From positions 231,655-295,654 of the forward strand of contig DASZRK010000002.1 of assembly GCA_035549195.1 (NCBI GenBank): DNA of 64,000 nucleotides. Reading direction: 5' to 3'. The position numbers and the translations under genes were made by a program. Positions 1 through 64,000 of this stretch are shown piece after piece (positions within the stretch are counted from its first letter, which is position 1; each line of letters starts with the position of its first letter). This DNA is from a bacterium. GTDB taxonomy: Bacteria > Oederibacteriota > Muellerivitia > Muellerivitales > Muellerivitaceae. The notes below the pieces were generated by a model. That model searched no databases. It was given only the letters and a program-made list of their open reading frames with translations, and was not told the DNA's origin.

Positions 1-1290
1 CCGTCGGGCTCGCGGTCCTCGTCGGCGTTGCCGAAGGCGTTGCGGTAGGGGTCGCCGTCGGTGTCATCGAGACCGTCGCGGTCGAGGTGAAAGTGGCCGT
101 ATTGGCCCCTGTGGCTGTTGGTGTGGCCGAAGCCGTGTTGGTCCGTGTCGGGGTGAAGGTGGACGTAGAGGACGCCGTAGCCATCGGGGTCCGCGAAGGT
201 GTCGAGGTCACGGTCGAGGTCGGGGTGCCACTAGGCGTGGAAGTCCGGGTGAAGGTGGAAGTCCCGGTGTTCGTAGGGGTCGAGGTGCCCGTAGCGCTCG
301 CCGTCCGGGTAGGGGTGGCGCTGGGGGTACCGGTGGCGGTCGAAGTGGGGCTATGGGTACGGGTCGCGGTGGAGGTGGGCGTGAAGGACGGCGTCATGCT
401 GGCGGTCGGGGTATGGGTCTTGGTCGGAGTGAAGGTGGCCGTCGTCGTCGGGGTGTTGGTCTTCGTCGGGCTGTTGGTCGGGGTATTCGTGGGCGCCGCC
501 ACGCAACCTGGGAACTGTTGGCCCGTGCTGGCGTAGGCGCCGCCGGCGATGACCGAGGAATAACAGGGGTTCAGGGCCCCGGCGCAGCTGCCCGTCCCGG
601 TGGTGAGGGTCACGCTGGCGTTGAGCTTGTTGCCCCGGGCATCGGTGATGGTCACCGGCATCACCGCGTTCGCCGAATAACCGAAGTAGCCCGAGGATGA
701 TTGCCAGCGGTTGTCGGCCGAATGGGTCAGGCTCTCCCCCTTTCCCGTGACCACGGAGATGATGGGAAAAAGATAGTCCTCGAAGAAGATCCCCGAGGTC
801 TCCCCATCCTTGTAGAAATAGGTGACCTTCCCCCCCGAGGATGCGTTGGCGTTGAGGATGCTCAAGGGACATTCCACGAAATGCCAAGTGATGCTGATGT
901 TCCCCAGGCTGGTGTTGGCCAGCGCGGAGAAAGCGGTCTGGCTCAGGTCCAGGTCATCGGGCCCGGAACAGGTGGGACAGCTGTCCACCACCTGCACGAT
1001 GACGCTCGTTCCGCCCGCCGCGTAATTGGCCTGGATGCAGGCCCCGCAGGATCCCGAACTGGACCAGAGGTTGTTGGCCCCGGCCGAGGACGCCGCGCAA
1101 TAGTATTGGCCGATGGCCTGGCTGGCGTAGCTACAGGCAAAGGTGCAACAAAGGGTGTAGTAGGTCGCGTGACCACTGAAGGAGGTCGGGGGATCGGCGG
1201 GGCAATACTTGAGGGTGCTGAAATTCATCTGGGCTTGGGCGCTCCCAAGAACCAAAAGGAAGCCGCAGGACAATAGAAGGACCTTCCCTG
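1..1290 (-). CDS. Secreted expansin-like protein (DPBB D1 + CBM63-like D2) followed by Thr/Pro linker; 3' end (C-terminal modules) lies beyond window start
   Basis: Minus-strand translation from ~1290 gives a signal peptide (..KVLLLSCGFLLVLGSAQA) then QMNFSTLKYCPADPPTSFSGHATYYT...CGAC...VVDSCPTCSG..DLDLSQTAFSAL..ITWHFVEC. This is a DPBB/expansin EXLX-like signature. A D2-like beta-sandwich follows, then a TNTPTNSPTKTNTP linker running to position 1. No in-frame ATG precedes the signal peptide (candidate TTG start). There is no stop in the window, so the ORF track does not list it. Confidence 0.6.
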
Positions 1291-1500
1291 TATTAGGGAG
1301 GTCTTTGATCGAATAATGGGATCTTCCAAAAATCGTTTTCACCCGGACCCGCCGAAAGGGATTTCGTCAGGGAAAAGGTACCTGGGTCCCAGGTTGCCAT
1401 ATGTTGATGGGTTGTTTATTTAATAAGAAGATTTTGCAGATTCAGAACGCCTCAAAGATCCGCTGGAGCGACAAAAAGACCGGCCAGGGGCCTGATCTAA

Positions 1501-4500
1501 TCAACGCAAAATGAGGATTTTTCCTACTGTTTTTCCAGTAGGGGTCTTGACCACCACGTAATAGAGCCCGCTGGCCAGGGGGCTCCCCCACTGGTCCATG
1601 GGATCAAGCTTCACTAAGGACCCCGGGGTCATATTGTGGATGTTCTTCTCGGCCACTAAGCGGAAGGCGGTGGTAAAGACCCGCACTTGGACATCGGTAG
1701 GAGCGTTCAGGGGAACGGCGACCTGGATGGGTTGGGTCCCGTCCGAAGGGTTGGGATAAACGACCGGCTTGGACCAGGTCGGAGTGGCGGTAGGGATGCC
1801 ACCGACCGTCACTTCCGCCCCGTCGTAGGGGATCCCCGTGGCCGTTCCGCTCCCCGAGCCCGTGGTGACGACGACCCCGGTCAGGGATGTCTGATAGGTC
1901 CCCGAAGGAGCGCTGGATGAGATATCCAGGACGATCAAGAGGTCTTGGGTCGCCGATCCGGGTAGGACGTCGCTGAGACCGACCGTAAGGGTCCCATCAT
2001 TGGCCGGGTAGGTCCCACTGGCTAAAAGGCTGTCGCCTCCATCCACGATCCCGTTCCCGTTGCTATCCAGGTAGACCTTGACCGAGGTGATTCCGGTCTG
2101 GTCGTTGCCCGTTCCGGAAGCCGTCAAGGAGATCTGTCCCACCGTCGTAGGACCGCCGGTCAGGTTCTGGAGCTGGACCTGCATCACCGGGACCTGCGGG
2201 GCGCCAGGAGCCTGGTTCGAATCCGGAGGCGCCGCCGGTCCAGCGGAAACCTGGAGGACCGGACCGGTCGTCGGGGTATTTGTCGGGGTTTGGGTCTTGG
2301 TCGGGCTGGAGGTCGGCGAAGGCGAATTCGTGGCCGTGGCCGTCAGCGTCGGTGTCAAGGTCCGGGTCGCGGTGGGACTGTGGGTGGGCGTGGCGGTGGG
2401 GGCCGGAGGGGTCAAGGTCCCCGTAGGGCTATCGGTCGGCGTCCCCGTCGGGGAGGCCGTGGGGGTCAAGGTCGCCGAAAAAGTCGCCGTCGAGGTCAGG
2501 CTGGCCGTCGGACTTGCGCTGGGCGTCGCGGATGGGGTGGCTGTCGGCGAGAAGGTCGGGGTCGAGGTGGGGGTACGGGTCGGACTGGAGGTGGCCGAAG
2601 GGGTCGGTGTGGGCGTCGGGCTCGAGGCGCAGGTCACCGGCGCCACATCGGGCGGGAGCGAACCCAACCGGCTTTGCAACTGGGCGTCGAAAAGCGACGG
2701 CGGGTCCAGGTTGGCCCGGTCGATCCCCTCATAGGCCACGTTCCCCCGCGGGCCCACTTGAGGCGCGTTCCCGCTCATGACCGTTCCATAAACGTAGGTC
2801 GCGGTCAGGTCCTGGGAATTGTCATAAATGGTGGCTCCCCCGGTGGGGCCGATGATGAGGGCATCCGAATCCGAGGTGTAGGTGGCCGGGGAACATTGCA
2901 CCGACCCCGCCTGCCAGTTGCCATAGGGATTGGCCGAGGTTCCCGAGTAGTTCCACACCACCCCGCCCGCGAAGGTCTCATAGGCATTGTTGCTTTGGGT
3001 CTCCCGGTTCTCGGCCAGGAGCCCGTTATTGGTCTGGGTCATCATGTCCCACAGGAGCCTTTGCGAATAGGCGAAATGGGTATCGTCGCATTCCATGGTC
3101 ACGCTGGCCGAATTCCCCATGGTCTTGATGGAGTTGCAGCGTGTGTAGACCACCATGTTGGTCATGGCGTATTCGGTGGTGAAGTTATGGCGCAGGTTCG
3201 TGGCCGTACAGCGTTTGAAGAGCACCGCCGAAGAGGCGTAGGTGTAGAACCCGTAGCCCCAACCCCCGCCGCCATAGTCCTGGGCCCCGGTGATGGAACA
3301 ATCCAGGACGGTGATTCGGGTGGACCAGGCGGGTTTGATGCCGTTCTTGGCGACATTGAGGACCTTCACGTCCCGGGCCCAACCGTTGAAGACGCCCTTG
3401 AAGGCCAAGGCGGTCCCCGCCGGGCGGCCCGAATCGTTGCTGTTGGCCAGGACCTGGATCGTCATCCCTTCGATGCCGTCGTTCTCGATGTATTGGCCCC
3501 CGTTGGGCTTGTAGAACCAGACCGTGGCGTCGCTGTTGTGCAGGCTGAAGGGGATGGGCGCGTCCAGGGTGATGACGTTGCCCGCGATGGCCGTGATCTT
3601 GCGCGGATAGCAGAGGGTGTTGCTGAAGGCCCCATCGGTGCCGGTACCCGGCGGGTCCGTGGTCCAGTTGCCGGCGCTGTTGATCGTGGAAAAATTGGGC
3701 CAGAAATACTGCTGGACCACCACCCAGTTCCCCACCGCGAAGGAAGCGGCGGAACCCACCGTGACGGACAGGTCCCCCCGGTTCACGTCGGCGCAGCTGG
3801 TCGTGACCGGCGCCTTGCCCGGCTCCGCCCATTGGCTGTAGGAGATCCCGCCGCCGCCCATGAAGGTGAAGGGCGCCTCGGTGAGCTTGTCCCCCGGGTT
3901 ATAGGAGGAGGCGATCACCACCGTGGTGGCCCCGCTTCCCGCTCCCAGGATGCGGATATTCCCGCCGGTGATGGTGACGGTCCCCGAAAGGGTCACGGAG
4001 CCGGAAGGGAGCCAAAGGGTGCCGCCGCCCATCCCCACCAGTGTGGAAAGCCCGGTCCTGACCGCGGTCGTAATGTCCCCCGAGGACGAGACGGTCACGT
4101 TGTTGCAGGGGATGGCGTCCCCCAACCCGACTTGGGAGAGCTTGTAACCACTGTAGGAATAATCATCCAGCTTGAAGGGCCGTCCACCCAAGGTCACGCT
4201 CTGGGCCACCCAGTTGGGCCCGCTGGGTTGCAGGAAGACCGAGTTCCAGGCCCCCAAGGGCGTGGGCGTGATCGTGGGCGAGTTGGTCGGACTGGGGGAA
4301 GGGGTGGCGGTGAAGGACGCGGTCGGTGTCGTCGAAGCCGTCGGACTGGAGGTAGGGCTCGAAGTGGGGCTGTTGGTCGGGCTCAGGGTGGGGGTCCAGG
4401 TGGGCGTCGCCGTGGGGCTGTTGGAGGGGGTCGGCGTGGCCGTGGAGCACCCCATGAAAAGGCGGAGGTTGTCCAGGTAGAAGGTGCCCGTGACCGTGCC

Positions 4501-6996
4501 AGGCCCGGAGTTATAAACGAACTCGAGGGCCGTGATGGAAGAGCCCTGGGTGATGCCGCCCGCCGCCCAATTGATGTTGAAGGTCACATCGTTGTTCTGC
4601 CCCGCTACCAGGGTCGGGGTGTCGCCCGAGATGGGCTGGTAGAAAGTGGTCGGCGAATCGGCGCGCAGGAACAATTGGGTCCACCCTTGGCCCGCGGTCA
4701 AGGAGGAGGATACGTTGATGTCCAACTTCAGTTGGGTGACGCTGGTCCAGTCATTGGGGGTGAATCCGGTCAGGTTGAAGAGCTGATCGTTCCAACTGGC
4801 GCCGGTGGTCACGTTCACCTGCAGGCTGTGGGTCCCTTGGGTGGCATTCAATGTGGTCACAGCCCGGGAAGCGTTGGTCCCCGACCAGGTCCCGTTCTCC
4901 GCCAGGGTCTCGGCCCCGTTCAAGAGGACCACGCAAACGGTGGCCGTGGGGCTGGGAGTGGCTGTGGGGGTCAGGGTGGCCGTGGAACTGGGGGTCGGCG
5001 TAGCGGTGGCGAGGGTGCCCGTGGGAGTGGCCGTCGGCGTGGCGGTGGGGGATGTATTCACCGCGAAGGCCGAGAGCAGGAACTGGTATTTGCCCTGGTA
5101 TCCCTGGTCGGGCTCGGTGACCTCCCAGGAATCCTCGGGCCATGTGTTCCCCCAATCCTTATAGGACTTCATGGGCGGTTGGCCCTGCGGCGGGTTGAGG
5201 GTCGGTCCCGAATAGGAGGCGTCGGGCGCGAAGTTCTGGTTGGGTCCTCCCGCCAGGATCCCCGGCGCCGGCCCCACCGCCCCGCCACCCGTGTTCCCGT
5301 CGAAGGTCGTCCCTTGGTAGAACCAACTGTGGTAGATGGACATGATCGATTTGGAGGCCCCCAGGTTGGCACCCTGGGTCCCCATGTTGGTCAGATAGAC
5401 CCAGTTCAAGGGGTTTCGGCCATGGAAATAATGGAGGTACTCCTCCGCTTGGTTCGCGTAAGCCGTGTTCTGGGCCGGGTTGGCATTGGTCTTCACGGCG
5501 AAAAGGAGTTGGTTGCCCCAGGAAGCCTTCAACTGGTTGGAGCCCCAGGTGTAATGCCCCGGGTACATGTAGCCCAAGTAGGGATCGTTCACCTGCTGGT
5601 TCATGATGTAGTTCTGGCATTCGTTCTTCAGGGAGTTCTTGATGGCCGTCACCACCGCGGCCGTCGCCCCCGGGGCCAGGCAATAGGACACCATCCCCAA
5701 TTCCAGCGGCTCGCAAAGGGACGCGTCGAAATGGTCGGCCCCTGCGTTGGGCGGATTGGAGACCGGCCGGAAAGAGCTTTCAATGACCGCTGAGGAGTTG
5801 TAATTGGCGTCGAAATAGGTCTGGTAGGTGGCGCTCCCGGTCAGGGCGAAAAGTTCGGCGGCGGCGGCCACCCGGGCCTGGGCGTCCCAGGCCGAGGATT
5901 GGTTGGCGTTGGCGCTGGAAACCCCGGTGGAATCGAAGGTGACCGGCGAGGGATTGGCGGAAAGATAGCCCCAAGCCGAGACCGCGGCGTTCTGCAGTGT
6001 CACCGCGTAGGAGCTATAGAGCGGATAGGCCTGGAAGAGCCGCGCCCCCAGGGCAAAGGCCATGGCCCCGGTGGCGGTGGCGGTGGTGGAGACGTTCAGG
6101 TAGTAGCGCTTGGCGGTGTCGTTGGCCGGGTTCCCCGGGTTGTTGGAGGTGCTCGCGTTGCTGTAACCCACCATCGAATAAAGGGCCCCGTCGCTGGAGC
6201 GCTGCATGCGCAGCATCCAGTCCAGTTCATATTTGACCTCGTCCAGCATGTCGGGCACCCCGTTGCCCGATTCGGGGATGTTGGTGTTGTCCCCATAGCC
6301 GTTGGGGTACCACTCCGCCGAATGCATCAGGTACCAAAGGGTCGCGTGGGCGAAGGTCACATATTTCCCATAATCCCCCGCGTCATGCCAGCCGCCATGC
6401 ACATCCCGGGCCGTGCCCGCCCCTTGGTCGGCGTTCGCATTCCAGAGGTGGGCGACCAGGTCCTGATTGGCTCCCTCATGGCAGGCGGTATGGTTCCAGT
6501 TCGCCCCTCCATTGGCCGAGGAGATATTCATCCCGCAACGCTGATAGAAGAACATCCGCTGGGAAGCCGTGACCACCCCGTTATAGACGCTGTCCAAAAC
6601 TTGGAAATTGTAGGATTGCCCGCCGGGATTGGAGCCGCCGGGCACCTGCACGTAATAGGTCCCGGGCGCGCTCAAGGTGGTGAATGTTCCCTGCCACACC
6701 TTATCGCCGGAAAAGGTGCTGTCCGTGGCGCCCGCGCCCCAGGTCACCGCGCTCCCGGTGAAGACCGTGGCCCCATTGGAGACATTGATGACGTTGAAGG
6801 TGGCGCCCGCGCCCAGGTTGAAGCTCGAAGGGCTCCCGACTCCGGTGTTGGGCTGGGCGAAGATGACGATCTTTGGATCGGCGGGCTTGTAGCCGAACTG
6901 GTCCACGATGATGTTCGACAGGACCGCTCCATGGACCGGCCCTAGGGCCGAAGCGAACAGGAGAAAGATCCCAAAACGTTTCAAGTCAGGACGCAA
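1501..6996 (-). CDS. Giant secreted multi-domain glycoside hydrolase: N-terminal Ig-like (CelD_N) + GH9 catalytic domain, CBM4/9/22-like beta-sandwich, right-handed beta-helix (pectate-lyase-like) domain, beta-sandwich domain, T9SS-type CTD
   Basis: 1831 aa with a signal peptide. GH9 motifs: IIVDQFGYKPADPK (Ig-like N-domain), GGWHDAGDYGKYV, PDMLDEVKYELDWMLRMQ, YFHGRNPLNWVYL, and C-terminal ..TEPDQGYQGKYQFLL carrying the catalytic Glu. Three TPT/SPT linkers. A beta-helix-like segment (NGWARDVKVLNVAKNG..). C-terminus [11 protein letters not shown]...[10 protein letters not shown]...GKILILR. Confidence 0.85.
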   Translation of the reverse strand: MRPDLKRFGIFLLFASALGPVHGAVLSNIIVDQFGYKPADPKIVIFAQPNTGVGSPSSFNLGAGATFNVINVSNGATVFTGSAVTWGAGATDSTFSGDKVWQGTFTTLSAPGTYYVQVPGGSNPGGQSYNFQVLDSVYNGVVTASQRMFFYQRCGMNISSANGGANWNHTACHEGANQDLVAHLWNANADQGAGTARDVHGGWHDAGDYGKYVTFAHATLWYLMHSAEWYPNGYGDNTNIPESGNGVPDMLDEVKYELDWMLRMQRSSDGALYSMVGYSNASTSNNPGNPANDTAKRYYLNVSTTATATGAMAFALGARLFQAYPLYSSYAVTLQNAAVSAWGYLSANPSPVTFDSTGVSSANANQSSAWDAQARVAAAAELFALTGSATYQTYFDANYNSSAVIESSFRPVSNPPNAGADHFDASLCEPLELGMVSYCLAPGATAAVVTAIKNSLKNECQNYIMNQQVNDPYLGYMYPGHYTWGSNQLKASWGNQLLFAVKTNANPAQNTAYANQAEEYLHYFHGRNPLNWVYLTNMGTQGANLGASKSIMSIYHSWFYQGTTFDGNTGGGAVGPAPGILAGGPNQNFAPDASYSGPTLNPPQGQPPMKSYKDWGNTWPEDSWEVTEPDQGYQGKYQFLLSAFAVNTSPTATPTATPTGTLATATPTPSSTATLTPTATPSPTATVCVVLLNGAETLAENGTWSGTNASRAVTTLNATQGTHSLQVNVTTGASWNDQLFNLTGFTPNDWTSVTQLKLDINVSSSLTAGQGWTQLFLRADSPTTFYQPISGDTPTLVAGQNNDVTFNINWAAGGITQGSSITALEFVYNSGPGTVTGTFYLDNLRLFMGCSTATPTPSNSPTATPTWTPTLSPTNSPTSSPTSSPTASTTPTASFTATPSPSPTNSPTITPTPLGAWNSVFLQPSGPNWVAQSVTLGGRPFKLDDYSYSGYKLSQVGLGDAIPCNNVTVSSSGDITTAVRTGLSTLVGMGGGTLWLPSGSVTLSGTVTITGGNIRILGAGSGATTVVIASSYNPGDKLTEAPFTFMGGGGISYSQWAEPGKAPVTTSCADVNRGDLSVTVGSAASFAVGNWVVVQQYFWPNFSTINSAGNWTTDPPGTGTDGAFSNTLCYPRKITAIAGNVITLDAPIPFSLHNSDATVWFYKPNGGQYIENDGIEGMTIQVLANSNDSGRPAGTALAFKGVFNGWARDVKVLNVAKNGIKPAWSTRITVLDCSITGAQDYGGGGWGYGFYTYASSAVLFKRCTATNLRHNFTTEYAMTNMVVYTRCNSIKTMGNSASVTMECDDTHFAYSQRLLWDMMTQTNNGLLAENRETQSNNAYETFAGGVVWNYSGTSANPYGNWQAGSVQCSPATYTSDSDALIIGPTGGATIYDNSQDLTATYVYGTVMSGNAPQVGPRGNVAYEGIDRANLDPPSLFDAQLQSRLGSLPPDVAPVTCASSPTPTPTPSATSSPTRTPTSTPTFSPTATPSATPSASPTASLTSTATFSATLTPTASPTGTPTDSPTGTLTPPAPTATPTHSPTATRTLTPTLTATATNSPSPTSSPTKTQTPTNTPTTGPVLQVSAGPAAPPDSNQAPGAPQVPVMQVQLQNLTGGPTTVGQISLTASGTGNDQTGITSVKVYLDSNGNGIVDGGDSLLASGTYPANDGTLTVGLSDVLPGSATQDLLIVLDISSSAPSGTYQTSLTGVVVTTGSGSGTATGIPYDGAEVTVGGIPTATPTWSKPVVYPNPSDGTQPIQVAVPLNAPTDVQVRVFTTAFRLVAEKNIHNMTPGSLVKLDPMDQWGSPLASGLYYVVVKTPTGKTVGKILILR

Positions 6997-7049
6997 TGAT
7001 CCCTACCTTTGGACAGTTCTCGGCTTTTTCGTCTTAACGTGCAATCAAC

Positions 7050-7092
7050 CCGGCAAAAAAAAGCCGACCCGTGAAGGCCGGCTTTTATTTTA
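7050..7092 (-). terminator. Putative intrinsic terminator downstream of the GH8 gene (A-run, GC hairpin, T-run)
   Basis: Minus-strand RNA reads aaaauaaaaGCCGgccuucacggguCGGCuuuuuuuu directly after the GH8 stop at 7090. A 4-5 bp GC stem is followed by U8. The A-tract on the other side suggests bidirectional potential. Confidence 0.4.
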
Positions 7093-10000
7093 TCGGAGGA
7101 CCAGGATCTTCCCGACGGATTTCCCGCTCTTGGTGTAAACGACCACGTAATAAAGGCCGCTGGCCAACGGCGTTCCCCAATCGTCACGCATCTGAACGGT
7201 CAAGGGCCCATAGGCCTGATCGGTGTAATCCTGTTCCTGAACCTTCCGGAAGGCCGTGGTGAAGATCTGGACCTTGACGTCCGACGTGCCCGTGAAAGGA
7301 GGTGGCAGGACCTGGACCGGTCCTCCGTCGGAGGGGTTGGGATAGACGATCGGCTTGTTCTCCTTGAAAGGCGTGGGGGTGGCCGTGGCCGTCGGGGTAA
7401 AGGACGAGGTCGGAGTGAAGGAAGCCGTCGGGGTCGAAGTCGGTGCGACCACGGTGATGGTCGCTCCGCTCAAAGGCAGGGGATTGAAACTGGCGGCCTG
7501 TCCGTTGGTGCCGGAGGCGCCCGTCAGGCTGAAGGAATAACCACCGGTCGTGGAGGTCCCGGAGAAATTCACCTGGAAGGTATAGGTCACCGAACCGCCA
7601 CCCAAGGGAATGACGTCGGAAAGTCCGCTGAAGGTGGCCGTCGAACCGCTGAATCCGACCGGTGAACCATCCGGCGAACCATTCTTGAGCAGGGTCACCG
7701 AAAGAATATTGGAGGTCGGGTTCCCCGTCTCGGTGAGGGTCAGGCTGGTCATGGTCACATTGGTCGTACTGGGATTGGTCAACACGACCTCGATCACCGG
7801 TACATTGGAAGCCCCTTGCAGTTGATTGCCGCTGGGTGCGCCCGAACCGTTCGCCACTGCCACGATGACCGGCGTCGCCGTGAAGGTGGGGGTAACGGTC
7901 GGTGTATTCGTGGGTGTAAAGGTGGAAGTCGGGGTGTGGGTGGCGGTATTGGTCGCGGTGTTGGCCAAGGTATTGGTGGACGTGGAAGTGGCGGTCCGGC
8001 TGGCCGTCGCTGTCGGGGTGTTCGTCGCGGTATTGGTCGCCGTATTGATCAGGGTATTGGTGGCCGTGAAGGTGGCGGTGCCGGTGGCCGTTGAGGAAGC
8101 TGTGCCCGTCGCTGTGTTAGTGGCCGTATTGACCAAAGTCGCGGTGGGAGTGCCCGAAGCTGTCCGGGTGGCGGTATTGGTCGCCGTGCTCGCTAAAGTA
8201 TCGGTGGGGGTCTGGGTCGGTGTCTTGGTGGCGGTAAGGGTCGCAGTGGAGGTATTGCTGTTCGTGGCGGTCGAGGTTGCCGTATTCGTGGTGGTAAGGG
8301 TGGGAGTAAGGGAAGGCGTCGGCGTCATGGAGGGGCTCAAGGTCCCGGTCGGACTGAGGGTCGGGGTCGATGTAATGGTGGGGGTTCCCGTATCCGTGGC
8401 GGTCGAAGAAGGCGTGCGGGTCGCCGTTTGGGTGGCGCTATTGGTCGTCGTGGAAGTGGCGGTCCTGGTCGCCGTGTTGGTGGAGGTGTTCGCCAGGGTC
8501 GCCGTCGGGGTCAGGGTCGGGGTGAAGCTAGGCGTGGCGGTCAAGGTGGCCGTGGCCGTCCGGGTAGGCGTGGAGCTGGAGGTCGGTGTCCCACTATGAG
8601 TGGCCGTGTTGGTCGGTGTGCCGGTGTTGGCAAGGGTGGCGGTCGGAGTGGATGAGGGGGTGCTCGTGGAGGTGTAGGTATTCGTCCGGGTCGCCGTATT
8701 GGTCGGCGAACTGGTGGACGTCAAGGTGGGGGTATTGCTGGGGGTGGTGGTGGCGGTCCGGGTCGCCGTATTGGTGGCCGTGCTGGCGACCGTGTTGGTC
8801 GGGCTATTGGTCGGGCTGAAAGTGGGGGTCCGCGTGGGTGTGGCCGTGACGGTCGAAGTGGCGGTATTAGTGACGGTGCGGGTCGGTGTGTCGGTGGGCA
8901 CAATGGTCACCACCGGCGTGCTGGTCGGAAGAGGCGTGGGAGTGTTCCAGCCCATTCCAGCCAGACAGACCTGGTCGACCCAGAAAGCGAAGGTGACGCC
9001 CGACACGGGGGCCTGGGCCACCCATTGGAGGGAAGTAACATGGGTCATCGCCTGGGCATAGCTCAGAGTAGTACCCATGGCCGAAGCAGGGCCCCAACTT
9101 TCCGGAGCAAGTCCGGCCGCGAGCGATCCAGGCTGGGTGACATATTGCCATGTGTTGGCTGAAGTAATTGGAATCATGAAGCCATATTGATTGGCGTTCC
9201 CACCATTCGATGGGTCAACGGCGGGGTTATAAAAATTCAGCCGAACGGTCTGGGGCGCGGAGGTAGCCTTGATATAAAAGGCGATGTTGGTCATGGAGGT
9301 CGGTGCACTGGCGAGATTCTGATAACCCGTGGTCAATTCGGTGGCCAGGGAATAACCGGCATAGACCGTTTCGGGCTGTGTCAAGCCGCCATAGTAAACG
9401 TTGGTCGAGCCGCCGTTGATGGCGCAGGAACCGGTCACATAGGCCGAGTAGGCCGGGCCCGTGGTGGCCCCGCCGACATAAACGATCGTGGAGGGTCCGG
9501 AGAAGGTGTAAAGCTGGGGCGTCGCGACCGGCGTGTTGTTCACACTGGCGTAACCAAAGGTGAACCAATAACCGTTCACCCGGTTCATGCTGTTCCCATC
9601 CTCCACGTCGTCGAGCATATAGCAGGCCAAGGGCGTGGGCGAAGGGGTCGGAGTGCAGGTCTGGGCCCCGCAAGGAGGCGTGCCGCACACGATGTTGGGG
9701 AAATTCCCCGTGGCCACCAGTTGGGCGAGGAAGCAGACCGAGTCTTGGAAATAGGTCCAGGAACCACAGGTAGGGTAACGGCTCATCATGGTGCTGTAGA
9801 TGTTGTTGATGTAGGACTGGTTCGTCGCGTTGTTCGCAAGGGAGAGGGAGGCCACCAATACGCCCCCGATCTGCAGATCATTACAATTGGACCCTGACGG
9901 CGAGCCGTAAGGGGTGGAATTGACCGTCCAGAACTCCTCGATCTCATTGGCGCCATTGACCCCGACCCCGGCCTGTACCGTGGTGGCGAACTTGGTCACG

Positions 10001-10929
10001 ATGGAAGCGCCGGCGCTTTTGTTCCAAAGCCAGTCGATACCGATACGCAAAGGATAGCGGGAGGCGTCATAGCCCATCTCCAGGGCCGGACGGCCGGAGT
10101 TGGTGGTCGCGTTCAGGCTGGAATCGACCTGATTGGGCATGAAGCCCAGTTGAGAATATTTATTGTAGACCGTGGGCAGGAATGTCCCGTAGATCCAGTT
10201 GTTGGGAATGTTCCAGTTATGGCCCTGGGCGTCGTAGGCGTTCCAGCAGCTGAACCAAGCCGGTTCCATGTAGCTGGAGTAAAGGGGATATTGGTAGGCG
10301 TCCCCCGAGTAGATGGTTCCGGTACCCACCTCGTAACTCCAAATGGCGTTGATCATGTTCTGCCATTGGGCCTTGTAATTAATCGCCCCGCCCGATCCCC
10401 ATATCTTGTCGGCCATGAGCAGGGCCATGGCCATGTCCTCGTCCGCGTCGGTAGCGCCGTTGGCACCCTTGATGCCGCCGTTGTTGTCCAGATTCCAATC
10501 CATCACATAATGATTGCTGGAGTCGGGCATCCATTGCACGGCGTATTTCCACAATCCATCGAACAGGGTCTTGTCGTTCATCATGACGGCGATGAGCATC
10601 CCATAGCCGATACCCTCGGAGACCGTATCGTTTCCCACGTCGGGCCGCTGGACGCGAAGGGCTCCCGCCAAGGTCCCGCCCCCGCGCTTGGTCCCGCTGC
10701 TGGTCACGTAGTGCGTGTACCAGCCGATGTAATTGGTCGAGACCGCCGCATTCATCGTGGCGTTCGGGCCGCCATTGGGGAGATAGACCCCACCATAGGA
10801 ATTGTTGTGGGGAAAGGTGACCGACCCGCCGCCGGAATTGACCGCCTGGGCGTTCAAGACCGAGACCGAAAGGACGAATAAGAGGATCGAAGCGGTTAAA
10901 TTTTTGAAGTGGCTGAAAAACGATTTCAT
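7090..10929 (-). CDS. Secreted GH8 glycoside hydrolase (endoglucanase/xylanase/chitosanase family) + CBM-like domain + ~380-aa Thr/Ser/Pro/Asn low-complexity linker + beta-sandwich domain + T9SS-type CTD
   Basis: Signal peptide [29 protein letters not shown]. Exact GH8 PROSITE-type signature [20 protein letters not shown], plus [11 protein letters not shown]. The C-terminal module ([21 protein letters not shown]..) is followed by [21 protein letters not shown]...[33 protein letters not shown] sits 5 nt upstream of the ATG. Confidence 0.85.
7800..8940 (-). repeat. Low-complexity Thr/Ser/Pro/Ala/Asn-rich linker-coding tract (ACN/CCN codon repeats) inside the GH8 gene
   Basis: Protein segment [27 protein letters not shown]... 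is about 380 aa long. The antisense strand gives the spurious VGV/VAV-rich ORFs 7826..8599 and 8699..9061. Similar tracts occur at ~1..540, 2080..2730, 4170..4480, 4800..5160, 11800..13150, 15200..16050, 19130..20110 and 22190..22310. Confidence 0.7.
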
Positions 10930-11015
10930 TGGGCCTCGTTGTTGTTCAAAAAACGGGGTCGAGCATCGGACCGAGGATGTAAAAGGTATCTCAATATTCC
11001 CGTCTTGTAAATTAC

Positions 11016-11094
11016 GGCGGCCAGAAAGGCCGTCTTTTTGGTTTACCGATAAATCGAAGACCCTTTGCTCTGTTTAACCCGGATCCGGTTAAAC
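11016..11094 (-). promoter_or_regulatory. Two stem-loops in the GH5-GH8 intergenic spacer: the near-perfect palindrome GTTTAAC-c-CGGATCCG-GTTAAAC (11072..11094) and a GC hairpin + T-run (11016..11041)
   Basis: The palindrome starts 5 nt after the GH5 stop codon (11099) and lacks a U-tract on the coding strand. The second hairpin, GGCGGCCagaaaGGCCGTC followed by TTTTTGG, is oriented for the plus strand. They may act as terminator or RNA-stability hairpins, or as an operator for a dimeric regulator. Confidence 0.35.
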
Positions 11095-11098
11095 GGCC

Positions 11099-14000
11099 TC
11101 AGCGCAGGATCAATAGTTTCCCCACTGACCGGCCGCTCTTGGTCTGGACCGCAACATAGTAGAGGCCGCTGGCCAAGGGCGTCCCCCAGGCATCCCTTAA
11201 TTCCAGGGTCACGGGTCCATAGGTCAGGTTCGAATAAGCATCTTCCCTCACCTTCCGGAAAGCCGTCGTGAAGATCTGCACCCTCACATCCGAGGTCCCG
11301 GTGTAGGGCGGAGGCAGGACCTGCACCGGCCCGCCGTTGGAAGGGTTCGGGTAGAGGACCGGTTTGTTCTCCTGGAATGGCGTCGGGGTCGAGGTGGCCG
11401 TTGGGGTGAAGGAGGAAGTGGGCGTGAAGGAAGCGGTCGGTGTCGCCGTTGCGACCACCACAGTGATGGTCGCTCCGGACAAGGGCAACGGGCTGAAATT
11501 GACCGCTTGGCCGTTGGTGCCGGACGCGCCCGTCAGGTTGAAGGAATAACCTCCGACGGCGGCCGTCCCGGAAAAGTTCACCTGGAAGGTATAGGTCACC
11601 GAGCCGCCGCCCGAGGGAACGATATCGCTCAGGCCGCTGAAGGAGGCCACGGAGCCGCTGAACCCCACCGGTGAACCTTCCGGCACACCGTTCTTCAAAA
11701 GGGTCACCGACAGGATGTTCGCCGCGGGGTTCCCCGTTTCGCTCAAGATCAGGCTTGTCAGGGTCACGTTGGTCCCGCTGGGATTGGTCAGCACCGATCC
11801 TTCCACGGGCACATTGGAAGCCCCTTGCAATTGGTTCCCGCTGGGAGCGCCTCCTCCCAAGGAGACCTGGACGGTCACAGCCGTCGGGGTAAAGGTCGGA
11901 GTGATCGTCGGCGTGAAACTACGGGTCGGGGTCCAGCTGTGGGTGGCGGTGAAGGAATTCGTCGGGCTGGGAGTGGCCGTTCGCGTAGCTGTGGCGGTGG
12001 CCGTATTGGTCGCGGTGTTGACCAGGGTGTTCGTGGGGGTATCGGTGGCGGTGTGTGTCCGGGTCGGAGTGGCGGTTGCCGTATAAGTGGCGGTGGGGGT
12101 CGTTGTGGCTGTCCGCGTGGCGGTCCGGGTCGGAGTGCCGGAAGGAGTGGGAGTCCCGGTCCAGGTGGGAGTATGGGTCGGGATCAAGGTACCCGTCGGG
12201 CTGTCCGTTGGGGTCGGGGTGATCGTAGGCGTTCCCGTGGCGGTCGAAGTGGCCGTGGAAGTTGTGGTCGAAGTGAGCGTGGATGTGCGCGTGGGGGTCG
12301 CTGTCGGACTGTTCGTGAGGGTCGAGGTGAAAGTGGCGGTGTTGGCCAGGGTCGCGGTGGGAGTGCGGCTGGGCGTGGAGGTCGGGGTGGCCGTCGGTGT
12401 ATTGACCGCCGTGTTGGTCGAAGTGGCCGTAGCCGTCCGGGTCGCGCTTTGGGTGGCCGTGGAGGTGGCGGAAGCAGTGGACGTGGAGGTCGTGGTCCGG
12501 GTCGGGGTGCCTGTGGGTGTAGGGGTCCCGGTACGCGTGGGCGTATCCGTCGGGATCAAGGTTCCCGTGGGACTGTCCGTAGGGGTCGGGGTGATCGTGG
12601 GGGTCCCCGTAGGGCTCGGGGTCCAGGTCGCCGTCCGGGTCGCCGTGTTCGTGGCCGTCGGGGTGGCCGTGGAAGTGACCGTGCGGGTCGCAGTGGAACT
12701 AGGCGTATTCGTCACGGTGGAAGTAGGGGTATTGGTCCTTGTCAGGGTGGCGGTAGGGGTAAGGGTCGGGGTGGAGGAAGCGGTGGCTGTTGCGGTCAAG
12801 GAAGGCGTGAAGCTGTTGGTGAAGGTCCGGGTCGGCGTGTTGGAAACCGTGGAGGTGGGGCTGTTGGTGCGGGTGGCGGTGTTCGTGGGCGTATCGCTGG
12901 GAGTGGCGGTGGGGCTGTTGGTCCGGGTGGGCGTGTTGGTGGGAGTCCCGGTCGAGGTATTGGAAGCCGTGGAGGTGGGGCTGTTCGTGCGGGTGGCGGT
13001 GTTCGTGGGCGTATCGCTGGGAGTGGCGGTAGGGCTGTTGGTCCGGGTGGACGTGTTGGTGGGAGTACCGGTCGAGGTATTGGTCCGGGTCGGGCTCGAG
13101 GTCGCCGTCGAGGTCGGAGTGAAGGTCGGCGTGTAGGTCCTGGTCGCGGTCGAGGTGGGCGTATTCGTGGGCGCGCAGACCACAGTGATGGCGATGGTAT
13201 TGCTGGTCACCGGCCCTCCGCCCGACCATTGGGCTATCCCACGATCGCTGACGACCTGGCAGGCATCACCGGCGGTATAGCTGTAGGACCCCACGATGAA
13301 GGTGATCGGCACACAGCTCCCGCCTGGCAGATTGCTCACCACCCAGCTCAAATTGGGGTAGGTCGTTCCTGTCGGGTTGATGGAAACCGGTGTACCCGAT
13401 ACGGTCACGGTCCAAGGACTATAGCCGGGTCCTTGGAAGGCCCACGACAGGGGATTGGTGATGTTGTCGGTCACGGTGACCGAATTGGCCGTGACCGAAC
13501 CGGATGAATTGCAGACATTCAAGACCATGGTGATGGGGGCGGCGTCCGAATAGCCCGAGGTCGGGCCGCCGGTGGTCTTCGTGAGGGTGATGTTGGGAGG
13601 GACCGTGGTGGGGGTGGCGGTGGCCGTACGGGTGGGCGTGCTGGTGGGCACCGGCGAACTGCCCGAGCAGGTCGGGGCGACGGTGGCCAATTGGTTCACG
13701 ACCGGCTGCCCATGCCAGGAGTTCAACGAGGAAGGCAGGGCCGAGAGCATGGCCGGGCAGGCGCCGTTGTGCCAGGACCAGGCGGTCCAGGAATAGACGT
13801 AACTGCGGTTGTTGCTCCCGTTGGCGAAGGTGAAGAGGGCGTTGTCGAAAGTGCCGCTGTCGTTGTTGCAGTTGGGCCCCGAGGGGTCGGGCCCGAACTC
13901 CCCGATGAAGACCGGATGGTTTGCCGCCGCGATGGTGGTCTCGGTATCCCAATTGGAGGAGTTGTCCGTCCCGTTGCCCTTGTGCCCGTAGATGTGCACA

Positions 14001-14761
14001 TCGTAGGCGAACCCATTGCCCGCGTTGGTGAAGGGATAGGAATCGATGGACCGCAGGTCATAGGCCCAGTCCAACCCGCCGATGAAGATGATGTTGTTGG
14101 CCCCGGTCCCACGGATGGCGTTGATGAGGGCCTGGTGGCCCGGGGTCGTGAAGCCCTGGGTGGTGTTCCCGCCGCTCTGCCAAACGGACCAGGAGACGCT
14201 CTTGGGTTCGTTATAAAGGCCGAAGAAGACCGCGGGGTTGTTCTTATAACGGTTGGCCACGTTGGTCCAGAAGGTCACCGCGTTGGCGTCGGGCATATCC
14301 TGCTGGCCGGTGGCCGTGCCCCAGCCGCTCCCGCAAGGGGCGGAGGCGGTGCTGGAGGTCCCCGACCAATGCAGGTCGATGATGACATAGGCGTTGGCGC
14401 CCGAGCAGTAATTGACGATGTTGTCCACGATGGTCTGGTAGGAGGAGGCGCTGCCCCCTTGGCAGCCGAACCATCGGTCCTGGTTCACGGGCAGACGGAT
14501 GATGTTGGCCTTGTAGGTCCCGACCGCGGCCTGGACCGAGGAAAGGGGCGGCCCCTCACCGGTGTTGCTCCATTCCAAACTGGGAACGTTAACGCCGCGT
14601 AAACGGACCGAACAGCCGCTGGAGGTCTGGAAGTGGTTGCCCGAAACAAAAAGGTCCGGCGGCGCGGCCAAGGCGCTTGAGGACAAAAGGAAGGCAAAAA
14701 GAAGGACGCCTTGCCTGAACCGGTTCAATGGTCTCTTTTGGAATTTCATTTCCGTACGCAC
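11099..14761 (-). CDS. Secreted GH5 glycoside hydrolase (cellulase family A) + DUF11-like conserved-repeat domain + long Thr/Pro linker + beta-sandwich domain + T9SS-type CTD
   Basis: GH5 motifs: IIRLPV, VFFGLYNEPKS (acid/base NEP) and VFIGEFGPD (nucleophile GEFG). Mid-domain ITLTKTTGGPTSGYSDAAPITMVLNVCNSSGSVTANSVTVTDNITN is DUF11-like. The C-terminal cassette is ~85% identical to that of the GH8 at 7090 and ends KPVLYPNPSNGG...[25 protein letters not shown]. Confidence 0.8.
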   Translation of the reverse strand: MRTEMKFQKRPLNRFRQGVLLFAFLLSSSALAAPPDLFVSGNHFQTSSGCSVRLRGVNVPSLEWSNTGEGPPLSSVQAAVGTYKANIIRLPVNQDRWFGCQGGSASSYQTIVDNIVNYCSGANAYVIIDLHWSGTSSTASAPCGSGWGTATGQQDMPDANAVTFWTNVANRYKNNPAVFFGLYNEPKSVSWSVWQSGGNTTQGFTTPGHQALINAIRGTGANNIIFIGGLDWAYDLRSIDSYPFTNAGNGFAYDVHIYGHKGNGTDNSSNWDTETTIAAANHPVFIGEFGPDPSGPNCNNDSGTFDNALFTFANGSNNRSYVYSWTAWSWHNGACPAMLSALPSSLNSWHGQPVVNQLATVAPTCSGSSPVPTSTPTRTATATPTTVPPNITLTKTTGGPTSGYSDAAPITMVLNVCNSSGSVTANSVTVTDNITNPLSWAFQGPGYSPWTVTVSGTPVSINPTGTTYPNLSWVVSNLPGGSCVPITFIVGSYSYTAGDACQVVSDRGIAQWSGGGPVTSNTIAITVVCAPTNTPTSTATRTYTPTFTPTSTATSSPTRTNTSTGTPTNTSTRTNSPTATPSDTPTNTATRTNSPTSTASNTSTGTPTNTPTRTNSPTATPSDTPTNTATRTNSPTSTVSNTPTRTFTNSFTPSLTATATASSTPTLTPTATLTRTNTPTSTVTNTPSSTATRTVTSTATPTATNTATRTATWTPSPTGTPTITPTPTDSPTGTLIPTDTPTRTGTPTPTGTPTRTTTSTSTASATSTATQSATRTATATSTNTAVNTPTATPTSTPSRTPTATLANTATFTSTLTNSPTATPTRTSTLTSTTTSTATSTATGTPTITPTPTDSPTGTLIPTHTPTWTGTPTPSGTPTRTATRTATTTPTATYTATATPTRTHTATDTPTNTLVNTATNTATATATRTATPSPTNSFTATHSWTPTRSFTPTITPTFTPTAVTVQVSLGGGAPSGNQLQGASNVPVEGSVLTNPSGTNVTLTSLILSETGNPAANILSVTLLKNGVPEGSPVGFSGSVASFSGLSDIVPSGGGSVTYTFQVNFSGTAAVGGYSFNLTGASGTNGQAVNFSPLPLSGATITVVVATATPTASFTPTSSFTPTATSTPTPFQENKPVLYPNPSNGGPVQVLPPPYTGTSDVRVQIFTTAFRKVREDAYSNLTYGPVTLELRDAWGTPLASGLYYVAVQTKSGRSVGKLLILR

Positions 14762-14942
14762 GAATGCCTTGATCAGGATTTAAAACGACCAAAAAACGTT
14801 TTCAGCAGGAAGCAAAAAAGGGCGGCCTTGCCCATAAAAGTTACCACATTTTCCCCCGTTACAAAGGAACAAATGAAATAGGCAATTCTTTGATTTTATC
14901 GAAAAAGTTTAATGCTCAACCAACCTCGCCCTCGATCGTCCT

Positions 14943-17819
14943 TCAGCGAAGCACTAATAACTTCAACGTCCAATGACGTCCCCCACCGGAAAGGACCAGG
15001 TAGTAAAGGCCGTTCGCGAAAACTTTTCCTTGTGGGTCGGTCAGGAGCAAGGGAATGGATTGCCCCGCCACGCTCAAGGTCAGGTGGATGTCCTCCACCT
15101 TCCGGAAAGCCAATGTAAAAACTTCGATCCGCAGGTCTTTCCCCGCCGAGCCAGGCGAAAGGAGGGTCACTTGCTCCCCTGTTTGCACCGGGTTCGGATA
15201 GAGCAGGGGTTTGTCCGTCGCCAAGGGGGTCAGGGTCGGACTCAGGGGCGGCGTTGTGGAAGAAGGGGTGGCGGAGGATGTCGTGGTCGGGGTGGCCGTG
15301 GGGGTCAACGTCGAGGCCGGGATGGAAGTGGCGCTGGCGGTCCAAGTCGGGGTCGCCGTCCCCGTAAAGGTCGGCGTCAAGGTACGCGTTACGGTGAAGG
15401 TGGCCGTGGTGGTTGCGGTCACCGTGAAGGTACGCGTAGCGGTCGGGGTAGTGGTGGCCGTCCCTGTGGAAGTTCCTGTTGAAGTAGGGGTGGCGGTCGG
15501 CGGCAAGGTCCCCGTGGGCGAAAGGGTCCGAGTGGCGGTAACGGTCGGGGTCGCCGATGCGGTCGCACTGGGTGTGGTCGTCGAGGTGGAGGTAGCCGTT
15601 CGGGTCGGACTGAAGGTTCCGGTCGCCGTCCAGGTGGCGGTACCGGTCGGAGTGGCGGAAGGAGGGGCCGTGGGGGTGAAGCTGGTCGTGGAAGTGGCCG
15701 AAGGGGTCGTGGTGGGGCTCGGGGTGAAGGTCCCTGTCGAGGTCATCGAGGCGCTTGGGGTGGGCGAATAGGTTCCCGTGGGGGTCCAACTGACCGTGGC
15801 CGTCGCGGAAGCCGTGGCTGTCCGGCTGGCGGTGAGGGTCGCCGTGGACGACGGGGTCGAGCTGGGGGTAACGGTGGCCGTCCGGCTAGCCGTCAGGGTC
15901 GGCGTCGCCGACATCGAACTGGTCGGTGTGGAACTGGCCGTGCGGGTAGGGGTCGGCGAGATCGTGGGGGTGGGCGTATAGCTCCCCACCGTCGGGGTCG
16001 GCGTGGCGGTCGGGGGCTTGGGGGTATTGGTGGGGGTCGCCGTCCAAGGGGTGGTCGGGGTGGGGGTGGGCAGGTTCGCGATACGAATGACCTGGATGGC
16101 GTTCACTTGCGAGGTATCGGCGGTCGAACTGAACGACAGGTCCAACTGGCCGCTCGAGACCAGTACCGTCACGGTCCGGTCATAGGCCGTGTGTTCCCCT
16201 CCGGCCGCGCTATAGACGTCCAAACCGCTGATCTCCGGTTGGCCTTGGGCCGTCAGGCTAAAGACCCGCCCCCCCGGGTGGGCATTGGGGTCGTAGTTCT
16301 CGCAGAACTTCAAGGTCACCTGGTAATAGCCCGTGGGCACGGTGAAATGATAGATGGGATTGCCCCAGCGCTCGGTCTGGTAGAGGGTCTGCTGGTTGTT
16401 GACCGTATTGGAGATGGTCTGGCCGCTGTAGGTCGAGGTGCTCCCCGAGGTGGTGGTGTCATAACCCCAACTCCCCGCCGAGAAAACCTTGTCGGCGGCC
16501 CAGGTGGCCCCCGCGCTGTCCACGAACTGGGGCCCCCCTGCGTTCACCCGGATCGTGAGCGGGGCATAAGCGGAAAGGGTCGGGGTGGGGGTCGGCGTCC
16601 CATAGAGGTTGTAGTCGAGGAAATTCCCGGAAAGCATCAGCAGCGACATCACCGTCCAGGATTCGTCGTAATAGGTGCCCCCCACCAGCAATTTCGATCC
16701 CACCAGGTCGTTGTAGGTATCGTCCATATAGGCCTGGTAGTTGCGGCTCACCATCCCCCCCACCCCGGCGGGTCCCACAAAGGCCGCCGATTGGAACCCA
16801 GGGTTCTGGGAAACGGTCAAGGTGGGCAATTGGGCGTCCGGGGTTCCGTTCAAGTGGTAGCCATCCACGATGGAGACGGCCCCGATGGCGGAGAAGAAAT
16901 TGCTGGTCTTGGTGGCATAGGTCTCCGCCGCCGAATTCCCGAACCAGAGGTAATCCTGCACCATGCGGAAGGGCGTGCGGCAGGCGTCGTATTGGTAGTC
17001 GGTGTAGGCTGACCCCACCGAGTTCTGGGAAACCCCCGCGCTGTTGCACCAGGCCGAGACCAGGCCGTTGGTGGCATTGCCATAGCCCTGGGCGAGGTTG
17101 TTGTTGAGGATGGTGTAACAACTGGCGGCGATATTGAGCCAACCCGGTTGACCTGTGGCGGTGGCGAATTCCCGGAAATAGGCGGGCGCGAAATAGGAGG
17201 GATTGATGGCCCCGAACCCGTCCCCCGCGGTGACGATCTGCCCCGCGCTGTTCATATAGGAATAGAGCTTTCCGATCTGGGTGACCGCCAGGCTCTGATA
17301 GCTGGCCCCCAAGGACCCGCTCCCGCCCCATTGGCGGGCGGCCATGAGCAGGGCCCAGGCCATGTCCTCGTCCCCGTCAGTGGCGGCGCCGCTTCCGGCG
17401 GTCCCGCCCGAGGCATCGATGTACCAGTTCATCAGGCCGCTGCCGTCCAGGTGCAATTGCTCGTACTTCCAGAGCTTATCGAAGAGGTTCTGGTCGTTCA
17501 TATAAACGGCGATGAGCATGCCGTAACCGATGCCTTCCGACACGGTGGAATTGAGGGCCAGCCCCGAGTCGTTGGGCCGCTGCACCCGTAGGAACCCGCC
17601 CGCGCCCGTCGAGGTCACGCAGTCGGCGTACCACTTGTTGTAGGCGGCGAGGATGTCGGCGTTGTTATAGATGGAGGAATGGAACCCATAAGGATTGTCC
17701 CGGTTCTGGGGGAAGGGGAAGTTGCCCGTGGTGCCGTTCACACTTTGCGCGTTCATTGAACCGGTCCAACAAATGGACACAAGGAAGGCACAGAGGAATT
17801 GGGGGAGCCGGACCTTCAA
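14943..17819 (-). CDS. Secreted GH8 glycoside hydrolase + malectin/CBM57-like domain + Thr/Pro/Ser linker + T9SS-type CTD
   Basis: Signal peptide MKVRLPQFLCAFLVSICWTGSMNAQS. Exact GH8 signature ATDGDEDMAWALLMAARQWG, plus [11 protein letters not shown]. Malectin-like segment IRVNAGGPQFVDSAGATWAADKVF...LYQTERWG...RVFSL...LDLSF. CTD KPLLYPNPVQTGEQV...NGLYYLVLSGGGRHWTLKLLVLR. Confidence 0.85.
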   Translation of the reverse strand: MKVRLPQFLCAFLVSICWTGSMNAQSVNGTTGNFPFPQNRDNPYGFHSSIYNNADILAAYNKWYADCVTSTGAGGFLRVQRPNDSGLALNSTVSEGIGYGMLIAVYMNDQNLFDKLWKYEQLHLDGSGLMNWYIDASGGTAGSGAATDGDEDMAWALLMAARQWGGSGSLGASYQSLAVTQIGKLYSYMNSAGQIVTAGDGFGAINPSYFAPAYFREFATATGQPGWLNIAASCYTILNNNLAQGYGNATNGLVSAWCNSAGVSQNSVGSAYTDYQYDACRTPFRMVQDYLWFGNSAAETYATKTSNFFSAIGAVSIVDGYHLNGTPDAQLPTLTVSQNPGFQSAAFVGPAGVGGMVSRNYQAYMDDTYNDLVGSKLLVGGTYYDESWTVMSLLMLSGNFLDYNLYGTPTPTPTLSAYAPLTIRVNAGGPQFVDSAGATWAADKVFSAGSWGYDTTTSGSTSTYSGQTISNTVNNQQTLYQTERWGNPIYHFTVPTGYYQVTLKFCENYDPNAHPGGRVFSLTAQGQPEISGLDVYSAAGGEHTAYDRTVTVLVSSGQLDLSFSSTADTSQVNAIQVIRIANLPTPTPTTPWTATPTNTPKPPTATPTPTVGSYTPTPTISPTPTRTASSTPTSSMSATPTLTASRTATVTPSSTPSSTATLTASRTATASATATVSWTPTGTYSPTPSASMTSTGTFTPSPTTTPSATSTTSFTPTAPPSATPTGTATWTATGTFSPTRTATSTSTTTPSATASATPTVTATRTLSPTGTLPPTATPTSTGTSTGTATTTPTATRTFTVTATTTATFTVTRTLTPTFTGTATPTWTASATSIPASTLTPTATPTTTSSATPSSTTPPLSPTLTPLATDKPLLYPNPVQTGEQVTLLSPGSAGKDLRIEVFTLAFRKVEDIHLTLSVAGQSIPLLLTDPQGKVFANGLYYLVLSGGGRHWTLKLLVLR

Positions 17820-18136
17820 GTGGGACTCTCTTGGAAATTTTTTGGTTTGTTACAACGCCGGGCGAAAAGGACCCTTCCGAGCGTGCGAATAGCCGATGAA
17901 AAAATATACACCGTAACGATTTGGACTTGGGGTCGAAGAACCTGAATTCGGGTTTCTCGTGAAAGTATTTTTCAGGAACTTCACCCCTTCGCCCGGGATT
18001 TTTTTATTCCCGACAAAGCGCTTCCAATAAGGAGTTTCAGCGGTCGGTCGATCCCATCCCATTTAAACGTTGGAATCGGACAAGGTGGGGCCCTAAACTC
18101 CGCGCGATGGAACTGGAATGAATTAAGGAGGGTCGC

Positions 18137-18844
18137 ATGCCTGAAACGATGCTCATCACCGGCGCCAACCGTGGTCTGGGTCTGGCCATCAGCAAAGCCC
18201 TGTTGGAAATGGGGGATCGGGTCTTCGCCGCCTGCCGGGAACCGCAAAAAGCCGAAGAGCTCAAGGCCCTCGCGAAAGCCCACCCAGGCCAGGTCGAGAT
18301 CGTGGCGCTGGACCCCAGCAACGACCGCTCCCCTTTCGAGGCGGCGAAAGCCGTCGCTTCCAAGACCGACCACCTGGACCTGCTCTTCAACAACGCGGGC
18401 GTCTCGCCCCAACCCTATGACGCGCCTTTGGACCAGGTGGGCCTTGCCCAGATGCGGGAGGCCTTCGAGGTGAACACCTTGGGCCCCCTCAAGGTGTCCC
18501 AGGCTTTCCTCCCCCTATTAAAGAAGGCTTCCAACCCCCGGATAGTGAACATGAGCACCGGGCTCGCCTCCCTCTCGGGCAAGAGCGAGGGCCACTTCTA
18601 CGCCTATGGGGTCTCCAAGGCCGCCATGAACATGCTGACCCGTACCATGGCCTTCGACCTGCAAAAGGACAAGGTGACCTGCGTTTGCCTGGATCCGGGT
18701 TGGGTGAAGACCGACATGGGCGGTCCCAGCGCTCCGCTCCAACCGGCCGAATCGGCCGGGGCCATCGCCAAAACCCTCAAGAAGCTGTCCCTTTCCGGGA
18801 CGGGTCGCTACATCTACAACGACGGCAATGACCTGAAGTGGTAA
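18137..18844 (+). CDS. Short-chain dehydrogenase/reductase (SDR family, C-factor-like)
   Basis: TGANRGLGLAI glycine-rich NAD(P)-binding motif, NNAG, and catalytic Y..K (YAYGVSKAA). Strong RBS (taaggagggtcgcATG). Confidence 0.85.
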   Translation: MPETMLITGANRGLGLAISKALLEMGDRVFAACREPQKAEELKALAKAHPGQVEIVALDPSNDRSPFEAAKAVASKTDHLDLLFNNAGVSPQPYDAPLDQVGLAQMREAFEVNTLGPLKVSQAFLPLLKKASNPRIVNMSTGLASLSGKSEGHFYAYGVSKAAMNMLTRTMAFDLQKDKVTCVCLDPGWVKTDMGGPSAPLQPAESAGAIAKTLKKLSLSGTGRYIYNDGNDLKW

Positions 18845-18857
18845 GGCGTCGGCGCTC

Positions 18858-21845
18858 CTAGCGCCGCACCAGCAGTTTGCCCAGGGCTTTCTCCTCGCCC
18901 TGCCCATTTCCGACCTGAACGTAATAAATATAGAGGCCGCTCGCTAAGGGATCCCCCTGCTGGTCCTGGGGAGCCCAGGGAATGAAATTCGTCCCTGCGG
19001 ACCCCGGGACCTTCTTCGCAAAAACACATTCCCCCGCCACGTCGTAGATACAAAGGATGATCGTCCCGCTCCCGGGCAATTCCACACGGAATTGGACCAC
19101 GGCGCCCCCCACGCTCACGTTGGGCTCGGCACGGACCAAGAAATGGGGCAAGGGAGTCGGGGTCACGGTGATGGTCGGGCTGGGCGTCGAGGTCCAGGAG
19201 GCGGTCGGGGTCGGGGAAAAACTGGGCGTGGAGGACGCTGTCCAGCTTGCCGTCCATGAACTGGTCGGGGTCCGCGAGGCTGTCGCGCTTGGGGTCATCG
19301 AAGAGGTCGGCGTGGGCGAATCCGTCGGGGTATCCGTATCGGTCAGGGTTCCAGTGGGGCTCAAGGTCGGGGTGGACGTCGCCGAGGCCGTCGTCGTAGC
19401 CGTCGGGGTGGAGGTGGTCGTACGGGTGGCGGTATCCGTTCCCGTATCCGTGGGCGTGGACGTTGCCGTCGAAGTAGCGGTCCTCGTTGCGGTCAACGTC
19501 GCAGTTCGGGTCGCGGTATCGGTCGCCGTGGGGGTCCAGGTGGGCGAATCGGTGGCCGTGAGAGTGGCGGTCGATGTGGCGCTGTCCGTGGCCGTCGAGG
19601 TCGCGCTGGAGGTCACCGTCGAAGTTGCGGTCCTCGTCGCGGTCGACGTCGCCGTTCGGGTCGCGGTGTCACTGGCCGTGGAGGTCGCGGTCATGGTAGC
19701 GGTGGGGGAGGCCGAATCGGTCGGGGTGGACGTGGTGGTCCGGGTCGGGGTATTCGTCCCTGTATCCGTCGCGGTCGATGTGGCGCTGTCCGTGGCCGTC
19801 GAGGTCGCACTGGAGGTCGCCGTCGAAGTAGCGGTCCTCGTCGCGGTCGACGTCGCCGTTCGGGTCGCGGTATCACTGGCCGTGGAGGTCGCGGTCATGG
19901 TAGCGGTGGGAGTGGCCGAATCCGTCGGGGTGGACGTGGTGGTTCGGGAGGGGGTTTCGGTCGGGGTCCGGCTGGCCGTCGGGGTGGCGGAATTCGTCGA
20001 GGTCCAGCTGGCGGTCCTGGTCGCCGAGGCGGTCGCGCTATTCGTCGGGGTGGAGGTGGGCGTCCGGGTGGCGGTCCGGGTCGGCGTGGGGGTCAGGGTG
20101 GGGGCCAAGGCCACCAGGTCGTCGATCAGGGGCTGGCCCTTGGGAGAACCCCAACCCGTCGCCAGGTCATAGCCCGTCACGGCCGGGAATTGGGTGGCGC
20201 TCCCGTTGTTGCCCGTGGTGACATCGTGGAAATCCGTGGTGTAGCTGGCGCCCTTTCCGATGGTATAGAGGGCGAGGTTGGCGAAACCCACGGTCCCCTT
20301 CCCCTGCAGGAGGGCCTGCTGGTTGACCAAGGCCATGAAGGCCCCCCAAAGGGGCGCCGCCGCGCTGGTCCCGCCCACATTGTCATCGACCCCGCAATCA
20401 CGGACATAGCAGTTCAAGCCCGCCATGGAGACGTCCGGGATGTTCCGGTAGACCGTGGAGCCCTTGTTCGCGCTCATGTCGATGCCCGCCTGGTAGCTGG
20501 CGTAGGTTGCCTGATTATCCCCCACCCGGGTCCCTTGCAGGATGCCCCCTGTGGACTGCCAGCCGTTGACGATCCCCACGGGGACCTCACCGGACCAAGC
20601 GGCTCCGGTCCCTGTCATGGAAAGATCGGTCGCCCCCACGGTGGTCTGGAGGGTCAGGTCATCATTGTCCAGGAACCGGTCCCCGTAGGGCGGATCGGAC
20701 GTAAAGGCTCCGATCCCTTTATTAGGATTGGTGGACTTCCCGTCCCCCGAGGCCAGGAAATAGGACTGTCCCTGGGCGGCGAACTCCGCCAGGATGGCGT
20801 TCTGGGTCGTCCGGTCCGAGGTCGACAACCGCCATCCCCAGGAACAGCTGATCTGGCGGCTGGTATTGTCCGAGGCGATCCGATTGAGGACATTGGTCGT
20901 CGAGTCCCCCATATAGACCACCATCTGGTCCAGGCCGGGCGCCATGGCCATGGCCACCTCGATGTCCAGGTCCACCTCGATGGCCAGGTTGCAGTCCACC
21001 GTACTGGCGGCCGACAGGCTGTCCAGGTAGACGTTGACGAGGGGGACGCTCAGCACCGGCGTGCACTTGGATTCGTACTGGGCGATATCGCTGGCGTCAT
21101 AAACGCCGAACTCGACGAGGGCGAGGGACTGTCCCGCCCCGGTGAGGGTCACGCCCGGCGCGTAAGCGTTGCGGAAATCGGTCCCCAGGAAGGTGCTGGT
21201 CCCCGCCACCACCGGGCCCGAACCCCCGGCCCGCGGGACCGTGCCGCCCGGCGCCGTTCGGGCCTGGGAGGATTCATTGCGCCGGAAGCGGGGATGGGGC
21301 CGTTCCGCATCGTCCAACCCGGCCACCGCAGCGACCGGCTGGTTCCAGTCCAGGGAAGGGTCCCGGTCGGGCCCGTAGAAAAGGCTCCTGTCTTGCCGTT
21401 GAAAGTCGTTGAGTTGGACCCGGAAGACGCGTTCCACCGTGACGCTGGGGCCTTCGACCGACAGGGCCAGGCGATTGGCGAAGGTACCGGTGATCTTGAG
21501 CCCTTCCGCCCTGGCCTTTCGCTCGAGGGCTTCATACTCGTCCGGCGGGGTCCCGAAGCGGTCGGCGAATTCCTGGGGGGTGAGGAAACGACGGTAAAGG
21601 GGACTGGCGGGATCGTAGAGCGCCAGGAGCAATCCTTGGAGTTCCGCTTCGTGACGCAAAGGCAGCGAAAGGGTCAGATGGAGGGGAGCGGAAAACGGAT
21701 GGCGACCTTTCCAAAGCCGGTCGCCCGGGTTGAAGGTCCGGTGACCCGTGAGGGTCCGCCAGGGACCTGCGAAAGCGGGCGCTGCCAGGAGACAAAGGGC
21801 CGCGAGAAAGACCCGGAGCGGGCGCGACAGGGGGATTCGGAACAT
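18858..21845 (-). CDS. Secreted peptidase S53 (sedolisin/kumamolisin-like) with pro-domain, Thr/Pro/Ser/Asp linker and T9SS-type CTD
   Basis: Signal peptide, then pro-kumamolisin activation-domain motif LTPQEFADRFGTP. Catalytic Ser context GGTSAAAPLWGAFMALVNQ and SCSWGW. About 330 aa of TATRT/TSTATD low-complexity linker. CTD ...GDPLASGLYIYYVQVGNGQGEEKALGKLLVRR. Confidence 0.8.
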   Translation of the reverse strand: MFRIPLSRPLRVFLAALCLLAAPAFAGPWRTLTGHRTFNPGDRLWKGRHPFSAPLHLTLSLPLRHEAELQGLLLALYDPASPLYRRFLTPQEFADRFGTPPDEYEALERKARAEGLKITGTFANRLALSVEGPSVTVERVFRVQLNDFQRQDRSLFYGPDRDPSLDWNQPVAAVAGLDDAERPHPRFRRNESSQARTAPGGTVPRAGGSGPVVAGTSTFLGTDFRNAYAPGVTLTGAGQSLALVEFGVYDASDIAQYESKCTPVLSVPLVNVYLDSLSAASTVDCNLAIEVDLDIEVAMAMAPGLDQMVVYMGDSTTNVLNRIASDNTSRQISCSWGWRLSTSDRTTQNAILAEFAAQGQSYFLASGDGKSTNPNKGIGAFTSDPPYGDRFLDNDDLTLQTTVGATDLSMTGTGAAWSGEVPVGIVNGWQSTGGILQGTRVGDNQATYASYQAGIDMSANKGSTVYRNIPDVSMAGLNCYVRDCGVDDNVGGTSAAAPLWGAFMALVNQQALLQGKGTVGFANLALYTIGKGASYTTDFHDVTTGNNGSATQFPAVTGYDLATGWGSPKGQPLIDDLVALAPTLTPTPTRTATRTPTSTPTNSATASATRTASWTSTNSATPTASRTPTETPSRTTTSTPTDSATPTATMTATSTASDTATRTATSTATRTATSTATSSATSTATDSATSTATDTGTNTPTRTTTSTPTDSASPTATMTATSTASDTATRTATSTATRTATSTVTSSATSTATDSATSTATLTATDSPTWTPTATDTATRTATLTATRTATSTATSTPTDTGTDTATRTTTSTPTATTTASATSTPTLSPTGTLTDTDTPTDSPTPTSSMTPSATASRTPTSSWTASWTASSTPSFSPTPTASWTSTPSPTITVTPTPLPHFLVRAEPNVSVGGAVVQFRVELPGSGTIILCIYDVAGECVFAKKVPGSAGTNFIPWAPQDQQGDPLASGLYIYYVQVGNGQGEEKALGKLLVRR

Positions 21846-21884
21846 GGACCTTTCCTGAACGGGGATTTCAGCCCCCGCCGGTCC

Positions 21885-24011
21885 TCAATGGCGCACCAGG
21901 ACCTTTCCAACGGCTTTCTGGCCGGAGGAGCCGTCCCCGGCCTGCACATAATAAAGGTAGATGCCGCTGGCGACAGGATCTCCTTGCTGGTTTTTGACCG
22001 GCCAAGGGATATCGTTCCACCCGAGGTGTCCCGGCACTTTCACCGCGTAAAAGCTCTCCCCCGAAAGGGCGTAAAGGGAAAGGGTGAGTGTCCGGGCCGT
22101 GAGCAGGTTGACCTTGAAGTGGATGGTCTGCGTCCCATCGGTGAAATTGGGCCAGGCTTGGACCACGAAGGCCGGCCCCGGCGTGGGCGTGATGGTGGGC
22201 GTCGCGGTATCGGTCGGAGTGGGGGTGATGGTGGGGGTATGGGTGCTGGTCGGTGTCCTCGTCGGGGTCCCGGTGTGCGTTGAGGTGGCGGTCGGCGTCA
22301 CGGTGGGAAGGACCGCCACCAGGTCGTCGATCAAGGCTTGACCCTTCGGGGAACCCCAGCCCGTGGCCAGGTCGTAGCCCGTGACGGCCGGGAATTGGGT
22401 GGGGCTGCCGTTGTCCCCGGTGGTGATGTCGTTGAAGTCGGTCGTGTAGTTGGCCCCCTTGCCGATGGAATAAAGGCTGGGGTTCGCGAAACCCACCGAA
22501 CCCTTGCCCGATACCGCCGCCTGTTGGTTGACCAGGGCCATGAAGGCCGCCCAGAGGGGCGCCGAAGCGCTGGTGCCGCCGACCGTATCGTCCCCATAGG
22601 AGCAGTCATAGACGTGGCAGCCCAGACCGACCATGGATACATCGGGAACGTTCCGGTAAGTGGTGGACCCGAAGTTGGTGCTCATGTCGATCCCGGTCTG
22701 GTAGGACGGGATCGAATCCCCCACGTTGCTGCCCGCCAGGATGCCTCCTGTGGATTGCCATGTGGCCTGCGTGGGCACCGGTACCTCCGAAGACCAGGAC
22801 ACGCCCGGGCTGTTCATGAAGAGCCGGGTGGCCCCCACCAGGGTCTGGGTGACCTCGCTGTCATTGGCCAAAGAAGTATCTCCATAGGGCGGATCGGTCG
22901 TGAAGGCGCCGGTACCATCCGTCGAGCTCCCATCCCCGGAGGCCAGGAAATAGGATTGGCCTTGGGCGGCGAATAAAGCCAGGACCGTGTTCTCCGCGGT
23001 CCTTTCGGAACTGGACAAGGACCATCCCCAAGAACAACTGATCTGACGGCTGTTGTTGTCGGATTGGATCCGGTTCAGGACCGTCAGGGTCGAAGTTCCC
23101 ATATAGACGTACAGCTTGGAAAGTCCCGGCGCCATGGAGATGGCCACGTCGATGTCCAGGTTGACCTCCACTTCACCTCCATTGCCCGAACAATCCACCG
23201 TGGACGCCGAACTGAGCCCATTCAAGTAAATGTTCGAGACGGGAACGCTGATGGGCGGGGAGCATTCCGCCGCGTAGGTCGCGGGATTACCGACGTTGTA
23301 GGTGGAGAACTCCACCAGGGCCAGGTTTTGGCCCGCGCCGGTCAGTGTCACGCCTGGCGCGTAGGCATTGCGGTAGTCGCTGCCGATGAAATCCCCGCCA
23401 GGACCGGACCCTCCCACCCGGGGGACCGGGAGGCCCACGCTCCGGGGGATCCTTTTCAAGCGGGGACGGGGCCTGACCGCGTCGTCCAGGCCGCCTATAT
23501 GCACCACCGGACCCAGGCCGTCCGTGGACGGGTCCTGGTCGGGCCCATAGAAGACCGTGCCGTCGGCGCGGCGGAAATCGTTGATCCTCACCCCGAAGTT
23601 CTTCTCCACCCGGTCCGTATCCCCCTCGAATTCCACCATCAAGCGGTTGGAATAGGTCCCGGTCACGCGGAAACCCCGGAGCCGCAGTTGGTCCTGGAGG
23701 GCCTGGTACTGGGCCGCGGTCGGACCGAACCGGTCGGCCAATTCCTGGGGCGTGAGGAAATGCTGATAGAGGGGGTTGTGGGGGTCGTAGACGGCCTTGA
23801 GGAAGTTCTCCAGGCCCGCCGGATCCCGCAAGGGCAGGCTGACGGAAAGCCTCATGCGGGCGGCCGGGGCGTGACGGCCCAACCAAAGATGGGACGAGGG
23901 GGAAAAAGTCCGGTGGCCGGGAATGGCATGTGGAGCGGCCCAGGAAACGGTCCATCCACCTGATAAAAGAAGGGCGGAAAGGAGAAGGACGGGCGTTCGG
24001 TTCTTGCTCAT
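21885..24011 (-). CDS. Secreted peptidase S53 (sedolisin-like) paralog with short Thr/Pro linker and T9SS-type CTD
   Basis: Paralog of the previous gene: LTPQELADRFGPT, GGTSASAPLWAAFMALVNQ and SCSWGW. CTD ...GDPVASGIYLYYVQAGDGSSGQKAVGKVLVRH. Confidence 0.8.
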   Translation of the reverse strand: MSKNRTPVLLLSALLLSGGWTVSWAAPHAIPGHRTFSPSSHLWLGRHAPAARMRLSVSLPLRDPAGLENFLKAVYDPHNPLYQHFLTPQELADRFGPTAAQYQALQDQLRLRGFRVTGTYSNRLMVEFEGDTDRVEKNFGVRINDFRRADGTVFYGPDQDPSTDGLGPVVHIGGLDDAVRPRPRLKRIPRSVGLPVPRVGGSGPGGDFIGSDYRNAYAPGVTLTGAGQNLALVEFSTYNVGNPATYAAECSPPISVPVSNIYLNGLSSASTVDCSGNGGEVEVNLDIDVAISMAPGLSKLYVYMGTSTLTVLNRIQSDNNSRQISCSWGWSLSSSERTAENTVLALFAAQGQSYFLASGDGSSTDGTGAFTTDPPYGDTSLANDSEVTQTLVGATRLFMNSPGVSWSSEVPVPTQATWQSTGGILAGSNVGDSIPSYQTGIDMSTNFGSTTYRNVPDVSMVGLGCHVYDCSYGDDTVGGTSASAPLWAAFMALVNQQAAVSGKGSVGFANPSLYSIGKGANYTTDFNDITTGDNGSPTQFPAVTGYDLATGWGSPKGQALIDDLVAVLPTVTPTATSTHTGTPTRTPTSTHTPTITPTPTDTATPTITPTPGPAFVVQAWPNFTDGTQTIHFKVNLLTARTLTLSLYALSGESFYAVKVPGHLGWNDIPWPVKNQQGDPVASGIYLYYVQAGDGSSGQKAVGKVLVRH

Positions 24012-24338
24012 GGGATAAAAACTATATCATCGACCGGCCAAGCCACGCTATAGACCCATTAGGACCTGTCGCTTATTGGCTATACATTGCCACATAATTT
24101 GAAAAAAACCGAAACATAAATCGCATTAGGACCATTCATCGCTACGCCTATCGGAATTGCCGACCGGACCACATCCCCCAAAAAGTTTCCCAAACTATCC
24201 AACTCTTCGAGAGTGATCCTGTGCCGAAGTTGGTCGCATTGTCCGTCTCCGTTTCCGGCCCTTCATTGATTAATACGATTCGACCCGTGACCAAAAATCT
24301 CCACTCGGGCATTCCCATGAAATCACTTCCAATAAGCA

Positions 24339-25541
24339 TTACGGGGAATAAACTTCAATGGAATTGTTCGCAGTATCCGTAAGATAAATCCTCCCCATTC
24401 CATCGATAGCAACTTGGTTCGGGAGTGCCAGACTCCCCGAAGGATCACCCGACGCAGTTGTGTCACCCAAAAAGATCCAAGAATCATTGAATTCCCTAAG
24501 GCAAGCCCGCGTATATGTGTAGTTACCGCCCGCTATGTAAATGTTCCCAGATGGATCAATCGCCATACCGCGATAAGCCGGATCCAAACTCATCGGCACA
24601 GCCAATTCCGGAGCATATAAAAATGTTAGTGGATTGCCATTTGCATCGAATTTAGAAATTTGAGAAGGAGGGTTTGCCGATACATACACATCGTTATTTC
24701 CATCAACAGCGATTGATCCGATATTCCCCGGAAAGATCTGTGTTATATAGGTGCCGGAATGAGTGAATTTTTGGACACGACTGTTTCCGGGATCCGTGAC
24801 ATAGATCGAAGCACCTGCGGACCCATTGTTATCCAAGACAATCCCGTACGGATGTGAAAACTCGCCGGGACCCCCACCCGTAACCGGAGAACTGGATCCA
24901 ATTTGATAAATGAAATTCATGTTTTGGTCGAAAACCATGACCCTGTTTTCATTGTTGTCCACGATGAAGATATTTCCTAACTGATCAATCGCGATGCCGG
25001 CAATCCGTCCAATTTGTCCCATCTGGCTGCTCGATGCCGCATAAGAAGTAACCGGTATCCCCGCAGATGTGTAAATACCCAATGTGGTCCCAAATAGAGA
25101 TCCGATCGTAGTCCCAAGGGATTGGCCCACAAAGACATTGTTGTTTGTGGGATCGATAGCGATCGCTTCAGGAAGTGGAACCGTCCAATGGGTGATATGC
25201 GTGAGAACTGGTGTTGACGTATAGGTCGGGGTTCCGGTCCAGGTCGCAGTGGAGGTCATGGTCGGTGTGAATGAAGATGTCAAAGAACTTGTTGGCGTGA
25301 AACTATCCGTCTCCGTGAATGTAGGGGAGATGGTAAAAGTAGCTGTGGCGGTCGGGGTGTTCGTCGGGGTTTCCGATGGGGTTTGGGTGGGTGAGTCGGT
25401 CGGACTGGAAGTTGGTATGGGCGTATTCGTCCGGGTGACCGTCGGGGCGGGAGGAGATGCAGGCGGTTTGTTTTCCACGCATGACCAGGAAAGGAATAGG
25501 CCCAAGAACCCAAGAAAGAACAAATTTAAGGACTTTTTCAT
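24339..25541 (-). CDS. Secreted/lipoprotein-like NHL-repeat beta-propeller protein with N-terminal Thr/Pro linker; AT-rich, compositionally anomalous gene
   Basis: [21 protein letters not shown] signal (non-canonical lipobox), then [39 protein letters not shown]... linker. NHL repeats follow ([29 protein letters not shown]; [22 protein letters not shown]). There is no CTD. GC content is visibly lower than in the flanking genes. Confidence 0.65.
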
Positions 25542-25616
25542 AGCACCAACTTCGATAAGGATCACCCGGTCATCCAGAGCATCTTATCAAAGTGCCATGT
25601 TTATTTTGACCCAGGC

Positions 25617-26507
25617 TTACTTGGCCCGGTAGGCCGCCGCGAAACCCGACAGGAATTCCTTCAAATGGGTCGTTCCCCGGCCCAGGGTCCGGGTCGGTTC
25701 CAAACGCCCCTCATTGAAAGCTTGGTTCATCTCGATCATGAGCCCGGCCATCTGGGGCGTCATGCCCGCCCCGATCATCCCTTGTTTGGCGTCCTCATAA
25801 GGGAACTGCACATAGGGCAGGCCGGGTTTGCCGATAGCCTCCCCGATGAGCGCGGTGGCTTGGGTCATGGTCACGTCCTCCGGTCCCCCGTATTCGAGCA
25901 CTTCGGCGCCTTGGAAGTCCAAAGCGGACAATCTTTGGGCGCTCACCACCCCCAGGTCCCGGGTGGCCACCATGGGGATCTTCAGGTCCGCACGCAACGG
26001 CGTTCCCACGACCCCCATCCCCTTGAGGACGGGCAAAGCGTAGAAAAGGTTCTCCATGAAATAAGCGGCGCGCAAATGGACCACGTTCAGGCCCGCGATG
26101 GATTCCAAGTTCTTTTCCATCCGGTGGAGGTTCCCGATCGGTCCGTTGCCCTTGGGTTTGTCGGCCCCGATGGAGCTCAGGTTCACGGCGTTCTTGACGC
26201 CTGAAATCTTGACGGCGGCCGCGATGGCCTCGCCGGTGGCGATCTGATAAGCGGAGAAATCCGGCTCCCCATAGGAAGGCGGGATCAACAGGAACACCCC
26301 GTCGCTTCCCTGGAAGGCCGCGCCCAGGGCCTTGGCGTCCCCGAAGGAAGGCGAAAGCGTCTCGGCGCCCTTGGCCTTCAACCGGGAGAGCTTTTCCGGG
26401 TCCCGTCCCAGGGCCCGGACCTGATGGCCCTTCTTCAGGAGTTCTTCGGATAGGACATGGCCGATATGGCCGGTAGCGCCCATGATGGTGAAGGTCTTTT
26501 GGGACAT
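25617..26507 (-). CDS. NmrA-like NAD(P)H-binding atypical SDR family protein
   Basis: [12 protein letters not shown] Rossmann motif; overall NmrA/isoflavone-reductase-like layout; 296 aa. Confidence 0.7.
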
Positions 26508-26730
26508 ACGCCCTCCTTAGGTTCGAGTGGAAGCACTATCGATCCCCCGGAAAAGCCTTTCAAGCGGGCCTTGGATTAAACCGTTTCCCCTTAGTAACCC
26601 GCTTTCGGTTGAGGGACGGCGGGACGGCGTGCGATAATCCCCTGCGGTGTCCTTTGCCCGTTCATTGAACGGGTTCACTGCGTCCGGACGGTTTCACGTT
26701 TGATTTCGGATCTTGATCTTGGGGAAACGA

Positions 26731-29115
26731 ATGGTCCTTTCCGTTAACAAATTAAAACGTTCCAAGCTCCCCTTTCTTTGCCTGGGACTCTTGGTCCTCC
26801 CTTCCCTCGCCCGGGCCCAGGTCACCTTCAACAGCCTGGCGATCTCCAACAGCAATCCTTCTCCCGGCAGTACGGTGGGTGTGACCGTGGTCTATTGCGA
26901 AGGGACCTTCAAAACCCCGCATTTCTTCGTGGGGCTGAATCCCTCCTCCACGACCCTGCAATCCTGCCCCGCCGCCAACCAGACCCTGCTGGTCGATTCC
27001 TCCACCACCCCCAGCGGGAGCTATTCGGTCAATTCCTCCACCAACGACACCAACGACTCCGGGGGCGGTTGGACCGGGGTGGCCGTGGGCGGCACCGCCG
27101 CTTGTCCCGTCACCCAGGTCTGGGCCGTGACCATCCCGCTCACCCTGGGTGCCGGCACCTACCACTTGATCGTGGAAGAGAACGATTTCTACATCGGCTG
27201 TAACGGGACCGCCTATCCCAACGTGAACACCACCCTGACGGTGCCCTATCCCCCGCCCTCCATTAATTTGGTCAAGATCGCCGACGGCAGCACCGCCAAC
27301 CCGGGCGACCTGGTGCTCTTCCGGCTGGACTACACCTACGTGAACACCGGACCCGTCACGATCACCGATACCATCCCGGCGAACACCGCCCTGGCCGCCG
27401 CCTCGGGCGCCATCAGTCCCGGCGGCACCTTGAGCGGTTCCACGATCACTTGGGTCTTACCCTCCACCTTGGCCCCCGTCACCGGCGAGGTCTGGTTCCT
27501 CACCCAGGTCAATGCGGGCACCCCGGCCGGCACCGTGATCTCCAACACCGCCTCCGCCTCCTCCGCCAGCGCCGGTACCGTTCCTTCCAATACCGCCCAG
27601 GTCAACGTGGGAGTGGGGGGCTTCACGCTCCTGAAAAGCGAGAACGCCGCCACCCTCAACAACGGCAACACCGTGACCTATACCTTGAACTACCAGGTGA
27701 GCGGGGAAAGCCTGCAGGATTGCGACACCTTCGCCAACAACACCGTGGGCACGGCCAACGGGTCCATCCTGGGCTTCGACGGGACCGGCTACACCTACAC
27801 CAATACCGGGGGCATCGGCGGTTTCACCGTCCAACATGACGCCCAGGGCAACAGCTATGTCCAGGCCTGCGCCCAGAACACCTGCAATTCGTCGGTCACG
27901 GTCGGAAATTACCCCACCCTGCTTCGAAACGGCCCCGCCGTGAACCTTTGCAACAACTTCATGGTGGAGGGGGACATGATGATCCCGGCTTCCTCGGCCC
28001 CCGGCGCCGACGCCACCCTGGTGCTGGCCGACAACATCTCGGCCCCTGGCGTCAACGACGCCTACATGGCGGGCATGTCCCTGGACGCGGGTCCGGCGAA
28101 TTTCTATATCCAGAAGAACGTGTCCGGGACCAGCAGCGTCACCTTCCCTGCCCAGGCCAACAACGCGGCCCTGGGGCTCACCATCACCAGCGGGGTCTGG
28201 TACACGGTCAAGGTCCTGGTGACCTACTCGGGCGGTTCCCTGACCTTCCAAGGCAAGCTCTGGCCCAAGGGGTCCGCCGAACCCGCCACCTGGAGCATCA
28301 ATTGGACCGATAGCTCACCCCTGCCCTGCACGGCCATCAACGGCGGTTCCTACCGGATGGGTTGGCAGGCGGACGGCTCCGCCTCCACCGATGATTATTC
28401 CAACCTGAAGCTCTACGGACCTTCCCCGGTGGCGGACCCCACCCTTTGGGACACCCTCCCGGCCGGGCTGGTCTTCGTGGGCTCCACCCCCAACGCCCCC
28501 AGCCTTCAGGCGGGCAATTTCCTGGAATGGGACCTGGGCGGCGCCCACCCCGTCACCACCTACAACCTGACCGGGGCCGTCACCCTTTCGGCGGTCGTCA
28601 CTTGCGGCACCTTCGCCAACCAGGCCGCCATCATGGGCGGCGGCGCGGCCTCCATGGTGCTGTCGAATTCCGTGACCCTCGCCATCAACAGCGGCTGCAT
28701 CACCAGCACCCCGACCAACACCCCCACTCCCACCATCACCCCGACCCCGACGGTCACGCCCACCCCCAGCCCCACCGGGACCCCCACGAACACCCCGACC
28801 ATCACACCCACCCCCATCCCCGAGGTGGACATTTTCTACGTGTCGAAGAACGCCTTCGACCCGAAGAACGACGGACCGGTCTCCATTTATGTCGGTTACT
28901 CGAAATTCCCGGGGGATTATTCCTTGAGGATCTACAACAGTGCGGGGGAGCACATCCGGACGCTGGATTCGAAGACCGTGAACCAGCCCTTGAGCGAATC
29001 CTATGAATGGGACGGGAAGAACAAATACGGCGACGACTGCGCCAGCGGCATCTACATCCTCCTGCTACGGGAGCCCTTCGCGGTCAAGATGAAGCGGGTG
29101 CTCATCCTTCGCTGA
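26731..29115 (+). CDS. Secreted DUF11/conserved-repeat-domain beta-sandwich protein (adhesin-like) with short Thr/Pro linker and T9SS-type CTD (classical Por_Secre_tail flavour)
   Basis: Signal peptide MVLSVNKLKRSKLPFLCLGLLVLPSLARAQ with RBS ggggaaacgaATG. DUF11-like segment ANPGDLVLFRLDYTYVNTGPVTITDTIP. Linker TSTPTNTPTPTITPTPTVTPTPSPTGTP. CTD ...YEWDGKNKYGDDCASGIYILLLREPFAVKMKRVLILR. Confidence 0.7.
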   Translation: MVLSVNKLKRSKLPFLCLGLLVLPSLARAQVTFNSLAISNSNPSPGSTVGVTVVYCEGTFKTPHFFVGLNPSSTTLQSCPAANQTLLVDSSTTPSGSYSVNSSTNDTNDSGGGWTGVAVGGTAACPVTQVWAVTIPLTLGAGTYHLIVEENDFYIGCNGTAYPNVNTTLTVPYPPPSINLVKIADGSTANPGDLVLFRLDYTYVNTGPVTITDTIPANTALAAASGAISPGGTLSGSTITWVLPSTLAPVTGEVWFLTQVNAGTPAGTVISNTASASSASAGTVPSNTAQVNVGVGGFTLLKSENAATLNNGNTVTYTLNYQVSGESLQDCDTFANNTVGTANGSILGFDGTGYTYTNTGGIGGFTVQHDAQGNSYVQACAQNTCNSSVTVGNYPTLLRNGPAVNLCNNFMVEGDMMIPASSAPGADATLVLADNISAPGVNDAYMAGMSLDAGPANFYIQKNVSGTSSVTFPAQANNAALGLTITSGVWYTVKVLVTYSGGSLTFQGKLWPKGSAEPATWSINWTDSSPLPCTAINGGSYRMGWQADGSASTDDYSNLKLYGPSPVADPTLWDTLPAGLVFVGSTPNAPSLQAGNFLEWDLGGAHPVTTYNLTGAVTLSAVVTCGTFANQAAIMGGGAASMVLSNSVTLAINSGCITSTPTNTPTPTITPTPTVTPTPSPTGTPTNTPTITPTPIPEVDIFYVSKNAFDPKNDGPVSIYVGYSKFPGDYSLRIYNSAGEHIRTLDSKTVNQPLSESYEWDGKNKYGDDCASGIYILLLREPFAVKMKRVLILR

Positions 29116-29127
29116 CCCCGCTCCCGG

Positions 29128-32100
29128 TCACTTCTTACCCTTCTTTTTCTTCGCCTTCCCTCTTTTAGGGGAGGCGGTCCCCTTTTTTCCCGTCCGATGG
29201 GCCGTCTTTTTCCTTCCCGCATGGGCCGCGACCGCCTCATGGGAATGGAGCCAATCGGCCACCACGACCTCCAACCGCGAACCCTTGGCCCAGCGCAGCG
29301 CCCCCTGCACCTCGTCGGCCGGGAACAAGGCCTCGGTCTCCCGGTAGAAATCCTTCGCCCCGTCCTTGGTGGCCTGCCGGCAGGCGGGATGGTGCAAGGT
29401 CATCAGCAGGAAGGCCAGGGCCTGGGTGTCCTTGCCCTTCGCCTTCTCATAGCGGGCCATCACCGTCAGGGCCTCGGCCAGGACCGGGACCAAGCCCGAC
29501 CGCAAGGCGGTCTCCAGCACACGCCTCAGGATGGGCAAGCCCTTGTCCGGCGCCCCTTCGAGACAATAGAGGCGGGCCAGGTGGAGCCCGGCGTTGTCCA
29601 GACCGGTGGGATCCTCCAACCGCGTGAAAAGGGCCAGGGCCTTCTCCATTTCACCCCGGGCCTGGGGACGCCGGCCTTGGGACAGATGGATGAGCCCTTG
29701 ATGGTAGTGATGCCAGGCCTTGGAGGTGTCCACGGCCTTTTCGCCCCCCGCCTTCTCGAAAGCATTCCGGAAGAGGGCCTCGGCCTCGGCGGTTTGCCCC
29801 TCGTCCAGGCGGATATTGCCGGTCCAATCCAGGACCCAGGATTCACCCAGGTGGTCCTGGGCCTCCCGGTAATGCTGGAGGGATTCCTCCAGGAAGCGGT
29901 CCGCGCCCAGGTAATCCCCCAGCGACCAGGCCACCTGGGCCAGGAGGCAAAGGCACCAGCCCACGGCCCGGGTGTCGCCCAGGTCCCGGAAGATGGAGAG
30001 GCCCTCCAGGACCATCTGCCGGGCCCCGGCGAAATCGCCCAGGAAGAGCGACTCCTGTCCCAGGCTGGTGAAGGACCAGGCGATGCCCCGGCGCTCCCCG
30101 ATCTCCAGGTAGGTGGTCAGGCCGTGCTGGTAGTTCCGTCTGGCCTCCTCGAAGCGGCCCCGGTCGTGCGCCAGGTCGCCCATCAGGTTGTGGGCATAGG
30201 CCTTGGCCCGGTGGTCCTTGTCGGCCAGCGCGTAGGACAAGGCCTTCTGGAGATGGGCCGTGGCCTTGTCCGGCCGCTTCAAGCGGTTCTCGATGTGCCC
30301 CAGGTTGTTCAGGTTCCAGACCATCCCCCAGCGGTCCCTGGCCTTTTGGAAGGACGCCAGGGCCTTTTCATAATGCCGTTTGGCCCCCGCCATGTCCCCG
30401 TGCCATTCCAATGCCACCCCATAGCCCGCGTGGCAGAAACCCGCTTCGCGGTGGAAGCCCGCGGGGGGCAGGAGGTCCAGGCATCCGGCGAAGGTCTTTC
30501 GGGCTTTTTCCCCCTGGCCCACCGCGTTCTGGAAGAAGGCCGCCATGGACCGGATCCAGGCCAGGAGCGCCAGGACCTTGCGGGGGGCCTTGGCGGGGTC
30601 CGGGAATTTTTCCTCGAGTTTTTCCGCGGCACCCTGGAAGGATTCCACAGCCTCCCGGAAAAGTCCCTTCACCTCGAAATAGTGGAAAAGCCCCTGGACG
30701 AAGCCTTCCATCTCCTCCTCCAGCCCCAGGGCCACCACCCGACGCCAGGCTTCCCGGATGTTCCCGATCTCCAGGGTCAGGTCCTCCAAGGCCCGGCGTT
30801 GGCCGGCTCCATAGAGTTCCTCGGCCTTCTTGGCGGTGAACCGGGAGAAATACTGGGCGTGGGCCGCGAAGACCCGGTCCTTCTCCGTCGGGTCGTCGAA
30901 AAGCTTTTCCTTGGCGTAATATTTGAGCAGCTCATGGATCTCGAACCGTCCATTGGGCAGCACCCGCAGCAGGGTCTTGTGGGTGAGATAAAGAAGGAGG
31001 GTCTCGGTGGCCCCGCCGATCTTACGGGCGGCCTGCTCGCTGAAACTGCCCTTGAAGACCGAGATGGAGCGCAGGACCTTCTTCTGGGGCTCGGTCAGCA
31101 GGATCCAGGAATACTCGAAGACCGCCCGGAGCGACCGGTGCCGGGCGGGCAAATGAGGCATGGTGGTGGCCAGGAAGTCCCGGCTGGTCTCGATCTTGGA
31201 GGCGATCTCGTCCAAGGGGAGCGTCGCCACCCAGGTGGCGGAAAGTTCCAGCCCCAAGGGCATGCCCTCCAAAAGGGCGCAGATGCGGGTCACCGCCGGG
31301 CGGTCGGCCGGTTCCAGCTTGAAATGGGGCACCAGCCGCTTGGCGCTGCGCAGGAAGAGCTGGACCGCCGGCGAGCCCTCGAAGGTGGTCCCATGGTCGT
31401 CGCCCGGGTATCGCAGGCCCTTGACGTCCAGCACCTTCTCGCCCTCCAGCTTCAGATTTTCGCGGGAGGTGACCATGACCTTCACCCGGGGGGCGGCCTT
31501 CAGGATGTCCTCCACCAGGTCGGTCCCCTCGATGAGGTGTTCGAAGTTGTCCATGACCAGCAGCATCTGCTTGTCCTTCAGGTGGTTCAGGAGCTGGGAC
31601 TTGGGATCCTCCGCCCCGTAGAAGAGGAACTTGATGGTGGAAGCGATGGCCCCCACGATCAGGTCGTCGGAAAGGAGCGGTGCCAGGTGGACGACGAAGA
31701 CCCCGTCCTCGAAATCCTCGATCATTTCCGCCGCCGTCTGCAGGGCCAAGCGGGTCTTCCCGAAACCGCCCGGACCCAGCAGGGTCACCAGGCGGACCGC
31801 CGGGTCCCGAAGGGAGGTCATGATCTCCCCCATGGCCTGCTCCCGCCCGAAGAAGGGGGAGGCCTGGGGGTTGAAATTCTGGGGATGGTTCTTGAGGGAC
31901 CGGGGCGCGGCCAGCCCCGTCCCTTCCAGGTCGGGATGCAGGAGGGCGTAGAGGTTGCCGGGCTCGCTCAGGTCCTTGAGGAAATGGACGCCCATGTCCT
32001 GCAGGCGGGCGCCGGGTGGCAGGGGGACGAAATGGACGGCGGGGACCGTGAAGAGGATCATGCCCGGCGGGGCGGCCTCCAGCACCTTTTGGGCGTGGAT

Positions 32101-32418
32101 CATGTCGGGGCCCACGCGTTCCTGCCCCACCTCGTCCACTTCGCCCGAGTGGATCGCCATCTTCAGGCGGGCCTTGCCGAACCGGTCCCATTCGAAGGAA
32201 CCGAACTCCTTCATCAGGACCAGGGCCGCCTTACAGGGATCCCCCTTGTCGAAGAGGGACAGCATGCCGCGGGGAGTGCGCTTCATCCAGTGGACGCCCT
32301 GGGCGAAAAGGAGTTCCTCGATCCGGAAATATTGGGAGGCACGGACATGGTCCACCGCGAGGGCGTCCTCCTCGCGGTCCAAGGCCGGATGGTCGATCTC
32401 GATGAAGAGGAAGATCAC
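29128..32418 (-). CDS. STAND-type signal-transduction NTPase: N-terminal class-III nucleotidyl-cyclase-like (probably degenerate) domain + P-loop AAA/NB-ARC-like ATPase + C-terminal TPR repeats + Lys-rich tail
   Basis: Cyclase-like region: VIFLFIEIDHPAL (D-to-E change at the first metal-binding position), LFDKGDP, RLKMAIHSGEV, GPDMIHAQKVLEAAPPGMILFT. Walker A LLGPGGFGKTRLA and Walker B LLVMDNFEH. More than 10 TPR-like repeats. Ends ...KRGKAKKKKGKK with no HTH detected. GTG start directly after an in-frame TAA. Confidence 0.7.
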   Translation of the reverse strand: MIFLFIEIDHPALDREEDALAVDHVRASQYFRIEELLFAQGVHWMKRTPRGMLSLFDKGDPCKAALVLMKEFGSFEWDRFGKARLKMAIHSGEVDEVGQERVGPDMIHAQKVLEAAPPGMILFTVPAVHFVPLPPGARLQDMGVHFLKDLSEPGNLYALLHPDLEGTGLAAPRSLKNHPQNFNPQASPFFGREQAMGEIMTSLRDPAVRLVTLLGPGGFGKTRLALQTAAEMIEDFEDGVFVVHLAPLLSDDLIVGAIASTIKFLFYGAEDPKSQLLNHLKDKQMLLVMDNFEHLIEGTDLVEDILKAAPRVKVMVTSRENLKLEGEKVLDVKGLRYPGDDHGTTFEGSPAVQLFLRSAKRLVPHFKLEPADRPAVTRICALLEGMPLGLELSATWVATLPLDEIASKIETSRDFLATTMPHLPARHRSLRAVFEYSWILLTEPQKKVLRSISVFKGSFSEQAARKIGGATETLLLYLTHKTLLRVLPNGRFEIHELLKYYAKEKLFDDPTEKDRVFAAHAQYFSRFTAKKAEELYGAGQRRALEDLTLEIGNIREAWRRVVALGLEEEMEGFVQGLFHYFEVKGLFREAVESFQGAAEKLEEKFPDPAKAPRKVLALLAWIRSMAAFFQNAVGQGEKARKTFAGCLDLLPPAGFHREAGFCHAGYGVALEWHGDMAGAKRHYEKALASFQKARDRWGMVWNLNNLGHIENRLKRPDKATAHLQKALSYALADKDHRAKAYAHNLMGDLAHDRGRFEEARRNYQHGLTTYLEIGERRGIAWSFTSLGQESLFLGDFAGARQMVLEGLSIFRDLGDTRAVGWCLCLLAQVAWSLGDYLGADRFLEESLQHYREAQDHLGESWVLDWTGNIRLDEGQTAEAEALFRNAFEKAGGEKAVDTSKAWHHYHQGLIHLSQGRRPQARGEMEKALALFTRLEDPTGLDNAGLHLARLYCLEGAPDKGLPILRRVLETALRSGLVPVLAEALTVMARYEKAKGKDTQALAFLLMTLHHPACRQATKDGAKDFYRETEALFPADEVQGALRWAKGSRLEVVVADWLHSHEAVAAHAGRKKTAHRTGKKGTASPKRGKAKKKKGKK

Positions 32419-32502
32419 GGGAGGCCCTTTGGGGCAAGGATGGACCGGACGTTCTTATTATAGACCTCTCCCCCATCCCCGGCTCACCGCCGAATTGCGG
32501 CC

Positions 32503-33891
32503 GTGACCCCCGCCCTTTTGATAGAATCGCCAAGAACGCGGCGCGATCCATCCTTCCCTCTCGAGGTCCTCTTGTCCCGCTTCCGGCGCTCCATCCCCCT
32601 CCTGGCCCTCTTTGCCTTGATCTTTTCTTTCCGGCTTTTCTTCGGCCTCTGGCAGGCCAAGTGGGGGGAACCGGACTATATCCAGACCTACCTCATTGGC
32701 CTGAAATACTACTCGACCGGTGAATGGCCCTATTTCGGGCCCGACGTGAACGGGGAGGAGAACCCGGCCTTCCAAAGCCAGATCCCCGGTCCGCTCGAGG
32801 GCCTCTTGATCGGCCTGCCCTTCCATCTGTTGCCCATCCCGGAAGCGCCCTTCGTCCTGCTGAACCTCCTCAACAGCGCCGGCCTCCTGCTTCTGGCCGC
32901 CTATTTCCACAGGAGGCTCCCTTCCTTATCCATGGCTTGGCTGGCCCTTTGGCTGGCTTCCCTCCCCTGGACCCTCCATGAGGGGACCAACCTGATCAAC
33001 CCCGCCTTTGTGCTCTTCCCTGGCGCGATCTTCTTCGTCGGCTTCATGGAAGCGACCCCCTTTTTCTCCCTCCACTGGCTTTCCAAACCATGGGCCAATG
33101 CGTTCATGGGGTTCGGGCTCTTCACCGCCATGCAGTTCCATTTCTCCTATGTTTACCTGGGCCCCCTGGCCCTTTTCGCGATCCTGGCACAAATGGGGCG
33201 CTTTCGCGACTTCACCGTCCTTCGTTGGTTCGTCCTGGGGGCCTTGCCGCCCCTCGCCCTGGTGCTTCCCACTTATATAAGGTACGGTTTGGGGACCAAT
33301 AACGTGGCCGGCGGTTTCGCCGCCTCCTTCAACTGGGACAATGTTCGGGCCTTCGGGACCATCCTGGCCCGGTTCCTGTCCCTGGCCTGCTATGAGATGC
33401 CCCGGTTCCTGGGACTGAACAGAGCGGCCCGCGTGGACTTCCTCACGGGTCATCCACTCCTGCTCGTTCCCGGCGCCTGCCTCTGGGTGGCAGGAGTGGT
33501 CCAGCCTTTCCTCTTGTTGGGTTGCTGGTTCCTCAAGGACGAGGGGCGTCCCCAATGGAGGGCCGCGAAATGGCTGATCCTGGCGGTGCTCTTGATGGTG
33601 GAGGTCAGTTTCTGGTTCACCATCAAGAAGCCCTTTTCCCATATCTACTTCATCCTGCTTCCCTTCGTGGCCTTTTACGCCGCCCAGTGTTTTTCCTTCG
33701 TGGCGGACCGAAAGCCCTGGCGGATCCTGGCCGGGACCCTGGTGGTCTTCAGCCTCTTTTTCCATCTGCTCTATGCCCCGGTCTTCGAGCCCCAATATTC
33801 CATCTACCCCAAAAGGGAACAGGTGGCCCAAGCCATCGACCATAAGAACTATCATTTGATGGGCGAACGCCGTCCAGGGAGCCTCTATTGA
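32503..33891 (+). CDS. Polytopic integral membrane protein, paralog 1 of 3 (uncharacterised; GT-C-like topology suspected)
   Basis: About 12 predicted TM segments. Conserved motifs QTYLIGLKYYSTGEWPYFGPD, QIPGPLEGLLIGLPFHLLPIPEAPF, MQFHFSYVY, MVEVSFWFTIKKPFSHIYFILLPF, and an invariant C-terminal tail KNYHLMGERRPGSLY. Confidence 0.6.
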   Translation: MTPALLIESPRTRRDPSFPLEVLLSRFRRSIPLLALFALIFSFRLFFGLWQAKWGEPDYIQTYLIGLKYYSTGEWPYFGPDVNGEENPAFQSQIPGPLEGLLIGLPFHLLPIPEAPFVLLNLLNSAGLLLLAAYFHRRLPSLSMAWLALWLASLPWTLHEGTNLINPAFVLFPGAIFFVGFMEATPFFSLHWLSKPWANAFMGFGLFTAMQFHFSYVYLGPLALFAILAQMGRFRDFTVLRWFVLGALPPLALVLPTYIRYGLGTNNVAGGFAASFNWDNVRAFGTILARFLSLACYEMPRFLGLNRAARVDFLTGHPLLLVPGACLWVAGVVQPFLLLGCWFLKDEGRPQWRAAKWLILAVLLMVEVSFWFTIKKPFSHIYFILLPFVAFYAAQCFSFVADRKPWRILAGTLVVFSLFFHLLYAPVFEPQYSIYPKREQVAQAIDHKNYHLMGERRPGSLY

Positions 33892-33941
33892 GGCGATTTC
33901 TAATTCTCAATTCTTAATTTTGAATTCGAGGATTTGATTCG
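33892..33941 (+). promoter_or_regulatory. AT-rich intergenic element containing TTCTTAATTTTGAAT (copy 1)
   Basis: Low-GC island in an otherwise 65% GC context, about 25 nt upstream of the paralog 2 ATG. The same 15-mer occurs at 35306..35320, and a related element at 59528..59575. Confidence 0.4.
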
Positions 33942-33948
33942 TGGTTAA

Positions 33949-35286
33949 ATGGTTTTAAATAAAAATCAAGGATTGTCTTTGTCCTCGAACCAGAAAAATT
34001 TTCTCCTGTTCCTGAGCCTTTTCGTCCTGCGCACGGGATTCGGGCTCCTACAGGCGCGGTGGTTCGAGGTGGACCAGCTCCAGACCTATTTGATCGGTTT
34101 GAAGAGCTACACGACCGGGACCTGGCCCTGGTTCGGGCCCGACGTGAACGGGATCGAGAACGGTTTTCACAGCCAGATCCCCGGCGCCCTGGAAGGCCTG
34201 CTGGTGGGCGTGCCTTTCCACCTATTGCCCATCCCCGAAGCGCCCTTCCTCTTCCTGAACCTCATGTCCACCGCCGCCGTCCTTCTCCTGGCCGCCTATA
34301 TCCACCGGCGGCTCCCGGCCCTTTCCTACCCCTGGCTCTGCCTCTGGATCGCCATCGCTCCCTGGAGCCTGCACGAGGCCACGACCGTCCTGAACCCTTC
34401 CTATGTCTTCCTTCCCTCCACCCTCTTCTTCATCGGTTTCCTGGAGGCGACCCCCACCTTCTCATCGGACCAGCTTCCCGCCCCCTGGGCCAACGCGGCC
34501 ATGGGTCTTTCGATCTTTTGGATCATGCAGTTCCACTTTTCCTATGTTTATCTGCTCCCTCTCGTGGCCTTCTCCTTTTTTGACCAGTGGCGCAAGGAAA
34601 GGGGTGCGGCCGGGTTGGGTTTTTTCTCTTTGGGGGCCCTGCCGCCCTTGGGGCTGGTCATCCCCACTTATCTCAAGTTCGGCCTGGGGGCCACCAATGT
34701 CGCCTCGGGTTTCGCCGTCCCCTTCAACTGGTCCAACGTCGGGGAGTTCACCACCATCCTGGCCCGGTTCCTGTCCCTGGTCTCCTTCGAAATGCCCCGT
34801 TTCATCGGACAGACCAATCACGAAAGATACGATTTCCTTCTGGGCCACCCCTTACTGCTGGTTCCCGGTGCCGTCCTATGGATCGCGGGGATCCTCCAAG
34901 CCGTCGCCCTTTTGGTGCTTTGGTTCAAAAAAGATCATCCGGCGCCCGGATGGGCAAAGATCAAATGGCTCCTCCTCATGCTGTGGCTGATGGTGGAGGT
35001 CAGTTTCTGGTTCACGGTCAAACTACCCATCGCCCACATCTATTTCGTGCTCTTCCCCTTTATCATGTTCTACTCCTGTTATGTCTGGGCCCTCTTCGCG
35101 GGGGACGGCCGCTGGAGGACGACCGCCAAGGTCTTCCTCGCCCTGGGGCTTTTCTTCCAGGTGGTCTACGCCCTGCAATTGGCCCCCCAGTGCTCCATCT
35201 ATCCCCAACGGGAGAAGGTGGCCAAGGCCCTCCAGGAAAAGGACTACCGCCTGATGGGCGAACGCCGGGCCGGAAGCCTCTACTAA
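33949..35286 (+). CDS. Polytopic integral membrane protein, paralog 2 of 3
   Basis: About 60% identical to paralog 1, with the same motifs (QTYLIGLKSYTTGTWPWFGPD; tail KDYRLMGERRAGSLY). The 3' spacer with an AT-rich element was duplicated along with the gene. Confidence 0.6.
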   Translation: MVLNKNQGLSLSSNQKNFLLFLSLFVLRTGFGLLQARWFEVDQLQTYLIGLKSYTTGTWPWFGPDVNGIENGFHSQIPGALEGLLVGVPFHLLPIPEAPFLFLNLMSTAAVLLLAAYIHRRLPALSYPWLCLWIAIAPWSLHEATTVLNPSYVFLPSTLFFIGFLEATPTFSSDQLPAPWANAAMGLSIFWIMQFHFSYVYLLPLVAFSFFDQWRKERGAAGLGFFSLGALPPLGLVIPTYLKFGLGATNVASGFAVPFNWSNVGEFTTILARFLSLVSFEMPRFIGQTNHERYDFLLGHPLLLVPGAVLWIAGILQAVALLVLWFKKDHPAPGWAKIKWLLLMLWLMVEVSFWFTVKLPIAHIYFVLFPFIMFYSCYVWALFAGDGRWRTTAKVFLALGLFFQVVYALQLAPQCSIYPQREKVAKALQEKDYRLMGERRAGSLY

Positions 35287-35326
35287 GGCGATTTTTAATT
35301 ATCAGTTCTTAATTTTGAATCGACGG
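35287..35326 (+). promoter_or_regulatory. AT-rich intergenic element containing TTCTTAATTTTGAAT (copy 2)
   Basis: Identical core 15-mer, 60-90 nt upstream of the paralog 3 ATG. Confidence 0.4.
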
Positions 35327-35381
35327 ATCTTTCGACGGATCAAAACGTTCGGAATTAAAAATCCAAAATTCGGGGTTCAAA

Positions 35382-36695
35382 TTGTCCGATCAGCTCAAGT
35401 TCATCTTATTGTTCCTGGCCCTGTTCGCTTTCAGGACCCTTTTCGGGCTCTGCCACGCCTTCTTCTCACCCGACGAGCTCCAGACCTATCTCATCGGCTT
35501 GAAATGGTATTGCGAAGGCGGCTGGCCCTATTTCGGGCCGGACCTGATCGTCACCGAGACGGGTTTCTATTCCCAGATCCCCGGACCCCTGGAGGCGCTC
35601 CTCATCGGCGGGCCCCTTCATCTGCTCCCCATCCCGGAAGCCCCCTTTCTTTTCCTGAACCTGCTGACCACCGGCATCCTGGCGGTCTGGGCTTGGTACC
35701 TTTCCGAACGGCTTCCCCAGGTACCCTCTTGGTTCCTCTTCGTTTGGATCGCCCTCCTGCCTTGGAACCTGCAGGAGTCCGCCAACCCCATCAACCCTTC
35801 TTATCTTTTGATCGGAAGCGGACTTTTCTTCCTGGGATTCCTTGAGGCCTTTCCCGCTCTTTCGATGGGCCTCTTTCCCTCTTGGCTCAGTTTTGCCCTC
35901 ATGGGCTTCGGGATCTTCTGGGACATGCAGTTCCACCAATCCTGGGTGCTCCTACCCCCCTTCCTCCTCGTGGCCTGGGTCGCCCGGTTCCTCAAAAAGA
36001 AAAAGGGGTTGGGTGGGGACCTGGCGGCTTCGGCGGCCGGTGCCTTGCCCTGCGTCCTCCTGCTGGTCCCCACTTACCTGAAGTTCGGTTGGGGCCAGGG
36101 CACAAGCGGCTTCCACCTGGCCAGTGCCTTCAATCTCACGAACTTCCTCTCTTTCTTCACCGTTCTGGCGCGCTTCCTTTCCATGCCCAGCCAGGAGACC
36201 CTGCGGTTCCTCCTGGAGCCCGGCGCCGTCCATCACCTGGATTTCTTCAAGACCTCCCCGTGGCTTTGGCCCTTCGGCCTCTTCCTCATCCTCATGGGCT
36301 GGCTGCAGCCCTTGAGCCTCCTCGTTCTGTCCTGGCTCCATCGGGACAAGGACACCCGGACCCGCACCATGATCGGGACAACCCTTTTCGCGCTCCTTCT
36401 TTTTTGGGCAAGCTTTTGGTTCACTTCAAAAGACCCCATGGCCCATATCCTCTATATCCTCATGCCCCTGCTCATGGCCTTTTCCCTCACCCTCTGGGCC
36501 GGCCTCGCCCGTCGGAAGTGGTGGCGGGTCCTGGCCGTCGCCTGCCTGGGGGTGAACATCCTCTTCCAGGCCGGATGGATGGTGCACATGGGCAAGACCC
36601 AATCCCTCTATGTGGACCGGGAGAAAGTGGTGAAGGCCATCGGGACGAAGGACTATCATCTCTTGGGCGAACGCAGGCCGGGCAGTCACAACTAG
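35382..36695 (+). CDS. Polytopic integral membrane protein, paralog 3 of 3
   Basis: Same family (QTYLIGLKWYCEGGWPYFGPD; tail KDYHLLGERRPGSHN); more divergent in the middle. Confidence 0.6.
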   Translation: MSDQLKFILLFLALFAFRTLFGLCHAFFSPDELQTYLIGLKWYCEGGWPYFGPDLIVTETGFYSQIPGPLEALLIGGPLHLLPIPEAPFLFLNLLTTGILAVWAWYLSERLPQVPSWFLFVWIALLPWNLQESANPINPSYLLIGSGLFFLGFLEAFPALSMGLFPSWLSFALMGFGIFWDMQFHQSWVLLPPFLLVAWVARFLKKKKGLGGDLAASAAGALPCVLLLVPTYLKFGWGQGTSGFHLASAFNLTNFLSFFTVLARFLSMPSQETLRFLLEPGAVHHLDFFKTSPWLWPFGLFLILMGWLQPLSLLVLSWLHRDKDTRTRTMIGTTLFALLLFWASFWFTSKDPMAHILYILMPLLMAFSLTLWAGLARRKWWRVLAVACLGVNILFQAGWMVHMGKTQSLYVDREKVVKAIGTKDYHLLGERRPGSHN

Positions 36696-36709
36696 ATCGG
36701 GAGGTCGGA

Positions 36710-38290
36710 ATGATCAAGAAACTCATGGTCCTTTGGATGCTGGTCCCGGCGGCTTTCGCCGCCGACGTCCACTTCCTCATCATGCCCGATGAAGTGGTGG
36801 GACCGATCAGCCCCTACATCTACGGCATCAACGACAAGGACCCCCAGGACACCCACACCACCGTCCGCCGCCTGGGCGGCAACCGCATGACGGGCTACAA
36901 CTGGGAGAACAACGCCTCCAACGCGGGCAGCGACTGGCACCAGACAAGCGACGACTGGATGTGCGCCCAGAACCTGGGGTTCAAGGATTGCGACAAGCCC
37001 GGCTCCATGGCCGCCCAGTTCGTGGAGCAGGGCCAGAAGTTCGGCATGGACACCCTCATGACCATCCCCATGGCGGGCTATGTGGCGGCGGACAAGTCGG
37101 GCGAGGTCAGCGATACCGAGACCGCCCCCAGCAAGCGCTGGAAGAAGGTCGAGTTCCATAAGAAGGGCGCCTATACCCTGGACCCCAACCCCGAGGACGG
37201 CGTGGTCTATGAGGACGAGTTCGTCGATTTCCTGACCACCAAGTTCAAGAAGGCCGATGCGGGCGGGGTGCGTTTCTACGACCTGGACAACGAACCTGGC
37301 ATCTGGGCCTCCACCCATCCCCGGCTCCACCCCAAGAAGGTCTCCTACTGGGAGATGCGCAACAAGACCGAGGATGCCGCCGAGAACATCCTGCGGGTGG
37401 ACCCTTCCGCCGTCATCCTGGGAGCGGTCTGCTACGGATGGAACGAGTTCATCAGCCTCCAGGACGCCCCCGAGAGCAAGGACGAGACCATGAAGAAACA
37501 GTTCCCCACCTACCTGGATTTCTACCTGGACGCCATCCACCGGATGCAGGTGGCCTATCACAAGACCCTGGTCCATGGCCTGGATTTGCACTGGTATCCG
37601 GAAGCCCAGGGCGGCGGCAAGCGGATCACCGAGAACGACATTTCGCCCGATTCCATCGAGGCCCGGCTCCAGGCACCCCGCAGCCTCTGGGACCCGGGTT
37701 ACGTGGAGAAAAGCTGGATCACCCAATGGTCCACGGGGGGCAAGGCTATTCAGCTCATCCCCTGGGTGAAAGAGAAGATCGAGAAATACGCACCCGGCAC
37801 CAAGCTCTGTTTCAGTGAATACGATTACGGGGCGGGCGATAACGTATCGGGCGGGCTGGCCCAGGCGGACGTACTGGGCATCTTCGCCAAATACGGGGTC
37901 TACCTGGCCTGCTATTGGGGGGACCTGAAGAGCTACAACAAGGCGGCCTTCCAGCTCTACCGCAATTACGACGGGAAGGACGGCACTTTCGGGGACACCT
38001 TCGTGTCCTCCGCCACCGAGGACGTGGCCTTGAGCTCCTGCTACGCGTCCACCGACCCCAAGGCCCCGGGCACCCTCTGGGTGGTGGCCTTGAACAAGAG
38101 CCAGAAGGATCCCCTCCATGGGAAATTCCGGTTCCAGGGCAAGGAGACTTACGGCTCCTATGAGGCCTATTCCTTCGGGAAGGACTCACCCGAGATCAAG
38201 TTGGTGAAGCAGGGCCACGTGGACAAGGACCACTTCGACTATTCCTTGCCGCCTTTGTCGGCCACGATCTTCGTGTGCCATTCGAATTGA
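36710..38290 (+). CDS. Secreted glycoside hydrolase family 44 (endoglucanase/xyloglucanase), no linker or CTD
   Basis: RBS gggaggtcggaATG. Signal peptide MIKKLMVLWMLVPAAFAADV. GH44-type motifs RRLGGNRMTGYNWENNASNAGSDW and FYDLDNEPGIWASTHPRLHP (clan GH-A acid/base NEP). The track ORF 35882..38290 is an upstream open-frame extension overlapping paralog 3 and is not real. Confidence 0.7.
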   Translation: MIKKLMVLWMLVPAAFAADVHFLIMPDEVVGPISPYIYGINDKDPQDTHTTVRRLGGNRMTGYNWENNASNAGSDWHQTSDDWMCAQNLGFKDCDKPGSMAAQFVEQGQKFGMDTLMTIPMAGYVAADKSGEVSDTETAPSKRWKKVEFHKKGAYTLDPNPEDGVVYEDEFVDFLTTKFKKADAGGVRFYDLDNEPGIWASTHPRLHPKKVSYWEMRNKTEDAAENILRVDPSAVILGAVCYGWNEFISLQDAPESKDETMKKQFPTYLDFYLDAIHRMQVAYHKTLVHGLDLHWYPEAQGGGKRITENDISPDSIEARLQAPRSLWDPGYVEKSWITQWSTGGKAIQLIPWVKEKIEKYAPGTKLCFSEYDYGAGDNVSGGLAQADVLGIFAKYGVYLACYWGDLKSYNKAAFQLYRNYDGKDGTFGDTFVSSATEDVALSSCYASTDPKAPGTLWVVALNKSQKDPLHGKFRFQGKETYGSYEAYSFGKDSPEIKLVKQGHVDKDHFDYSLPPLSATIFVCHSN

Positions 38291-38403
38291 GATTTCTTGG
38301 ATCTCCCCTTCTCCCTTAAGGGGAGAAGGGCGGGATGAGGGTGCCTGGGAGAACACAAGTCGCCTCTCCTCCCACCCTTTCGACGAGGGTCCTTTCAATA
38401 GAA

Positions 38404-39252
38404 CTACTTCGGCCATCGGCTCCAGGTGAACATCCGTGTCAGGCCCCATTCCCAAAGGGCGTCGGGCAGGAGCCAGCGCATCGTGTAGGCCACCCGGTCC
38501 TCGAACTTCACCAGATAGCGCCGCTTCATCGTGCGGTGGGACAGGGCCTGGAGGACCGTGCGGGTGAAGAGCTCCACCGGCGCCGCATGGATGAAGCGCT
38601 CCCTCTGCCACCGCTCCGACCGTTCCGTGATCCCCCGGTAGGCGGACTTCGGGTTTTTCACCCATTGGCCCATGCGGGCATTGGCCACGACCTGGGTCCG
38701 GATCTCACCCGGGTTCAGTTCCGCCACCTGGACGCCCCATTCCCTGAGTTCCATCCGCATGGCCTCGGTGAGGGAATTCACCGCGAACTTGCTGGCGGCA
38801 TAGGCCCCGATCAGGGGTGTCCCGATGAAGGCCGAGATGCTGCCCACGTTCAGGATGCGCCCGCCGCCTTGCCGGCGCATGACGGGAACGACCGCCCTGG
38901 CCACACGCAGGATGCCGAAGACGTTGGTCTCGAACTGGGCCCGGATATCCTTCTCCGAAAGGTCCTCCCAACAGCCCGCCATGACGAAACCGGCGTTGTT
39001 CAACAGGAAGTCGATACGGCCCTCTTTTTTAAGGATCTGCCGCACTCCCTTTTCGACCGAGGGCGTCCGATCCACGTCCATCACGATGGGGAAAACAGGA
39101 AGGGTCCGGGCCAGGCTCCAGAGGGCTCCGGCCCGGCGCGGGTTGCGGTAGCCGGCATAGACCCGCCAACCCCGGCGCGCGAGGGACTCGGCGGTGGCCA
39201 GACCGAAACCCGAATTGGCGCCGGTGATGAGGGCCACGGAAGATGGGCTCAT
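38404..39252 (-). CDS. Short-chain dehydrogenase/reductase (classical SDR)
   Basis: True start MSPSSVALITGANSGFGLA (internal Met of the track ORF). NNAG and YAASKFAV present. Its start overlaps the upstream SDR's stop in ATGA. Confidence 0.75.
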   Translation of the reverse strand: MSPSSVALITGANSGFGLATAESLARRGWRVYAGYRNPRRAGALWSLARTLPVFPIVMDVDRTPSVEKGVRQILKKEGRIDFLLNNAGFVMAGCWEDLSEKDIRAQFETNVFGILRVARAVVPVMRRQGGGRILNVGSISAFIGTPLIGAYAASKFAVNSLTEAMRMELREWGVQVAELNPGEIRTQVVANARMGQWVKNPKSAYRGITERSERWQRERFIHAAPVELFTRTVLQALSHRTMKRRYLVKFEDRVAYTMRWLLPDALWEWGLTRMFTWSRWPK

Positions 39253-40097
39253 GGGTTGGCCCTCCTGAATCCCTCGTAACGCTTCCGAAGGATTTGGTCG
39301 AAGACGAAATCCGGCAGGAACCAGCGCAGGCGGGGATACCAGACCGCGTCCCGTCCGACCCGGTAACGGATGGCCAATCGTTCTTTCGAAAGGATGCGGA
39401 CCGCTTCCCGGGCCACGACCTCGGGACCCGGGGCCGAAGCGGGAGGATGGTCCCCGAACCAAAGGATGCCCTCCAAGGTGCGCTGGTAAAGGGAACGCTC
39501 CTCACGAAAGGCCAGGGCCTTTCGGCGGTTGGCCTTGAAAGGGGTGCGGATCGTTCCGGGCTCCAGCACCGCGACCTGGACGCCGAAGGGCCGCACCTCC
39601 AGGCGGAGGCTCTCGGTAACGCCCTCCACCGCGTGCTTGCTGGCGCAATAGAGGCCGATCCCCGCGAAGGTCATCCGGCCCGCCAGGGACCCGATCTGGA
39701 GGATCTTCCCCCCGCCTTGGGCCCGCATGGCCGGAAGCACCGCCTGGGTGACCCGGAGCAGGCCGAAGACATTGGTCTCGAACTGGGCCCGGATCTCGGC
39801 GTCGGTGAACTCCTCCAGGGCGCCGAAGGCGCCCCAGCCCGCGTTGTTCACCAGGATGTCGATACGTCCGGTCTTTCGAAGGATCCGTCCTACCGCTTTC
39901 CGGACCGAAACGGTCCGGTCCACGTCCAGGGGCAGGATCTCCAAGCGCAACCCCTTGGCGGCCGCCCGGAGGGGAACGGCCTTCTTCAGGTCCCGCATGG
40001 TGGCGAAGACCTGGTGGCCTTGGCGGGCGAGCCCCAAGGCGGTCTCATAACCAATGCCGGTGGAACAACCGGTGACAAGGGCGACAGATGGGGCCAT
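39249..40097 (-). CDS. Short-chain dehydrogenase/reductase (classical SDR)
   Basis: MAPSVALVTGCSTGIGYETA, NNAGWG and YCASKHAVEG. Confidence 0.8.
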   Translation of the reverse strand: MAPSVALVTGCSTGIGYETALGLARQGHQVFATMRDLKKAVPLRAAAKGLRLEILPLDVDRTVSVRKAVGRILRKTGRIDILVNNAGWGAFGALEEFTDAEIRAQFETNVFGLLRVTQAVLPAMRAQGGGKILQIGSLAGRMTFAGIGLYCASKHAVEGVTESLRLEVRPFGVQVAVLEPGTIRTPFKANRRKALAFREERSLYQRTLEGILWFGDHPPASAPGPEVVAREAVRILSKERLAIRYRVGRDAVWYPRLRWFLPDFVFDQILRKRYEGFRRANP

Positions 40098-40238
40098 GGG
40101 ACCTCTTGGGAGTGGAAGGCGCTCTATTATCCAAAAACGGGCCCGGGCCGCCGGGAAAATCCGCTTTGCCGGGAACGGAACTTAGGACTAGGATAAGTCC
40201 GTTCCTGGAGCCTTTCTCATTACCTCGCGGGAGTTCCC

Positions 40239-40919
40239 ATGCGCCTTCAAACCTTTTTAGGCCGGATCCTGGTCGTTCTTTGGGCCGTTCCCGCCTGCCT
40301 CTGCGCCAAACCCTTCAACGAAATGACCATCGACCGGCTCGGTGGGACCATCATGGACCAGCCCGCGGACGGCTCCAAACCCTACGCCCTGGGCACCACC
40401 AGCGTGGTGAACAAAGGGGACGTGCTCACGGTCTATGACCAGGGCTGGGTGATCCTCAAGACCCATAACGGGGACCGCATCGGTCTGGACGGCAATACGG
40501 TGGCCGTGGTGGACGAGTTCTATATCGAAGGGCCTGACCGCCAGGTCCGTTTCCTGCTCCAAAAAGGCACCATGCTCTTCAAGGTCAACGGCCGGGATTC
40601 CCGCCAGAGTTTCTTCGAGATCAACACCGGCGGCGAGGTGACCTCCATCAACGACACCCGTTGCATCCTGGTCTATGATCCTTCCGCCGCGGCCCTGGAC
40701 GTGAAGTTCATCGCCGGCAAGATGACCGTGCTGGACAAGGACAACGAGGAGAAGTTCAAGGTCGAGAACTCGGAGCGCACCTGGAAGGACGGCAAGATGA
40801 TGGCCGAGGACCCCACCCCCCTGGACCAACTGGATGTGGTCAATTTCAACAAGTTCTTCGAGGGCGAACCCCGCTTGAAGCCCCGGGACAATAACTTCCT
40901 GCTCCCCGGCGCCGACTGA
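40239..40919 (+). CDS. Secreted hypothetical protein (FecR-like beta-sandwich suspected)
   Basis: Signal peptide MRLQTFLGRILVVLWAVPACLCAKP. A beta-rich 200-aa body (GDVLTVYDQGWVILKTHNGDRIGLDGNTVAVVD); family assignment is weak. Confidence 0.5.
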   Translation: MRLQTFLGRILVVLWAVPACLCAKPFNEMTIDRLGGTIMDQPADGSKPYALGTTSVVNKGDVLTVYDQGWVILKTHNGDRIGLDGNTVAVVDEFYIEGPDRQVRFLLQKGTMLFKVNGRDSRQSFFEINTGGEVTSINDTRCILVYDPSAAALDVKFIAGKMTVLDKDNEEKFKVENSERTWKDGKMMAEDPTPLDQLDVVNFNKFFEGEPRLKPRDNNFLLPGAD

Positions 40920-40926
40920 CCGTCCT

Positions 40927-41115
40927 ATGGCGGGCCCCACGGTCGAGTTCGACTGCCCCTATTGCGGTTACCCCAACTTTTCCCCCATCGACCCCATTTC
41001 CGGCCACCAGCAATGGACCACGGACTGCGAGAATTGCTGTCGGCCGATCGCTTTGAGCGCGCGGGTGGTCCGGGGCGAGGTGGAGGAGTTCGACGTGGAG
41101 CGGGAGCAGGATTGA
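40927..41115 (+). CDS. Small Cys-rich zinc-ribbon protein (CPXCG family)
   Basis: FDCPYCGYPN ... DCENCCRPI; 62 aa; starts 8 nt after the previous gene. Confidence 0.5.
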   Translation: MAGPTVEFDCPYCGYPNFSPIDPISGHQQWTTDCENCCRPIALSARVVRGEVEEFDVEREQD

Positions 41116-41128
41116 GGCGCGGTGGACC

Positions 41129-41833
41129 TTAGGCCGCCGGCGCGCCGCCGGTGTGGATGAGGTTCATGACCACCTTGCCGGCCATGAAAAGGTAATAGAA
41201 GAGCAGCAGGGCGCCGCAGATCCAGGTGATGATCCGAAGGGCCCGGCGGTTGAAGAGGTTCCGGCTGTAATGGACCCCCATCCCCAGGCAGGAGAACCAG
41301 ACCAGTTCGCTGACCAGCACCGCCGAGAAGAACGAAGTCGCCGACCCGCCCAGCCTCTCGATATTGTCCACCCCCCCGTATTCGGAGAGCCTTAAGGTCC
41401 CCACCATCCCCACCCAATAGATGAGGGTGAAGGGATTGGAGGCCGCCAAAAGGAACCCCATCGCGAAGGAATGCTCCATCCATTGGGTCTGCTTGGCCAG
41501 CCTGGGGTTCCCCATGGCCTCCGGATTGTCCCGGATCTCGCTGACCGCCGAATAGGCCAGGTAGAGCAGGAAGACCGCGCTGAGGCCCCAAACGACGAAT
41601 TTCAGGGCCCCCACCACTCCATTGGTCGAAATACCCACAAAAACCATATAAGCAAAGGCCGCGTCCACCAGGGCCGCCCCGGCGCCCACCTTGAAGGTCT
41701 CCTGGAAGCCGCCCATGATCCCCCGGCGCACCGCCAGGAAGTTGATGGGGCCGATCAGGGCCGCGGTGCAGAAACCGATGATGAGGCCTTGGGTGATGGC
41801 CGCATAGAAAAGCTGGAAGGTTTCGTGGGGCAT
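41129..41833 (-). CDS. LysE/RhtB-family amino-acid exporter (membrane)
   Basis: 234 aa with 6 predicted TM segments. N-terminal GLIIGFCTAALIGPINFLAVRRG pattern typical of the LysE translocator family. Confidence 0.6.
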   Translation of the reverse strand: MPHETFQLFYAAITQGLIIGFCTAALIGPINFLAVRRGIMGGFQETFKVGAGAALVDAAFAYMVFVGISTNGVVGALKFVVWGLSAVFLLYLAYSAVSEIRDNPEAMGNPRLAKQTQWMEHSFAMGFLLAASNPFTLIYWVGMVGTLRLSEYGGVDNIERLGGSATSFFSAVLVSELVWFSCLGMGVHYSRNLFNRRALRIITWICGALLLFYYLFMAGKVVMNLIHTGGAPAA

Positions 41834-41964
41834 GGGGCCATTCTACCAGGAAGGCCGGGACGGCCCATCAATTTTGTGGTTTCGCTCCGGGACCGCTTCA
41901 ATTTATTTTCAAATTTGCTATTCTTTCCGCACTCAAGACGCCCAAAACCGCGAAGGAGACCTCC

Positions 41965-42444
41965 ATGGCGCAATTGGTGAACATCCTGATGGGAAGCAAG
42001 TCCGACTGGGACGTGATGAAGAACGCCTCCGATACCCTCAAGCAATTCGGGGTGGAGCACGAATGCCGCGTCCTTTCCGCCCACCGCACTCCCAAGGAGA
42101 CCTCCGAATACATCTCCGGGGCCGAGGGCCGGGGCGTGCAGGTCGTCATCGCGGCCGCCGGCGGCGCCGCCCACCTGGCGGGCGTCTGCGCGGCCCACAC
42201 CGTCCTTCCCGTGCTCGGGGTCCCCATGGAAAGCAAGCTTTTGGGGCTCGATTCGCTCCTTTCCACCGCCCAGATGCCGGGCGGCATCCCGGTGGGCACG
42301 CTGGCGGTGGGAAAGGCCGGCGCCGTCAATGCCGCCTTGCTGGCCATCGCCATCCTGGGCCTCAAGGATCCCGCCCTGAACAAGAAGCTCAAGGATTTCC
42401 GCGCCGAACAGGCCGCCAAGATCCTGCAGGAAAAATTGTCGTAA
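41965..42444 (+). CDS. purE: N5-carboxyaminoimidazole ribonucleotide mutase
   Basis: VNILMGSKSDWDVMK...VVIAAAGGAAHLAG...GVPMESKLLGLDSLLS; 159 aa. Confidence 0.9.
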   Translation: MAQLVNILMGSKSDWDVMKNASDTLKQFGVEHECRVLSAHRTPKETSEYISGAEGRGVQVVIAAAGGAAHLAGVCAAHTVLPVLGVPMESKLLGLDSLLSTAQMPGGIPVGTLAVGKAGAVNAALLAIAILGLKDPALNKKLKDFRAEQAAKILQEKLS

Positions 42445-42533
42445 GAACCGGCCACGGAGGCATGAAGGTCCGGGCGGGCAGGTCCCGCCCTTTTACCTTT
42501 GTCCCGTCGCTCAAAGGACTTTAGGTAACTTCC

Positions 42534-45341
42534 ATGTTCCGAGAAGACAACAACCCGACGGATGGGCAGGTCAACGACCCCTATTCCCTGCCGACCTTGG
42601 TCAACGACCTGGCCAGCACCCTGGGCCGCGTCATTTCCTACCAGGAAGGCCCCGAAGCCCTCGAGTTGGTCGAGAAGGTCCGCCAGCTGGCCAAGAACTT
42701 CCGCGTCACCTCCGACGAAAAGGTGGCGGAGGAACTGGCCGGGATCATCGCCAAGCTGCCCGTGGACGATCTCACCCTTCTCATCAAGGCCTTCACCCAT
42801 TTCTTCGGGCTCATCAACCTGGCCGAGAAGATCGACCTGATCCATTCGCTCCAAGAGCCCCTTCCACCGGGCTCCCACCGGCCCGGGTCCATTCCCGACG
42901 CCGTGGCGGCCCTGAGGGAGCAGGGCGTGACGCCCCGCAAGATCCAGGCCCTTTTGGACCAGGCCCGCATCCACATGGTCTTCACCGCCCATCCCACCGA
43001 GTCCAAACGCCGCACCACCCTCACCAAACTGCGCCGCATCTATGCCCGGGCCTTGCGCCTGGCCATGGCCCGCCTCACTGAGGACGAGAAGGACGACCTG
43101 CACAAGGGAATCCTGGAGGAGATCGTGGCCATTTGGCAGTCCGACGAGGTCCGTCAGGTCAAGTTGACGGTGTTGGACGAGGTGAAGAGCTACCTTTATT
43201 ACTTCGAGCAGAACCTCTGGCAGGCCATCCCCTCCCTCTACCGGGACCTGGAATTGTCCTTGAAGAGGGAATTCCCCAAGACCCCCTGGACGGTGCCGCC
43301 GATCCTTCGCTTCGGGTCCTGGGTGGGCGGGGACCGGGACGGCAACCCCTTCGTGACGCCCCAGATCACCCTCGAGGCCGTGCGGTTGCTCCGCATCACC
43401 GCCCTCAAGGCCCATATCCGCGCCGTGGAGGAATTGAGCTCGCGGCTGAGCACCTCGGACAAACAGACGCCGATCAGCAACGACCTGGCCGCCTCCATCG
43501 CCAAGGACGAGGCCCTTTTCCCCGAGTTGGCCGAACAACTCTCCCTTCACATCCCGCACGAACGCTACCGGCAGAAATGCAATTACATCCACCAGAAGCT
43601 GATCGCCTCCCTCGCCCGGGCCGAAGCCTTCCCCAATGAGGCCGCCCAGGCCGAACCGGTGGCGCCGGGGAGCTGGTACGAAAGCGCCGACCAGTTCCTG
43701 GCCGACCTGGCCGTCATGGACGCCTCCCTAAGGGCCCACAAGGGCGCCATCCTGGCCGACGGTTTCCTGGCCAAAGTGCGCCAGAACGTCCAGGTCTTCG
43801 GGTTCCGCCTGGCGACGCTCGATATCCGCCAGCATTCCAGCCGGCACACCCAGGCCCTGAACGAGATCCTGAAGGGCGTCGGTGTGACCCCCGATTACGA
43901 GACCCTGCCCGAAGAGAGGCGCTTGGCCATCCTGGAGGCCCTCTTGCACGACGAACGCCCCCTCGTCCCCCACAAACCCGAATACGGTCCCGAGACCACC
44001 GAGACCCTGGAGACCTTCCAGGCCATGGCCACCATCCAGGAACGCCTCAACCCCCGGGCCATCAACACCTACGTCATCTCCATGACCCACGGCGTCTCGG
44101 ACGTCCTGGCCGTCCTCCTTTTCCTGCGGGAGGCGGGCCTTTATCGCAAGGACCACTACAGCCACATCAACATCGTGCCTCTTTTCGAGACCGGGGACGA
44201 CCTGCGCCGGTCGGCGGACATGTTCGAACGCCTCCTCAAGAACGATTCCTACCGGGCCCACCTGAAGCTGCGCGGGGATTTGCAGGAGATCATGCTGGGC
44301 TATAGTGATTCGAACAAGGAAAGCGGCTATCTCTCCGCCAATTGGGCGCTCTACAAGGCCCAGGTGGACCTGGCCCGCATGGCCGATAGCAACGGCATCG
44401 CCCTTCGCCTCTTCCACGGCCGGGGCGGCAGTATCGGCCGCGGCGGCGGACCCGCCAGCCAGGCCATCCTGGCCCAGCCCCCGGGCACCGTGAAGGGCCG
44501 CATCAAGATCACCGAACAAGGCGAGGTCATCAGCGACCATTACGGCGAGCCCGTCACCGCCCGCCGCCACCTGGAACAGATCACCAACGCCATCCTTCGG
44601 GCGTCCTTCCCCACCCGGGAGGTCATCCCCAAGACCGAGTGGAAGCAGATCATGGAGAAGCTCTCCCGCTCCTCCTTCACCGCCTACCATGCCCTGGTCT
44701 ACGGTGATCCGCGCTTCGTGGAATATTTCCGCTCCGCCACCCCCATTGAGGAGATCAGCCGCCACCGCATCGGCAGCCGCCCCTCCAGCCGCAACCAGGA
44801 CCGGGGCATCGAGGCCTTGCGGGCCATTCCCTGGGTCTTTTCCTGGATGCAGACGCGCACCACCCTTCCGGGCTGGTATGGGGTGGGCAGCGCCATCGAG
44901 GAGTTCCTCAGGACCGACACCGAAAAGGGCTTGGCCACCTTAAGGGAGATGTACGCCCAATGGCCCTTCTTTCAGACCGTGCTGGACAACGCCCAGATGA
45001 TCCTCTTCAAGGCCGACCTGGACATCGCCCGGCGCTATGCCGCCCTCTGCCCCGACCCGGCCCTGGGGGCCTCGGTCTATGGGAAACTGAAGGCGGAGTA
45101 CGATCGTTCGGTCGATGCCATCCGGAAGATCGCCCAGGTGAACGAACTGTTGGAGAAGGACCCGACGCTCCTGGAATCCATCAAGCGCCGTAACCCCTAT
45201 ATCGACCCCTTGAGCTTCATCCAGATCGAGCTGATCCGCCGCTTCCGGGCCCAACCCGACGAGGCCCAACGCCGGGAACTGGAAGAGGCCATCCTGATGA
45301 CCATCAACGGCATCGCCGCGGGCCTCAAGAACACCGGCTGA
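42534..45341 (+). CDS. ppc: Phosphoenolpyruvate carboxylase
   Basis: VFTAHPTE, FHGRGGSIGRGGGP, and C-terminal ...INGIAAGLKNTG; 935 aa. Confidence 0.95.
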   Translation: MFREDNNPTDGQVNDPYSLPTLVNDLASTLGRVISYQEGPEALELVEKVRQLAKNFRVTSDEKVAEELAGIIAKLPVDDLTLLIKAFTHFFGLINLAEKIDLIHSLQEPLPPGSHRPGSIPDAVAALREQGVTPRKIQALLDQARIHMVFTAHPTESKRRTTLTKLRRIYARALRLAMARLTEDEKDDLHKGILEEIVAIWQSDEVRQVKLTVLDEVKSYLYYFEQNLWQAIPSLYRDLELSLKREFPKTPWTVPPILRFGSWVGGDRDGNPFVTPQITLEAVRLLRITALKAHIRAVEELSSRLSTSDKQTPISNDLAASIAKDEALFPELAEQLSLHIPHERYRQKCNYIHQKLIASLARAEAFPNEAAQAEPVAPGSWYESADQFLADLAVMDASLRAHKGAILADGFLAKVRQNVQVFGFRLATLDIRQHSSRHTQALNEILKGVGVTPDYETLPEERRLAILEALLHDERPLVPHKPEYGPETTETLETFQAMATIQERLNPRAINTYVISMTHGVSDVLAVLLFLREAGLYRKDHYSHINIVPLFETGDDLRRSADMFERLLKNDSYRAHLKLRGDLQEIMLGYSDSNKESGYLSANWALYKAQVDLARMADSNGIALRLFHGRGGSIGRGGGPASQAILAQPPGTVKGRIKITEQGEVISDHYGEPVTARRHLEQITNAILRASFPTREVIPKTEWKQIMEKLSRSSFTAYHALVYGDPRFVEYFRSATPIEEISRHRIGSRPSSRNQDRGIEALRAIPWVFSWMQTRTTLPGWYGVGSAIEEFLRTDTEKGLATLREMYAQWPFFQTVLDNAQMILFKADLDIARRYAALCPDPALGASVYGKLKAEYDRSVDAIRKIAQVNELLEKDPTLLESIKRRNPYIDPLSFIQIELIRRFRAQPDEAQRRELEEAILMTINGIAAGLKNTG

Positions 45342-45366
45342 TCCTTTCGAAGTTTCCCGAGGTCCC

Positions 45367-46311
45367 ATGATCGAGATCGAAAAAGCCGCGGAGATCATCC
45401 AGGAAGGTGGGTTGGTGGCCTTCCCCACCGAGACCGTCTACGGCTTGGGCGCCGACGCCCTGAACCCCTTGGCGGTGGCCCGGATCTTCGAGGCCAAGAA
45501 CCGCCCCCAATTCGATCCGCTCATCGTGCACGTGGCCGACCTGCGCCAGGCCGAGATCCTGGTGAAGTCCTTGCCTGCGGCCGCCCTCAAGCTGGCCGGA
45601 CGCTTCTGGCCGGGTCCCCTGACCTTGGTGCTCCCCAAATCGGACCTGGTGCCCGACCTGGTGACCTCCTCCATGCCCAACGTGGCCATCCGCGTTCCCC
45701 GTCATCCGCTGGCCCTTCAATTGATCCGGGAGTCGGGCCGCCCGATCGCCGCGCCCAGCGCCAATCTTTTCGGGCAAGTGAGCCCCACGACCGCCGAACA
45801 CGTCCGCCGTTCCTTGGGGAACAAGGTGGACCTGGTCCTGGACGGGGGCGCCTGTGAAGTCGGGGTGGAGTCGACCATCATCTCGTTGGCGGGGAATAAA
45901 GCGGCGCTCTTACGCCCGGGCGGTGTGCCTTTGGAGGAGATCGAGGCCCTCATAGGTCCTTTGACGGTCCAGACCCAGGCGGGCGAGAAGCCCTTGGCGC
46001 CGGGACAATTGGAGAGCCATTACGCTCCACGGACGTTGCTCGTCCTGGGGCCCCAGACCCGCCTCACCGGCGGCAAGGCCGGATACCTGGGGCTGAAGGA
46101 ACCGGGGAACCCCGGGGCCTACCAGGCCGTCGAGGTCCTCTCGGCCAAAGGAGACCTTCGGGAAGCCGCCGCCGGCCTCTTCGCCGCCTTGCGCCGCCTG
46201 GACGACCGGAGCCTGGACCGCATCGAGGCTTTCCCGGTGCCGGACGAGGGCCTGGGCCGGGCGATCAATGACCGCCTCCAACGGGCCGCCCACAAACCTC
46301 CGGTCGCCTAG
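45367..46311 (+). CDS. L-threonylcarbamoyladenylate synthase (Sua5/YwlC/TsaC family, with Sua5 C-domain)
   Basis: FPTETVYGLGADALNP ... KNRP ... 314 aa, including the C-terminal Sua5 extension. Confidence 0.9.
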   Translation: MIEIEKAAEIIQEGGLVAFPTETVYGLGADALNPLAVARIFEAKNRPQFDPLIVHVADLRQAEILVKSLPAAALKLAGRFWPGPLTLVLPKSDLVPDLVTSSMPNVAIRVPRHPLALQLIRESGRPIAAPSANLFGQVSPTTAEHVRRSLGNKVDLVLDGGACEVGVESTIISLAGNKAALLRPGGVPLEEIEALIGPLTVQTQAGEKPLAPGQLESHYAPRTLLVLGPQTRLTGGKAGYLGLKEPGNPGAYQAVEVLSAKGDLREAAAGLFAALRRLDDRSLDRIEAFPVPDEGLGRAINDRLQRAAHKPPVA

Positions 46312-46334
46312 CTCGGGCCAGAAGACCGGCCCCA

Positions 46335-46772
46335 TCAGGAAGCCGCCCCGCCCCGGGAGGTCTCTTCCAGGGGCAATCCCAGGATGCGGCGAACCGCCGC
46401 CTTCAGGTCGGAAAGCCCCAGGGGTTTGTGCAGGAACAGGTCCACGTTGAACCCCTTCTGGTGGAATTCCTCCAATAGGTTCACGTAGTAACCCGAGACC
46501 ACGATGATCGGCATGTTGGAATTTCGTTGGCGGATGTGGGGGAGGACCTCCAAAGCGCTCATCCCGTCCAATTTGAGGTCGGTGATGAGCAGGTCGAACC
46601 GCTGTTCGTCCAATTCGGCCATCATCTCGCTGCCCGAAGCGACCAGGACCACCTCGTAGCCTTCCTGGCGGAAGGTCTTCTCATAAAGTTTTCGGGCCCC
46701 CGGGTCGTCTTCGGCGATCAGGATCTTGAAATCGTTGCGTTGCATTTGATTCTCCTTAGGAGTGATGTCCAC
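46335..46772 (-). CDS. Stand-alone response-regulator receiver domain protein (CheY-like)
   Basis: KILIAEDDPGARKLY ... DLLITDLKLDGMSALEV ... IVVSGY; no output domain. Confidence 0.8.
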   Translation of the reverse strand: MDITPKENQMQRNDFKILIAEDDPGARKLYEKTFRQEGYEVVLVASGSEMMAELDEQRFDLLITDLKLDGMSALEVLPHIRQRNSNMPIIVVSGYYVNLLEEFHQKGFNVDLFLHKPLGLSDLKAAVRRILGLPLEETSRGGAAS

Positions 46773-47060
46773 CCCAACCTTTCAGGCAACGCACGTGCCA
46801 GGGGAGAACCCGGAAAATCAGGCTATTTTTGCCGTGAACATCGGCGAAAATGGGTAAAGAAGACCCACCGTTCCCACCCTTTCCCAAACCCATACCGGTC
46901 CGCTTCACATCGGGTCGCTTCGCAAGGCACTCGGAACACAAAAAAGGCCTTTCCTTTCGTTTTGTCCCGGCTTTTTCTGGGTGGACCTGGTGGCCCCAGA
47001 GGAGCTTATGGTTAAAATCTTACCGGCTTGAACTTTGAAAATTCACGAATAGGGGACCGA

Positions 47061-48032
47061 ATGAAATACAGGAAATTGGGCCGCTCCGGCCTGGAAGTCT
47101 CCGAGATCAGCCTGGGCTGTTGGACCCTGGGCGGGCTCAATTGGGTGGATGGGGTCCAGAACGGCTGGGCCAACGTGGATGAGGCCGAGGTCAAAAGGGC
47201 CATCGACCACGCCCTGGACCAAGGGGTCAATCATTTCGACAACGCCGACGTCTACGGCAACGGCCGGGCCGAACGGATGCTTTCCCGCATCCTAGGCGAC
47301 CGTTCGAAGAAGGTCTCCATCGCCACCAAGGTCGGCTGGTTCCCCGGCACCGCCGAGCACGCCTACGAGCCGGCCCACATCCGCCACCAATGCGAGCAAT
47401 CCCTTCTCAACCTGAAACGGGACGTGATCGACCTTTACTATTTCCATCACGGGGACTTCGGGAAGGACGATCGGTACCTGGACGAGGCCGTGGCGGTCAT
47501 GCGCAAGCTCAAGACCGAGGGCAAGATCCGCCTCATCGGCCAGTCCGCCTATTCCAGCGCCGATTTCACGCGCCTGGTCCCGAAGGTCCAACCCGATGTG
47601 CTCCAGAGCTGGGCCCACATCATGGACGACCAGTTCATCCAAGAGGGGGGCCCGGTGCGGCGGCTGATGGACGAAAAAGGAATGAGCTTCGTGGCCTTCT
47701 CGCCCCTGAACCAGGGCATCCTCCTGGGCAAGTTCGACCCCAAGGCTCCGCCCAAGTTCGAGGCGGGCGACCACCGGCTGGGCGACAAGCGTTTCACCAC
47801 CGAGGAGCTCTTGAAAGTGGGCCCCAAGATCGAGCGATTGAAGGAAAGGTTCGGCGGTGACGTGAAGTCCCTGGCCCGGGTGGCCTTGCAGTACCTGCTC
47901 GCCAACCCCGTGGTGGCTTGCGTCATCCCGGGTTTCCGGAACCTGGGGCAGGTCCAGGTGAACCTCGCCGGTTGGGACCAACCCTTGGCCCCCGGGGACC
48001 TGGATTTCATCCGGGAAACATTCTCGAAATAG
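47061..48032 (+). CDS. Aldo/keto reductase family oxidoreductase
   Basis: MKYRKLGRSGLEVSEISLGCWTLGG ... DLYYFHHGD; RBS agggga upstream; the earlier track start at 47028 is less likely. Confidence 0.85.
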   Translation: MKYRKLGRSGLEVSEISLGCWTLGGLNWVDGVQNGWANVDEAEVKRAIDHALDQGVNHFDNADVYGNGRAERMLSRILGDRSKKVSIATKVGWFPGTAEHAYEPAHIRHQCEQSLLNLKRDVIDLYYFHHGDFGKDDRYLDEAVAVMRKLKTEGKIRLIGQSAYSSADFTRLVPKVQPDVLQSWAHIMDDQFIQEGGPVRRLMDEKGMSFVAFSPLNQGILLGKFDPKAPPKFEAGDHRLGDKRFTTEELLKVGPKIERLKERFGGDVKSLARVALQYLLANPVVACVIPGFRNLGQVQVNLAGWDQPLAPGDLDFIRETFSK

Positions 48033-48069
48033 TCGCAGAGGTTATAATCCCATCATCAAATAGGAAAGG

Positions 48070-48618
48070 ATGAATATGAAGACCAAGGTTCCGCTCCATG
48101 CACTGCTAGTCCTGCTATCCTTCACGACAGTCGGCTTTTGCCAATCGGACGCCCCCTCTCCTTCCAACCATTCGAAATGGTACCTGAGCGAAGGATGGGG
48201 CATCACCTGTCCCGTCCAGGATTGGGCCCTCGATTATCCGCTTGGCGGCCAAGCCCTCCTGGCGGGCGGCTGCCAATTGGACAATAGCTTCTCCCTCCAG
48301 TTGAGCTTGAACCCGGCCCTGTTCACCGGGGGCGGTTCCGCCACCGTGGATACGCGGCTCTCCCTGGAGCTTCGCTGGCGCAACAGCGCCGAAGGCGTCC
48401 ATCCCTACATCCTGGCCGGTCCCGGCTATGACGTCCAGGTCCAGAGTCCGTCGGGTTACAGCACCTCCTCCCCGGCCGCGGTCTTCGGGGTGGGCTTCGA
48501 GTTCGACCTTCATCCGGGGGAACATCTTTTCCTGGAATCCCGTTATGACCTCCTTTTCTATAAGAACCTGACCCAACAGGATGTTCCCCTGACCTTGGGT
48601 TTGAGCGAAGACCTTTAA
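48070..48618 (+). CDS. Small secreted protein, outer-membrane beta-barrel-like
   Basis: Signal peptide MNMKTKVPLHALLVLLSFTTVGFCQS; alternating hydrophobic beta pattern; ends ...TLGLSEDL (no terminal aromatic). Confidence 0.4.
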   Translation: MNMKTKVPLHALLVLLSFTTVGFCQSDAPSPSNHSKWYLSEGWGITCPVQDWALDYPLGGQALLAGGCQLDNSFSLQLSLNPALFTGGGSATVDTRLSLELRWRNSAEGVHPYILAGPGYDVQVQSPSGYSTSSPAAVFGVGFEFDLHPGEHLFLESRYDLLFYKNLTQQDVPLTLGLSEDL

Positions 48619-48639
48619 GACCTTTTTCCGGGAGCCGCC

Positions 48640-50160
48640 ATGGACGCATCGAAAGCTTATGAACAACTGCTGGACCGCATGAAGGAGATCGCCCTCTTGG
48701 GCAACACCGCCGGGGTCCTGGGATGGGACCAGGAGGTCTATATGCCCGGGGCCAACGCCCCCTACCGGGCGGAACAACTTTCCCTTCTGGCGGGCATGAT
48801 CCACGCCAAATTCACCGATCCGAAGGTCGGGGAATGGATCGCCCAGGCTTCCTCCTCCAAAGAAATGACCGGGAACCCGGAAAGCAACAGCGCGGTGAAC
48901 TTAAGGGAATGGAAGAAGTCCTATGAACGGTCCACCAAGCTCCCCCAACGGCTGGTGGAGGAGATGACCCGGGTCACCTCCCAGGCCCAGGTGGAATGGG
49001 TCGAGGCCCGCAAGAAGAACGAATTCAAGCGCTTCCAGCCCTGGCTCGACAAGATCATTCCCCTCTGCCAGGAACAGGCCAAGTGCTACGGCTATGAAAA
49101 GCACCCCTACGATGCCCTCTTGGAGGATTACGAACCCGGCCTGACCACGGAGGAACTGGACAGGCTCTTCCCGCCCTTGAAGAAGAAGCTCTCCGACCTG
49201 GTGCAGAAGATCGGGAATTCCAAGAAAAAACCCGACCTTTCCATCCTCAAGCGTCCCTGCCCCATCCCCGCCCAGCAGGCCTTCTGTCGGGAACTTTCCG
49301 AGGGGATCGGGTTCGACTTCGAAAGGGGCCGCATCGACGTGTCCGCCCATCCTTTCACCACCGGCCTGGGGCCCGGGGATACCCGGATCACCACCCGATT
49401 CGAGGAGACCAACTTCGAGAACGCCTTCTTCAGCACCCTGCACGAGGGCGGCCATGGCATCTATGACCAGAACCTGCCTTCCTCGATGGAACTCTACGGG
49501 ACCCCCCGCGCCTCGGCCGTCTCCCTGGGGATCCATGAGTCCCAATCGCGCCTCTGGGAGAACCTGGTGGGCCGCAGCCTGCCTTTCTGGAAACATTTCT
49601 TCCCCCGGTTGAAGAAGGCTTTCCCGGGCACCTTCGACGACCTGACCGTGGAAGCCTTCCACTTCGCCATCAACCACTCGGCGCCTTCCTTCATCCGCAC
49701 CGAATCCGACGAGGTGACCTACAACCTGCACATCTGCCTTCGCTATGACATCGAGGTGGGGCTCATCGGGGGAAAGCTCAAGACCGCGGACATCCCCGCC
49801 GCCTGGAACGAGGCCATGAGGAACTACCTGGGAGTGACGCCGCCGACGGACGCCTTGGGATGCCTGCAGGATGTGCATTGGAGCCACGGGAGCTTCGGGT
49901 ACTTCCCCACCTACACCCTCGGGAACCTCTACTCGGCCCAATTCTTCGCGGCCGCCGACAAGGAACTGGGCGGTTTGGACGCCAAGTTCGAAAAAGGCGA
50001 CTTCGCCCCCTTGAAGGGCTGGTTGAACAAGAAGATCCACGCCCTGGGACAGACCTATCGGGCGGGGGACCTTTGCAAGAAGGTCACCGGCCAGGACCTG
50101 ACCAGCGACTTCTTTTTGGATCATCTCGGGAAAAAGTTCGGCGGTTTATACGGGTTTTGA
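48640..50160 (+). CDS. Metallocarboxypeptidase, peptidase family M32 (carboxypeptidase Taq-like)
   Basis: HEGGHGIYDQ (HExxH), GPGDTRITTRFEE (DxRxT) and DALLEDYEPG; 506 aa. Confidence 0.85.
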   Translation: MDASKAYEQLLDRMKEIALLGNTAGVLGWDQEVYMPGANAPYRAEQLSLLAGMIHAKFTDPKVGEWIAQASSSKEMTGNPESNSAVNLREWKKSYERSTKLPQRLVEEMTRVTSQAQVEWVEARKKNEFKRFQPWLDKIIPLCQEQAKCYGYEKHPYDALLEDYEPGLTTEELDRLFPPLKKKLSDLVQKIGNSKKKPDLSILKRPCPIPAQQAFCRELSEGIGFDFERGRIDVSAHPFTTGLGPGDTRITTRFEETNFENAFFSTLHEGGHGIYDQNLPSSMELYGTPRASAVSLGIHESQSRLWENLVGRSLPFWKHFFPRLKKAFPGTFDDLTVEAFHFAINHSAPSFIRTESDEVTYNLHICLRYDIEVGLIGGKLKTADIPAAWNEAMRNYLGVTPPTDALGCLQDVHWSHGSFGYFPTYTLGNLYSAQFFAAADKELGGLDAKFEKGDFAPLKGWLNKKIHALGQTYRAGDLCKKVTGQDLTSDFFLDHLGKKFGGLYGF

Positions 50161-51891
50161 TCCCGACGCCTTGGCCCTCAGCCCCACCATCGTCACCAGG
50201 ACGATCTCGACCACCACGAAGGTGATGACATAGGGCAGGCCGCCCTTGGAGAAGCCGTAGCTGTGAAGGCCGACCCCCAGCACGAAATTCACCCCGTACC
50301 AGGCCATGAGCACCCCGAGGAAGGCCGACACCACGCCGATGGTGAACCCCACCTCTTTCAGCCAGCCCGCCAGGCGTCCGTGCAGGATGGCCACATAGCC
50401 CAAAAGGGCGATCAGGGCCCAGGTCTCCTTCGGGTCCCAGCCCCAGAACCGGCCCCAGGAATAATTGGCCCAGACGCCGCCCAGGATGGTCCCGGCGGCG
50501 AGCAATACCACCCCGACCTGCACGACCCGGTAAAGAAGCCGGGTCTGTCCTTTGAGCTTTTCCCCGGTCCCTTCCTTCCAGATGGTCCAAAGACAGGCGT
50601 GCCCGATGCCCAGCGACAGGAAGAAGGCCGCGTAGCTCAAGGTGATGGTCAGCACATGGATGGTCAGCCAAAAGTTGCTTCGTAGCACCGGTTCGATGGG
50701 CCCGATGGAAGGGTCCAGGACGGTCGGGACATTGTCCGCCAGGACGAAACCCACCACCGCCAGGATGGAGCCCGCCAGGGAGAAGTACCGCGATCTGAAG
50801 ACCAGCTCGAAGATGAGCGCGAAGATCGTCATGCCGAAGGTCACCCAGATGAGCGATTCGTACATGTTGGAGACCGGGGGCCGGCCCGCGATCAGGCAGC
50901 GCAGGACAAAGCCGTAGCCGCTCATGCCGATGCCCCCCAGGAAGGCCAGGAAACCGGCCCGGAAAAGGACCGGCATGCCCAGCAGGAAGGAGGCCCCGAT
51001 CAAGAGGGCGGCCGCCAAATGGATGATCCAGGCCCATTGGAATGGCTTCAAGGCATTGAAATGGACTTCCCGGGCCAGTTCCCCCCGGGTCGGATAGTCC
51101 GCACCACCCAACTGGGCCAGGACCCCCGCGAGATTCCTGCTGTCGGCGGCAAAGCGCGCCGCGTCCTTGTCGCTCAGGTCGGAAAGAACGTCCGCGAAGG
51201 TGCCGGCGATGGTCATGGCCCCCGCCGGGACATGCCTGGGATCCTGGTGAAAGGCGCGGTTCAGGTCGCCCAAGGTCCCCCACTTCTGGGTCTTGGGATC
51301 GGGGACGGGAATGACGGCCAATGCCTCCCCCGATTTGATGTCCTCGTAGCGCTGGAGCCTTCCGAAGACGGTGAGGGACTCTTTTTCCTTGGGGTCCAGG
51401 GTCATCTTCCGCTGTTGCTTGAGGAAATTGCTCTTGGCATAGGCGATAAACCCCTCATGGTTCACCAGGAACTTGGGACTTACCCGGCGCTGCTCCTTGG
51501 GGACGCCGATGAGGTCCTTCAGTTCCAGGTTGTCGATGAGGATGAAGGGCTTCTCCTCCCAGTCCTTGGGATGGGCGACCCAATCCAGCATCACCGCCAT
51601 GGAACTTTGGCCCTCGAAGGTCTCGTGGCCCGTGACCAGCCGCACGCTTTCCCGGGCGAAGGTATCCAGCGGCTTCTCGCGGCCTCCGGCCTGGATGGGG
51701 ATGAGGGAAAGGGTCCGGTAATCCAGGTCCGCCGCCGAAGCCCGACCCAAGAAAAGGAGCGCGAGCACAAATCCGCCACGAAGGAGCGAAGGAACCAAGG
51801 ATCTCCTTTCGGTCGCCCCAGCCATGGTTCCGTCCATTCTTTCCCGCGCACCTTGATGTCTTCGCGGTGAGATAGCCTTAATTTTGAACAT
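50146..51891 (-). CDS. ccsA: Cytochrome c assembly protein CcsA/ResC (System II) with long N-terminal periplasmic extension
   Basis: WWD/haem-handling motif WANYSWGRFWGWDPKETWALI, 8+ TM segments; overlaps the resB stop by 14 nt. The exact start within the first ~40 codons is uncertain. Confidence 0.75.
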   Translation of the reverse strand: MFKIKAISPRRHQGARERMDGTMAGATERRSLVPSLLRGGFVLALLFLGRASAADLDYRTLSLIPIQAGGREKPLDTFARESVRLVTGHETFEGQSSMAVMLDWVAHPKDWEEKPFILIDNLELKDLIGVPKEQRRVSPKFLVNHEGFIAYAKSNFLKQQRKMTLDPKEKESLTVFGRLQRYEDIKSGEALAVIPVPDPKTQKWGTLGDLNRAFHQDPRHVPAGAMTIAGTFADVLSDLSDKDAARFAADSRNLAGVLAQLGGADYPTRGELAREVHFNALKPFQWAWIIHLAAALLIGASFLLGMPVLFRAGFLAFLGGIGMSGYGFVLRCLIAGRPPVSNMYESLIWVTFGMTIFALIFELVFRSRYFSLAGSILAVVGFVLADNVPTVLDPSIGPIEPVLRSNFWLTIHVLTITLSYAAFFLSLGIGHACLWTIWKEGTGEKLKGQTRLLYRVVQVGVVLLAAGTILGGVWANYSWGRFWGWDPKETWALIALLGYVAILHGRLAGWLKEVGFTIGVVSAFLGVLMAWYGVNFVLGVGLHSYGFSKGGLPYVITFVVVEIVLVTMVGLRAKASGSKPV

Positions 51892-53302
51892 CGTCCGCCT
51901 TCTTTCCCCACGCGGGGTTCTTGAACCAGAACATCAGGATGATCCCCAGCACCATCACCAGGGCGCCGCCGTATTTTAGCCAGAGGCCCGGGTCCATCCC
52001 CACGGAAAAGACCGAGGTGTACTTGCCGTCGGGGCCCTTCTCATAACTGGCTTGATAGACCGTATAGCCCTGGTAATGCAAGGGATGGTTCATGGAGATG
52101 ACGTAGGGCGTCTGCACGCCTTGTTCCGGGTCGATGTAATTGATCTCGCTGGTATAGGACGCGGCCTTCTCCGTCCCCGGGTCGAAACCGACCTCGAAAT
52201 GGGTCAGGTGGATGGCGAACGGAAGGTTCAGCCTTTGGGGTCCATAGGCCATGGAAAAATACCCCTTGTCCGGCAGGAGGAAAGAGACCGGCTGGTCCTG
52301 GTAGCCCAGCCAGCCCTGCTCATGTTCGGCCCCCTTCAGGAACTCATAATGAAGGGCGGGCGTCAGGTCCTTCTGGGAATCCAGGGGCAAGGGCAGGAAG
52401 GTCGATTCCGGTTGGGCCGACGGAAGGAACTCCCGGACCCGGAACTGCATGTCCATCCATCCGGTGGCATAGGCTTGCCCGGGCTGGACCGTTTGAGGGG
52501 CCTGCCACTGGCCGTGGAAACGGGTCTTGAACTTCAATCCGTCCTTGTCCCGGATGACCACCAGGGCATTGGGGGGATAAGGACCAGCCCGGCCTTGGGC
52601 GCCCTTTTTTCCGTCACGGCCCTCGAAATAGACCGAGGCGGGCCCCAGGTCGATCCGGCCGTAATCCGGATGGCCCTGGAAGAGCCAGGTGTCCTGGTGA
52701 ACGAAGGAACTGTCCAATTGGATGTGGACGGCGGGGTATCCCTTTTCGCCGGGCGCGGTAGCACGGCCTTGGGTCGTCCTTTGGGCATTGAGGTAGAACT
52801 GGTCGACCATCAGGAGCCCCCCGCCCTCCACCTGCGTGCGGAAGGGGTGGTCCGGATCGGGCACCCGGAAGGGGAAGGCCGCCGGGATCTTCTCGACCGG
52901 TCCGTCCCCCGATTGGTAGTAAAGGGTGGGCTTGTCCTGCTGGAAGCTGTGCCCTTCCCCGCCTTCCTGCAGGGCGATCTGGCCGTCCAGCCCCCACTGC
53001 TGGGTGGCGAAGGAACCCGCCAGGATGCAGACGATCCCCAAGTGGGTCACCACGAAACCCGTCTGGTATTTTTTCCAGGGGAACCGGGAGAAGGCCGAAC
53101 AGATGAGATTGATGCCCAAGAGGACCAGGAAACTCCCGAACCACCAGGTACCATAAACGAAGCGCTTGGCCACCGCGGTGGAGAAGCGGGATTCGACGAT
53201 CGTGCCCGCCGCCAGAAGGACGGCCAGGACCAGGAGCATGGGGAGGGCCAATTGGACGGAGCCGAGGAAGCGCAGGATCCGGTTCTCTTTGAATGGGTTC
53301 AA
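51878..53302 (-). CDS. ccsB: Cytochrome c biogenesis protein ResB/CcsB (Ccs1)
   Basis: N-terminus LGSVQLALPMLLVLAVLLAAGTIVESRF, a large periplasmic domain, and a C-terminal TM region; gene order resB-ccsA. Confidence 0.7.
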   Translation of the reverse strand: MNPFKENRILRFLGSVQLALPMLLVLAVLLAAGTIVESRFSTAVAKRFVYGTWWFGSFLVLLGINLICSAFSRFPWKKYQTGFVVTHLGIVCILAGSFATQQWGLDGQIALQEGGEGHSFQQDKPTLYYQSGDGPVEKIPAAFPFRVPDPDHPFRTQVEGGGLLMVDQFYLNAQRTTQGRATAPGEKGYPAVHIQLDSSFVHQDTWLFQGHPDYGRIDLGPASVYFEGRDGKKGAQGRAGPYPPNALVVIRDKDGLKFKTRFHGQWQAPQTVQPGQAYATGWMDMQFRVREFLPSAQPESTFLPLPLDSQKDLTPALHYEFLKGAEHEQGWLGYQDQPVSFLLPDKGYFSMAYGPQRLNLPFAIHLTHFEVGFDPGTEKAASYTSEINYIDPEQGVQTPYVISMNHPLHYQGYTVYQASYEKGPDGKYTSVFSVGMDPGLWLKYGGALVMVLGIILMFWFKNPAWGKKADDVQN

Positions 53303-53370
53303 AAGTCTCTCCGTGAGGGCAAAGCCGGTATCTTAGAAGTCCGGCTTTAGGGGGGCAAGGCGTTCGGAAC

Positions 53371-53400
53371 ATAAAAAAGTCCCGCGTTTTGGACGCGCGG
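53371..53400 (-). terminator. Putative intrinsic terminator after the TPR-barrel gene array
   Basis: Minus-strand RNA ...CCGCGcguccaaaaCGCGGgacUUUUUUau, 30 nt after the stop at 53431. Confidence 0.4.
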
Positions 53401-53430
53401 AGCGGAAGAAAGGCTTACGACAAGGAAGGA

Positions 53431-54495
53431 CTAGAAAAAGCGGACACCAACGGTCAGTTCGGGACCTGAAAGATCCAGGGCCCAATCCCCTCCGGCGGCT
53501 TTAGGAATGGTATAGGCGTTCCCTTGGGCTGGCGTAGCGGTGACCGGCGAGATCGAGAGCATTTGATACCCCAGGGAAAGATCCACCGCCCAGCTCTTGC
53601 CGGGATCCATCAGGAGTTCCACTCCCGCGGACAAGGAACCGCCCAGACCGGACCCGGACAAACTGTCCGAATTGCTGGTGGCCGTCGAGGTGACGCTGCT
53701 CCCGATCAAGGTGTAGAAACCCAACTCCAGGCTTCCGAGGAAATTGATGCCGTTGTCGATGGGGATATCGGCCTCGCCGACCGCGGCCAGTCCCAAAGCG
53801 GTTTCATTAAAAGTAATGGTGGTGCCGAGATCGTCGATTTCCTCGGGTTGCTTCATCAAACCGTGGAGCCTTACGCCCACTTGGAAATTCGGCATTACGG
53901 CCAGGGAAGCACCCAGGTCCACCTTCAAGCCCGTGGGCGTCCCCCCGCTCCCGCTTCCATAGAGGTCCTGGATATCCTGCCAACTATCCATCCAAACTCC
54001 CAAATTTCCTTCGATCACCAATCCTCCCTCCTTAGGCAAGTTGGGATTCCGGCCTACCGCCCCAGGTTGCCCCGCCCTATTCCCGGCTGGGGACGCCGCC
54101 AGGTCATTCCCCATCCCGGCCGGTTGGGGCGGGAGTTGGGCCTGGAGGGCTTGGACAAAAGCGGAAAGCTGGGGATTGTTCGGGTTGATCGCCAGGGCCC
54201 TTTGATAACTGGCCAAGGCGCCGGCCTTGTCCCCTTTGGCGTAATAACAGTTGCCCATTCCTTGGTCCGCTTCCCATTTGTTGGGGTTCATTTGGAGGGC
54301 CGCCTGGTAATAACGGATGGCCAGGTCATAGTTTTTCTGGGTATAGAGGGTGTTCCCGGCCTGGTAATAGGCGTTCGACGGATCCTGGGCGAGGACCGGG
54401 ACTGCGGACAAGAACATCAAGACCAGGAAACACCATTGGGGAGTTCTCAATGATCCAACCTTTCCATATCGCGGCCGGGCCTTCATGAGGACCAA
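53431..54495 (-). CDS. Outer-membrane protein: N-terminal TPR repeats + C-terminal small beta-barrel, paralog 1
   Basis: Signal peptide ..CFLVLMFLSAVPVLAQD. TPR segment SNAYYQAGNTLYTQKNYDLAIRYYQAALQMNPNKWEADQGMGNCYYAKGDKAGALASYQRALAINPNNPQL. Pro/Ala/Gly linker, then ~200 aa of alternating beta strands ending ...ELTVGVRFF (C-terminal Phe beta-signal). Confidence 0.65.
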   Translation of the reverse strand: MVLMKARPRYGKVGSLRTPQWCFLVLMFLSAVPVLAQDPSNAYYQAGNTLYTQKNYDLAIRYYQAALQMNPNKWEADQGMGNCYYAKGDKAGALASYQRALAINPNNPQLSAFVQALQAQLPPQPAGMGNDLAASPAGNRAGQPGAVGRNPNLPKEGGLVIEGNLGVWMDSWQDIQDLYGSGSGGTPTGLKVDLGASLAVMPNFQVGVRLHGLMKQPEEIDDLGTTITFNETALGLAAVGEADIPIDNGINFLGSLELGFYTLIGSSVTSTATSNSDSLSGSGLGGSLSAGVELLMDPGKSWAVDLSLGYQMLSISPVTATPAQGNAYTIPKAAGGDWALDLSGPELTVGVRFF

Positions 54496-54588
54496 CGCTT
54501 ACGGCCGCCCATATTCAAAACTTCCATACGCAAAACCCGTCGCCTATTGTGCCCAAGGGATCAAAAAGCACCCAAGGACGGTCCAAGG

Positions 54589-55653
54589 CTAAAAGATGCG
54601 AACTCCCACCGAAAGGCCCGGACCCGAGAAATCCATGCTGGCATCGGACCCGTCGGCATTGGCCAACTTGCCACTGGTACTGCCGACCGTCTCGGTGACC
54701 GGGGAAAGGGAAAGGGCTTGATAACAGAGGGCGATGTCCAAGGCCCAGGTCTTGTTGGGATCCATGAGCAGTTCCACTCCCGCGCTGATCTTCCCTCCGG
54801 GGCCCGAGGCGGCAAGGTCCCCCGTCTCATTGAACACCCCGGATCCGGCCAGGGTGGACCCGATCAATGTGTAGAACCCGGCTTCCAAGGAGCCGAAGAA
54901 ATTGATCCCATCGCCGATGGGAAAAACGCCTTCCCCTTCCAATGCCCCTCCCAAAAGGTTCTCATTGAAGGTGTAGGTCTGAACGGTCCCGTAGTTGACC
55001 TGTTCGGGCTGTTTGAGCATGAATTGCAGTTGGGCCCCGACCTGAATGTTGGGCGAGAAGACATAGGCCGCACCCAACCCCAAGCCTACCCCAAGGGGGG
55101 TCCCTGAAAAAGTGCCTCCCCCTGTTTGTTTCTCGATGTCCGTCCAACTCCCCGCCCAGCTCCACTCGGATGCTTCCAGGACAATATGACCTTCCTTGGG
55201 CAGGTTCCGGTCCATGGCCACCGCGGCCGGTTGGGCCGCCGGATTCCCGGCGGGAGCCGCCGCCAGGTCGTTCCCCATCCCGGCGGGTTGGGCCGGCATC
55301 TGGGCCTGAAGGGATTGGACGAAAGTGGAAAGCTGGGGATTGTTCGGGTTGATGGCCAAGGCCCTTTGATAGCTCGCCAGGGCGTTGGCTTTGTCCCCCT
55401 TGGCGTAATAGCAGTTCCCCATTCCCTGGTCGGCCTGCCAAAAGTTGGGGTTCACTTGGACCGCCGCCTGGTAATAGCGGATGGCTTGGTCATAGCTCTT
55501 CTGGCCGTAGAGAGTGTTCCCGGCTTGGTAATAGGCGTTCGACTGGTCTTGGGCACTGGCCCGAACCGCGACTAAAAACAATAGGGAGGCGAAAAATACC
55601 CGAAATAGCTTCATGACTGAACCTCGGACCGGATGATATGGAACCTTGACCAA
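54589..55653 (-). CDS. Outer-membrane TPR + beta-barrel protein, paralog 2
   Basis: MKLFRVFFASLLFLVAVRASAQD; TPR block near-identical to paralogs 1 and 3; ends ...GLSVGVRIF. Confidence 0.65.
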   Translation of the reverse strand: MVKVPYHPVRGSVMKLFRVFFASLLFLVAVRASAQDQSNAYYQAGNTLYGQKSYDQAIRYYQAAVQVNPNFWQADQGMGNCYYAKGDKANALASYQRALAINPNNPQLSTFVQSLQAQMPAQPAGMGNDLAAAPAGNPAAQPAAVAMDRNLPKEGHIVLEASEWSWAGSWTDIEKQTGGGTFSGTPLGVGLGLGAAYVFSPNIQVGAQLQFMLKQPEQVNYGTVQTYTFNENLLGGALEGEGVFPIGDGINFFGSLEAGFYTLIGSTLAGSGVFNETGDLAASGPGGKISAGVELLMDPNKTWALDIALCYQALSLSPVTETVGSTSGKLANADGSDASMDFSGPGLSVGVRIF

Positions 55654-55710
55654 AAAATTTACGGCAAAATCTGTCCGGGTCCAGGAAAAGATCGCGGACC
55701 CGGACCTGTC

Positions 55711-56610
55711 CTACATATCGAAGCTGACGCCAAACTCGAGGGGGATGAAGGAATAGGTCAGGCCGGGGCCGCCATTCTTCCCGCCGACCATGACCATCTC
55801 ATATTTGACCTCGGCAAAAAAAGCCATGTCAGGACCGCCGGGTATCATGGCTCCACCGCCAAATTGAATGACCGGATCGCTCTCGGATTGGGAATTCGAC
55901 CCACCTCCAGCGGAAAGGAAGGACATCCCGACACCACCTGTCACATAGGGCTTGAACCCTCCCGCATCGAATTTGTATTTCACTGCGGCCGTCAGGTCCA
56001 AGAAATTGTAGGAGAACGATGTGGTAGAGCCCTGAGGGGTCTTGCTAAAGGTGTAATAATCGGCCGAAAGACCCAATCCCAACCCACCGGGCAGAAGATA
56101 AAGTCCCCGGGCCTTGCCGCCGAACCCAAATCCAAAATCAGCACTTGCTCCGCCTGCCGAAGCGCTGGAGGCCAACCCTGCACCTGCTCCGAAATCCAAT
56201 TCCAGGTTCTTCGCGGACGAGGAGGCGGCAGGACCGCCCGCCCCCATCGCAGGCGAAGTACCGTCCATCGGTGAAACCGGGGCAGCCCCGACCTCGGCCT
56301 GGAGGGATTGGACGAAGGTGGAGAGTTGGGGATTGTTCGGGTTGATCGCCAGGGCCTTTTGATAGCTGGCCAGGGCATTGGCCTTGTCCCCCTTGGCGTA
56401 ATAGCAATTCCCCATTCCCTGGTCGGCCTGCCAAAAGTTGGGGTTCACCTGGACCGCCGCCTGGTAATAACGGATGGCTTGGTCGTAGTTCTTCTGGGCA
56501 TAAAGGCCGTTGCCCGCTTGGTAATAGGCGTTGGATTGGTCCTGGGCCCGCACCAGCACCGGCAAAGCCAGTAGGACTAAAAAAAACGAAAATGGGCGGA
56601 AGAATTTCAT
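55711..56610 (-). CDS. Outer-membrane TPR + beta-barrel protein, paralog 3 (shorter barrel)
   Basis: MKFFRPFSFFLVLLALPVLVRAQD; same TPR block; Gly-rich strands; ends ...LEFGVSFDM. Confidence 0.55.
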   Translation of the reverse strand: MKFFRPFSFFLVLLALPVLVRAQDQSNAYYQAGNGLYAQKNYDQAIRYYQAAVQVNPNFWQADQGMGNCYYAKGDKANALASYQKALAINPNNPQLSTFVQSLQAEVGAAPVSPMDGTSPAMGAGGPAASSSAKNLELDFGAGAGLASSASAGGASADFGFGFGGKARGLYLLPGGLGLGLSADYYTFSKTPQGSTTSFSYNFLDLTAAVKYKFDAGGFKPYVTGGVGMSFLSAGGGSNSQSESDPVIQFGGGAMIPGGPDMAFFAEVKYEMVMVGGKNGGPGLTYSFIPLEFGVSFDM

Positions 56611-56767
56611 GGTCTGATCCTTGGTTCAAAAGTGGATGGCCTGGGTGGCCGAGGACGGTCGGCTCCCAAGGGAAGTTCAAGACCGGGTTGGACCTTGTGG
56701 TCAGACAAGGGTCAGGAAGAAGCCCGACAATTATAATGGCACGACCGTCATCTAAGAACCGCCAAGT

Positions 56768-57193
56768 CTAGGGTGGCGGCAGGGGCGGCAGGCCCGGCAA
56801 AGGTGCGTTCAAGGGCCAGGGTGTCGGGGTCGGGACCGGGGTGGGGGTGGGGAAGATCCCCAGCTTGATCCGCAAATTCTGGACGAATCGGGCCAGTTCG
56901 GGATTGTCCGGGTGGTACTTCAGGGCTCTTTCATAGCTCTTGAGGGCTTCTTTGTATTTCTTTTGGTAGTAATAACAGTTCCCCAGTCCCACGTAAGCCT
57001 GCCAACAATCCTCTTTATCGTCGATGGCGGAACTGAAGTAATCCACGGCTAGGTCGTATTTCTCGGTGGCCAGGGCCTTGTTCCCCATCTCCATGTATTC
57101 GGGGTAATGGTCGTTCTGGGCGCACAGGCGTCCCGGCAGGAACGAAAGGACGGCCAGCAGGAAAAGGGAAAGGCTGATCGTTCGGATGGTCAT
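56768..57193 (-). CDS. Secreted TPR-only protein (first gene of the array)
   Basis: MTIRTISLSLFLLAVLSFLPGRLCAQ; 2-3 TPRs (LGNCYYYQKKYKEALKSYERALKYHPDNPELARF); 141 aa. Confidence 0.6.
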   Translation of the reverse strand: MTIRTISLSLFLLAVLSFLPGRLCAQNDHYPEYMEMGNKALATEKYDLAVDYFSSAIDDKEDCWQAYVGLGNCYYYQKKYKEALKSYERALKYHPDNPELARFVQNLRIKLGIFPTPTPVPTPTPWPLNAPLPGLPPLPPP

Positions 57194-57253
57194 AGCGAAG
57201 AGGATTATACCAGCTTCGGGGCCCCTCCTCCCTGACCAAGCTCATGGAACGCG

Positions 57254-57976
57254 CTAAAGAGCTTCGCCTAAATAGGCCGCTTTGACCTTGGGGTCCGAAG
57301 AGATCTTGTCCGCCGGCCCTTCCAGCAGGATGCGCCCCGTTTCCAGTACATAGGCCTGGCGCGAGACCTCCAGGGCCATTTGCGCGTTCTGTTCCACCAG
57401 GAGGATGGTGGTCCCCTCCTGGTTGATCCTTTGGATGGTCTCAAAGATGAGCTCGATGACCTGGGGGGCCAGGCCCAAGGAGGGTTCGTCCAAAAGCAAC
57501 AGCTGGGGCCGGGCCATGAGGGCGCGGCCGATGGCGAGCATCTGCTGCTCCCCGCCGGAGAGCGTTCCGGCCGACTGCTGTTCCCTTTCCTTGAGCCGGG
57601 GGAAAAGCGAATGGACGTGCTCCAGATCGGACCGGATGGCCTTCGTGTCCTTCCGGACGAAGGCGCCCAGGTCCAGGTTCTCGGCCACGGTCAGGTTGGG
57701 GAAGACCCCCCGGCCTTCCGGGCATTGCACGATCCCGGAACGCACCAATTCATGGGGCGCTTGGCCCAGGATCGATCGGCCCTGATAGAGGATCTCCCCT
57801 TCGGCCGGCTTCTTGAGCCCCGAGATGGCCCGAAGGACCGTGGACTTCCCCGCCCCGTTGGCGCCGATGAGGCAGGCGATGGATCCCTTTTCGACCCGCA
57901 AGGTGACCCCATGGAGCGCTTCGATGGAATCGTAGAAGACCGTCAGGTCCCGGATCTCGAGCAAGGTTTCAGGCAT
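57254..57976 (-). CDS. livF: Branched-chain amino-acid ABC transporter ATP-binding protein LivF
   Basis: GANGAGKST, LSGGEQQMLAIGRAL, LLLDEPSLGL, and a characteristic LivF C-terminus; start taken at MPETLLEIRDL. Confidence 0.85.
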   Translation of the reverse strand: MPETLLEIRDLTVFYDSIEALHGVTLRVEKGSIACLIGANGAGKSTVLRAISGLKKPAEGEILYQGRSILGQAPHELVRSGIVQCPEGRGVFPNLTVAENLDLGAFVRKDTKAIRSDLEHVHSLFPRLKEREQQSAGTLSGGEQQMLAIGRALMARPQLLLLDEPSLGLAPQVIELIFETIQRINQEGTTILLVEQNAQMALEVSRQAYVLETGRILLEGPADKISSDPKVKAAYLGEAL

Positions 57977-58766
57977 GGTCCCCTGGGTCCTTCGATCGTT
58001 TCCCAAGATAGGCCTCGATGACCTTGGGGTCCTTCTGGATCTCCTGCGGGGTTCCCTCCGCGATCTTCACCCCATGGTCCATCACCTGGATCCGCTCGCA
58101 GATGCCCATGACCACCTTCATGTCGTGTTCGATCAGGAGGACGGAAAGGTCGAATTCCTTTCGGACCTTCTGGATGACCCCCATGAGCCAATGGGATTCC
58201 TGGGGATTGAGCCCCGCCGCCGGCTCGTCCAACAACAGCACCTGGGCGCCGGTGGCCAGGGCCCGGGCGATCTCCAGTTTCTTCTGGTCCCCATAGGGAA
58301 GCGCCCCCGCCAGCGTGTCCTTGCGGCCCGTCAATTCCAGCACCTCCATCAGGCGTTGGGTCTCCTCGCCAAAGACCTTCTCCACTTGGCGGAACCGGGG
58401 GCTTTGGGCCAGGACCGCCCCGATGCCATAGGGCCTGGAATGGTGGAAGGCCACCTGGATGTTGGTCTCGACCGTTAGGTCCTTGAAGAGGCGGATGTTC
58501 TGGAAGGTGCGCACGAGCCCTTGGCGGGTGATCTCATTGGGCCGGAGCCCCAGGATGGACCGGCCCAATAGCCGCACATCGCCTCGTTGGGGCCGGTAGA
58601 TGCCGGAAAGGATGTTGAAGACCGTGGTCTTGCCCGCGCCATTGGGGCCGATCAACCCGGCCATTTCCCCTTCCCGCAAGGTGAAAGAAAGATCGTCCAC
58701 CGCCACCAACCCCCCGAAGGAAAGGGTGACGTTCTCGACCTCCAATACGTTCTTAGACAGGTTCAA
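57969..58766 (-). CDS. livG: Branched-chain amino-acid ABC transporter ATP-binding protein LivG
   Basis: GPNGAGKTT, LPYGDQKKLEIARALA, LLLDEPAAGL; overlaps livF by 8 nt. Confidence 0.85.
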   Translation of the reverse strand: MNLSKNVLEVENVTLSFGGLVAVDDLSFTLREGEMAGLIGPNGAGKTTVFNILSGIYRPQRGDVRLLGRSILGLRPNEITRQGLVRTFQNIRLFKDLTVETNIQVAFHHSRPYGIGAVLAQSPRFRQVEKVFGEETQRLMEVLELTGRKDTLAGALPYGDQKKLEIARALATGAQVLLLDEPAAGLNPQESHWLMGVIQKVRKEFDLSVLLIEHDMKVVMGICERIQVMDHGVKIAEGTPQEIQKDPKVIEAYLGKRSKDPGDHA

Positions 58767-58853
58767 AGGGGGCTCCGACGGATCTTCGTTCGGGCCAGTT
58801 TAGCCAATCTCATCCGGGTTTTTTATTCAAAATCCAGGATCAAGGACCCATAA

Positions 58854-59528
58854 TTGCGGGCCATGGACCTTCTCATCTTCGATTTCGACGGCCTCATCCT
58901 CGACACCGAGAGCGCCGATTTCCAGGCGACCTCGGAACTCTATGCCTCCCACGGCGTGGAACTGCCGCTGGAACTTTGGGCCCGGAACGTCGGCACCCAG
59001 AACGGCCACTTCGACGTCTATGGCTACTTGGAGGAGCGATCGGGCAAGGCCCTGGACCACGCCAAGGTGCGGCAGGAGCGCCACCGGCGCGTGCTGGAGC
59101 TGTTGGAACCCATGCCGCCCCGCCCCGGCGTGGTGGAGTATTTTGAGGAGGCCCGCCGCCAGAAGATCACCCTGGCCCTGGCCTCCAGCTCGCCCCAGGA
59201 CTGGGTGATGGGCCACCTGGCGCGGCTGGACCTTTCCCATTGGTTCCATTCTATCCGTACCGCCAACGACGTCGAGAATGTCAAACCCCACCCGGAACTT
59301 TATGAGTTGACGCTCATGTTCATGGGGGTCCGCCCCGAACGGGCCATGGCCTTCGAGGACTCCCCCAACGGCATCGCCGCCGCCCGGGCGGCGGGGGTCT
59401 ATTGCGTGGCGGTGCCCAATTCGGTCACCCGGAACCTCCCCCTCGACCACGCCAACCACCGGATCGAATCCATGGCGGAAGTGAGCCTACGGGAGCTTCT
59501 CTACCAGAAACAGCTTGGGAAAATATAA
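58854..59528 (+). CDS. HAD-superfamily hydrolase (beta-phosphoglucomutase/phosphatase-like)
   Basis: LLIFDFDGLILDTE (DxD motif I), motif II S/T, and the C-terminal FEDSPNGIAAARAAG. Confidence 0.8.
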   Translation: MRAMDLLIFDFDGLILDTESADFQATSELYASHGVELPLELWARNVGTQNGHFDVYGYLEERSGKALDHAKVRQERHRRVLELLEPMPPRPGVVEYFEEARRQKITLALASSSPQDWVMGHLARLDLSHWFHSIRTANDVENVKPHPELYELTLMFMGVRPERAMAFEDSPNGIAAARAAGVYCVAVPNSVTRNLPLDHANHRIESMAEVSLRELLYQKQLGKI

Positions 59529-59580
59529 TTCTTAATTTTTGATTCTTAATTCAACATTCAGAATTCAAAATTATCTTTCT
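59526..59580 (+). promoter_or_regulatory. AT-rich element related to the 33.9/35.3 kb spacer motif, in a convergent intergenic gap
   Basis: AATATAATTCTTAATTTTTGATTCTTAATTCAACATTCAGAATTCAAAATTATC; overlaps the stop of the minus-strand methyltransferase gene. Confidence 0.35.
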
Positions 59581-60215
59581 GCCAGCAGGACATGGGTCAT
59601 GCCCCAGGGTTGGGGAAAGTCCAGCGTCTTCACCAAGGGCAACAGGAACGCGGGCGTCTTATTGGGCACCGTCCAACCGTGGGCGAAGGCCCGGGTCACC
59701 CTCAGGCCGTTCCTTTCCATCCGTTCCTTCAAATAGCCCAGGGAGAACTTCAGGGCCCGCCGCTCTTCCGGCACCAGGGCCGAGAAGAGGAACATGAGGG
59801 GATTGTTCCGGTTCGGTTCCATCACCACCACATAGCGCCGGGAGACCCGCCGCATCTCTTTTAAGACCCGGTCCATATCCTCCACGTGATGCAGTAAGGC
59901 GTGGCAAAAGACCAGGTCAAAAGCCATATCTTGGAAGGCGAGCCTTTCGGCTCCCATGAGGAATCTCCAGGGCAAGGGATTCATCCCCAACATCTTTCGT
60001 GAGAAATCAACGCCCACTGTCGGGGCCATCTCGTTCAAGCGGACCGAGAAATAACCGTTCCCGCAACCCAGGTCCAGGATGCGGCTTCCCGGACCCAGGG
60101 ATAGGTCCTTGCGCAGGGGCTCGAGCTTGGACAAGGCATAGTGCCGCACCACCGGGTGGTCGGGGCTGCGCCGGTCCTTCAGGTCTTCCCTTTCCCAATA
60201 ATCCTTTTGGAACAA
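59571..60215 (-). CDS. Class I SAM-dependent methyltransferase
   Basis: ILDLGCGNGYF (motif I), FDLVFCHALLHHV. Probable TTG start near 60215; the longer track ORF to 60569 has a Gly/Pro-rich spurious N-extension that would overlap the upstream gene. Confidence 0.65.
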   Translation of the reverse strand: MFQKDYWEREDLKDRRSPDHPVVRHYALSKLEPLRKDLSLGPGSRILDLGCGNGYFSVRLNEMAPTVGVDFSRKMLGMNPLPWRFLMGAERLAFQDMAFDLVFCHALLHHVEDMDRVLKEMRRVSRRYVVVMEPNRNNPLMFLFSALVPEERRALKFSLGYLKERMERNGLRVTRAFAHGWTVPNKTPAFLLPLVKTLDFPQPWGMTHVLLAER

Positions 60216-60226
60216 ATCGACCGTCC

Positions 60227-61909
60227 TTAACGCGGGATGGAATAGAACGGCGTATAGCCCCGGTATTCTAGGAAAGGGGCTGAGACCCAAAACTTGGCCT
60301 TGGGGTCCGCCTTTTCCTGTCCCGGTACCTCGAAATAATACCAAGCGTCCCCGATGCGGCCGTCGGGCTTGCGGTCCGCGAGCCAGCCTTCGGCGATGGG
60401 TTTCACCGAGGGGTAGGACAAAGGGCCCAATTGAAGGAAGGACGCGTTCACCAGGTAGACCCGTCCCGGTTGGGGTCCCTTCAGGTCGTCCGAATCCCAG
60501 GGCACCCAATCCAACCCATAGACCTTCGGGTCCACCCCGCCCAGATAGGCCAGGCGGACCTTGCCCCACCCCTTCCGCTCGGCGAAATGACCCAACCGTT
60601 TCAGGTCCTGCCCCCAGTCCAGGTTCGAATCCGCCAGGTAATGGATCCTCTTCTCGACCGGCACCATCTCATTGAAATAGCCCAGTGAGGTCCCGGGAAA
60701 TCCCAGGACGCTGACCACCAGCCAAAATCCCAGGACCGCCACAAGGGCCTTGGAAAAGTGGAGGGACAAACGTCCGAAGCGATCGGCCCAGGCCCAGGCC
60801 ACTCCTTCGCCGGCGATCAGGAACAGAAGGGGAAAGATGGGCAGAAGATAGCGGACCCCCAGATTGGGCGAGGGGATGAGCATCGCATTGAAGAACAGGA
60901 CCGGGACCCAGGTCCAGGCCGGGAGCGAGATCCTGCCTCGCAGTCCAAAGAACGTCCCGGCCCCGAGGAACAAAAGGAAAGGGATCGGCTCCTTCAACAG
61001 GAAGGCGACCGGAAGGTAGTACCAATGGTCCTCGAAGGAGGCCTTCCCGAACAGGAAGACGGGAAGGGACCTTTTCCCGTAAAGGAAGGTTTCCTTGATC
61101 TTCAGGAAAAGGTAATAGAAAGGTTGGTGATGCGCTGGTTCCGCCAAGGTGGCCGGAAGGAAGACCAGGAAGGTGACCGCCAGGATGCTTCCGGCCAAGA
61201 TGATCCAACGGGGCCGGACCACCCTACGGACCTCGGCCCACCGCAGGAGGTTCTCCTTCTCCCGCAGGAAAAGCGCCTCCAACACCGCGTAGATGGGGAA
61301 AAGGACCAGGCAATAGAGCTTGGCGTTCACGGCCAGGGCGGTCACGAAACCCGCCAGGCACATCCGCCCCAGGGTCGGCCTCCGTTGGGCCGCTTGGAAC
61401 AGCATCAGCGCCAGGAAGAAGAACAGGGCCGGGGCGATCTCGTTCTTCGCCAGGGCGCTCATGGCGGAGAAGACCGGGTCCAGCGCCCAGAAGAGCAAGG
61501 CTCCGAAACAGGCCACGGGCCGTCGCCAGGTCACCCCCCAGAGAAAAAGCCCCGCGATCACCCCGAGGATCACGCTCACCAACCGGGGCCAAAGGGTAAG
61601 GGGTCCCAAACGGTCGGGGTTCCACTCGAAAAAGAAACGGTGTCCCCTGTCGATGAAATCCGACGCGTCAGTGCCCGACTTGAGCCCCATCCCGAGCAGA
61701 GGCAAGGCTTGGAGGGCGGTCCCCAGGGGCGGGTGGTTCGGGTTGTTCACCACGTCGCCCCGGGTCCAATAATAATATCCGTTGGCCACGTCGCTCGGTT
61801 CGTCGTTGGTCAATGACTGGGAGCGGACCTGGGCCAGGGTCCGCAAGGAGAACAAGAGGGCGAAAGGCAGGAAAAGGACCAGGAAGGATCTCAGGAAGGG
61901 GTTTCGCAC
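60227..61909 (-). CDS. GT-C-fold glycosyltransferase, PMT_2/ArnT-like (dolichyl- or undecaprenyl-phosphate-sugar dependent)
   Basis: About 12 TM segments; first periplasmic loop DEPSDVANGYYYWTRGD..NPNHPPLG (acidic motif + HPPL); a C-terminal ~170-aa soluble domain. Confidence 0.7.
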   Translation of the reverse strand: MRNPFLRSFLVLFLPFALLFSLRTLAQVRSQSLTNDEPSDVANGYYYWTRGDVVNNPNHPPLGTALQALPLLGMGLKSGTDASDFIDRGHRFFFEWNPDRLGPLTLWPRLVSVILGVIAGLFLWGVTWRRPVACFGALLFWALDPVFSAMSALAKNEIAPALFFFLALMLFQAAQRRPTLGRMCLAGFVTALAVNAKLYCLVLFPIYAVLEALFLREKENLLRWAEVRRVVRPRWIILAGSILAVTFLVFLPATLAEPAHHQPFYYLFLKIKETFLYGKRSLPVFLFGKASFEDHWYYLPVAFLLKEPIPFLLFLGAGTFFGLRGRISLPAWTWVPVLFFNAMLIPSPNLGVRYLLPIFPLLFLIAGEGVAWAWADRFGRLSLHFSKALVAVLGFWLVVSVLGFPGTSLGYFNEMVPVEKRIHYLADSNLDWGQDLKRLGHFAERKGWGKVRLAYLGGVDPKVYGLDWVPWDSDDLKGPQPGRVYLVNASFLQLGPLSYPSVKPIAEGWLADRKPDGRIGDAWYYFEVPGQEKADPKAKFWVSAPFLEYRGYTPFYSIPR

Positions 61910-62000
61910 TCCGCCAGTTTAAGGGTCCCTCCCTCAAAAAAAAAGGCGCGGAACCCGGGGTGGACCGCCGGATATCGCGCCTATTTTCCGGAGAGAAAGA

Positions 62001-62426
62001 TCAGATCAATGAATTGAAGGAGCTTCCCGTGCTGCCAAAGCTCGCCAGGCTCTGGTTGAACTGGGACTGCAGGGTGAAGGCCATCTGCTGCTGGGCGGTG
62101 ATGGCCTGACCCACGTTGGAATCGGAGCCCAACAAGCGTTGGACATCGGCGGCCCAGGACGGCAAACCAAAGATCGAACCCAGGTCGGAGGACCCCAAGC
62201 CCATCAGGCCCGCCAGGGAGGAACTCCCGTTGCCCAGGTTGTTCAGGTCGGTCAGAACGCCATATTCGGCCTGGAGCCACGCCACCTTCGCCTTGTCCGC
62301 GGGGGTCTTGGCCTGGTCCATGGCTTGGCTGAAGGCATTCCCGAAGGCCAGCGCATTGCCGCCCAAGGCCTGGAAAACCGCGTCGTTGGTCGGGATGATC
62401 GAATTGTTCTGCAAGGATGAGATCAT
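62001..62426 (-). CDS. Hypothetical Gly/Ser/Gln/Ala-rich small protein, no signal peptide
   Basis: 141 aa, MISSLQNNSIIPTNDAVFQALGGNALAFGNAFSQA...QQQMAFTLQSQFNQSLASFGSTGSSFNSLI. Low complexity but with coding-like codon bias; no family recognised. Confidence 0.4.
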   Translation of the reverse strand: MISSLQNNSIIPTNDAVFQALGGNALAFGNAFSQAMDQAKTPADKAKVAWLQAEYGVLTDLNNLGNGSSSLAGLMGLGSSDLGSIFGLPSWAADVQRLLGSDSNVGQAITAQQQMAFTLQSQFNQSLASFGSTGSSFNSLI

Positions 62427-62489
62427 GGTTTCTCCTTATGTCCCCTTTCCTAACGGCCGTTCGGGGCGGACCTGAAGCCGGAAAAAAAC

Positions 62490-64000
62490 CTAAAAATCAG
62501 CCTCGATCCCCAGGTAAGGCAGGAGCGGCAATTGGAGGATGGGCTTGGGGGCTCCGATATATTGATATTGGGCCCCATAGTCATAGGCCAGGACGTTGGG
62601 ATGGTCGTAGGCGTTCAGGACCTCCAGGGTGACCTTCCAGGACCAGGTGTCATAGGTCGTAGTCCAGGAGCTGGAGAGGTCCAGACGGTGGTAATCGGGC
62701 AGGCGCCGGGAATTGACCGCCCCAAAGACCGGAAGGAACCGACTATTGGCGTTGTCGTAGGTGGTCCCCACGATGGGGGTATCGGGCAGCCCGGACGAAT
62801 AGCGCCATTTCAAACCCAGGTCCCAGCCCCGATCCAGTTGGTGACCCACCACCAAGGTAAAGATATTGGGCTGGTCGTAGTCATAGACATGGGTCTCACC
62901 GGGAGCGTTGTGACGGGTGGAACGGCTCAAGGCGTAGGAAGCCCATCCGAAGAACCCTTCGGTGGGAGCCCGTCGAAGGAACAGCTCCAACCCTTCGGAT
63001 TCCCCCGTGCCCAGGTTGCTGTAATGGAGCACCGGGTCGCCCACCACCACGTCGAAAAGGTCCTTGCGGTAACCTTCCAGGCGCGCCGACCATCCTTCGC
63101 CCAGGTCCTTCTCCAACCCCAGGACCCAGGCGATGGAACGTTCCGAACGTAAGCCGGGGTTCCCGAAATCTTTGTCCAAATAGGGCCCTTGGTAAGGCAA
63201 TTGGAAATAATATCCATAGGAGCCCTTCAGGATCGTCCCAGGGGCGATGGGATAGGATGCCGAAAGACGGGGCCCCCAGGTGAAATGGCCGTTCAAGTCC
63301 AGTTGGTCGGCCCGCAGGCCCGCGGCCACCTCCAGTTTCCGGTCGAACCACCGGAACCTCTGTTCCGCATAGGCCCCGAAATTGGTCCAAAGGGTTGTGC
63401 TGTCGGCCGTGATCCGGGCGGCGCCGGTCACGTCGAACCCTGGCTGACCCTCGCCCGGGATGGCCACGAAATAGGAGTGGTCGCCGGTGAGGGTGTGGTC
63501 CACTTCCAGTCCCATCTCCAGGGAATCCCCCGACCCGAGATCCCGGGTCCAGCTGAAGCGTCCACCCCAATCCTCGTAACCGATGTCCAGGTGCAGATCC
63601 GCTCCCAAATGGGTCTCGAAGGAAAAGTTCGTGTGGTACAGGGTGGCCCAAAGGAGGTCGTCCGGTCCCGTTTTATGCCGGAGGTTCAACCCCTGACTGT
63701 CAAAGGCGTTGTGGAACTCGAAGGTCCCGGCCAGGGCCGGGTCCTGTTGGGCCGCCTCGGAGGCCGGGTCGATGGTCAACCCGATGCGATCGTCGCTGCC
63801 GAAGGCTTGCAGGTCGAAATGGGTCCCCGGGGAAGGGTCCCAGGTGTATTGGGCCTGGTAATCCCCGAAGGTGGGGATGGCGGTCAGGGCGGACCCGGCG
63901 AAAACCCCGCCGAAAAGCTCCAGGTAACTCCGCCGGCCCGAGACCGCCAACGAGCTGTCCCGGGTCACGGGTCCCTCGACCAACCCTTCGGAGAGCAGCA
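62490..64000 (-). CDS. TonB-dependent receptor / outer-membrane beta-barrel (C-terminal part; N-terminus beyond window end)
   Basis: Barrel-region motifs ...LEVLNAYDHPNVLAYDY... and C-terminal ...LLPYLGIEADF (terminal Phe). The reading frame stays open to position 64000. Confidence 0.7.
   Translation of the reverse strand, partial: LLSEGLVEGPVTRDSSLAVSGRRSYLELFGGVFAGSALTAIPTFGDYQAQYTWDPSPGTHFDLQAFGSDDRIGLTIDPASEAAQQDPALAGTFEFHNAFDSQGLNLRHKTGPDDLLWATLYHTNFSFETHLGADLHLDIGYEDWGGRFSWTRDLGSGDSLEMGLEVDHTLTGDHSYFVAIPGEGQPGFDVTGAARITADSTTLWTNFGAYAEQRFRWFDRKLEVAAGLRADQLDLNGHFTWGPRLSASYPIAPGTILKGSYGYYFQLPYQGPYLDKDFGNPGLRSERSIAWVLGLEKDLGEGWSARLEGYRKDLFDVVVGDPVLHYSNLGTGESEGLELFLRRAPTEGFFGWASYALSRSTRHNAPGETHVYDYDQPNIFTLVVGHQLDRGWDLGLKWRYSSGLPDTPIVGTTYDNANSRFLPVFGAVNSRRLPDYHRLDLSSSWTTTYDTWSWKVTLEVLNAYDHPNVLAYDYGAQYQYIGAPKPILQLPLLPYLGIEADF

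Follow-up and report, generated by a model that had tools for sequence, protein, structure and literature searches.

[quoted passage not shown] For T9SS type-A cargo, both release and anchoring have been described (PMC11611037), and T9SS genes have been stated to be absent outside the FCB phyla (PMC11285876). A second point of reference is candidate division FCPU426, including Candidatus Goldbacteria (Hernsdorf 2017; Doud 2020; Lopez-Mondejar 2022). The available text of these studies reports many GH5, GH8, GH9 and GH44 genes, as at the present locus, ranks FCPU426 among the phyla richest in CBMs, includes three biochemically validated Goldbacteria cellulases, and contains no description of a sorting CTD, giant Thr/Pro linkers, tandem arrays or a secretion route (PMC7031533, PMC5520028, PMC9765126). 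One of them places FCPU426/Goldbacteria next to Firestonebacteria and Elusimicrobia (PMC7031533). That this lineage is rich in cellulases, and that Cytophaga has GH5/8/9 enzymes bearing T9SS CTDs, was already known, and no link between Goldbacteria and the T9SS was found in the literature searched.

The window, that is, the whole 64-kb stretch of DNA that was analysed, carries within positions 1-17819 five co-directional genes, of which four are complete open reading frames:

1..1342, minus strand: expansin-like gene (DPBB/EXLX1-like D1+D2, then Thr/Pro linker), cut by the left edge of the window
1501..6996, minus strand: GH9 enzyme, 1831 aa (Glyco_hydro_9 182.6 bits, CelD_N 50.3 bits)
7061..7084, minus strand: intrinsic terminator (AAGCCGGCCTTCACGGGTCGGCTT + TTTTTTGCC hairpin, then T-run; dG -15.5 kcal/mol)
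7090..10929, minus strand: GH8 enzyme (GH8a), 1279 aa (Glyco_hydro_8 89.7 bits; SEGIGYG, DADEDMA)
11099..14761, minus strand: GH5 enzyme, 1220 aa, 1216 aa in the public call (Cellulase PF00150, 128.4 bits)
14943..17819, minus strand: GH8+malectin enzyme, 958 aa (Glyco_hydro_8 168.4 bits, Malectin 92.5 bits; SEGIGYG, DGDEDMA)

A preliminary description of this DNA had proposed five minus-strand, multi-modular expansin-like, GH9, GH8 and GH5 genes with signal peptides, long Thr/Pro/Ser linkers and no cohesin or dockerin, and these points were upheld. DPBB_1, CelD_N plus Glyco_hydro_9, Glyco_hydro_8, Cellulase (GH5) and Glyco_hydro_8 plus Malectin all scored above their Pfam cutoffs, and the catalytic motifs are intact (DAGD in GH9, NEP and GEFG in GH5, SEGIGYG and D.DEDMA in both GH8 enzymes). 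All five N-termini resemble signal peptides, each protein contains 288-544 aa of Thr/Pro/Ser-rich linker (~40% Thr), and the Pfam search found neither cohesin nor dockerin in the five proteins. A CTD of ~90 aa with the proposed K[IL]L[IV]LR end is common to the four complete proteins, while that of the expansin-like protein could be read only outside the window, on the parent contig. The organism is, as had been suggested, high in GC (~62%) and has purine-rich SD-like motifs upstream of most starts. A terminator or promoter for each gene was not borne out: terminator-like sites overall were not above chance (19 found vs 16.5 expected), sigma-70-like promoters showed no excess, and the sole convincing terminator between the five genes (7084->7061) lies directly 3' of the GH8a stop codon. 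The cluster is longer than the five-gene island described and extends further on both sides.

The expansin-like gene starts near 1342 (or 1228), and its full open reading frame of 721 aa, with a CTD ending in KLLILR, lies at L001:19588-21753 on the parent contig; the public gene call is 683 aa from window position 1228. Its likeness to bacterial expansins (Bacillus subtilis EXLX1 / YoaJ family) resides in a DPBB domain 1 that passes the Pfam cutoff (DPBB_1 35.8 bits, cutoff 28.8; Barwin 26.2) and in a match to NF041144 (expansin_EXLX1) that spans D1+D2 (profile positions 1-179/194) at 65 bits, below the cutoff of 100. Whereas EXLX1 itself is a small free two-domain protein, the array protein is fused to a Thr/Pro linker of ~370 aa and a T9SS-like CTD.

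The GH9 protein consists of a signal peptide, a CelD_N Ig-like domain (6637-6918), GH9 (5080-6585, DAGD), a galactose-binding-like domain (4417-4926), a right-handed beta-helix resembling depolymerases (2677-4206), a Thr/Pro linker (2224-2676), a pre-CTD domain (1819-2331) and the CTD (1504-1779). It also matches NF058554 (E=1.1e-8). The beta-helix had been proposed earlier and is supported by its predicted structure (AF2 model, pLDDT 67), which matches phage tailspikes and capsule depolymerases/lyases at E about 1e-11, but the Pfam match is sub-threshold (Beta_helix, E=7e-4). In GH8a, a signal peptide and the GH8 catalytic domain (approx. 9640-10840) are followed by a 240-aa unassigned domain (8890-9609), Thr-rich linkers (approx. 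7852-8952), a pre-CTD domain (7390-7851) and the CTD (7093-7365). Neither the 240-aa nor the pre-CTD domain has a match in Pfam or the PDB. The CBM assigned to this protein in the preliminary description found no match there either, and the CBM of the GH9 protein is reduced to a sub-threshold Mann_GBD_bact match (E=0.004).

The GH5 protein comprises a signal peptide, GH5 (13766-14623; NEP, GEFG), a 140-aa Ig-like unassigned domain (13187-13606), a 446-aa Thr/Pro linker (11861-13198) with tandem repeats (120-nt unit, 2.2 copies, 92% matches by TRF), a pre-CTD domain (approx. 11477-11860) and the CTD (11102-11374), which shares 74% DNA identity with that of GH8a. The DUF11 domain formerly attributed to this protein found no Pfam or PDB match, the best being DUF7507 at E=0.1. 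The GH8+malectin gene begins with TTG when its signal peptide is included, the public call of 937 aa being without one; GH8 (16638-17675), Malectin (16110-16556), a 304-aa Thr/Pro linker (15180-16091) and the CTD (14946-15221; 18.5 bits over 1-71/72 of TIGR04183) follow in order.

The CTD is homologous in sequence and predicted fold to the T9SS type-A sorting domain (TIGR04183 / PF18962; RgpB, PorZ, PorU, mirolase, NucA), with which it shares a length of ~90 aa, a position at the extreme C-terminus, a seven-stranded Ig-like sandwich, a YPNP start, a G-x-Y in beta6 and a conserved lysine in beta7. TIGR04183 matches the exact C-terminus of the four complete proteins (1-71/72, E 7e-5 to 1e-2), although all five array CTDs score 15.9-22.7 bits, under the curated cutoff of 23. 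In the wider family, 101 of 113 members match TIGR04183 at E<=0.01 (best 1.8e-8), PF18962 is precomputed on many relatives, and one FCPU426 locus carries a CTD above cutoff at 43.6 bits. The AF2 model (pLDDT 94, seven predicted strands) gave PorZ (5m11), PorU (6za2), the NucA CTD in a T9SS complex (8glk_D), BT_1867 and the mirolase CTD (8qb1) as top PDB matches in Foldseek, with generic Ig/FN3 folds ranked below the first six structural matches, all of them T9SS CTDs. Among 136 distinct proteins from the window and FCPU426 MAG loci, the domain was at the extreme C-terminus with strongly conserved last residues K-L-L-[IV]-L-R in every case, and 131 of the 136 have a TPS-rich linker of at least 50 aa. 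K88 is 99% conserved and corresponds to the lysine that is maintained in strand beta7 across T9SS CTDs (PMC11285876). The array copies depart from the family in the beta3-beta4 loop (IFTTAFRKV here vs IFDMNGRRV), where the glycine is replaced, by Phe in 86% of the subfamily, and in a C-terminal Arg in 94%; in P. gingivalis, mutation of this glycine (G699R) blocks RgpB secretion (PMC11285876). The earlier assignment to T9SS-type CTDs stands for sequence and fold, with the reservation that the array copies miss both the TIGR04183 cutoff and the conserved glycine of the loop. The subfamily is small: it accounts for 653 clusters (E<=1e-10) out of 1.84 billion representatives.

Three further CTD proteins are encoded in the window (18858-29115), with canonical-like, Gly-containing CTDs alongside the altered ones:

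18858..21845, minus strand: sedolisin-like protein (pro-kumamolisin activation domain), 995 aa (Pro-kuma_activ 53.6 bits)
21885..24011, minus strand: second sedolisin-like protein, 708 aa (Pro-kuma_activ 66 bits)
26713..29115, plus strand: DUF11-repeat protein, 800 aa (FlgD_ig 24.4 bits, CHU_C 17 bits, B_ant_repeat 36 bits)

The first combines a 333-aa Thr/Pro linker with the CTD IYDVAGE ... GKLLVRR (CTD HMM E=1.3e-6), the second ends in LYALSGE ... GKVLVRH (TIGR04183 16.6 bits at aa 620-699), and the third has a FlgD_ig-like CTD (IYNSAGE ... RVLILR). Beyond the left edge of the window, genes for an AraC regulator and a GH30+malectin protein continue the cluster. A GH44 gene is also present in the window.

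The preliminary description had found the high GC and SD use of the source organism unusual for characterised Bacteroidota. The organism is not of that phylum: relatives of the CTD occur almost only in MAGs of FCPU426, a phylum outside the FCB group per NCBI, to which the organism is related. The host is probably an uncultured diderm bacterium related to this division, the Goldbacteria-related 16S cluster, and, unlike described Goldbacteria / FCPU426, its MAG is high in GC and apparently derives from samples of soil or peat type. In FCPU426, a broad secretome for plant polysaccharides carries the CTD (GH5, GH8, GH9, GH12, GH16, GH18, GH28, GH30, GH44, GH62, GH74-like, CE4, PL4, Barwin and M12B) and is encoded in similar arrays that AraC genes repeatedly adjoin. 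Two loci (L067 and L066) share the order adh_short/GH8-malectin/GH5.

The domains and catalytic motifs of the enzymes, the homology and fold of the CTD, its distribution among lineages and the synteny together make it fairly probable that this is a polysaccharide-degradation array of an FCPU426-related diderm, whose CTD represents a lineage-specific T9SS type-A subfamily directing T9SS-type export. Each of the five enzymes would consist of one or more catalytic heads, very long Thr/Pro-rich spacers that are probably O-glycosylated, and the Ig-like CTD. After Sec export into the periplasm, the folded CTD would be recognised by a T9SS-type (SprA/PorV-like) outer-membrane translocon, co-evolved with the altered loop (TxAFRK instead of DxxG[RK]), and then removed. 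The enzymes would thereafter be released or, with slightly higher probability, tethered covalently to the cell surface; on tethered enzymes, the spacers would hold the catalytic heads off the cell against plant-cell-wall beta-glucans. The adjacent AraC-family regulator of ~600 aa probably controls expression. Such an arrangement would resemble that of C. hutchinsonii in its many CTD proteins per genome and its lack of cohesins, dockerins and GH6/7/48, and differ in its FCPU426-related host, the CTD loop and LILR end, a 288-544 aa Thr/Pro spacer on each enzyme, co-directional arrays adjoining AraC regulators, and the expansin-like protein and GH9/beta-helix fusion. While the cellulases of C. 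hutchinsonii are T9SS-dependent, the machinery serving the present array is one that we infer. The CTDs of the array suggest that a T9SS route or derivative exists outside the group in which it is known (Bacteroidota).

It is unlikely that the CTD is instead a lineage-specific Ig-like module for surface/S-layer attachment or carbohydrate binding, with the outer membrane crossed otherwise (e.g. by a T2SS) and the T9SS likeness reflecting shared beta-sandwich ancestry only. The sub-cutoff TIGR04183 scores of all five copies, the replacement of an essential loop glycine by Phe, the reported absence of the T9SS outside FCB phyla (PMC11285876), and additional Foldseek matches to FN3, CBM and Ig domains at E about 1e-2 are in keeping with this idea. 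So is the absence of T9SS core genes (SprA, PorV, PorU, PorK/L/M/N) from the 64-kb window and from ~85 signal-peptide-bearing neighbours in the FCPU426 loci, which says little because window and loci cover only about 1% of genomes. Opposed to it are the T9SS identity of the top six structural matches, the invariable C-terminal position and conserved end, as one sees in sorting signals more than in binding modules, the attachment to unrelated cargo, proteases included, and the co-occurrence of above-threshold type-A CTDs in the lineage.

The preliminary description had seen the array as a free cellulase system for crystalline cellulose, secreted by the T9SS; in such a synergistic cocktail, the enzymes would lose their CTD and diffuse from the cell. 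The absence of cohesins, dockerins and (in the window) SusC/D partners, an expansin-like gene adjoining those for GH9/GH8/GH5, and the fact that Bacteroidota release part of their T9SS type-A cargo agree with that proposal, which we nevertheless regard as doubtful. "Free" was an assumption, surface tethering being at least as likely by analogy with the anchored cellulases of C. hutchinsonii (PMC11611037), and spacers of 300-450 aa right before the sorting domain fit stalks of tethered enzymes better. Specificity for crystalline cellulose had been read from family names only: none of the five proteins had a recognisable CBM for crystalline cellulose (CBM2/3), and the window contains neither an exo-acting family (GH48/GH6/GH7) nor AA10. 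The substrates of GH5, GH8 and GH9 also include xyloglucan, mixed-linkage glucan, chitosan and xylan, and the malectin modules and GH30 neighbour point to hemicellulose too.

Repeats abound in the linker DNA, with 81 copies of a degenerate 76-nt unit, and short-read assemblies visibly break there, in keeping with an assembly or binning artefact in which repetitive linker and CTD DNA joined genes of different organisms. Such an origin is nonetheless extremely improbable: the 600-kb contig is uniform in GC and GC3, two independent Logan assemblies encode GH8a with an identical sequence, and their contigs repeat the order GH5-end/GH8a/GH9-start, and the array is syntenic with a locus of a different FCPU426 MAG (L010), in which GH5, GH8, GH9 and a CTD protein follow one another.

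[quoted passage not shown] All five genes of the array encode proteins that begin with a Sec signal peptide and have this domain as their very C-terminal part, as do 136 of 136 relatives in the FCPU426 loci. Four of the five genes are complete within the window:

1501-6996, minus strand: GH9 gene, complete ORF, 1831 aa
7090-10929, minus strand: first GH8 gene (GH8a), complete ORF, 1279 aa
11099-14761, minus strand: GH5 gene, complete ORF, 1220 aa
14943-17819, minus strand: GH8+malectin gene, complete ORF, 958 aa

The fifth, expansin-like gene, also on the minus strand, has its 5' two-thirds inside the window and the rest beyond the left edge.

The preliminary description held that these tails match T9SS sorting models, which is borne out for family homology and fold but not for the proteins' own scores on TIGR04183: the four complete proteins reach 22.7, 18.2, 15.9, and 18.5 bits against a curated cutoff of 23, in alignments that span 1-71 of the 72 model positions at the exact C-terminus, and PF18962 was not reported for these proteins in the Pfam search at E<0.01. 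Within the wider CTD subfamily, 101 of 113 members match TIGR04183 at E<=0.01 (best 1.8e-8), other members match models for PorZ, PorU, and T9SS-dependent proteases within the CTD part, precomputed PF18962 annotations are found on many relatives, and one FCPU426 protein (L016:903-2408) scores 43.6 bits on TIGR04183. An AF2 model built on the 113-sequence alignment (pLDDT 94) is a compact seven-strand Ig-like sandwich in a 3+4 arrangement; the PDB structure closest to it is the CTD of PorZ, followed by those of PorU, NucA (bound in the T9SS translocon complex), BT_1867, and mirolase, with generic FN3 and Ig domains ranking below the T9SS CTDs.

The subfamily departs from characterized sorting signals in its recognition loop. 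In RgpB the loop between beta3 and beta4 reads IFDMNGRRV, and its Gly is needed for secretion (PMC11285876); the subfamily has IFTTAFRKV instead and does not conserve the Gly that opens beta4 (L-beta3-beta4 motif). At column 40, which was matched to the RgpB Gly by eye and by HMM alignment column rather than by structural superposition, the 136 CTDs have Phe in 86%, Tyr in 6%, and Gly in 6%, followed by Arg in 98%. The beta7 lysine of the C-terminal motif (K88) is kept in 99%, and 94% end in Arg. The subfamily is small; an exhaustive profile search of 1.84 billion representatives returned 653 clusters at E<=1e-10, and in every match listed the CTD ends at the protein C-terminus. Three further window proteins carry a canonical-like CTD that keeps the loop Gly (YDVAGE, YALSGE, and YNSAGE):

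18858-24011, minus strand: two sedolisin-like proteins with Gly-retaining CTD and pro-kumamolisin activation domain, one with a 333-aa Thr/Pro linker
26713-29115, plus strand: DUF11-repeat protein with Gly-retaining CTD

Since these stand beside Phe-type CTDs in the same window, the genome contains both a class 1 (FTxAFRKV) and a class 2 (YDxxGE) of the CTD.

When one genome per GTDB species was scanned with an alignment of five CTD sequences, 73 loci with 162 CTD relatives were found; almost all of them belong to MAGs whose title is 'candidate division FCPU426' (peat, soil, Microflora Danica, and Stordalen palsa). The window and the FCPU426 loci together contain 136 distinct CTD proteins (median length 1056 aa), and the CTD is terminal in all of them. 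Their heads include GH8 (17), GH5 (15), GH9 (6), and malectin (12), as well as GH74-like, GH30, GH12, CE4, Barwin, GH44, GH18, GH16, GH28, GH62, GH27, PL4, M12B protease, and CBM3 modules. The genes form co-directional tandem arrays, some of them in the order seen in the window: GH5, GH8+module, GH9, and a CTD protein at one locus (L010), and adh_short, GH8-malectin, and GH5 at two others (L067 and L066). The recurrence of such arrays over FCPU426 loci indicates that the window array exemplifies a genome habit found throughout the phylum.

The window genome itself is, from its sequence relationships, a probable FCPU426 member or close relative. The nearest relatives of its PEP carboxylase (57-89% identity) are in MAGs, with Chloroflexota sequences next. 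NCBI treats FCPU426 as a candidate phylum and does not include it in the FCB group, and Doud et al. found that FCPU426 16S sequences cluster with Goldbacteria, adjoining Firestonebacteria and Elusimicrobia (PMC7031533). A few of the CTD relatives are in MAGs titled 'proteobacterium' or 'bacterium' with the same CTD arrays. Loci in MAGs titled 'uncultured proteobacterium' or 'Proteobacteria bacterium' include L008, L009, L011, L013, L022, L026, and L035 (contigs CAWIIP01, CAVYRH01, CAWJKT01, and JAJPJW01); these titles are probably misclassifications.

Between enzyme and CTD lie the long Thr/Pro/Ser (TPS) linkers already recognized in the preliminary description, which, counted as segments with >=60% of these residues, total 288-544 aa per protein, with a longest single run of 446 aa (GH5) and a composition of ~40% Thr and 12-16% Pro. 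A TPS linker of at least 50 aa is present in 131 of the 136 CTD proteins, with a median of 372 aa. The linker DNA consists of degenerate repeats with a 6-nt phase, some of them recently duplicated in tandem, such as a 120-nt unit at 92% identity. A CTD profile search of a 5.8-billion protein set recovered almost only fragments of 86-160 aa, and public protein sets hold hundreds of CTD-only 'proteins' of this length on 1-3-kb contigs. Short-read assemblies thus evidently break within the repetitive Thr/Pro-linker DNA, so that linker enzymes are systematically fragmented in metagenomes.

The enzymes are ordinary members of their families, the unusual features being the fusions (GH9 with a beta-helix, expansin with a CTD) and the extreme linkers. 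The proposed GH9, GH8, GH5, and GH8-malectin identities are upheld by profiles above curated Pfam cutoffs and by intact catalytic signatures: Glyco_hydro_9 (182.6 bits) and CelD_N (50.3 bits) in the GH9 protein, with the DAGD motif as HDAGDYGKY at aa 203-211; Glyco_hydro_8 in GH8a (89.7 bits) and, together with Malectin, in the GH8+malectin protein (168.4 bits), both with SEGIGYG and with an Asp-rich motif that reads DADEDMA in one and DGDEDMA in the other; and Cellulase/GH5 (PF00150; 128.4 bits), with the NEP acid/base at 184 and a GEFG-type nucleophile at 287. In gene 1, DPBB_1 (plus Barwin) exceeds the Pfam cutoff in D1, while the score on NF041144 (EXLX1) is 65 bits against a cutoff of 100 over positions 1-179 of 194, and D2, the position of a CBM63-like domain in that family, has no Pfam match when searched alone; the protein is a candidate member of the EXLX1 family. 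N-termini resembling signal peptides are present in all five proteins, although genes 1 and 5 need upstream TTG/GTG starts.

Accessory labels fared less well. 'CBM' (GH9 and GH8a) and 'DUF11' (GH5) were dropped as unverified: the GH9 middle module has a sub-threshold galactose-binding-like Pfam match (E=0.004), the 240-aa module of GH8a has neither a Pfam nor a PDB sequence match, and the GH5 domain has no Pfam match except DUF7507 at E=0.1 and no PDB sequence match. The domain between linker and CTD in genes 2-4 is likewise without a Pfam or PDB sequence match. The beta-helix assigned to the GH9 protein (2677-4206, minus strand; 510 aa) is sub-threshold in Pfam and has no PDB match by sequence, but is recovered by predicted structure. 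Its AF2 model (pLDDT 67, with a better score over residues ~30-360) finds as structural matches depolymerases and lyases with a right-handed beta-helix, such as phage LKA1 gp49 and K1 capsule lyase at E ~1e-11, phage tailspike and capsule depolymerases being nearest in fold; the ten homologues among 5.8 billion proteins are all stand-alone (547-850 aa), several with PF12708. The GH9 protein thus probably carries a second, uncharacterized polysaccharide-cleaving module. None of the five enzymes has a classical CBM for crystalline cellulose or belongs to an exo-cellulase family, and family membership leaves cellulose as well as xyloglucan, mixed-linkage glucan, and hemicellulose as candidate substrates.

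The gene set and common direction of the array agree with the preliminary description, but its boundary at 1-17819 does not hold. An exact-protein match, the 600-kb contig CAZXBC010000014.1 (GCA_964638935.1), on which window position 1 corresponds to record position 511460, contains the complete expansin-like gene (683-721 aa, depending on the start) and, downstream on the same strand, genes for an AraC-family regulator (602 aa) and a GH30+malectin protein; the array is therefore longer than the window portion. An identical GH8a protein with the same neighbours is present on two independent Logan assemblies, so that a binning artefact does not account for the arrangement. An HGT island was rejected, as the GC and GC3 of the array are those of the remaining contig. 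The window has 62% G+C throughout, and most starts are preceded at 5-10 nt by purine-rich GG motifs compatible with SD use, in keeping with the high-GC, SD-using organism originally described. The suggestion that each gene has its own terminator or promoter was not sustained: gaps between genes are ~90-230 nt, the one convincing intrinsic terminator lies 3' of GH8a (7084->7061, dG -15.5 plus a T-run), terminator-like sites overall were not above chance in the terminator scan, and the promoter scan found no enrichment of sigma-70-type promoters. The AraC-family regulator just left of the window on the parent contig (L001:21786-23594) is of the AraC/HTH_18 type, ~600 aa long, and has a large N-terminal domain; regulators of this kind adjoin CTD-enzyme arrays also in L007, L022, L025, L051, L059, L075, and L076; they are likely regulators of these arrays.

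Whether a cognate secretion machine is present was addressed over ~64 kb of the window genome and ~1 Mb of its relatives, or ~1% of the genomes. Pfam and NCBIfam searches found no SprA/Sov, PorV, PorU, or PorK/L/M/N in the 64-kb window. A screen of 61 + 26 signal-peptide-bearing non-cargo ORFs and of 10 large or class-2-CTD ORFs from the 73 FCPU426 loci likewise gave no T9SS core genes; the families listed were those of cytochromes, TPR proteins, transporters, and CAZymes. This negative result carries little weight because of the small coverage and because no more than 25 families are listed in the alignment output. The T9SS is regarded as restricted to Bacteroidota and a few FCB relatives. 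Its genes have been stated to be absent outside the FCB phyla (PMC11285876), and the literature searched contained no paper linking Goldbacteria to the T9SS.

The proteins combine Sec-type signal peptides and intact GH active sites with a T9SS-like terminal domain of conserved position and last strand. Most likely, a putative machine of the T9SS type that has adapted to the altered loop would move the CTD-tagged enzymes across the outer membrane with the CTD as signal, which would be removed after export; the enzymes would then be released or, by analogy, be held at the cell surface by long stalks that are probably O-glycosylated. Tethering is proposed because the spacers lie directly before the sorting domain and because of the analogy with C. 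hutchinsonii, in which a CTD is found on 12 of the 18 cellulases from families GH5/8/9, mutants of the T9SS are unable to use cellulose, and the cellulases with a CTD are anchored to LPS (PMC11611037). That FCPU426, a non-FCB lineage, uses a type IX-like pathway with a re-coded signal (Phe-Arg for the loop Gly; LILR end) to display nearly its whole plant-polysaccharide secretome on glycosylated Thr/Pro stalks of 300-450 residues is a tentative proposal that we consider less likely than not. If true, such a pathway would represent a third bacterial architecture for cellulolysis, besides free enzymes and cellulosomes, and would carry the T9SS beyond its accepted taxonomic range.

Unlike in a cellulosome, with dockerins on enzymes and a cohesin scaffoldin nearby, neither the five proteins nor the genes around them gave a dockerin or cohesin match at E<0.01, as the preliminary description had stated. 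A Bacteroidota polysaccharide utilisation locus has a SusC/SusD pair beside its CAZymes, whereas no SusC/SusD family was reported for window genes and only a TonB-receptor-like fragment is present (62490-63983). Cellulase-rich Goldbacteria/FCPU426 genomes with GH5/8/9/44 (PMC7031533, PMC5520028, PMC9765126) and T9SS-tagged GH5/8/9 cellulases of Cytophaga (PMC11611037) have already been published. The literature searched describes neither a CTD subfamily specific to FCPU426, in which the recognition loop is re-coded, nor the use of this CTD on all secreted CAZymes and proteases; nor does it describe Thr/Pro spacers of such extreme length, tandem arrays accompanied by AraC regulators, or the GH9/beta-helix and expansin/CTD fusions. 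A recognizable, re-coded T9SS signal on the entire secreted CAZyme repertoire of a non-FCB candidate phylum would mean either a wider T9SS range or a related export/anchoring pathway. The FTxAFRKV...KLLILR domain also offers a handle for secretome prediction in rare-biosphere soil and peat decomposers, for enzyme discovery in fragmented metagenomes, where assemblies break in linkers, and for probing the CTD features read by the translocon.

Several other genes were noted. In four FCPU426 loci (L017:11534-15433, L030:5050-9012, L033:10332-14231, and L052:10294-14193), a conserved 361-aa protein is paired, downstream of cargo genes, with a multihaem cytochrome of 933-954 aa with 8 CxxCH; cytochrome b, Rieske, and FixO are among the Pfam families of screened FCPU426 neighbour proteins. 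In the window, three tandem, very hydrophobic, and probably polytopic paralogs of ~440 aa (32503-36695, plus strand; 42-46% identical) have invariant QTYLIGLK and HLLPIPEAPF motifs, a C-terminal GERRxGS, and a strong negative AT skew. They lie directly upstream of a CTD-less GH44 gene (36710-38290), a homologue stands beside the GH8-malectin/GH5 genes of L066, and they have no Pfam (even at E<=10), NCBIfam, or PDB-profile match; a role as GT-C-type glycosyltransferases that decorate the linkers would be a guess that neither PDB profiles nor Pfam at E<=10 support. An NHL/beta-propeller repeat gene (24339-25565, minus strand) is a compositional outlier (GC 0.51, GC3 0.50; GC3 of neighbours ~0.8) and thus probably a recent foreign acquisition. 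A 1096-aa STAND NTPase (NB-ARC) + TPR protein is encoded at 29128-32418 (minus strand), and the equally long ORF antisense to it (29197-32463, plus strand) is a shadow ORF due to high GC (GC3 0.67 vs 0.87). Finally, four tandem TPR paralogs (53431-57241, minus strand), one fused to an outer-membrane beta-barrel domain, adjoin the cytochrome c biogenesis genes ResB/CcsA (50146-53302).

Follow-up and report, generated by a model that had tools for sequence, protein, structure and literature searches.

A GH9 module joined to a right-handed beta-helix resembling phage K1 capsule lyases: a putative two-headed carbohydrate-active enzyme

The window, a stretch of 64,000 nucleotides from contig DASZRK010000002.1, contains a long gene in which a cellulase-type domain shares one chain with a beta-helix, and the question raised by this locus is what the beta-helix does. 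The earlier note had described the product as a GH9 enzyme fused to a pectate-lyase-like helix, possibly a bifunctional glycanase. Translation, Pfam searches and AlphaFold2 models bore out a single ORF of 1831 aa carrying both a GH9 module and a right-handed beta-helix. The ORF uses a TTG start, and its stop codon lies at 1501−1503. From the N- to the C-terminus, the order of modules is signal peptide, Ig-like CelD_N domain, GH9, CBM-like sandwich, right-handed beta-helix, sandwich and T9SS-like CTD, with Pro/Thr linkers at about aa 648−686, 851−913 and 1458−1577. The features are as follows:

1501..6996, minus strand: whole gene for a multimodular, predicted secreted carbohydrate-active enzyme (ORF and translation, 1831 aa)
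6928..6996, minus strand: signal peptide, aa 1−23 (M/LRPDLKRFGIFLLFASALGPVHG, with predicted cleavage before AV), read by eye from the sequence
6637..6918, minus strand: CelD_N Ig-like domain, aa 27−120 (PF02927, E 4.2e-13)
5080..6585, minus strand: GH9 catalytic module, aa 138−639 (PF00759, E 2.2e-53)
4447..4938, minus strand: CBM-like beta-sandwich, aa 687−850, between linkers at nt 4939−5055 and 4258−4446
2626..4257, minus strand: right-handed beta-helix, a K1-lyase-like putative polysaccharide lyase module, aa 914−1457
1762..2265, minus strand: second beta-sandwich or Ig-like module, aa 1578−1745, after a long Pro/Thr linker (nt 2266−2625)
1504..1761, minus strand: C-terminal sorting domain, T9SS type-A-like, aa 1746−1831 (near-threshold profile matches)

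The predicted signal peptide has a basic n-region, a hydrophobic core and a VHG-A cleavage-like site. At the other end, the CTD scored just below the T9SS cut-offs (TIGR04183, 22.7 bits vs 23; PF18962, 22.7 vs 27) and gave 24.4 bits to FlgD_ig; the same domain ends each of seven consecutive proteins of the window. The second sandwich returned no family match in a Pfam search, and it is kept in the relative P0001/L001 (E 2.5e-54) and more weakly in L004. The protein is best regarded as probably secreted and targeted to the surface or the medium, from a candidate division FCPU426 bacterium. This uncultured phylum has already been tied to cellulose degradation (PMC7031533).

The N-terminal half was readily classified. 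The CelD_N domain scored 50.3 bits against a Pfam cut-off of 24.6, and the GH9 module 182.6 bits against 27.7 over profile positions 1−442 of 444. The GH9 motif HDAGDYGKY occupies aa 203−211 (nt 6364−6390), and the motif quoted in the earlier note, GGWHDAGDYGKY, was located at aa 201−212. The best solved relatives were the endoglucanases 3X17 (metagenomic, E 3e-58) and Clostridium thermocellum CelD (1CLC, E 3e-42), which likewise combine CelD_N with a GH9 module containing the DAGD motif. Compared with solved GH9 structures, the C-terminal third of the module is divergent; the candidate acid, Glu624 in WEVTE (aa 623−627), was assigned by inspection, as the alignment to solved GH9s stops near aa 540. 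GH9 xanthanases cut xanthan, an acidic decorated beta-1,4-glucan, alongside lyases (PMC11002231, PMC10881899); these carry CBM84 and no lyase module, whereas the GH9 of the window is tied to a putative one. For the sandwich that follows, previously called CBM4/9/22-like, the CBM-like fold class stood, while the particular families did not, the only match being a sub-threshold one to the galactose-binding-like Mann_GBD_bact (E 0.004, full length, profile 8−143 of 143). This module is kept in L054, and its C-terminal end is visible in L001.

The beta-helix measures 544 aa rather than the approximately 480 first estimated. AlphaFold2 models reached pLDDT 79 and pTM 0.89 with a 12-sequence MSA, and pLDDT 88.9 and pTM 0.94 with a 25-sequence MSA. 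Both depict a three-stranded right-handed helix of the pectin-lyase fold, in agreement with the parallel beta-helix proposed from the letters. The models were then compared with solved folds by Foldseek, as the earlier note had suggested with PL1, PL9, GH28 and GH55 in mind, and the nearest structures proved to be capsule lyases, not pectinases. In both runs, the best 13 PDB matches (E 2e-13 to 2e-9) were to the K1-specific depolymerase S2-4, LKA1 gp49, the K1 lyase 7W1C, phi297 gp61 and AP22 gp54. GH28, GH110, GH87 and AlgE matched 5−6 orders of magnitude worse than the capsule lyases. The TM-scores of the fold matches were low (≤0.46). Searched on its own, the domain sequence matched nothing among the PDB sequences, and no solved structure was matched by the family core; a core-only HMMER profile returned from the PDB chance-level GH20 helix-bundle matches, which were rejected.

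The link to the K1 lyases was established by one decisive comparison, that of family with family. When 25 family members were aligned by hhalign to six K1-lyase homologues, the probability was 98.3% (E 2.6e-14, 321 columns). In addition, the HMMER family profile matched 9K4A in its central region (profile positions 169−426, E 6.8e-9), and Pfam K1-lyase_Rider matches members of the family. The similarity is borne mostly by this rider subdomain, the core alone giving an hhalign probability of 31.6% in unchanged register. Against a single K1-lyase sequence, hhalign gave a weak 56%, in the rider region only, and single-sequence comparisons placed the core in a register that differs from that of the family-versus-family alignment. 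Two features within the helix follow from this analysis:

3502..3816, minus strand: inserted rider-like subdomain, about aa 1061−1165 (VGNWVVVQQYFWP ... LDAPIP), aligned to K1 lyase residues of about 140−240
2950..3282, minus strand: predicted active-site core, aa 1239−1349, from conservation and the K1-lyase alignment

The core comprises Gln1239, Tyr1248 within GGGGWG-Tyr-GF, Arg1269-His1270, Asp1304-Asp1305-Thr-His1307, Asp1317, Arg1331 and Trp1348-Asn1349. Across 130 domain sequences, representatives clustered at 50% identity, every one of these residues is at least 85% conserved and most are at least 95% conserved. By hhalign, Tyr1248, Arg1269-His1270 and Asp1305-x-His1307 (Y335, R356-H357 and D392-T-H394 in domain numbering) align on K1 lyase Tyr311, Arg333-His334 and Asp371-Thr-His373. 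The Tyr, Arg-His and Asp-x-His positions are 95−100% conserved in the 130 sequences, with Tyr1248 and His1307 each present in 129, and they are invariant in the phage family. Arg1331 (127/130) lies 24 residues past the His, as in the K1 lyase, and aligns two residues off R397, in a loop that is the least confident part of the first AlphaFold2 model. The K1 lyase contains a single copy of the pattern Y-x(19-24)-RH-x(33-39)-DxH-x(21-26)-R, at exactly 311−397; the pattern turned up in 6 of 20000 shuffles. Mutagenesis of that enzyme showed Y311, H373 and R397 to be essential, and its activity is insensitive to EDTA; the motifs hold the Tyr, His and Arg that drive metal-independent beta-elimination at glucuronic acid (PMC8822698).

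The module shares with Klebsiella phage NTUH-K2044-K1-1 ORF34 (7W1C) and K64-1 S2-4 (9K4A) a right-handed beta-helix with an inserted rider, and the GW(G)YG, RH and D-T-H motifs, followed by a candidate R motif, in equal order and spacing, at an identity of only about 13−15%. It differs in lacking the particle-binding N-terminal domain and the C-terminal tailspike domain, and in having one more helix coil, a Gly-rich GGGG loop ahead of the Tyr, its own N-terminal DFSYAGY region and a C-terminal SLFxxQLxxRL helix (weak DUF4955 match). Unlike the phage tailspike lyases, it sits within a multimodular enzyme secreted by a cell, and it shows no sign of trimerisation.

On these grounds, the interpretation we favour, and hold to be reasonably likely, is that the protein has two catalytic heads, one a beta-1,4-glucanase and the other a uronate lyase that works without a metal. 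The GH9 head would hydrolyse beta-1,4-glucan chains. The beta-helix head would be a homologue of the K1 capsule lyase of the Klebsiella phage and itself a polysaccharide lyase. It would break its substrate at O4 of a uronic acid, glucuronic acid being the likeliest, through a beta-elimination that needs no metal. Tyr1248 would serve as base and His1307 as acid, and the carboxylate would be neutralised by Arg1331, possibly together with Arg1269. Tethered in this way, the lyase could strip away or cleave a decorated polymer or an acidic matrix, with the GH9 acting on the neutral beta-1,4 backbone beside it. Since the beta-helix family is related to phage lyases that cut capsules, the enzyme probably acts on two distinct polysaccharides simultaneously.

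The beta-helix belongs to a large family. A word-indexed protein search recovered only 11 relatives and a broader profile added little, whereas the exhaustive HMM search yielded 7503 cluster representatives at E≤1e-3, and 742 at the stricter E≤1e-30. In the sources queried, the family had no name, no curated model, no solved structure and no paper of its own: the clusters are named only ‘hypothetical protein’, a literature search on DUF4955 returned no paper, and the DepoCatalog paper contained nothing on classification. Fusions to PL7, PL6 and GH115_C were found in the wider family, and at one locus two tandem family members accompany a pair of GH88 genes and a heparinase II/III-like lyase. 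The genes around P0004 and P0009 gave no further clue, and the contigs with P0100 and P0069 were too short to be informative. Family members also gave repeated weak matches (E 1e-8 to 6e-12) to the model of the PL29 hyaluronan/chondroitin endo-lyase BT_3328 of Bacteroides thetaiotaomicron, over about 170−300 model positions and at 34−45 bits vs a cut-off of 1100. The match ends ahead of the conserved core, and a faint C-terminal DUF4955-type match exists besides. Membership of PL29 was rejected for the window protein (NCBIfam NF058554, 33.8 bits vs 1100, partial model coverage). As a whole, this context (the PL7, PL6 and GH115_C fusions, the GH88 locus and the weak PL29 match) leans towards a uronate lyase.

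Some observations point against a lyase. The partners in the closest subfamily are GH9, GH18 and DUF4434, with one locus containing GH94, CE4 and GH42, and in the window the gene run is GH9-lyase-like, GH8, GH5, GH8; both the closest partners and these neighbours would act on neutral polymers. GH88, GH105 or uronate-catabolism genes were not seen within the window. Asp1305 and Asp1317 (Asp392 and Asp404 in domain numbering) are 95−98% conserved and could equally serve a hydrolase. The beta-helix might accordingly be a glycoside hydrolase in which Asp1305, together with Asp1317 (or Glu1340), supplies the acid and base; its fold is common to many beta-helix tailspikes and to GH28, GH55, GH87 and GH110 enzymes. 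The substrate would then be a neutral polymer found alongside cellulose or chitin, for instance a beta-1,3-glucan, an alpha-1,3-glucan or some other glycan of the wall. We regard both this role and these substrates as rather unlikely. The specific relatives are lyases, and within the family no residues are better conserved than those matching the proven Tyr and His; the NTD/DD/GHG/RIK motifs of GH28 type are absent from the module, hydrolase structures match its N-terminal cap only, and the wider family has the uronate-linked fusions and neighbours described above.

Less probable still is a non-catalytic role in binding, in adhesion or as a spacer, in which the helix would only place the GH9 at its substrate or at the cell surface. 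Adhesins do occur among beta-helix proteins, one of them, PfbA, being a fold match here, and the protein has further non-catalytic modules and long linkers. The earlier note had looked to the lack of a conserved catalytic constellation as the mark of a spacer or CBM, and the opposite was found: about 20 residues, polar or aromatic, reach a conservation of 95% or more in the 130 sequences and, in the AlphaFold2 models, stack where the first strand of successive coils begins. Given so strongly conserved a polar constellation, the beta-helix very probably serves as a second catalytic unit rather than as a spacer or CBM. Moreover, the module alone makes up many secreted proteins (P0002, P0003, P0005 and many more), and relatives themselves carry CBMs (CBM96 in 6/36; also CBM35, CBM6 and CBM9), for which reasons it would be expected to behave as an enzyme.

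A classical pectinase (PL1, PL3, PL9 or GH28), making the protein a cellulase-pectinase for plant walls, is doubtful in the extreme. Cellulose and pectin are both present in plant cell walls, and PF12708 (RGase A/epimerase-like) matches the N-terminal cap in most family members. The supposed affinity to PL1, PL9, GH28 and GH55 did not extend past this generic cap (PF12708-type, profile positions of about 66−163). In the window protein and 25 relatives, the only Pfam or NCBIfam profile matches of this kind were the PF12708 cap and the generic Beta_helix, the latter sub-threshold in the window domain, with no significant pectate-lyase or GH28 match. The catalytic motifs of PL1, PL3, PL9 and GH28 are absent; the conserved set is Tyr/His/Arg(+Asp) of K1-capsule-lyase type, as opposed to the Asp/Lys/Arg-Ca2+ set of pectate lyases. 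In Foldseek, pectinases ranked 5−6 orders of magnitude below the capsule lyases, and nothing in the sequence or structure comparisons was specific to pectin.

The fusion itself recurs. A GH9 and the beta-helix share one ORF in L004 (an FCPU426 MAG) and in the metagenome contigs L031, L032 and L054, of which L054 is co-linear with the window protein over 1422 aa at 39% identity. In L004, L031 and L032, the beta-helices are 82−83% identical and the joined GH9 only 29% identical. L001 shows the same CBM-linker-beta-helix junction, and elsewhere there is a 4-bp overlap between a GH9-GH18 gene and a free-standing family member. An assembly or gene-calling artefact, for which the repetitive Pro/Thr-linker DNA could in principle misjoin contigs and P0001 is called as a separate 930-aa gene, is refuted by the four independent assemblies with both modules in a single ORF, by the co-linearity of L054 and by the P0001 contig, which runs on through the linker and takes in the last part of the CBM-like sandwich. 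Judged from these sequences, the fusion is under selection, because L054 is co-linear, L004, L031 and L032 keep it with divergent GH9 modules, and the GH9-GH18 gene shows the 4-bp overlap.

It was fair to call the fusion uncommon, as GH9 occurred in 0/150 of the best family representatives. Precedents that join a cellulase to a lyase have been published, namely the GH5+PL31 enzyme CelAly of Aquimarina and PL14+GH9 enzymes, for which co-ordinate degradation of composite walls was experimentally demonstrated (PMC13235733); the concept is therefore uncommon rather than new. Like these, the window enzyme holds a beta-glucanase, a polysaccharide lyase (putative here), binding modules and flexible linkers in one chain, and the PL31 of CelAly is likewise a beta-helix. 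The precedents are marine, alginate-directed and of classified PL families, in contrast to the uncharacterised lyase-like family and the soil/peat candidate phylum host of the window enzyme.

More tentatively, the family may represent a very large, apparently unnamed group of cellular polysaccharide lyases of common stock with phage capsule and O-antigen lyases, in which the subfamily welded to GH9 and GH18, from MAGs of the soil candidate phyla FCPU426, Acidobacteriota and Spirochaetota, is directed at a polymer containing glucuronic acid. This polymer may have a beta-1,4 backbone of its own or be embedded with one; candidates may include bacterial exopolysaccharides similar to xanthan or acetan, beta-1,4-glucuronan and acidic glycans of fungal walls. 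If this holds, the run of GH9-lyase, GH8, GH5 and GH8 would be an exopolysaccharide- or necromass-degrading battery and not a plain cellulase cluster. The reading offers a testable Tyr/His/Arg beta-elimination hypothesis for a family of thousands of sequence clusters, would link cellular carbohydrate-active enzymes to phage depolymerases and may yield a new lyase specificity for biotechnology. The recurrent GH9/GH18/beta-helix fusions would serve as ‘Rosetta-stone’ evidence that some glycan abundant in the environment requires this module alongside a glucanase or a chitinase. Once that glycan is identified, soil carbon turnover would gain a further pathway, as would the known biology of an uncultured phylum.

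The ORF at 1501-6996 on the - strand was confirmed by the ORF list and translation as a single reading frame of 1831 aa. Its modules, separated by Pro/Thr-rich linkers, were as follows:

aa 27-120, - strand: CelD_N Ig-like domain (Pfam)
aa 138-639, - strand: full-length GH9 module (Pfam, E 2e-53)
aa 203-211, - strand: HDAGDYGKY motif inside the GH9 module
aa 687-850: module after GH9, with weak full-length similarity to a galactose-binding-like mannanase module (E 0.004)
aa 914-1457, - strand: beta-helix
last 86 residues: C-terminal domain, scoring slightly under T9SS sorting-domain thresholds

Among solved structures, the GH9 module was closest to the Ig-domain endoglucanases 3X17 (E 3e-58) and CelD. 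The module after it, which the earlier note had described as CBM4/9/22-like, is CBM-like by fold class only, the mannanase-module similarity being weak. A Pfam search of aa 1578-1745 returned no family match.

The GH9-beta-helix fusion of the window protein is genuine, as the earlier note had proposed. Gene calling treated P0001, the closest homologue at 91% identity, as a gene of its own, but on its contig the frame reads through a Pro/Thr linker to '...LGCSTPTP', the end of the CBM-like module. A 1703-aa protein from a candidate division FCPU426 MAG (L004:5898-11009) comprised CelD_N, GH9, beta-helix and C-terminal domain, lacking the CBM-like module, and the same arrangement was found on two metagenome contigs, L031 and L032. 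A further locus, L054, encoded a protein whose Ig-like, GH9, CBM-like and beta-helix modules followed the same order as in the window protein, the two being 39% identical along 1422 co-linear residues. Between the L004 and window proteins, the beta-helix was 82% identical but the GH9 module just 29%; the beta-helix is thus paired with more than one GH9 paralogue, and this uneven identity suggests module swapping via the Pro/Thr linkers. The window most likely comes from candidate division FCPU426 too, a clade that has been tied to the Goldbacteria and to cellulose degradation (PMC7031533).

Searched as a single sequence, the beta-helix had no match in the PDB. AlphaFold2 modelling of aa 914-1457, the course suggested in the earlier note, gave a confident right-handed beta-helix (pLDDT 79 and pTM 0.89 with 12 sequences; 88.9 and 0.94 with 25). 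Each of the two Foldseek runs ranked phage lyase tailspikes in the first 13 PDB places, namely K64-1 S2-4 (K1-specific), LKA1 gp49, the K1 capsule lyase 7W1C, phi297 gp61 and AP22 gp54. Pectinases and epimerases had E-values 5-6 orders of magnitude worse. Pectin, the substrate implied by the earlier comparison with pectate lyases, is not indicated. The family profile likewise matched 9K4A (K64-1 S2-4) over the central region (E 6.8e-9), all remaining PDB matches being limited to the N-terminal cap.

An exhaustive profile search recovered 7503 cluster representatives with E<=1e-3; 2966 of these passed E<=1e-10 and 742 passed E<=1e-30, and almost all were matched along the full length. The source names were 'hypothetical protein' only, and Pfam matches were limited to PF12708 for the generic N-terminal cap, the Beta_helix repeat model and, faintly, DUF4955 at the C-terminal end. 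Among 130 domain sequences, a group of polar residues showed 95-100% conservation, and the window protein retains all of them: Asp32, Tyr38, Arg219, Asp232, Tyr335, Arg356, His357, Asp392, His394, Asp404, Arg418, Trp435, Asn436 and Glu510 (domain numbering; +913 for the protein). In both models Tyr335, Arg356-His357 and Asp392-His394 lay at the start of the first strand in three successive coils, which would be the usual active-site location of beta-helix enzymes.

The K1 lyase catalyses an EDTA-insensitive beta-elimination at glucuronic acid, for which Tyr311, His373 and Arg397 are essential (PMC8822698). Its gene and five homologues (36-59% identical) were taken from phage genomes for comparison; their invariant motifs were GWYGVE, D.RH, FDTHD and DGFQ.R. 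Profile-profile alignment of the two families (98.3% probability, E 2.6e-14, 321 columns) paired Tyr335 with Tyr311, Arg356-His357 with Arg333-His334 and Asp392-Thr-His394 with Asp371-Thr-His373; Arg418 fell two residues off Arg397, within a loop. The core-only alignment kept the same register, weakly (31.6% probability). The beta-helix-family pattern, Y-x(19-24)-RH-x(33-39)-DxH-x(21-26)-R, matched the K1 lyase once, exactly at 311-397, and was found in 6 of 20000 shuffles. The beta-helix is likely a second catalytic head; the part of the earlier proposal that fell away was kinship with PL1, PL9, GH28 or GH55, the relatives being phage capsule lyases. Homology and conservation are the basis of every catalytic role proposed here for the window protein. 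A single phage-database entry carried cellular-type beta-helix sequence: MT835659.1 108-1613 (H1), from an unannotated human-faecal 'Bacteriophage sp.', was a full-length relative (23% identity, E 2e-12).

Within the window protein's subfamily, GH18 was also fused to the beta-helix (L012, L013, L015, P0022 and P0026). In FCPU426, Spirochaetia and unclassified MAGs, GH18 was N-terminal to the beta-helix at:

L015:7818-12857
L012:774-5627
L013:1-4077

P0020 carried GH18 plus DUF4434, and at the P0005 locus (JGI) a stand-alone beta-helix gene overlapped a 1440-aa CelD_N-GH9-GH18 gene by 4 bp. GH9, GH18 and the beta-helix are thus a recurrent trio. Directly upstream of a stand-alone FCPU426 homologue was a PilZ-domain gene (L002:4594-4962, L003:122-490; equivalent position in L005), which hints at a c-di-GMP or exopolysaccharide connection; a DeoC-like gene comes next.

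For the wider family, acidic substrates are favoured by the fusions, one locus and weak profile matches. CBM96, an alginate-specific module (PMC9971899), was present in 6 of 36 large members, and PL7, PL6, GH115_C, CBM35, CBM6, CBM9 and GH26 each on single members. The locus combined two tandem family members with a pair of GH88 genes, a GH2 and a heparinase II/III-like lyase. Matches to the NCBIfam PL29 hyaluronan-lyase model were weak (34-45 bits; cut-off 1100). The window protein's subfamily, by contrast, has GH9, GH18 and DUF4434 as partners and, at one locus, GH94, CE4 and GH42, and no uronate-catabolism genes were found in the 64-kb window. GH9 xanthanases, which attack an acidic beta-1,4-glucan together with lyases (PMC11002231, PMC10881899), are one precedent for a GH9/lyase-like pairing.

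The C-terminal domain (~90 aa, ending ...ASGLYY..GK.L.LR) also closes the next six large secreted proteins of the window, which are rich in Pro/Thr linkers:

7090-10929, - strand
11099-14761, - strand
14943-17819, - strand
18858-21845, - strand
21885-24011, - strand
26713-29115, + strand

These are GH8, GH5, GH8+malectin, two pro-kumamolisin (sedolisin-type) proteases and one 800-aa protein. Given the common domain, the region 1501-29115 looks like a co-sorted battery of secreted degradative enzymes. Acidobacterial (Bryobacteraceae) members of the family (P0007-P0010, P0012, P0016; loci L006-L009, L034-L048) ended in a TIGR03437-type domain, not a T9SS-like tail; apparently, one putative catalytic module has been joined to lineage-specific sorting or anchoring domains. 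At positions 24001-26000, which cover an NHL/beta-propeller protein (24339-25565) as well as an NmrA-like reductase (25617-26507), G+C falls to 0.51 from ~0.62 elsewhere; this segment could have been acquired. Three paralogous ORFs of 437-462 aa lie in tandem on the + strand (32503-33891, 33949-35286 and 35382-36695), where AT skew is strongly negative. They have hydrophobic N-termini, C-terminal tails that are almost the same (...Y(H/R)L(M/L)GERR(P/A)GS..) and no Pfam match.

Combining a cellulase with a lyase in one protein has documented precedents, GH5+PL31 and PL14+GH9 (PMC13235733), and is not new as a design principle. The novelty lies in what the lyase-like head is, in how large and nameless its family is, and in the fact that this head has been joined to GH9 and GH18 more than once in uncultured soil lineages.

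Follow-up and report, generated by a model that had tools for sequence, protein, structure and literature searches.

The GH8 and GH5 genes and their surroundings

The window, the whole 64-kb stretch of DNA analysed here, belongs to an uncultured soil bacterium of candidate division FCPU426 and matches contig CAZXBC010000014.1 of assembly GCA_964638935.1. It contains a GH8 and a GH5 gene whose products end in the same kind of tail, composed of a ~140-aa nine-stranded beta-sandwich, a Pro/Thr linker of ~30 aa, and an 84-aa CTD. DOM is the name given here to the beta-sandwich, which has no Pfam or NCBIfam model. A neighbouring GH9 gene also carries a tail of this kind. The relevant features are listed below.

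1504..2253, reverse strand: tail of the GH9 gene (1501..6996), with a long-type DOM (aa 1582-1733), short linker, and CTD (aa 1747-1831)
7055..7086, reverse strand: terminator-like hairpin and U-run just past the GH8 stop codon (-18.7 kcal/mol, z-score -2.4)
7090..10929, reverse strand: GH8 gene, ORF of 1279 aa; Pfam Glyco_hydro_8 at aa 66-315 (E 2.4e-25)
7093..7344, reverse strand: GH8 CTD (aa 1196-1279), seven-stranded, T9SS type A-like
7345..7443, reverse strand: GH8 short Pro/Thr linker that joins DOM to the CTD (aa 1163-1195)
7444..7863, reverse strand: GH8 DOM (aa 1023-1162), a nine-stranded beta-sandwich in the AlphaFold model
7864..8080, reverse strand: GH8 distal Pro/Thr-linker DNA, weakly aligning with GH5 linker DNA at 11873..12053
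11099..14761, reverse strand: GH5 gene, ORF of 1220 aa; Pfam Cellulase (GH5) at aa 47-332 (E 4.7e-37)
11102..11353, reverse strand: GH5 CTD (aa 1137-1220)
11354..11452, reverse strand: GH5 short Pro/Thr linker (aa 1104-1136), gapless against the GH8 linker
11453..11872, reverse strand: GH5 DOM (aa 964-1103), gapless against the GH8 DOM

Both catalytic domains pass their Pfam gathering thresholds (GH8, 89.7 bits against 24; GH5, 128.4 bits against 23.5) and, as the first-pass annotation had stated, they are unrelated. The GH8 protein runs from a Sec-type signal peptide through the GH8 domain, an unannotated middle domain of ~230 aa, and a Pro/Thr linker of ~355 aa to DOM, the short linker, and the CTD. 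Its putative signal peptide lies in a 29-residue N-terminal stretch and was read by eye from the sequence. The GH5 protein has the same order, with a middle domain of ~135 aa and a Pro/Thr linker of ~430 aa. Degenerate 12-nt-periodic repeats occur throughout the Pro/Thr linkers of both genes.

Extent of the shared tail

BLASTP of the two proteins with low-complexity filtering returns one alignment only, which is gapless and joins aa 1023-1279 of GH8 to aa 964-1220 of GH5 with 203/257 residues identical (79%), 91% positives, and an E-value of 2e-89. With the stop codons counted in, the shared block of 257 aa corresponds to 7090..7863 in GH8 and 11099..11872 in GH5. A shared tail had been noticed before; its size and identity, then put at ~230 aa and ~85%, are revised to the values given here. 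The likeness was checked for confinement to the generic CTD and extends well beyond it, with 80–82% identity in DOM, about 85% in the linker between the domains, and 76% in the CTD. By comparison, the other CTDs in the window are 18–57% identical to one another and to the GH8/GH5 pair (seven CTDs compared), so the pair stands far above the CTD background. At their 3' ends, the two genes thus code for paralogous versions of a single two-domain tail, and both the homology and its extent are established.

At the DNA level, blastn aligns 7124-8080 with 11133-12053 at 73.7% over 961 nt, with a weak likeness that extends through roughly 220 nt of the Pro/Thr linker. The linker DNA at 7864..8080 and 11873..12053 is likely the 5' edge of the shared segment, judging by this alignment. 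On the 3' side of the stop codons, blastn finds no DNA similarity between the two loci, and the terminator-like hairpin of GH8 has no counterpart at GH5, where the downstream region is unrelated. The GH9 tail is more distant, with a DOM 29–38% identical to those of GH8 and GH5, depending on the alignment, and a CTD at 57%. Its sequence points to the same architecture with an older divergence.

Age of the GH8/GH5 pair

The first-pass annotation had read the likeness as a recent recombination or transfer that moved a whole cassette between enzyme genes. Such events do occur in sister genomes, where GH8 and GH5 can share 3' ends of 0.9–2.7 kb that are 99–100% identical. Moreover, the tails of the pair match each other (79%) better than either matches any tail found elsewhere, the highest identities being 71% in the protein database and 57% in the genome collection. 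However, the Ka/Ks estimation that had been proposed gives an old copy, with dN of 0.147, dS of 1.01, and dN/dS of 0.14, and the tail DNA is 75% identical overall and 55% at third codon positions. Divergence at synonymous sites differs by part: dS is lowest for DOM (0.76), intermediate for the linker (1.0), and saturated in the CTD (2.0). Conserved residues use the same codon at a frequency of 0.53 against 0.42 under random synonymous choice. The CTD alone is at 0.43 and looks random, whereas DOM is at 0.59–0.62 (Fisher p 0.03–0.06 against the CTD). Identity is 68–88% all along the tail DNA, and stretches of higher identity in the pair do not exceed about 90 nt. The synonymous-site data therefore contradict a recent transfer in this genome, which is extremely unlikely. 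The window pair is instead probably an old product of tail copying; its synonymous sites are nearly saturated, and purifying selection maintains the 79% identity at the protein level.

Concerted evolution of tails in sister genomes

The proposed survey of sister genomes was carried out on 67 related loci, mostly from FCPU426 metagenome-assembled genomes, with others labelled uncultured proteobacterium/Proteobacteria or unclassified bacterium. DOM and CTD are both present in 47 ORFs of these loci. A Pfam scan of 30 N-termini yielded 11 GH5, 10 GH8, five GH9, two GH44, two expansin/Barwin-like, and two unknown, placing the tail on GH5, GH8, GH9, GH44, and expansin-like proteins. In every sampled FCPU426 genome, relatives of GH5, GH8, and GH9 already bear such tails, and one sister genome repeats the GH5-GH8-GH9 gene order of the window. 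Hence the data look like homogenisation among existing tails and not recruitment of new enzymes, and the earlier suggestion of a modular means of directing new enzymes to the surface is not borne out.

Exchange of the cassette between enzyme genes, by contrast, does happen in this lineage. Trees of DOM and of the CTD group by genome and not by enzyme. The best match to another enzyme of the same genome exceeds the best match to the same enzyme of another genome in 17/22 cases for DOM and 16/22 for the CTD. Four genomes contain a GH8/GH5 pair with 99–100% identical DNA for 900–2700 nt back from the stop codon. In all four pairs, the identity drops off inside the Pro/Thr-linker DNA, and the DNA past the stop codon is unrelated. 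In one quartet, tail identity is 100% in one genome, 99.9% in the other, and 75% between the two, with GH5 catalytic parts 77.5% identical between genomes. Near-identical 3' DNA that runs from the stop codon into the linker indicates recurrent gene conversion, and concerted evolution is directly visible in these genomes. The sister genomes come from metagenome assembly, in which polishing could in principle have sharpened some of the identical repeats. The repeats are argued to be real because one pair has 27 mismatches and short-read assemblies break at the tails. The two domains do not always move together: in one GH9, DOM matches that of a GH5 at 80% identity, whereas the CTD is 88% identical to that of a GH44. 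By these sequence comparisons, the histories of DOM and CTD differ in some genes.

For the window pair, gene conversion is proposed by analogy with the sister genomes because no high-identity tract survives. The pair may instead have seen no exchange since an ancient origin, with vertically inherited tails that resemble each other through co-adaptation to a species-specific secretion or anchoring machinery. The dN/dS of 0.14 signifies strong purifying selection, and the synonymous sites of the CTD are fully saturated. In addition, T9SS CTDs are reported to be species-specific, those of Porphyromonas gingivalis and Tannerella forsythia not being interchangeable (PMC11285876). However, the gapless alignment spans a low-complexity linker of 30 aa, which selection on the fold would not keep position by position, DOM retains synonymous identity above the random level, and copying at the DNA level can be seen in sister genomes. 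Uninterrupted vertical descent is therefore unlikely, and gene conversion probably gave rise to the window pair as well.

The CTD and the question of T9SS-like export

T9SS CTDs are Ig-like seven-stranded 3+4 beta-sandwiches of about 67–108 residues (PMC11285876). The structure model of the tail (pLDDT 89) consists of a nine-stranded and a seven-stranded sandwich, with the CTD strands at residues 172 to 255 (pLDDT > 90) and a disordered, low-confidence stretch at 153-166 in the short linker. This linker is nonetheless conserved between GH8 and GH5 (dN 0.076). The model establishes the fold class of both domains, and the predicted CTD, with seven strands and 84 aa, fits the T9SS CTD fold. One of the Foldseek matches is to the C-terminal region of PorU (structure 6za2).

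Sequence profiles are less clear. Against curated cut-offs of 23 bits for TIGR04183 and 27 for PF18962, the GH8 tail scores 16.7 and 15.1 and the GH5 tail 15.5 and 18.6. FlgD_ig scores are similar to the Por_Secre_tail scores and both fall under the cut-offs for GH8 and GH5, and no T9SS component (SprA, PorV, PorU, GldK-N) is encoded within the 64-kb window. These observations would suit a CTD that is no secretion signal but a generic FlgD-like Ig domain with a different role, for example in adhesion or aggregation, in a phylum that lacks T9SS. Against this, the homologous tails of GH9 (25.1) and of the window protein o995 (24.4) pass TIGR04183, and the predicted fold resembles that of T9SS CTDs. 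The CTD also reaches the last residue in 7/7 window proteins, whose putative Sec signal N-termini, read by eye, are hydrophobic with an AxA-type end. At least 103 such CTD ORFs, on diverse secreted hydrolases, occur in about 1 Mb of FCPU426 loci. The FlgD-like alternative is thus improbable, and the CTD more plausibly serves T9SS-like export. The export-and-anchoring role that the first-pass annotation gave the cassette is putative, given the sub-threshold scores of both CTDs and the absence of machinery genes from the window. T9SS has been described as confined to the Fibrobacteres-Chlorobi-Bacteroidetes superphylum (PMC11205867), a restriction that was counted against T9SS-like export here.

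DOM and its possible roles

The GH8 DOM is modelled with high confidence (pLDDT 95, pTM 0.88) and has no Pfam or NCBIfam family match at E<=5. A DOM profile finds 1775 representative proteins. Tandem arrays of up to 29 copies occur in proteins of 2000–5700 aa from several phyla, including giant FG-GAP/VCBS proteins of Planctomycetota. These arrays speak for DOM as a stalk, a reading that loses force because the 350–430-aa Pro/Thr linker already supplies length.

The company of cellulases could be explained if DOM were a binding module, either cohesin-like for protein-protein assembly or CBM2-like for carbohydrate. Its best PDB profile matches are indeed cohesins, at weak E-values of 0.19 and 0.63. 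However, cohesin TM-scores are below 0.5, Cohesin (PF00963) gives no match to DOM at E<=5, and no dockerin was noticed in the Pfam scans made for other domains. CBM2 modules bind through a face of conserved surface tryptophans; the GH8 and GH5 DOM sequences contain no Trp and thus lack such a face, and comparison with the CBM2 fold gives a TM of 0.37–0.49. A binding role is unlikely. Less probable still is a cell-surface multi-enzyme cellulolytic assembly built from cohesin-like DOM, T9SS-like CTDs, and long Thr/Pro tethers in a Gram-negative candidate phylum outside Firmicutes. Were the cohesin-like reading true, concerted tail evolution would keep every enzyme fitted to a common receptor or scaffold, for example the giant tandem-DOM proteins.

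Proposed explanation

The explanation judged probable as a whole combines old tail copying in the window pair and recurrent gene conversion with T9SS-like export and a stalk role for DOM. In FCPU426, tails would be copied repeatedly between secreted-enzyme genes through non-reciprocal homologous recombination, that is, gene conversion. The 5' junction would fall in repetitive Pro/Thr-linker DNA, and the 3' limit would be the stop codon, beyond which the sequences are no longer homologous. Through this copying, the tails, unlike the catalytic domains, would evolve in concert within a genome. A Sec signal peptide would bring each enzyme to the periplasm, from which the CTD would direct passage across the outer membrane over a T9SS-like route and may be cut off upon attachment to the surface. 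The long Pro/Thr linker would hold the catalytic domain off the cell, with DOM as a cell-proximal stalk or pedestal domain beside the CTD.

Comparison with known systems

Cytophaga hutchinsonii is one example of a bacterium with T9SS-linked multi-modular cellulases. Others, all within the Bacteroidota/Fibrobacterota group, are Ca. Paraporphyromonas polyenzymogenes (PMC5831590) and Fibrobacter succinogenes (PMC6851124). The locus shares with them clustered GH5/GH8/GH9-type enzymes that have signal peptides, ancillary modules, and linkers and that end in a sorting domain of ~80 aa. It differs in its FCPU426 host, the GH8 and GH5 CTDs under curated cut-offs, the exceptionally long Thr/Pro linkers of 350–430 aa, the unannotated beta-sandwich ahead of the CTD, and the lack of visible machinery genes in the 64-kb window. 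The gingipain RgpB, with a catalytic domain, Ig-like domain, and CTD, likewise has an Ig-like sandwich just ahead of a seven-stranded CTD, and in both systems CTDs appear species-specific (PMC11285876). In RgpB, the Ig-like domain packs on the CTD, whereas here a disordered linker of ~30 aa lies between and the histories of the two domains can differ.

Scaffoldin cohesins differ from DOM, which gives no significant sequence match and TM-scores below 0.5, has no dockerin partner seen, and sits on the enzymes themselves. The tandem copies of DOM recall stalk domains known from fibrillar adhesins and from giant surface proteins, but the DOM of the window is a single copy on enzymes, beside a sorting domain. 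Module shuffling among cellulases via Pro/Thr or Ser-rich linkers has long been known from CenA and Cex of Cellulomonas fimi, the xylanases and cellulases of Cellvibrio, and the multidomain enzymes of Caldicellulosiruptor. Like those cases, the tails combine unrelated catalytic domains, near-identical non-catalytic modules, low-complexity linkers, and junctions in linker DNA. Unlike them, the shared module is a putative secretion or anchoring tail in place of a cellulose-binding module, and its concerted evolution is phylum-wide with several independent 100%-identical pairs.

Implications

The concerted evolution found here is unusually clean, with tracts of 100% identical DNA between the stop codon and linker DNA. 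Tails and linkers of this repeated kind disrupt both assembly and gene calling, and most database relatives are truncated ORFs, so that enzymes in such genomes are probably counted too low. The DOM family, with about 1,800 representative proteins, tandem arrays, and no Pfam model, merits a family definition. The secreted enzymes of this uncultured phylum, known from soil and peat and associated with cellulose degradation, seem to be built from exchangeable catalytic heads on a common tail that joins a Thr/Pro tether to a putative stalk domain and a sorting domain.

Extent of the shared GH8/GH5 tail

The GH5, GH8, and GH9 genes are minus-strand neighbours arranged head to tail. Each product has a hydrophobic, signal-peptide-like N-terminus, as read from the sequence, and very long Thr/Pro-rich linkers, the DNA of which is filled with degenerate repeats of 12-nt period. 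All three end in a tail composed of DOM (a β-sandwich domain), a short Thr/Pro linker, and a CTD, a C-terminal domain resembling the T9SS type A sorting domain. With four further proteins carrying a CTD without DOM, there are therefore seven CTD proteins inside 28 kb:

1501..6996, minus strand: GH9 gene, 1831 aa; Pfam Glyco_hydro_9 and CelD_N
7090..10929, minus strand: GH8 gene, 1279 aa; Pfam Glyco_hydro_8, E 2.4e-25
11099..14761, minus strand: GH5 gene, 1220 aa; Pfam Cellulase/GH5, E 4.7e-37
14943..17819, minus strand: second GH8 with malectin domain, CTD without DOM
18858..21845, minus strand: pro-kumamolisin-type peptidase, CTD without DOM
21885..24011, minus strand: pro-kumamolisin-type peptidase, CTD without DOM
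26713..29115, plus strand: 800-aa unknown secreted protein, CTD without DOM

BLASTP with low-complexity filtering gave one alignment between GH8 and GH5, covering the last 257 residues of each (7090..7863 and 11099..11872) with 203 identities (79%), 91% positives, no gaps, and an E-value of 2e-89. Identity is 80–82% in DOM (~140 aa), ~85% in the Thr/Pro linker (~30 aa), and 76% in the CTD (84 aa). The remaining CTD pairs among the seven are 18–57% identical, so the GH8/GH5 likeness, which includes DOM, lies well above background and extends beyond the CTD. This confirms the shared C-terminal module described in the first-pass annotation, whose figures of ~230 aa and ~85% identity are revised to 257 aa and 79%. 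A low-complexity artefact was rejected as the cause of the match, since the ungapped 257 aa consist mostly of non-repetitive domains. Assembly collapse was likewise rejected, as 25% of bases differ between the two copies. GH9 ends in a tail of like architecture that is far more diverged, with identities of 29–38% in DOM, depending on the alignment, and 57% in the CTD.

Past the block, ~220 nt of linker are still weakly alike (73.7% GH8/GH5 DNA identity over 961 nt). The loci are unrelated 3' of the stop codons, where GH8 has a terminator-like hairpin of its own that was seen by folding and missed by a consensus terminator scan.

Age of the GH8/GH5 pair

The module had been attributed to recent recombination or transfer, which the codon alignment of this pair does not support. 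DNA identity is 75%, with 82%, 89%, and 55% at codon positions 1, 2, and 3, and the block has a dS of 1.01, a dN of 0.147, and a dN/dS of 0.14 (Nei-Gojobori). Among the three parts, dS rises from 0.76 in DOM through 1.0 in the linker to 2.0 in the CTD. Identical codons are used at 107 of 202 conserved amino acids (0.53), against an expectation of 0.42 for random synonymous choice under the codon usage of this gene set. The fraction of 0.43 in the CTD corresponds to saturation, while the centre of DOM shows a weak excess at 0.62 (Fisher p 0.03 versus the CTD). No recent tract was found in the GH8/GH5 codon alignment. The likeness of the two proteins is kept by purifying selection, not youth.

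Distribution of tails in relatives

A pattern scan built from 13 sequences, run on genomes at one per species, yielded 67 loci. Most belong to MAGs labelled candidate division FCPU426, several to "uncultured proteobacterium" or "Proteobacteria", and several to "bacterium" only. FCPU426 is a rarely sampled phylum; a link between its 16S cluster and the cellulose-binding Goldbacteria has been reported (PMC7031533, PMC10434106). Catalytic domains in these loci are only 41–52% identical to those of the window, so all of the relatives are distant. The loci contain 103 CTD-ended ORFs, 47 with DOM directly before the CTD. The DOM profile used 36 sequences with the bias filter off; an earlier three-sequence profile with default filter missed about half (27 vs 48 ORFs). 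Enzyme families were assigned by scanning 30 N-termini from DOM-plus-CTD proteins one by one with Pfam. Clustering these regions by single linkage was dropped, as shared middle domains merged GH5 with GH8.

N-terminal domains of DOM-plus-CTD proteins in relatives
GH5: 11
GH8: 10
GH9: 5
GH44: 2
Expansin/Barwin-like: 2
Unknown: 2

The GH5-GH8-GH9 order of the window recurs in one genome (locus L003), where all three genes carry DOM plus CTD. The CTD-only proteins of relatives are much more varied and include GH12, GH16, GH18, GH30, peptidases, and β-propellers.

FCPU426-like tail-bearing clusters also occur in several Microflora Danica MAGs labelled "uncultured proteobacterium" and in one Centralia "Proteobacteria bacterium". 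Loci under proteobacterial labels include L002, L003, L005, L006, and L012, and these labels are probably wrong. The tail relatives among the database protein matches (P0001–P0090) are mostly truncated ORFs whose start falls within DOM or the Thr/Pro linker, and contigs from short reads stop at tails or linkers (loci L004, L011, L001, L010, and others).

Concerted evolution of the tails

Neighbour-joining trees of DOM and of the CTD group tails by genome, not by enzyme family. For the 22 tails with both kinds of comparator, the best match on a different enzyme of the same genome exceeded that on the same enzyme of a different genome by 17:5 for DOM and 16:6 for the CTD. Four genomes each contain a GH8 and a GH5 gene that are 99–100% identical in DNA for 900–2700 nt back from the stop codon, with identity dropping to random within the Thr/Pro linker and right after the stop codon. 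The genes of these pairs lie 9–110 kb apart or on separate contigs. In one GH9, DOM is 80% identical to that of a GH5 and the CTD 88% identical to that of a GH44, so the short linker between the two domains is a further site of exchange junctions. The tails thus bear the mark of repeated non-reciprocal recombination between copies already in place. In the relatives, the homology used by conversion is that of linker and tail DNA, and conversion ends at the stop codon, where homology ends. A literature search for gene conversion in cellulase tails returned nothing useful.

A quartet from two genomes allows the window pair to be placed. Its tails are 100.0% and 99.9% identical inside each genome and 75% across genomes, with GH5 catalytic parts 77.5% identical across the same two. 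The 75% DNA identity of the window pair equals this between-genome divergence, so the last homogenisation of the window GH8 and GH5 tails is old. The proposed cassette exists and does undergo exchange, while neither a recent date nor the recruitment of new enzymes by the cassette is supported here.

An unannotated ~230-aa domain after the GH8 catalytic domain (residues 431–665, ~8935–9639, minus strand) also follows GH5 catalytic domains in sister genomes (L019_4892, L063_6533). Its presence on both enzymes may be the reason that homogenisation repeatedly involves GH8/GH5 pairs. The GH5 middle domain (residues 395–530, ~13172–13579, minus strand) is 77–78% identical to domains of non-GH5 proteins in other FCPU426 genomes (loci L032 and L036), although nothing there exceeds 52% identity to the GH5 catalytic domain. 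Either the middle domain is a further mobile module or its conservation is unusually strong.

Structure and putative export of the tail

AlphaFold models the tail at a pLDDT of 89, with the CTD predicted as a seven-stranded sandwich. The modelled CTD matches the 3+4 Ig-like fold of T9SS cargo CTDs (PMC11285876). TIGR04183 scores of the GH8 and GH5 CTDs (16.7 and 15.5) are below the cut-off of 23; the CTDs of GH9 and one peptidase are above the curated-model threshold. No T9SS machinery genes were found within the 64-kb window, and a literature search for T9SS in Goldbacteria or FCPU426 gave nothing useful. Sec export would deliver the enzymes to the periplasm, from where the CTD would direct outer-membrane passage via a T9SS-like route. 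CTD cleavage and attachment of the enzyme to the surface may follow. A tether of 350–430 aa, probably glycosylated, would then hold the catalytic head, with DOM occupying the cell-proximal end.

DOM matches none of the Pfam and NCBIfam models searched. As a Foldseek search with both domains together matched only generic tandem-Ig structures (TM <0.3), DOM was modelled alone, resulting in a nine-stranded sandwich (pLDDT 95, pTM 0.88). Searched with this model, Foldseek returned GH123, cohesins, and CBM2, with TM-scores <0.5. The top PDB sequence-profile matches are two scaffoldin cohesins, whose E-values of 0.19 and 0.63 fall short of significance. Against 1.84 billion representative proteins, the DOM profile identified 1775 proteins at E<=1e-3. 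Many contain 5–29 tandem copies in proteins of 2000–5700 aa, including FG-GAP/VCBS giants of Planctomycetota (P0091–P0233), and DOM is also present on GH30 and GH18+Kelch enzymes and one propeller protein. The simplest reading is that DOM is a stalk or pedestal domain, often adjoining the CTD; a cohesin-like or CBM-like binding role is a less probable alternative.

Genes beyond the hydrolase cluster

A 1096-aa ATPase-plus-TPR regulator with AfsR/SARP-like TPR matches (29128–32418, minus strand) lies between the hydrolase cluster and a group of membrane-protein and GH44 genes. This group begins with three tandem paralogous proteins, each ~440 aa long and predicted to have multiple transmembrane stretches (32503–33891, 33949–35286, and 35382–36695, plus strand), which had no match in Pfam or NCBIfam. 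Speculatively, they might be glycosyltransferases or handle polysaccharide. Just downstream is a GH44 (EpsB-like) gene without CTD (36713–38290).

Comparison with known systems and implications

Linker-mediated shuffling of modules among cellulases is classical and a close parallel. Cohesin arrays and adhesin stalks bear a looser likeness. The closest systems include the T9SS-linked multi-modular cellulases of Bacteroidota (PMC5831590), and the gingipain RgpB has a close layout of an Ig-like domain followed by a CTD (PMC11285876). As a practical point, repeats fragment assemblies and gene calls, and those of FCPU426 are broken by the repeated tails and linkers. Beyond this practical point, the analysis contributes DOM, a family without a model, and clean phylum-wide evidence of secretion tails evolving in concert.
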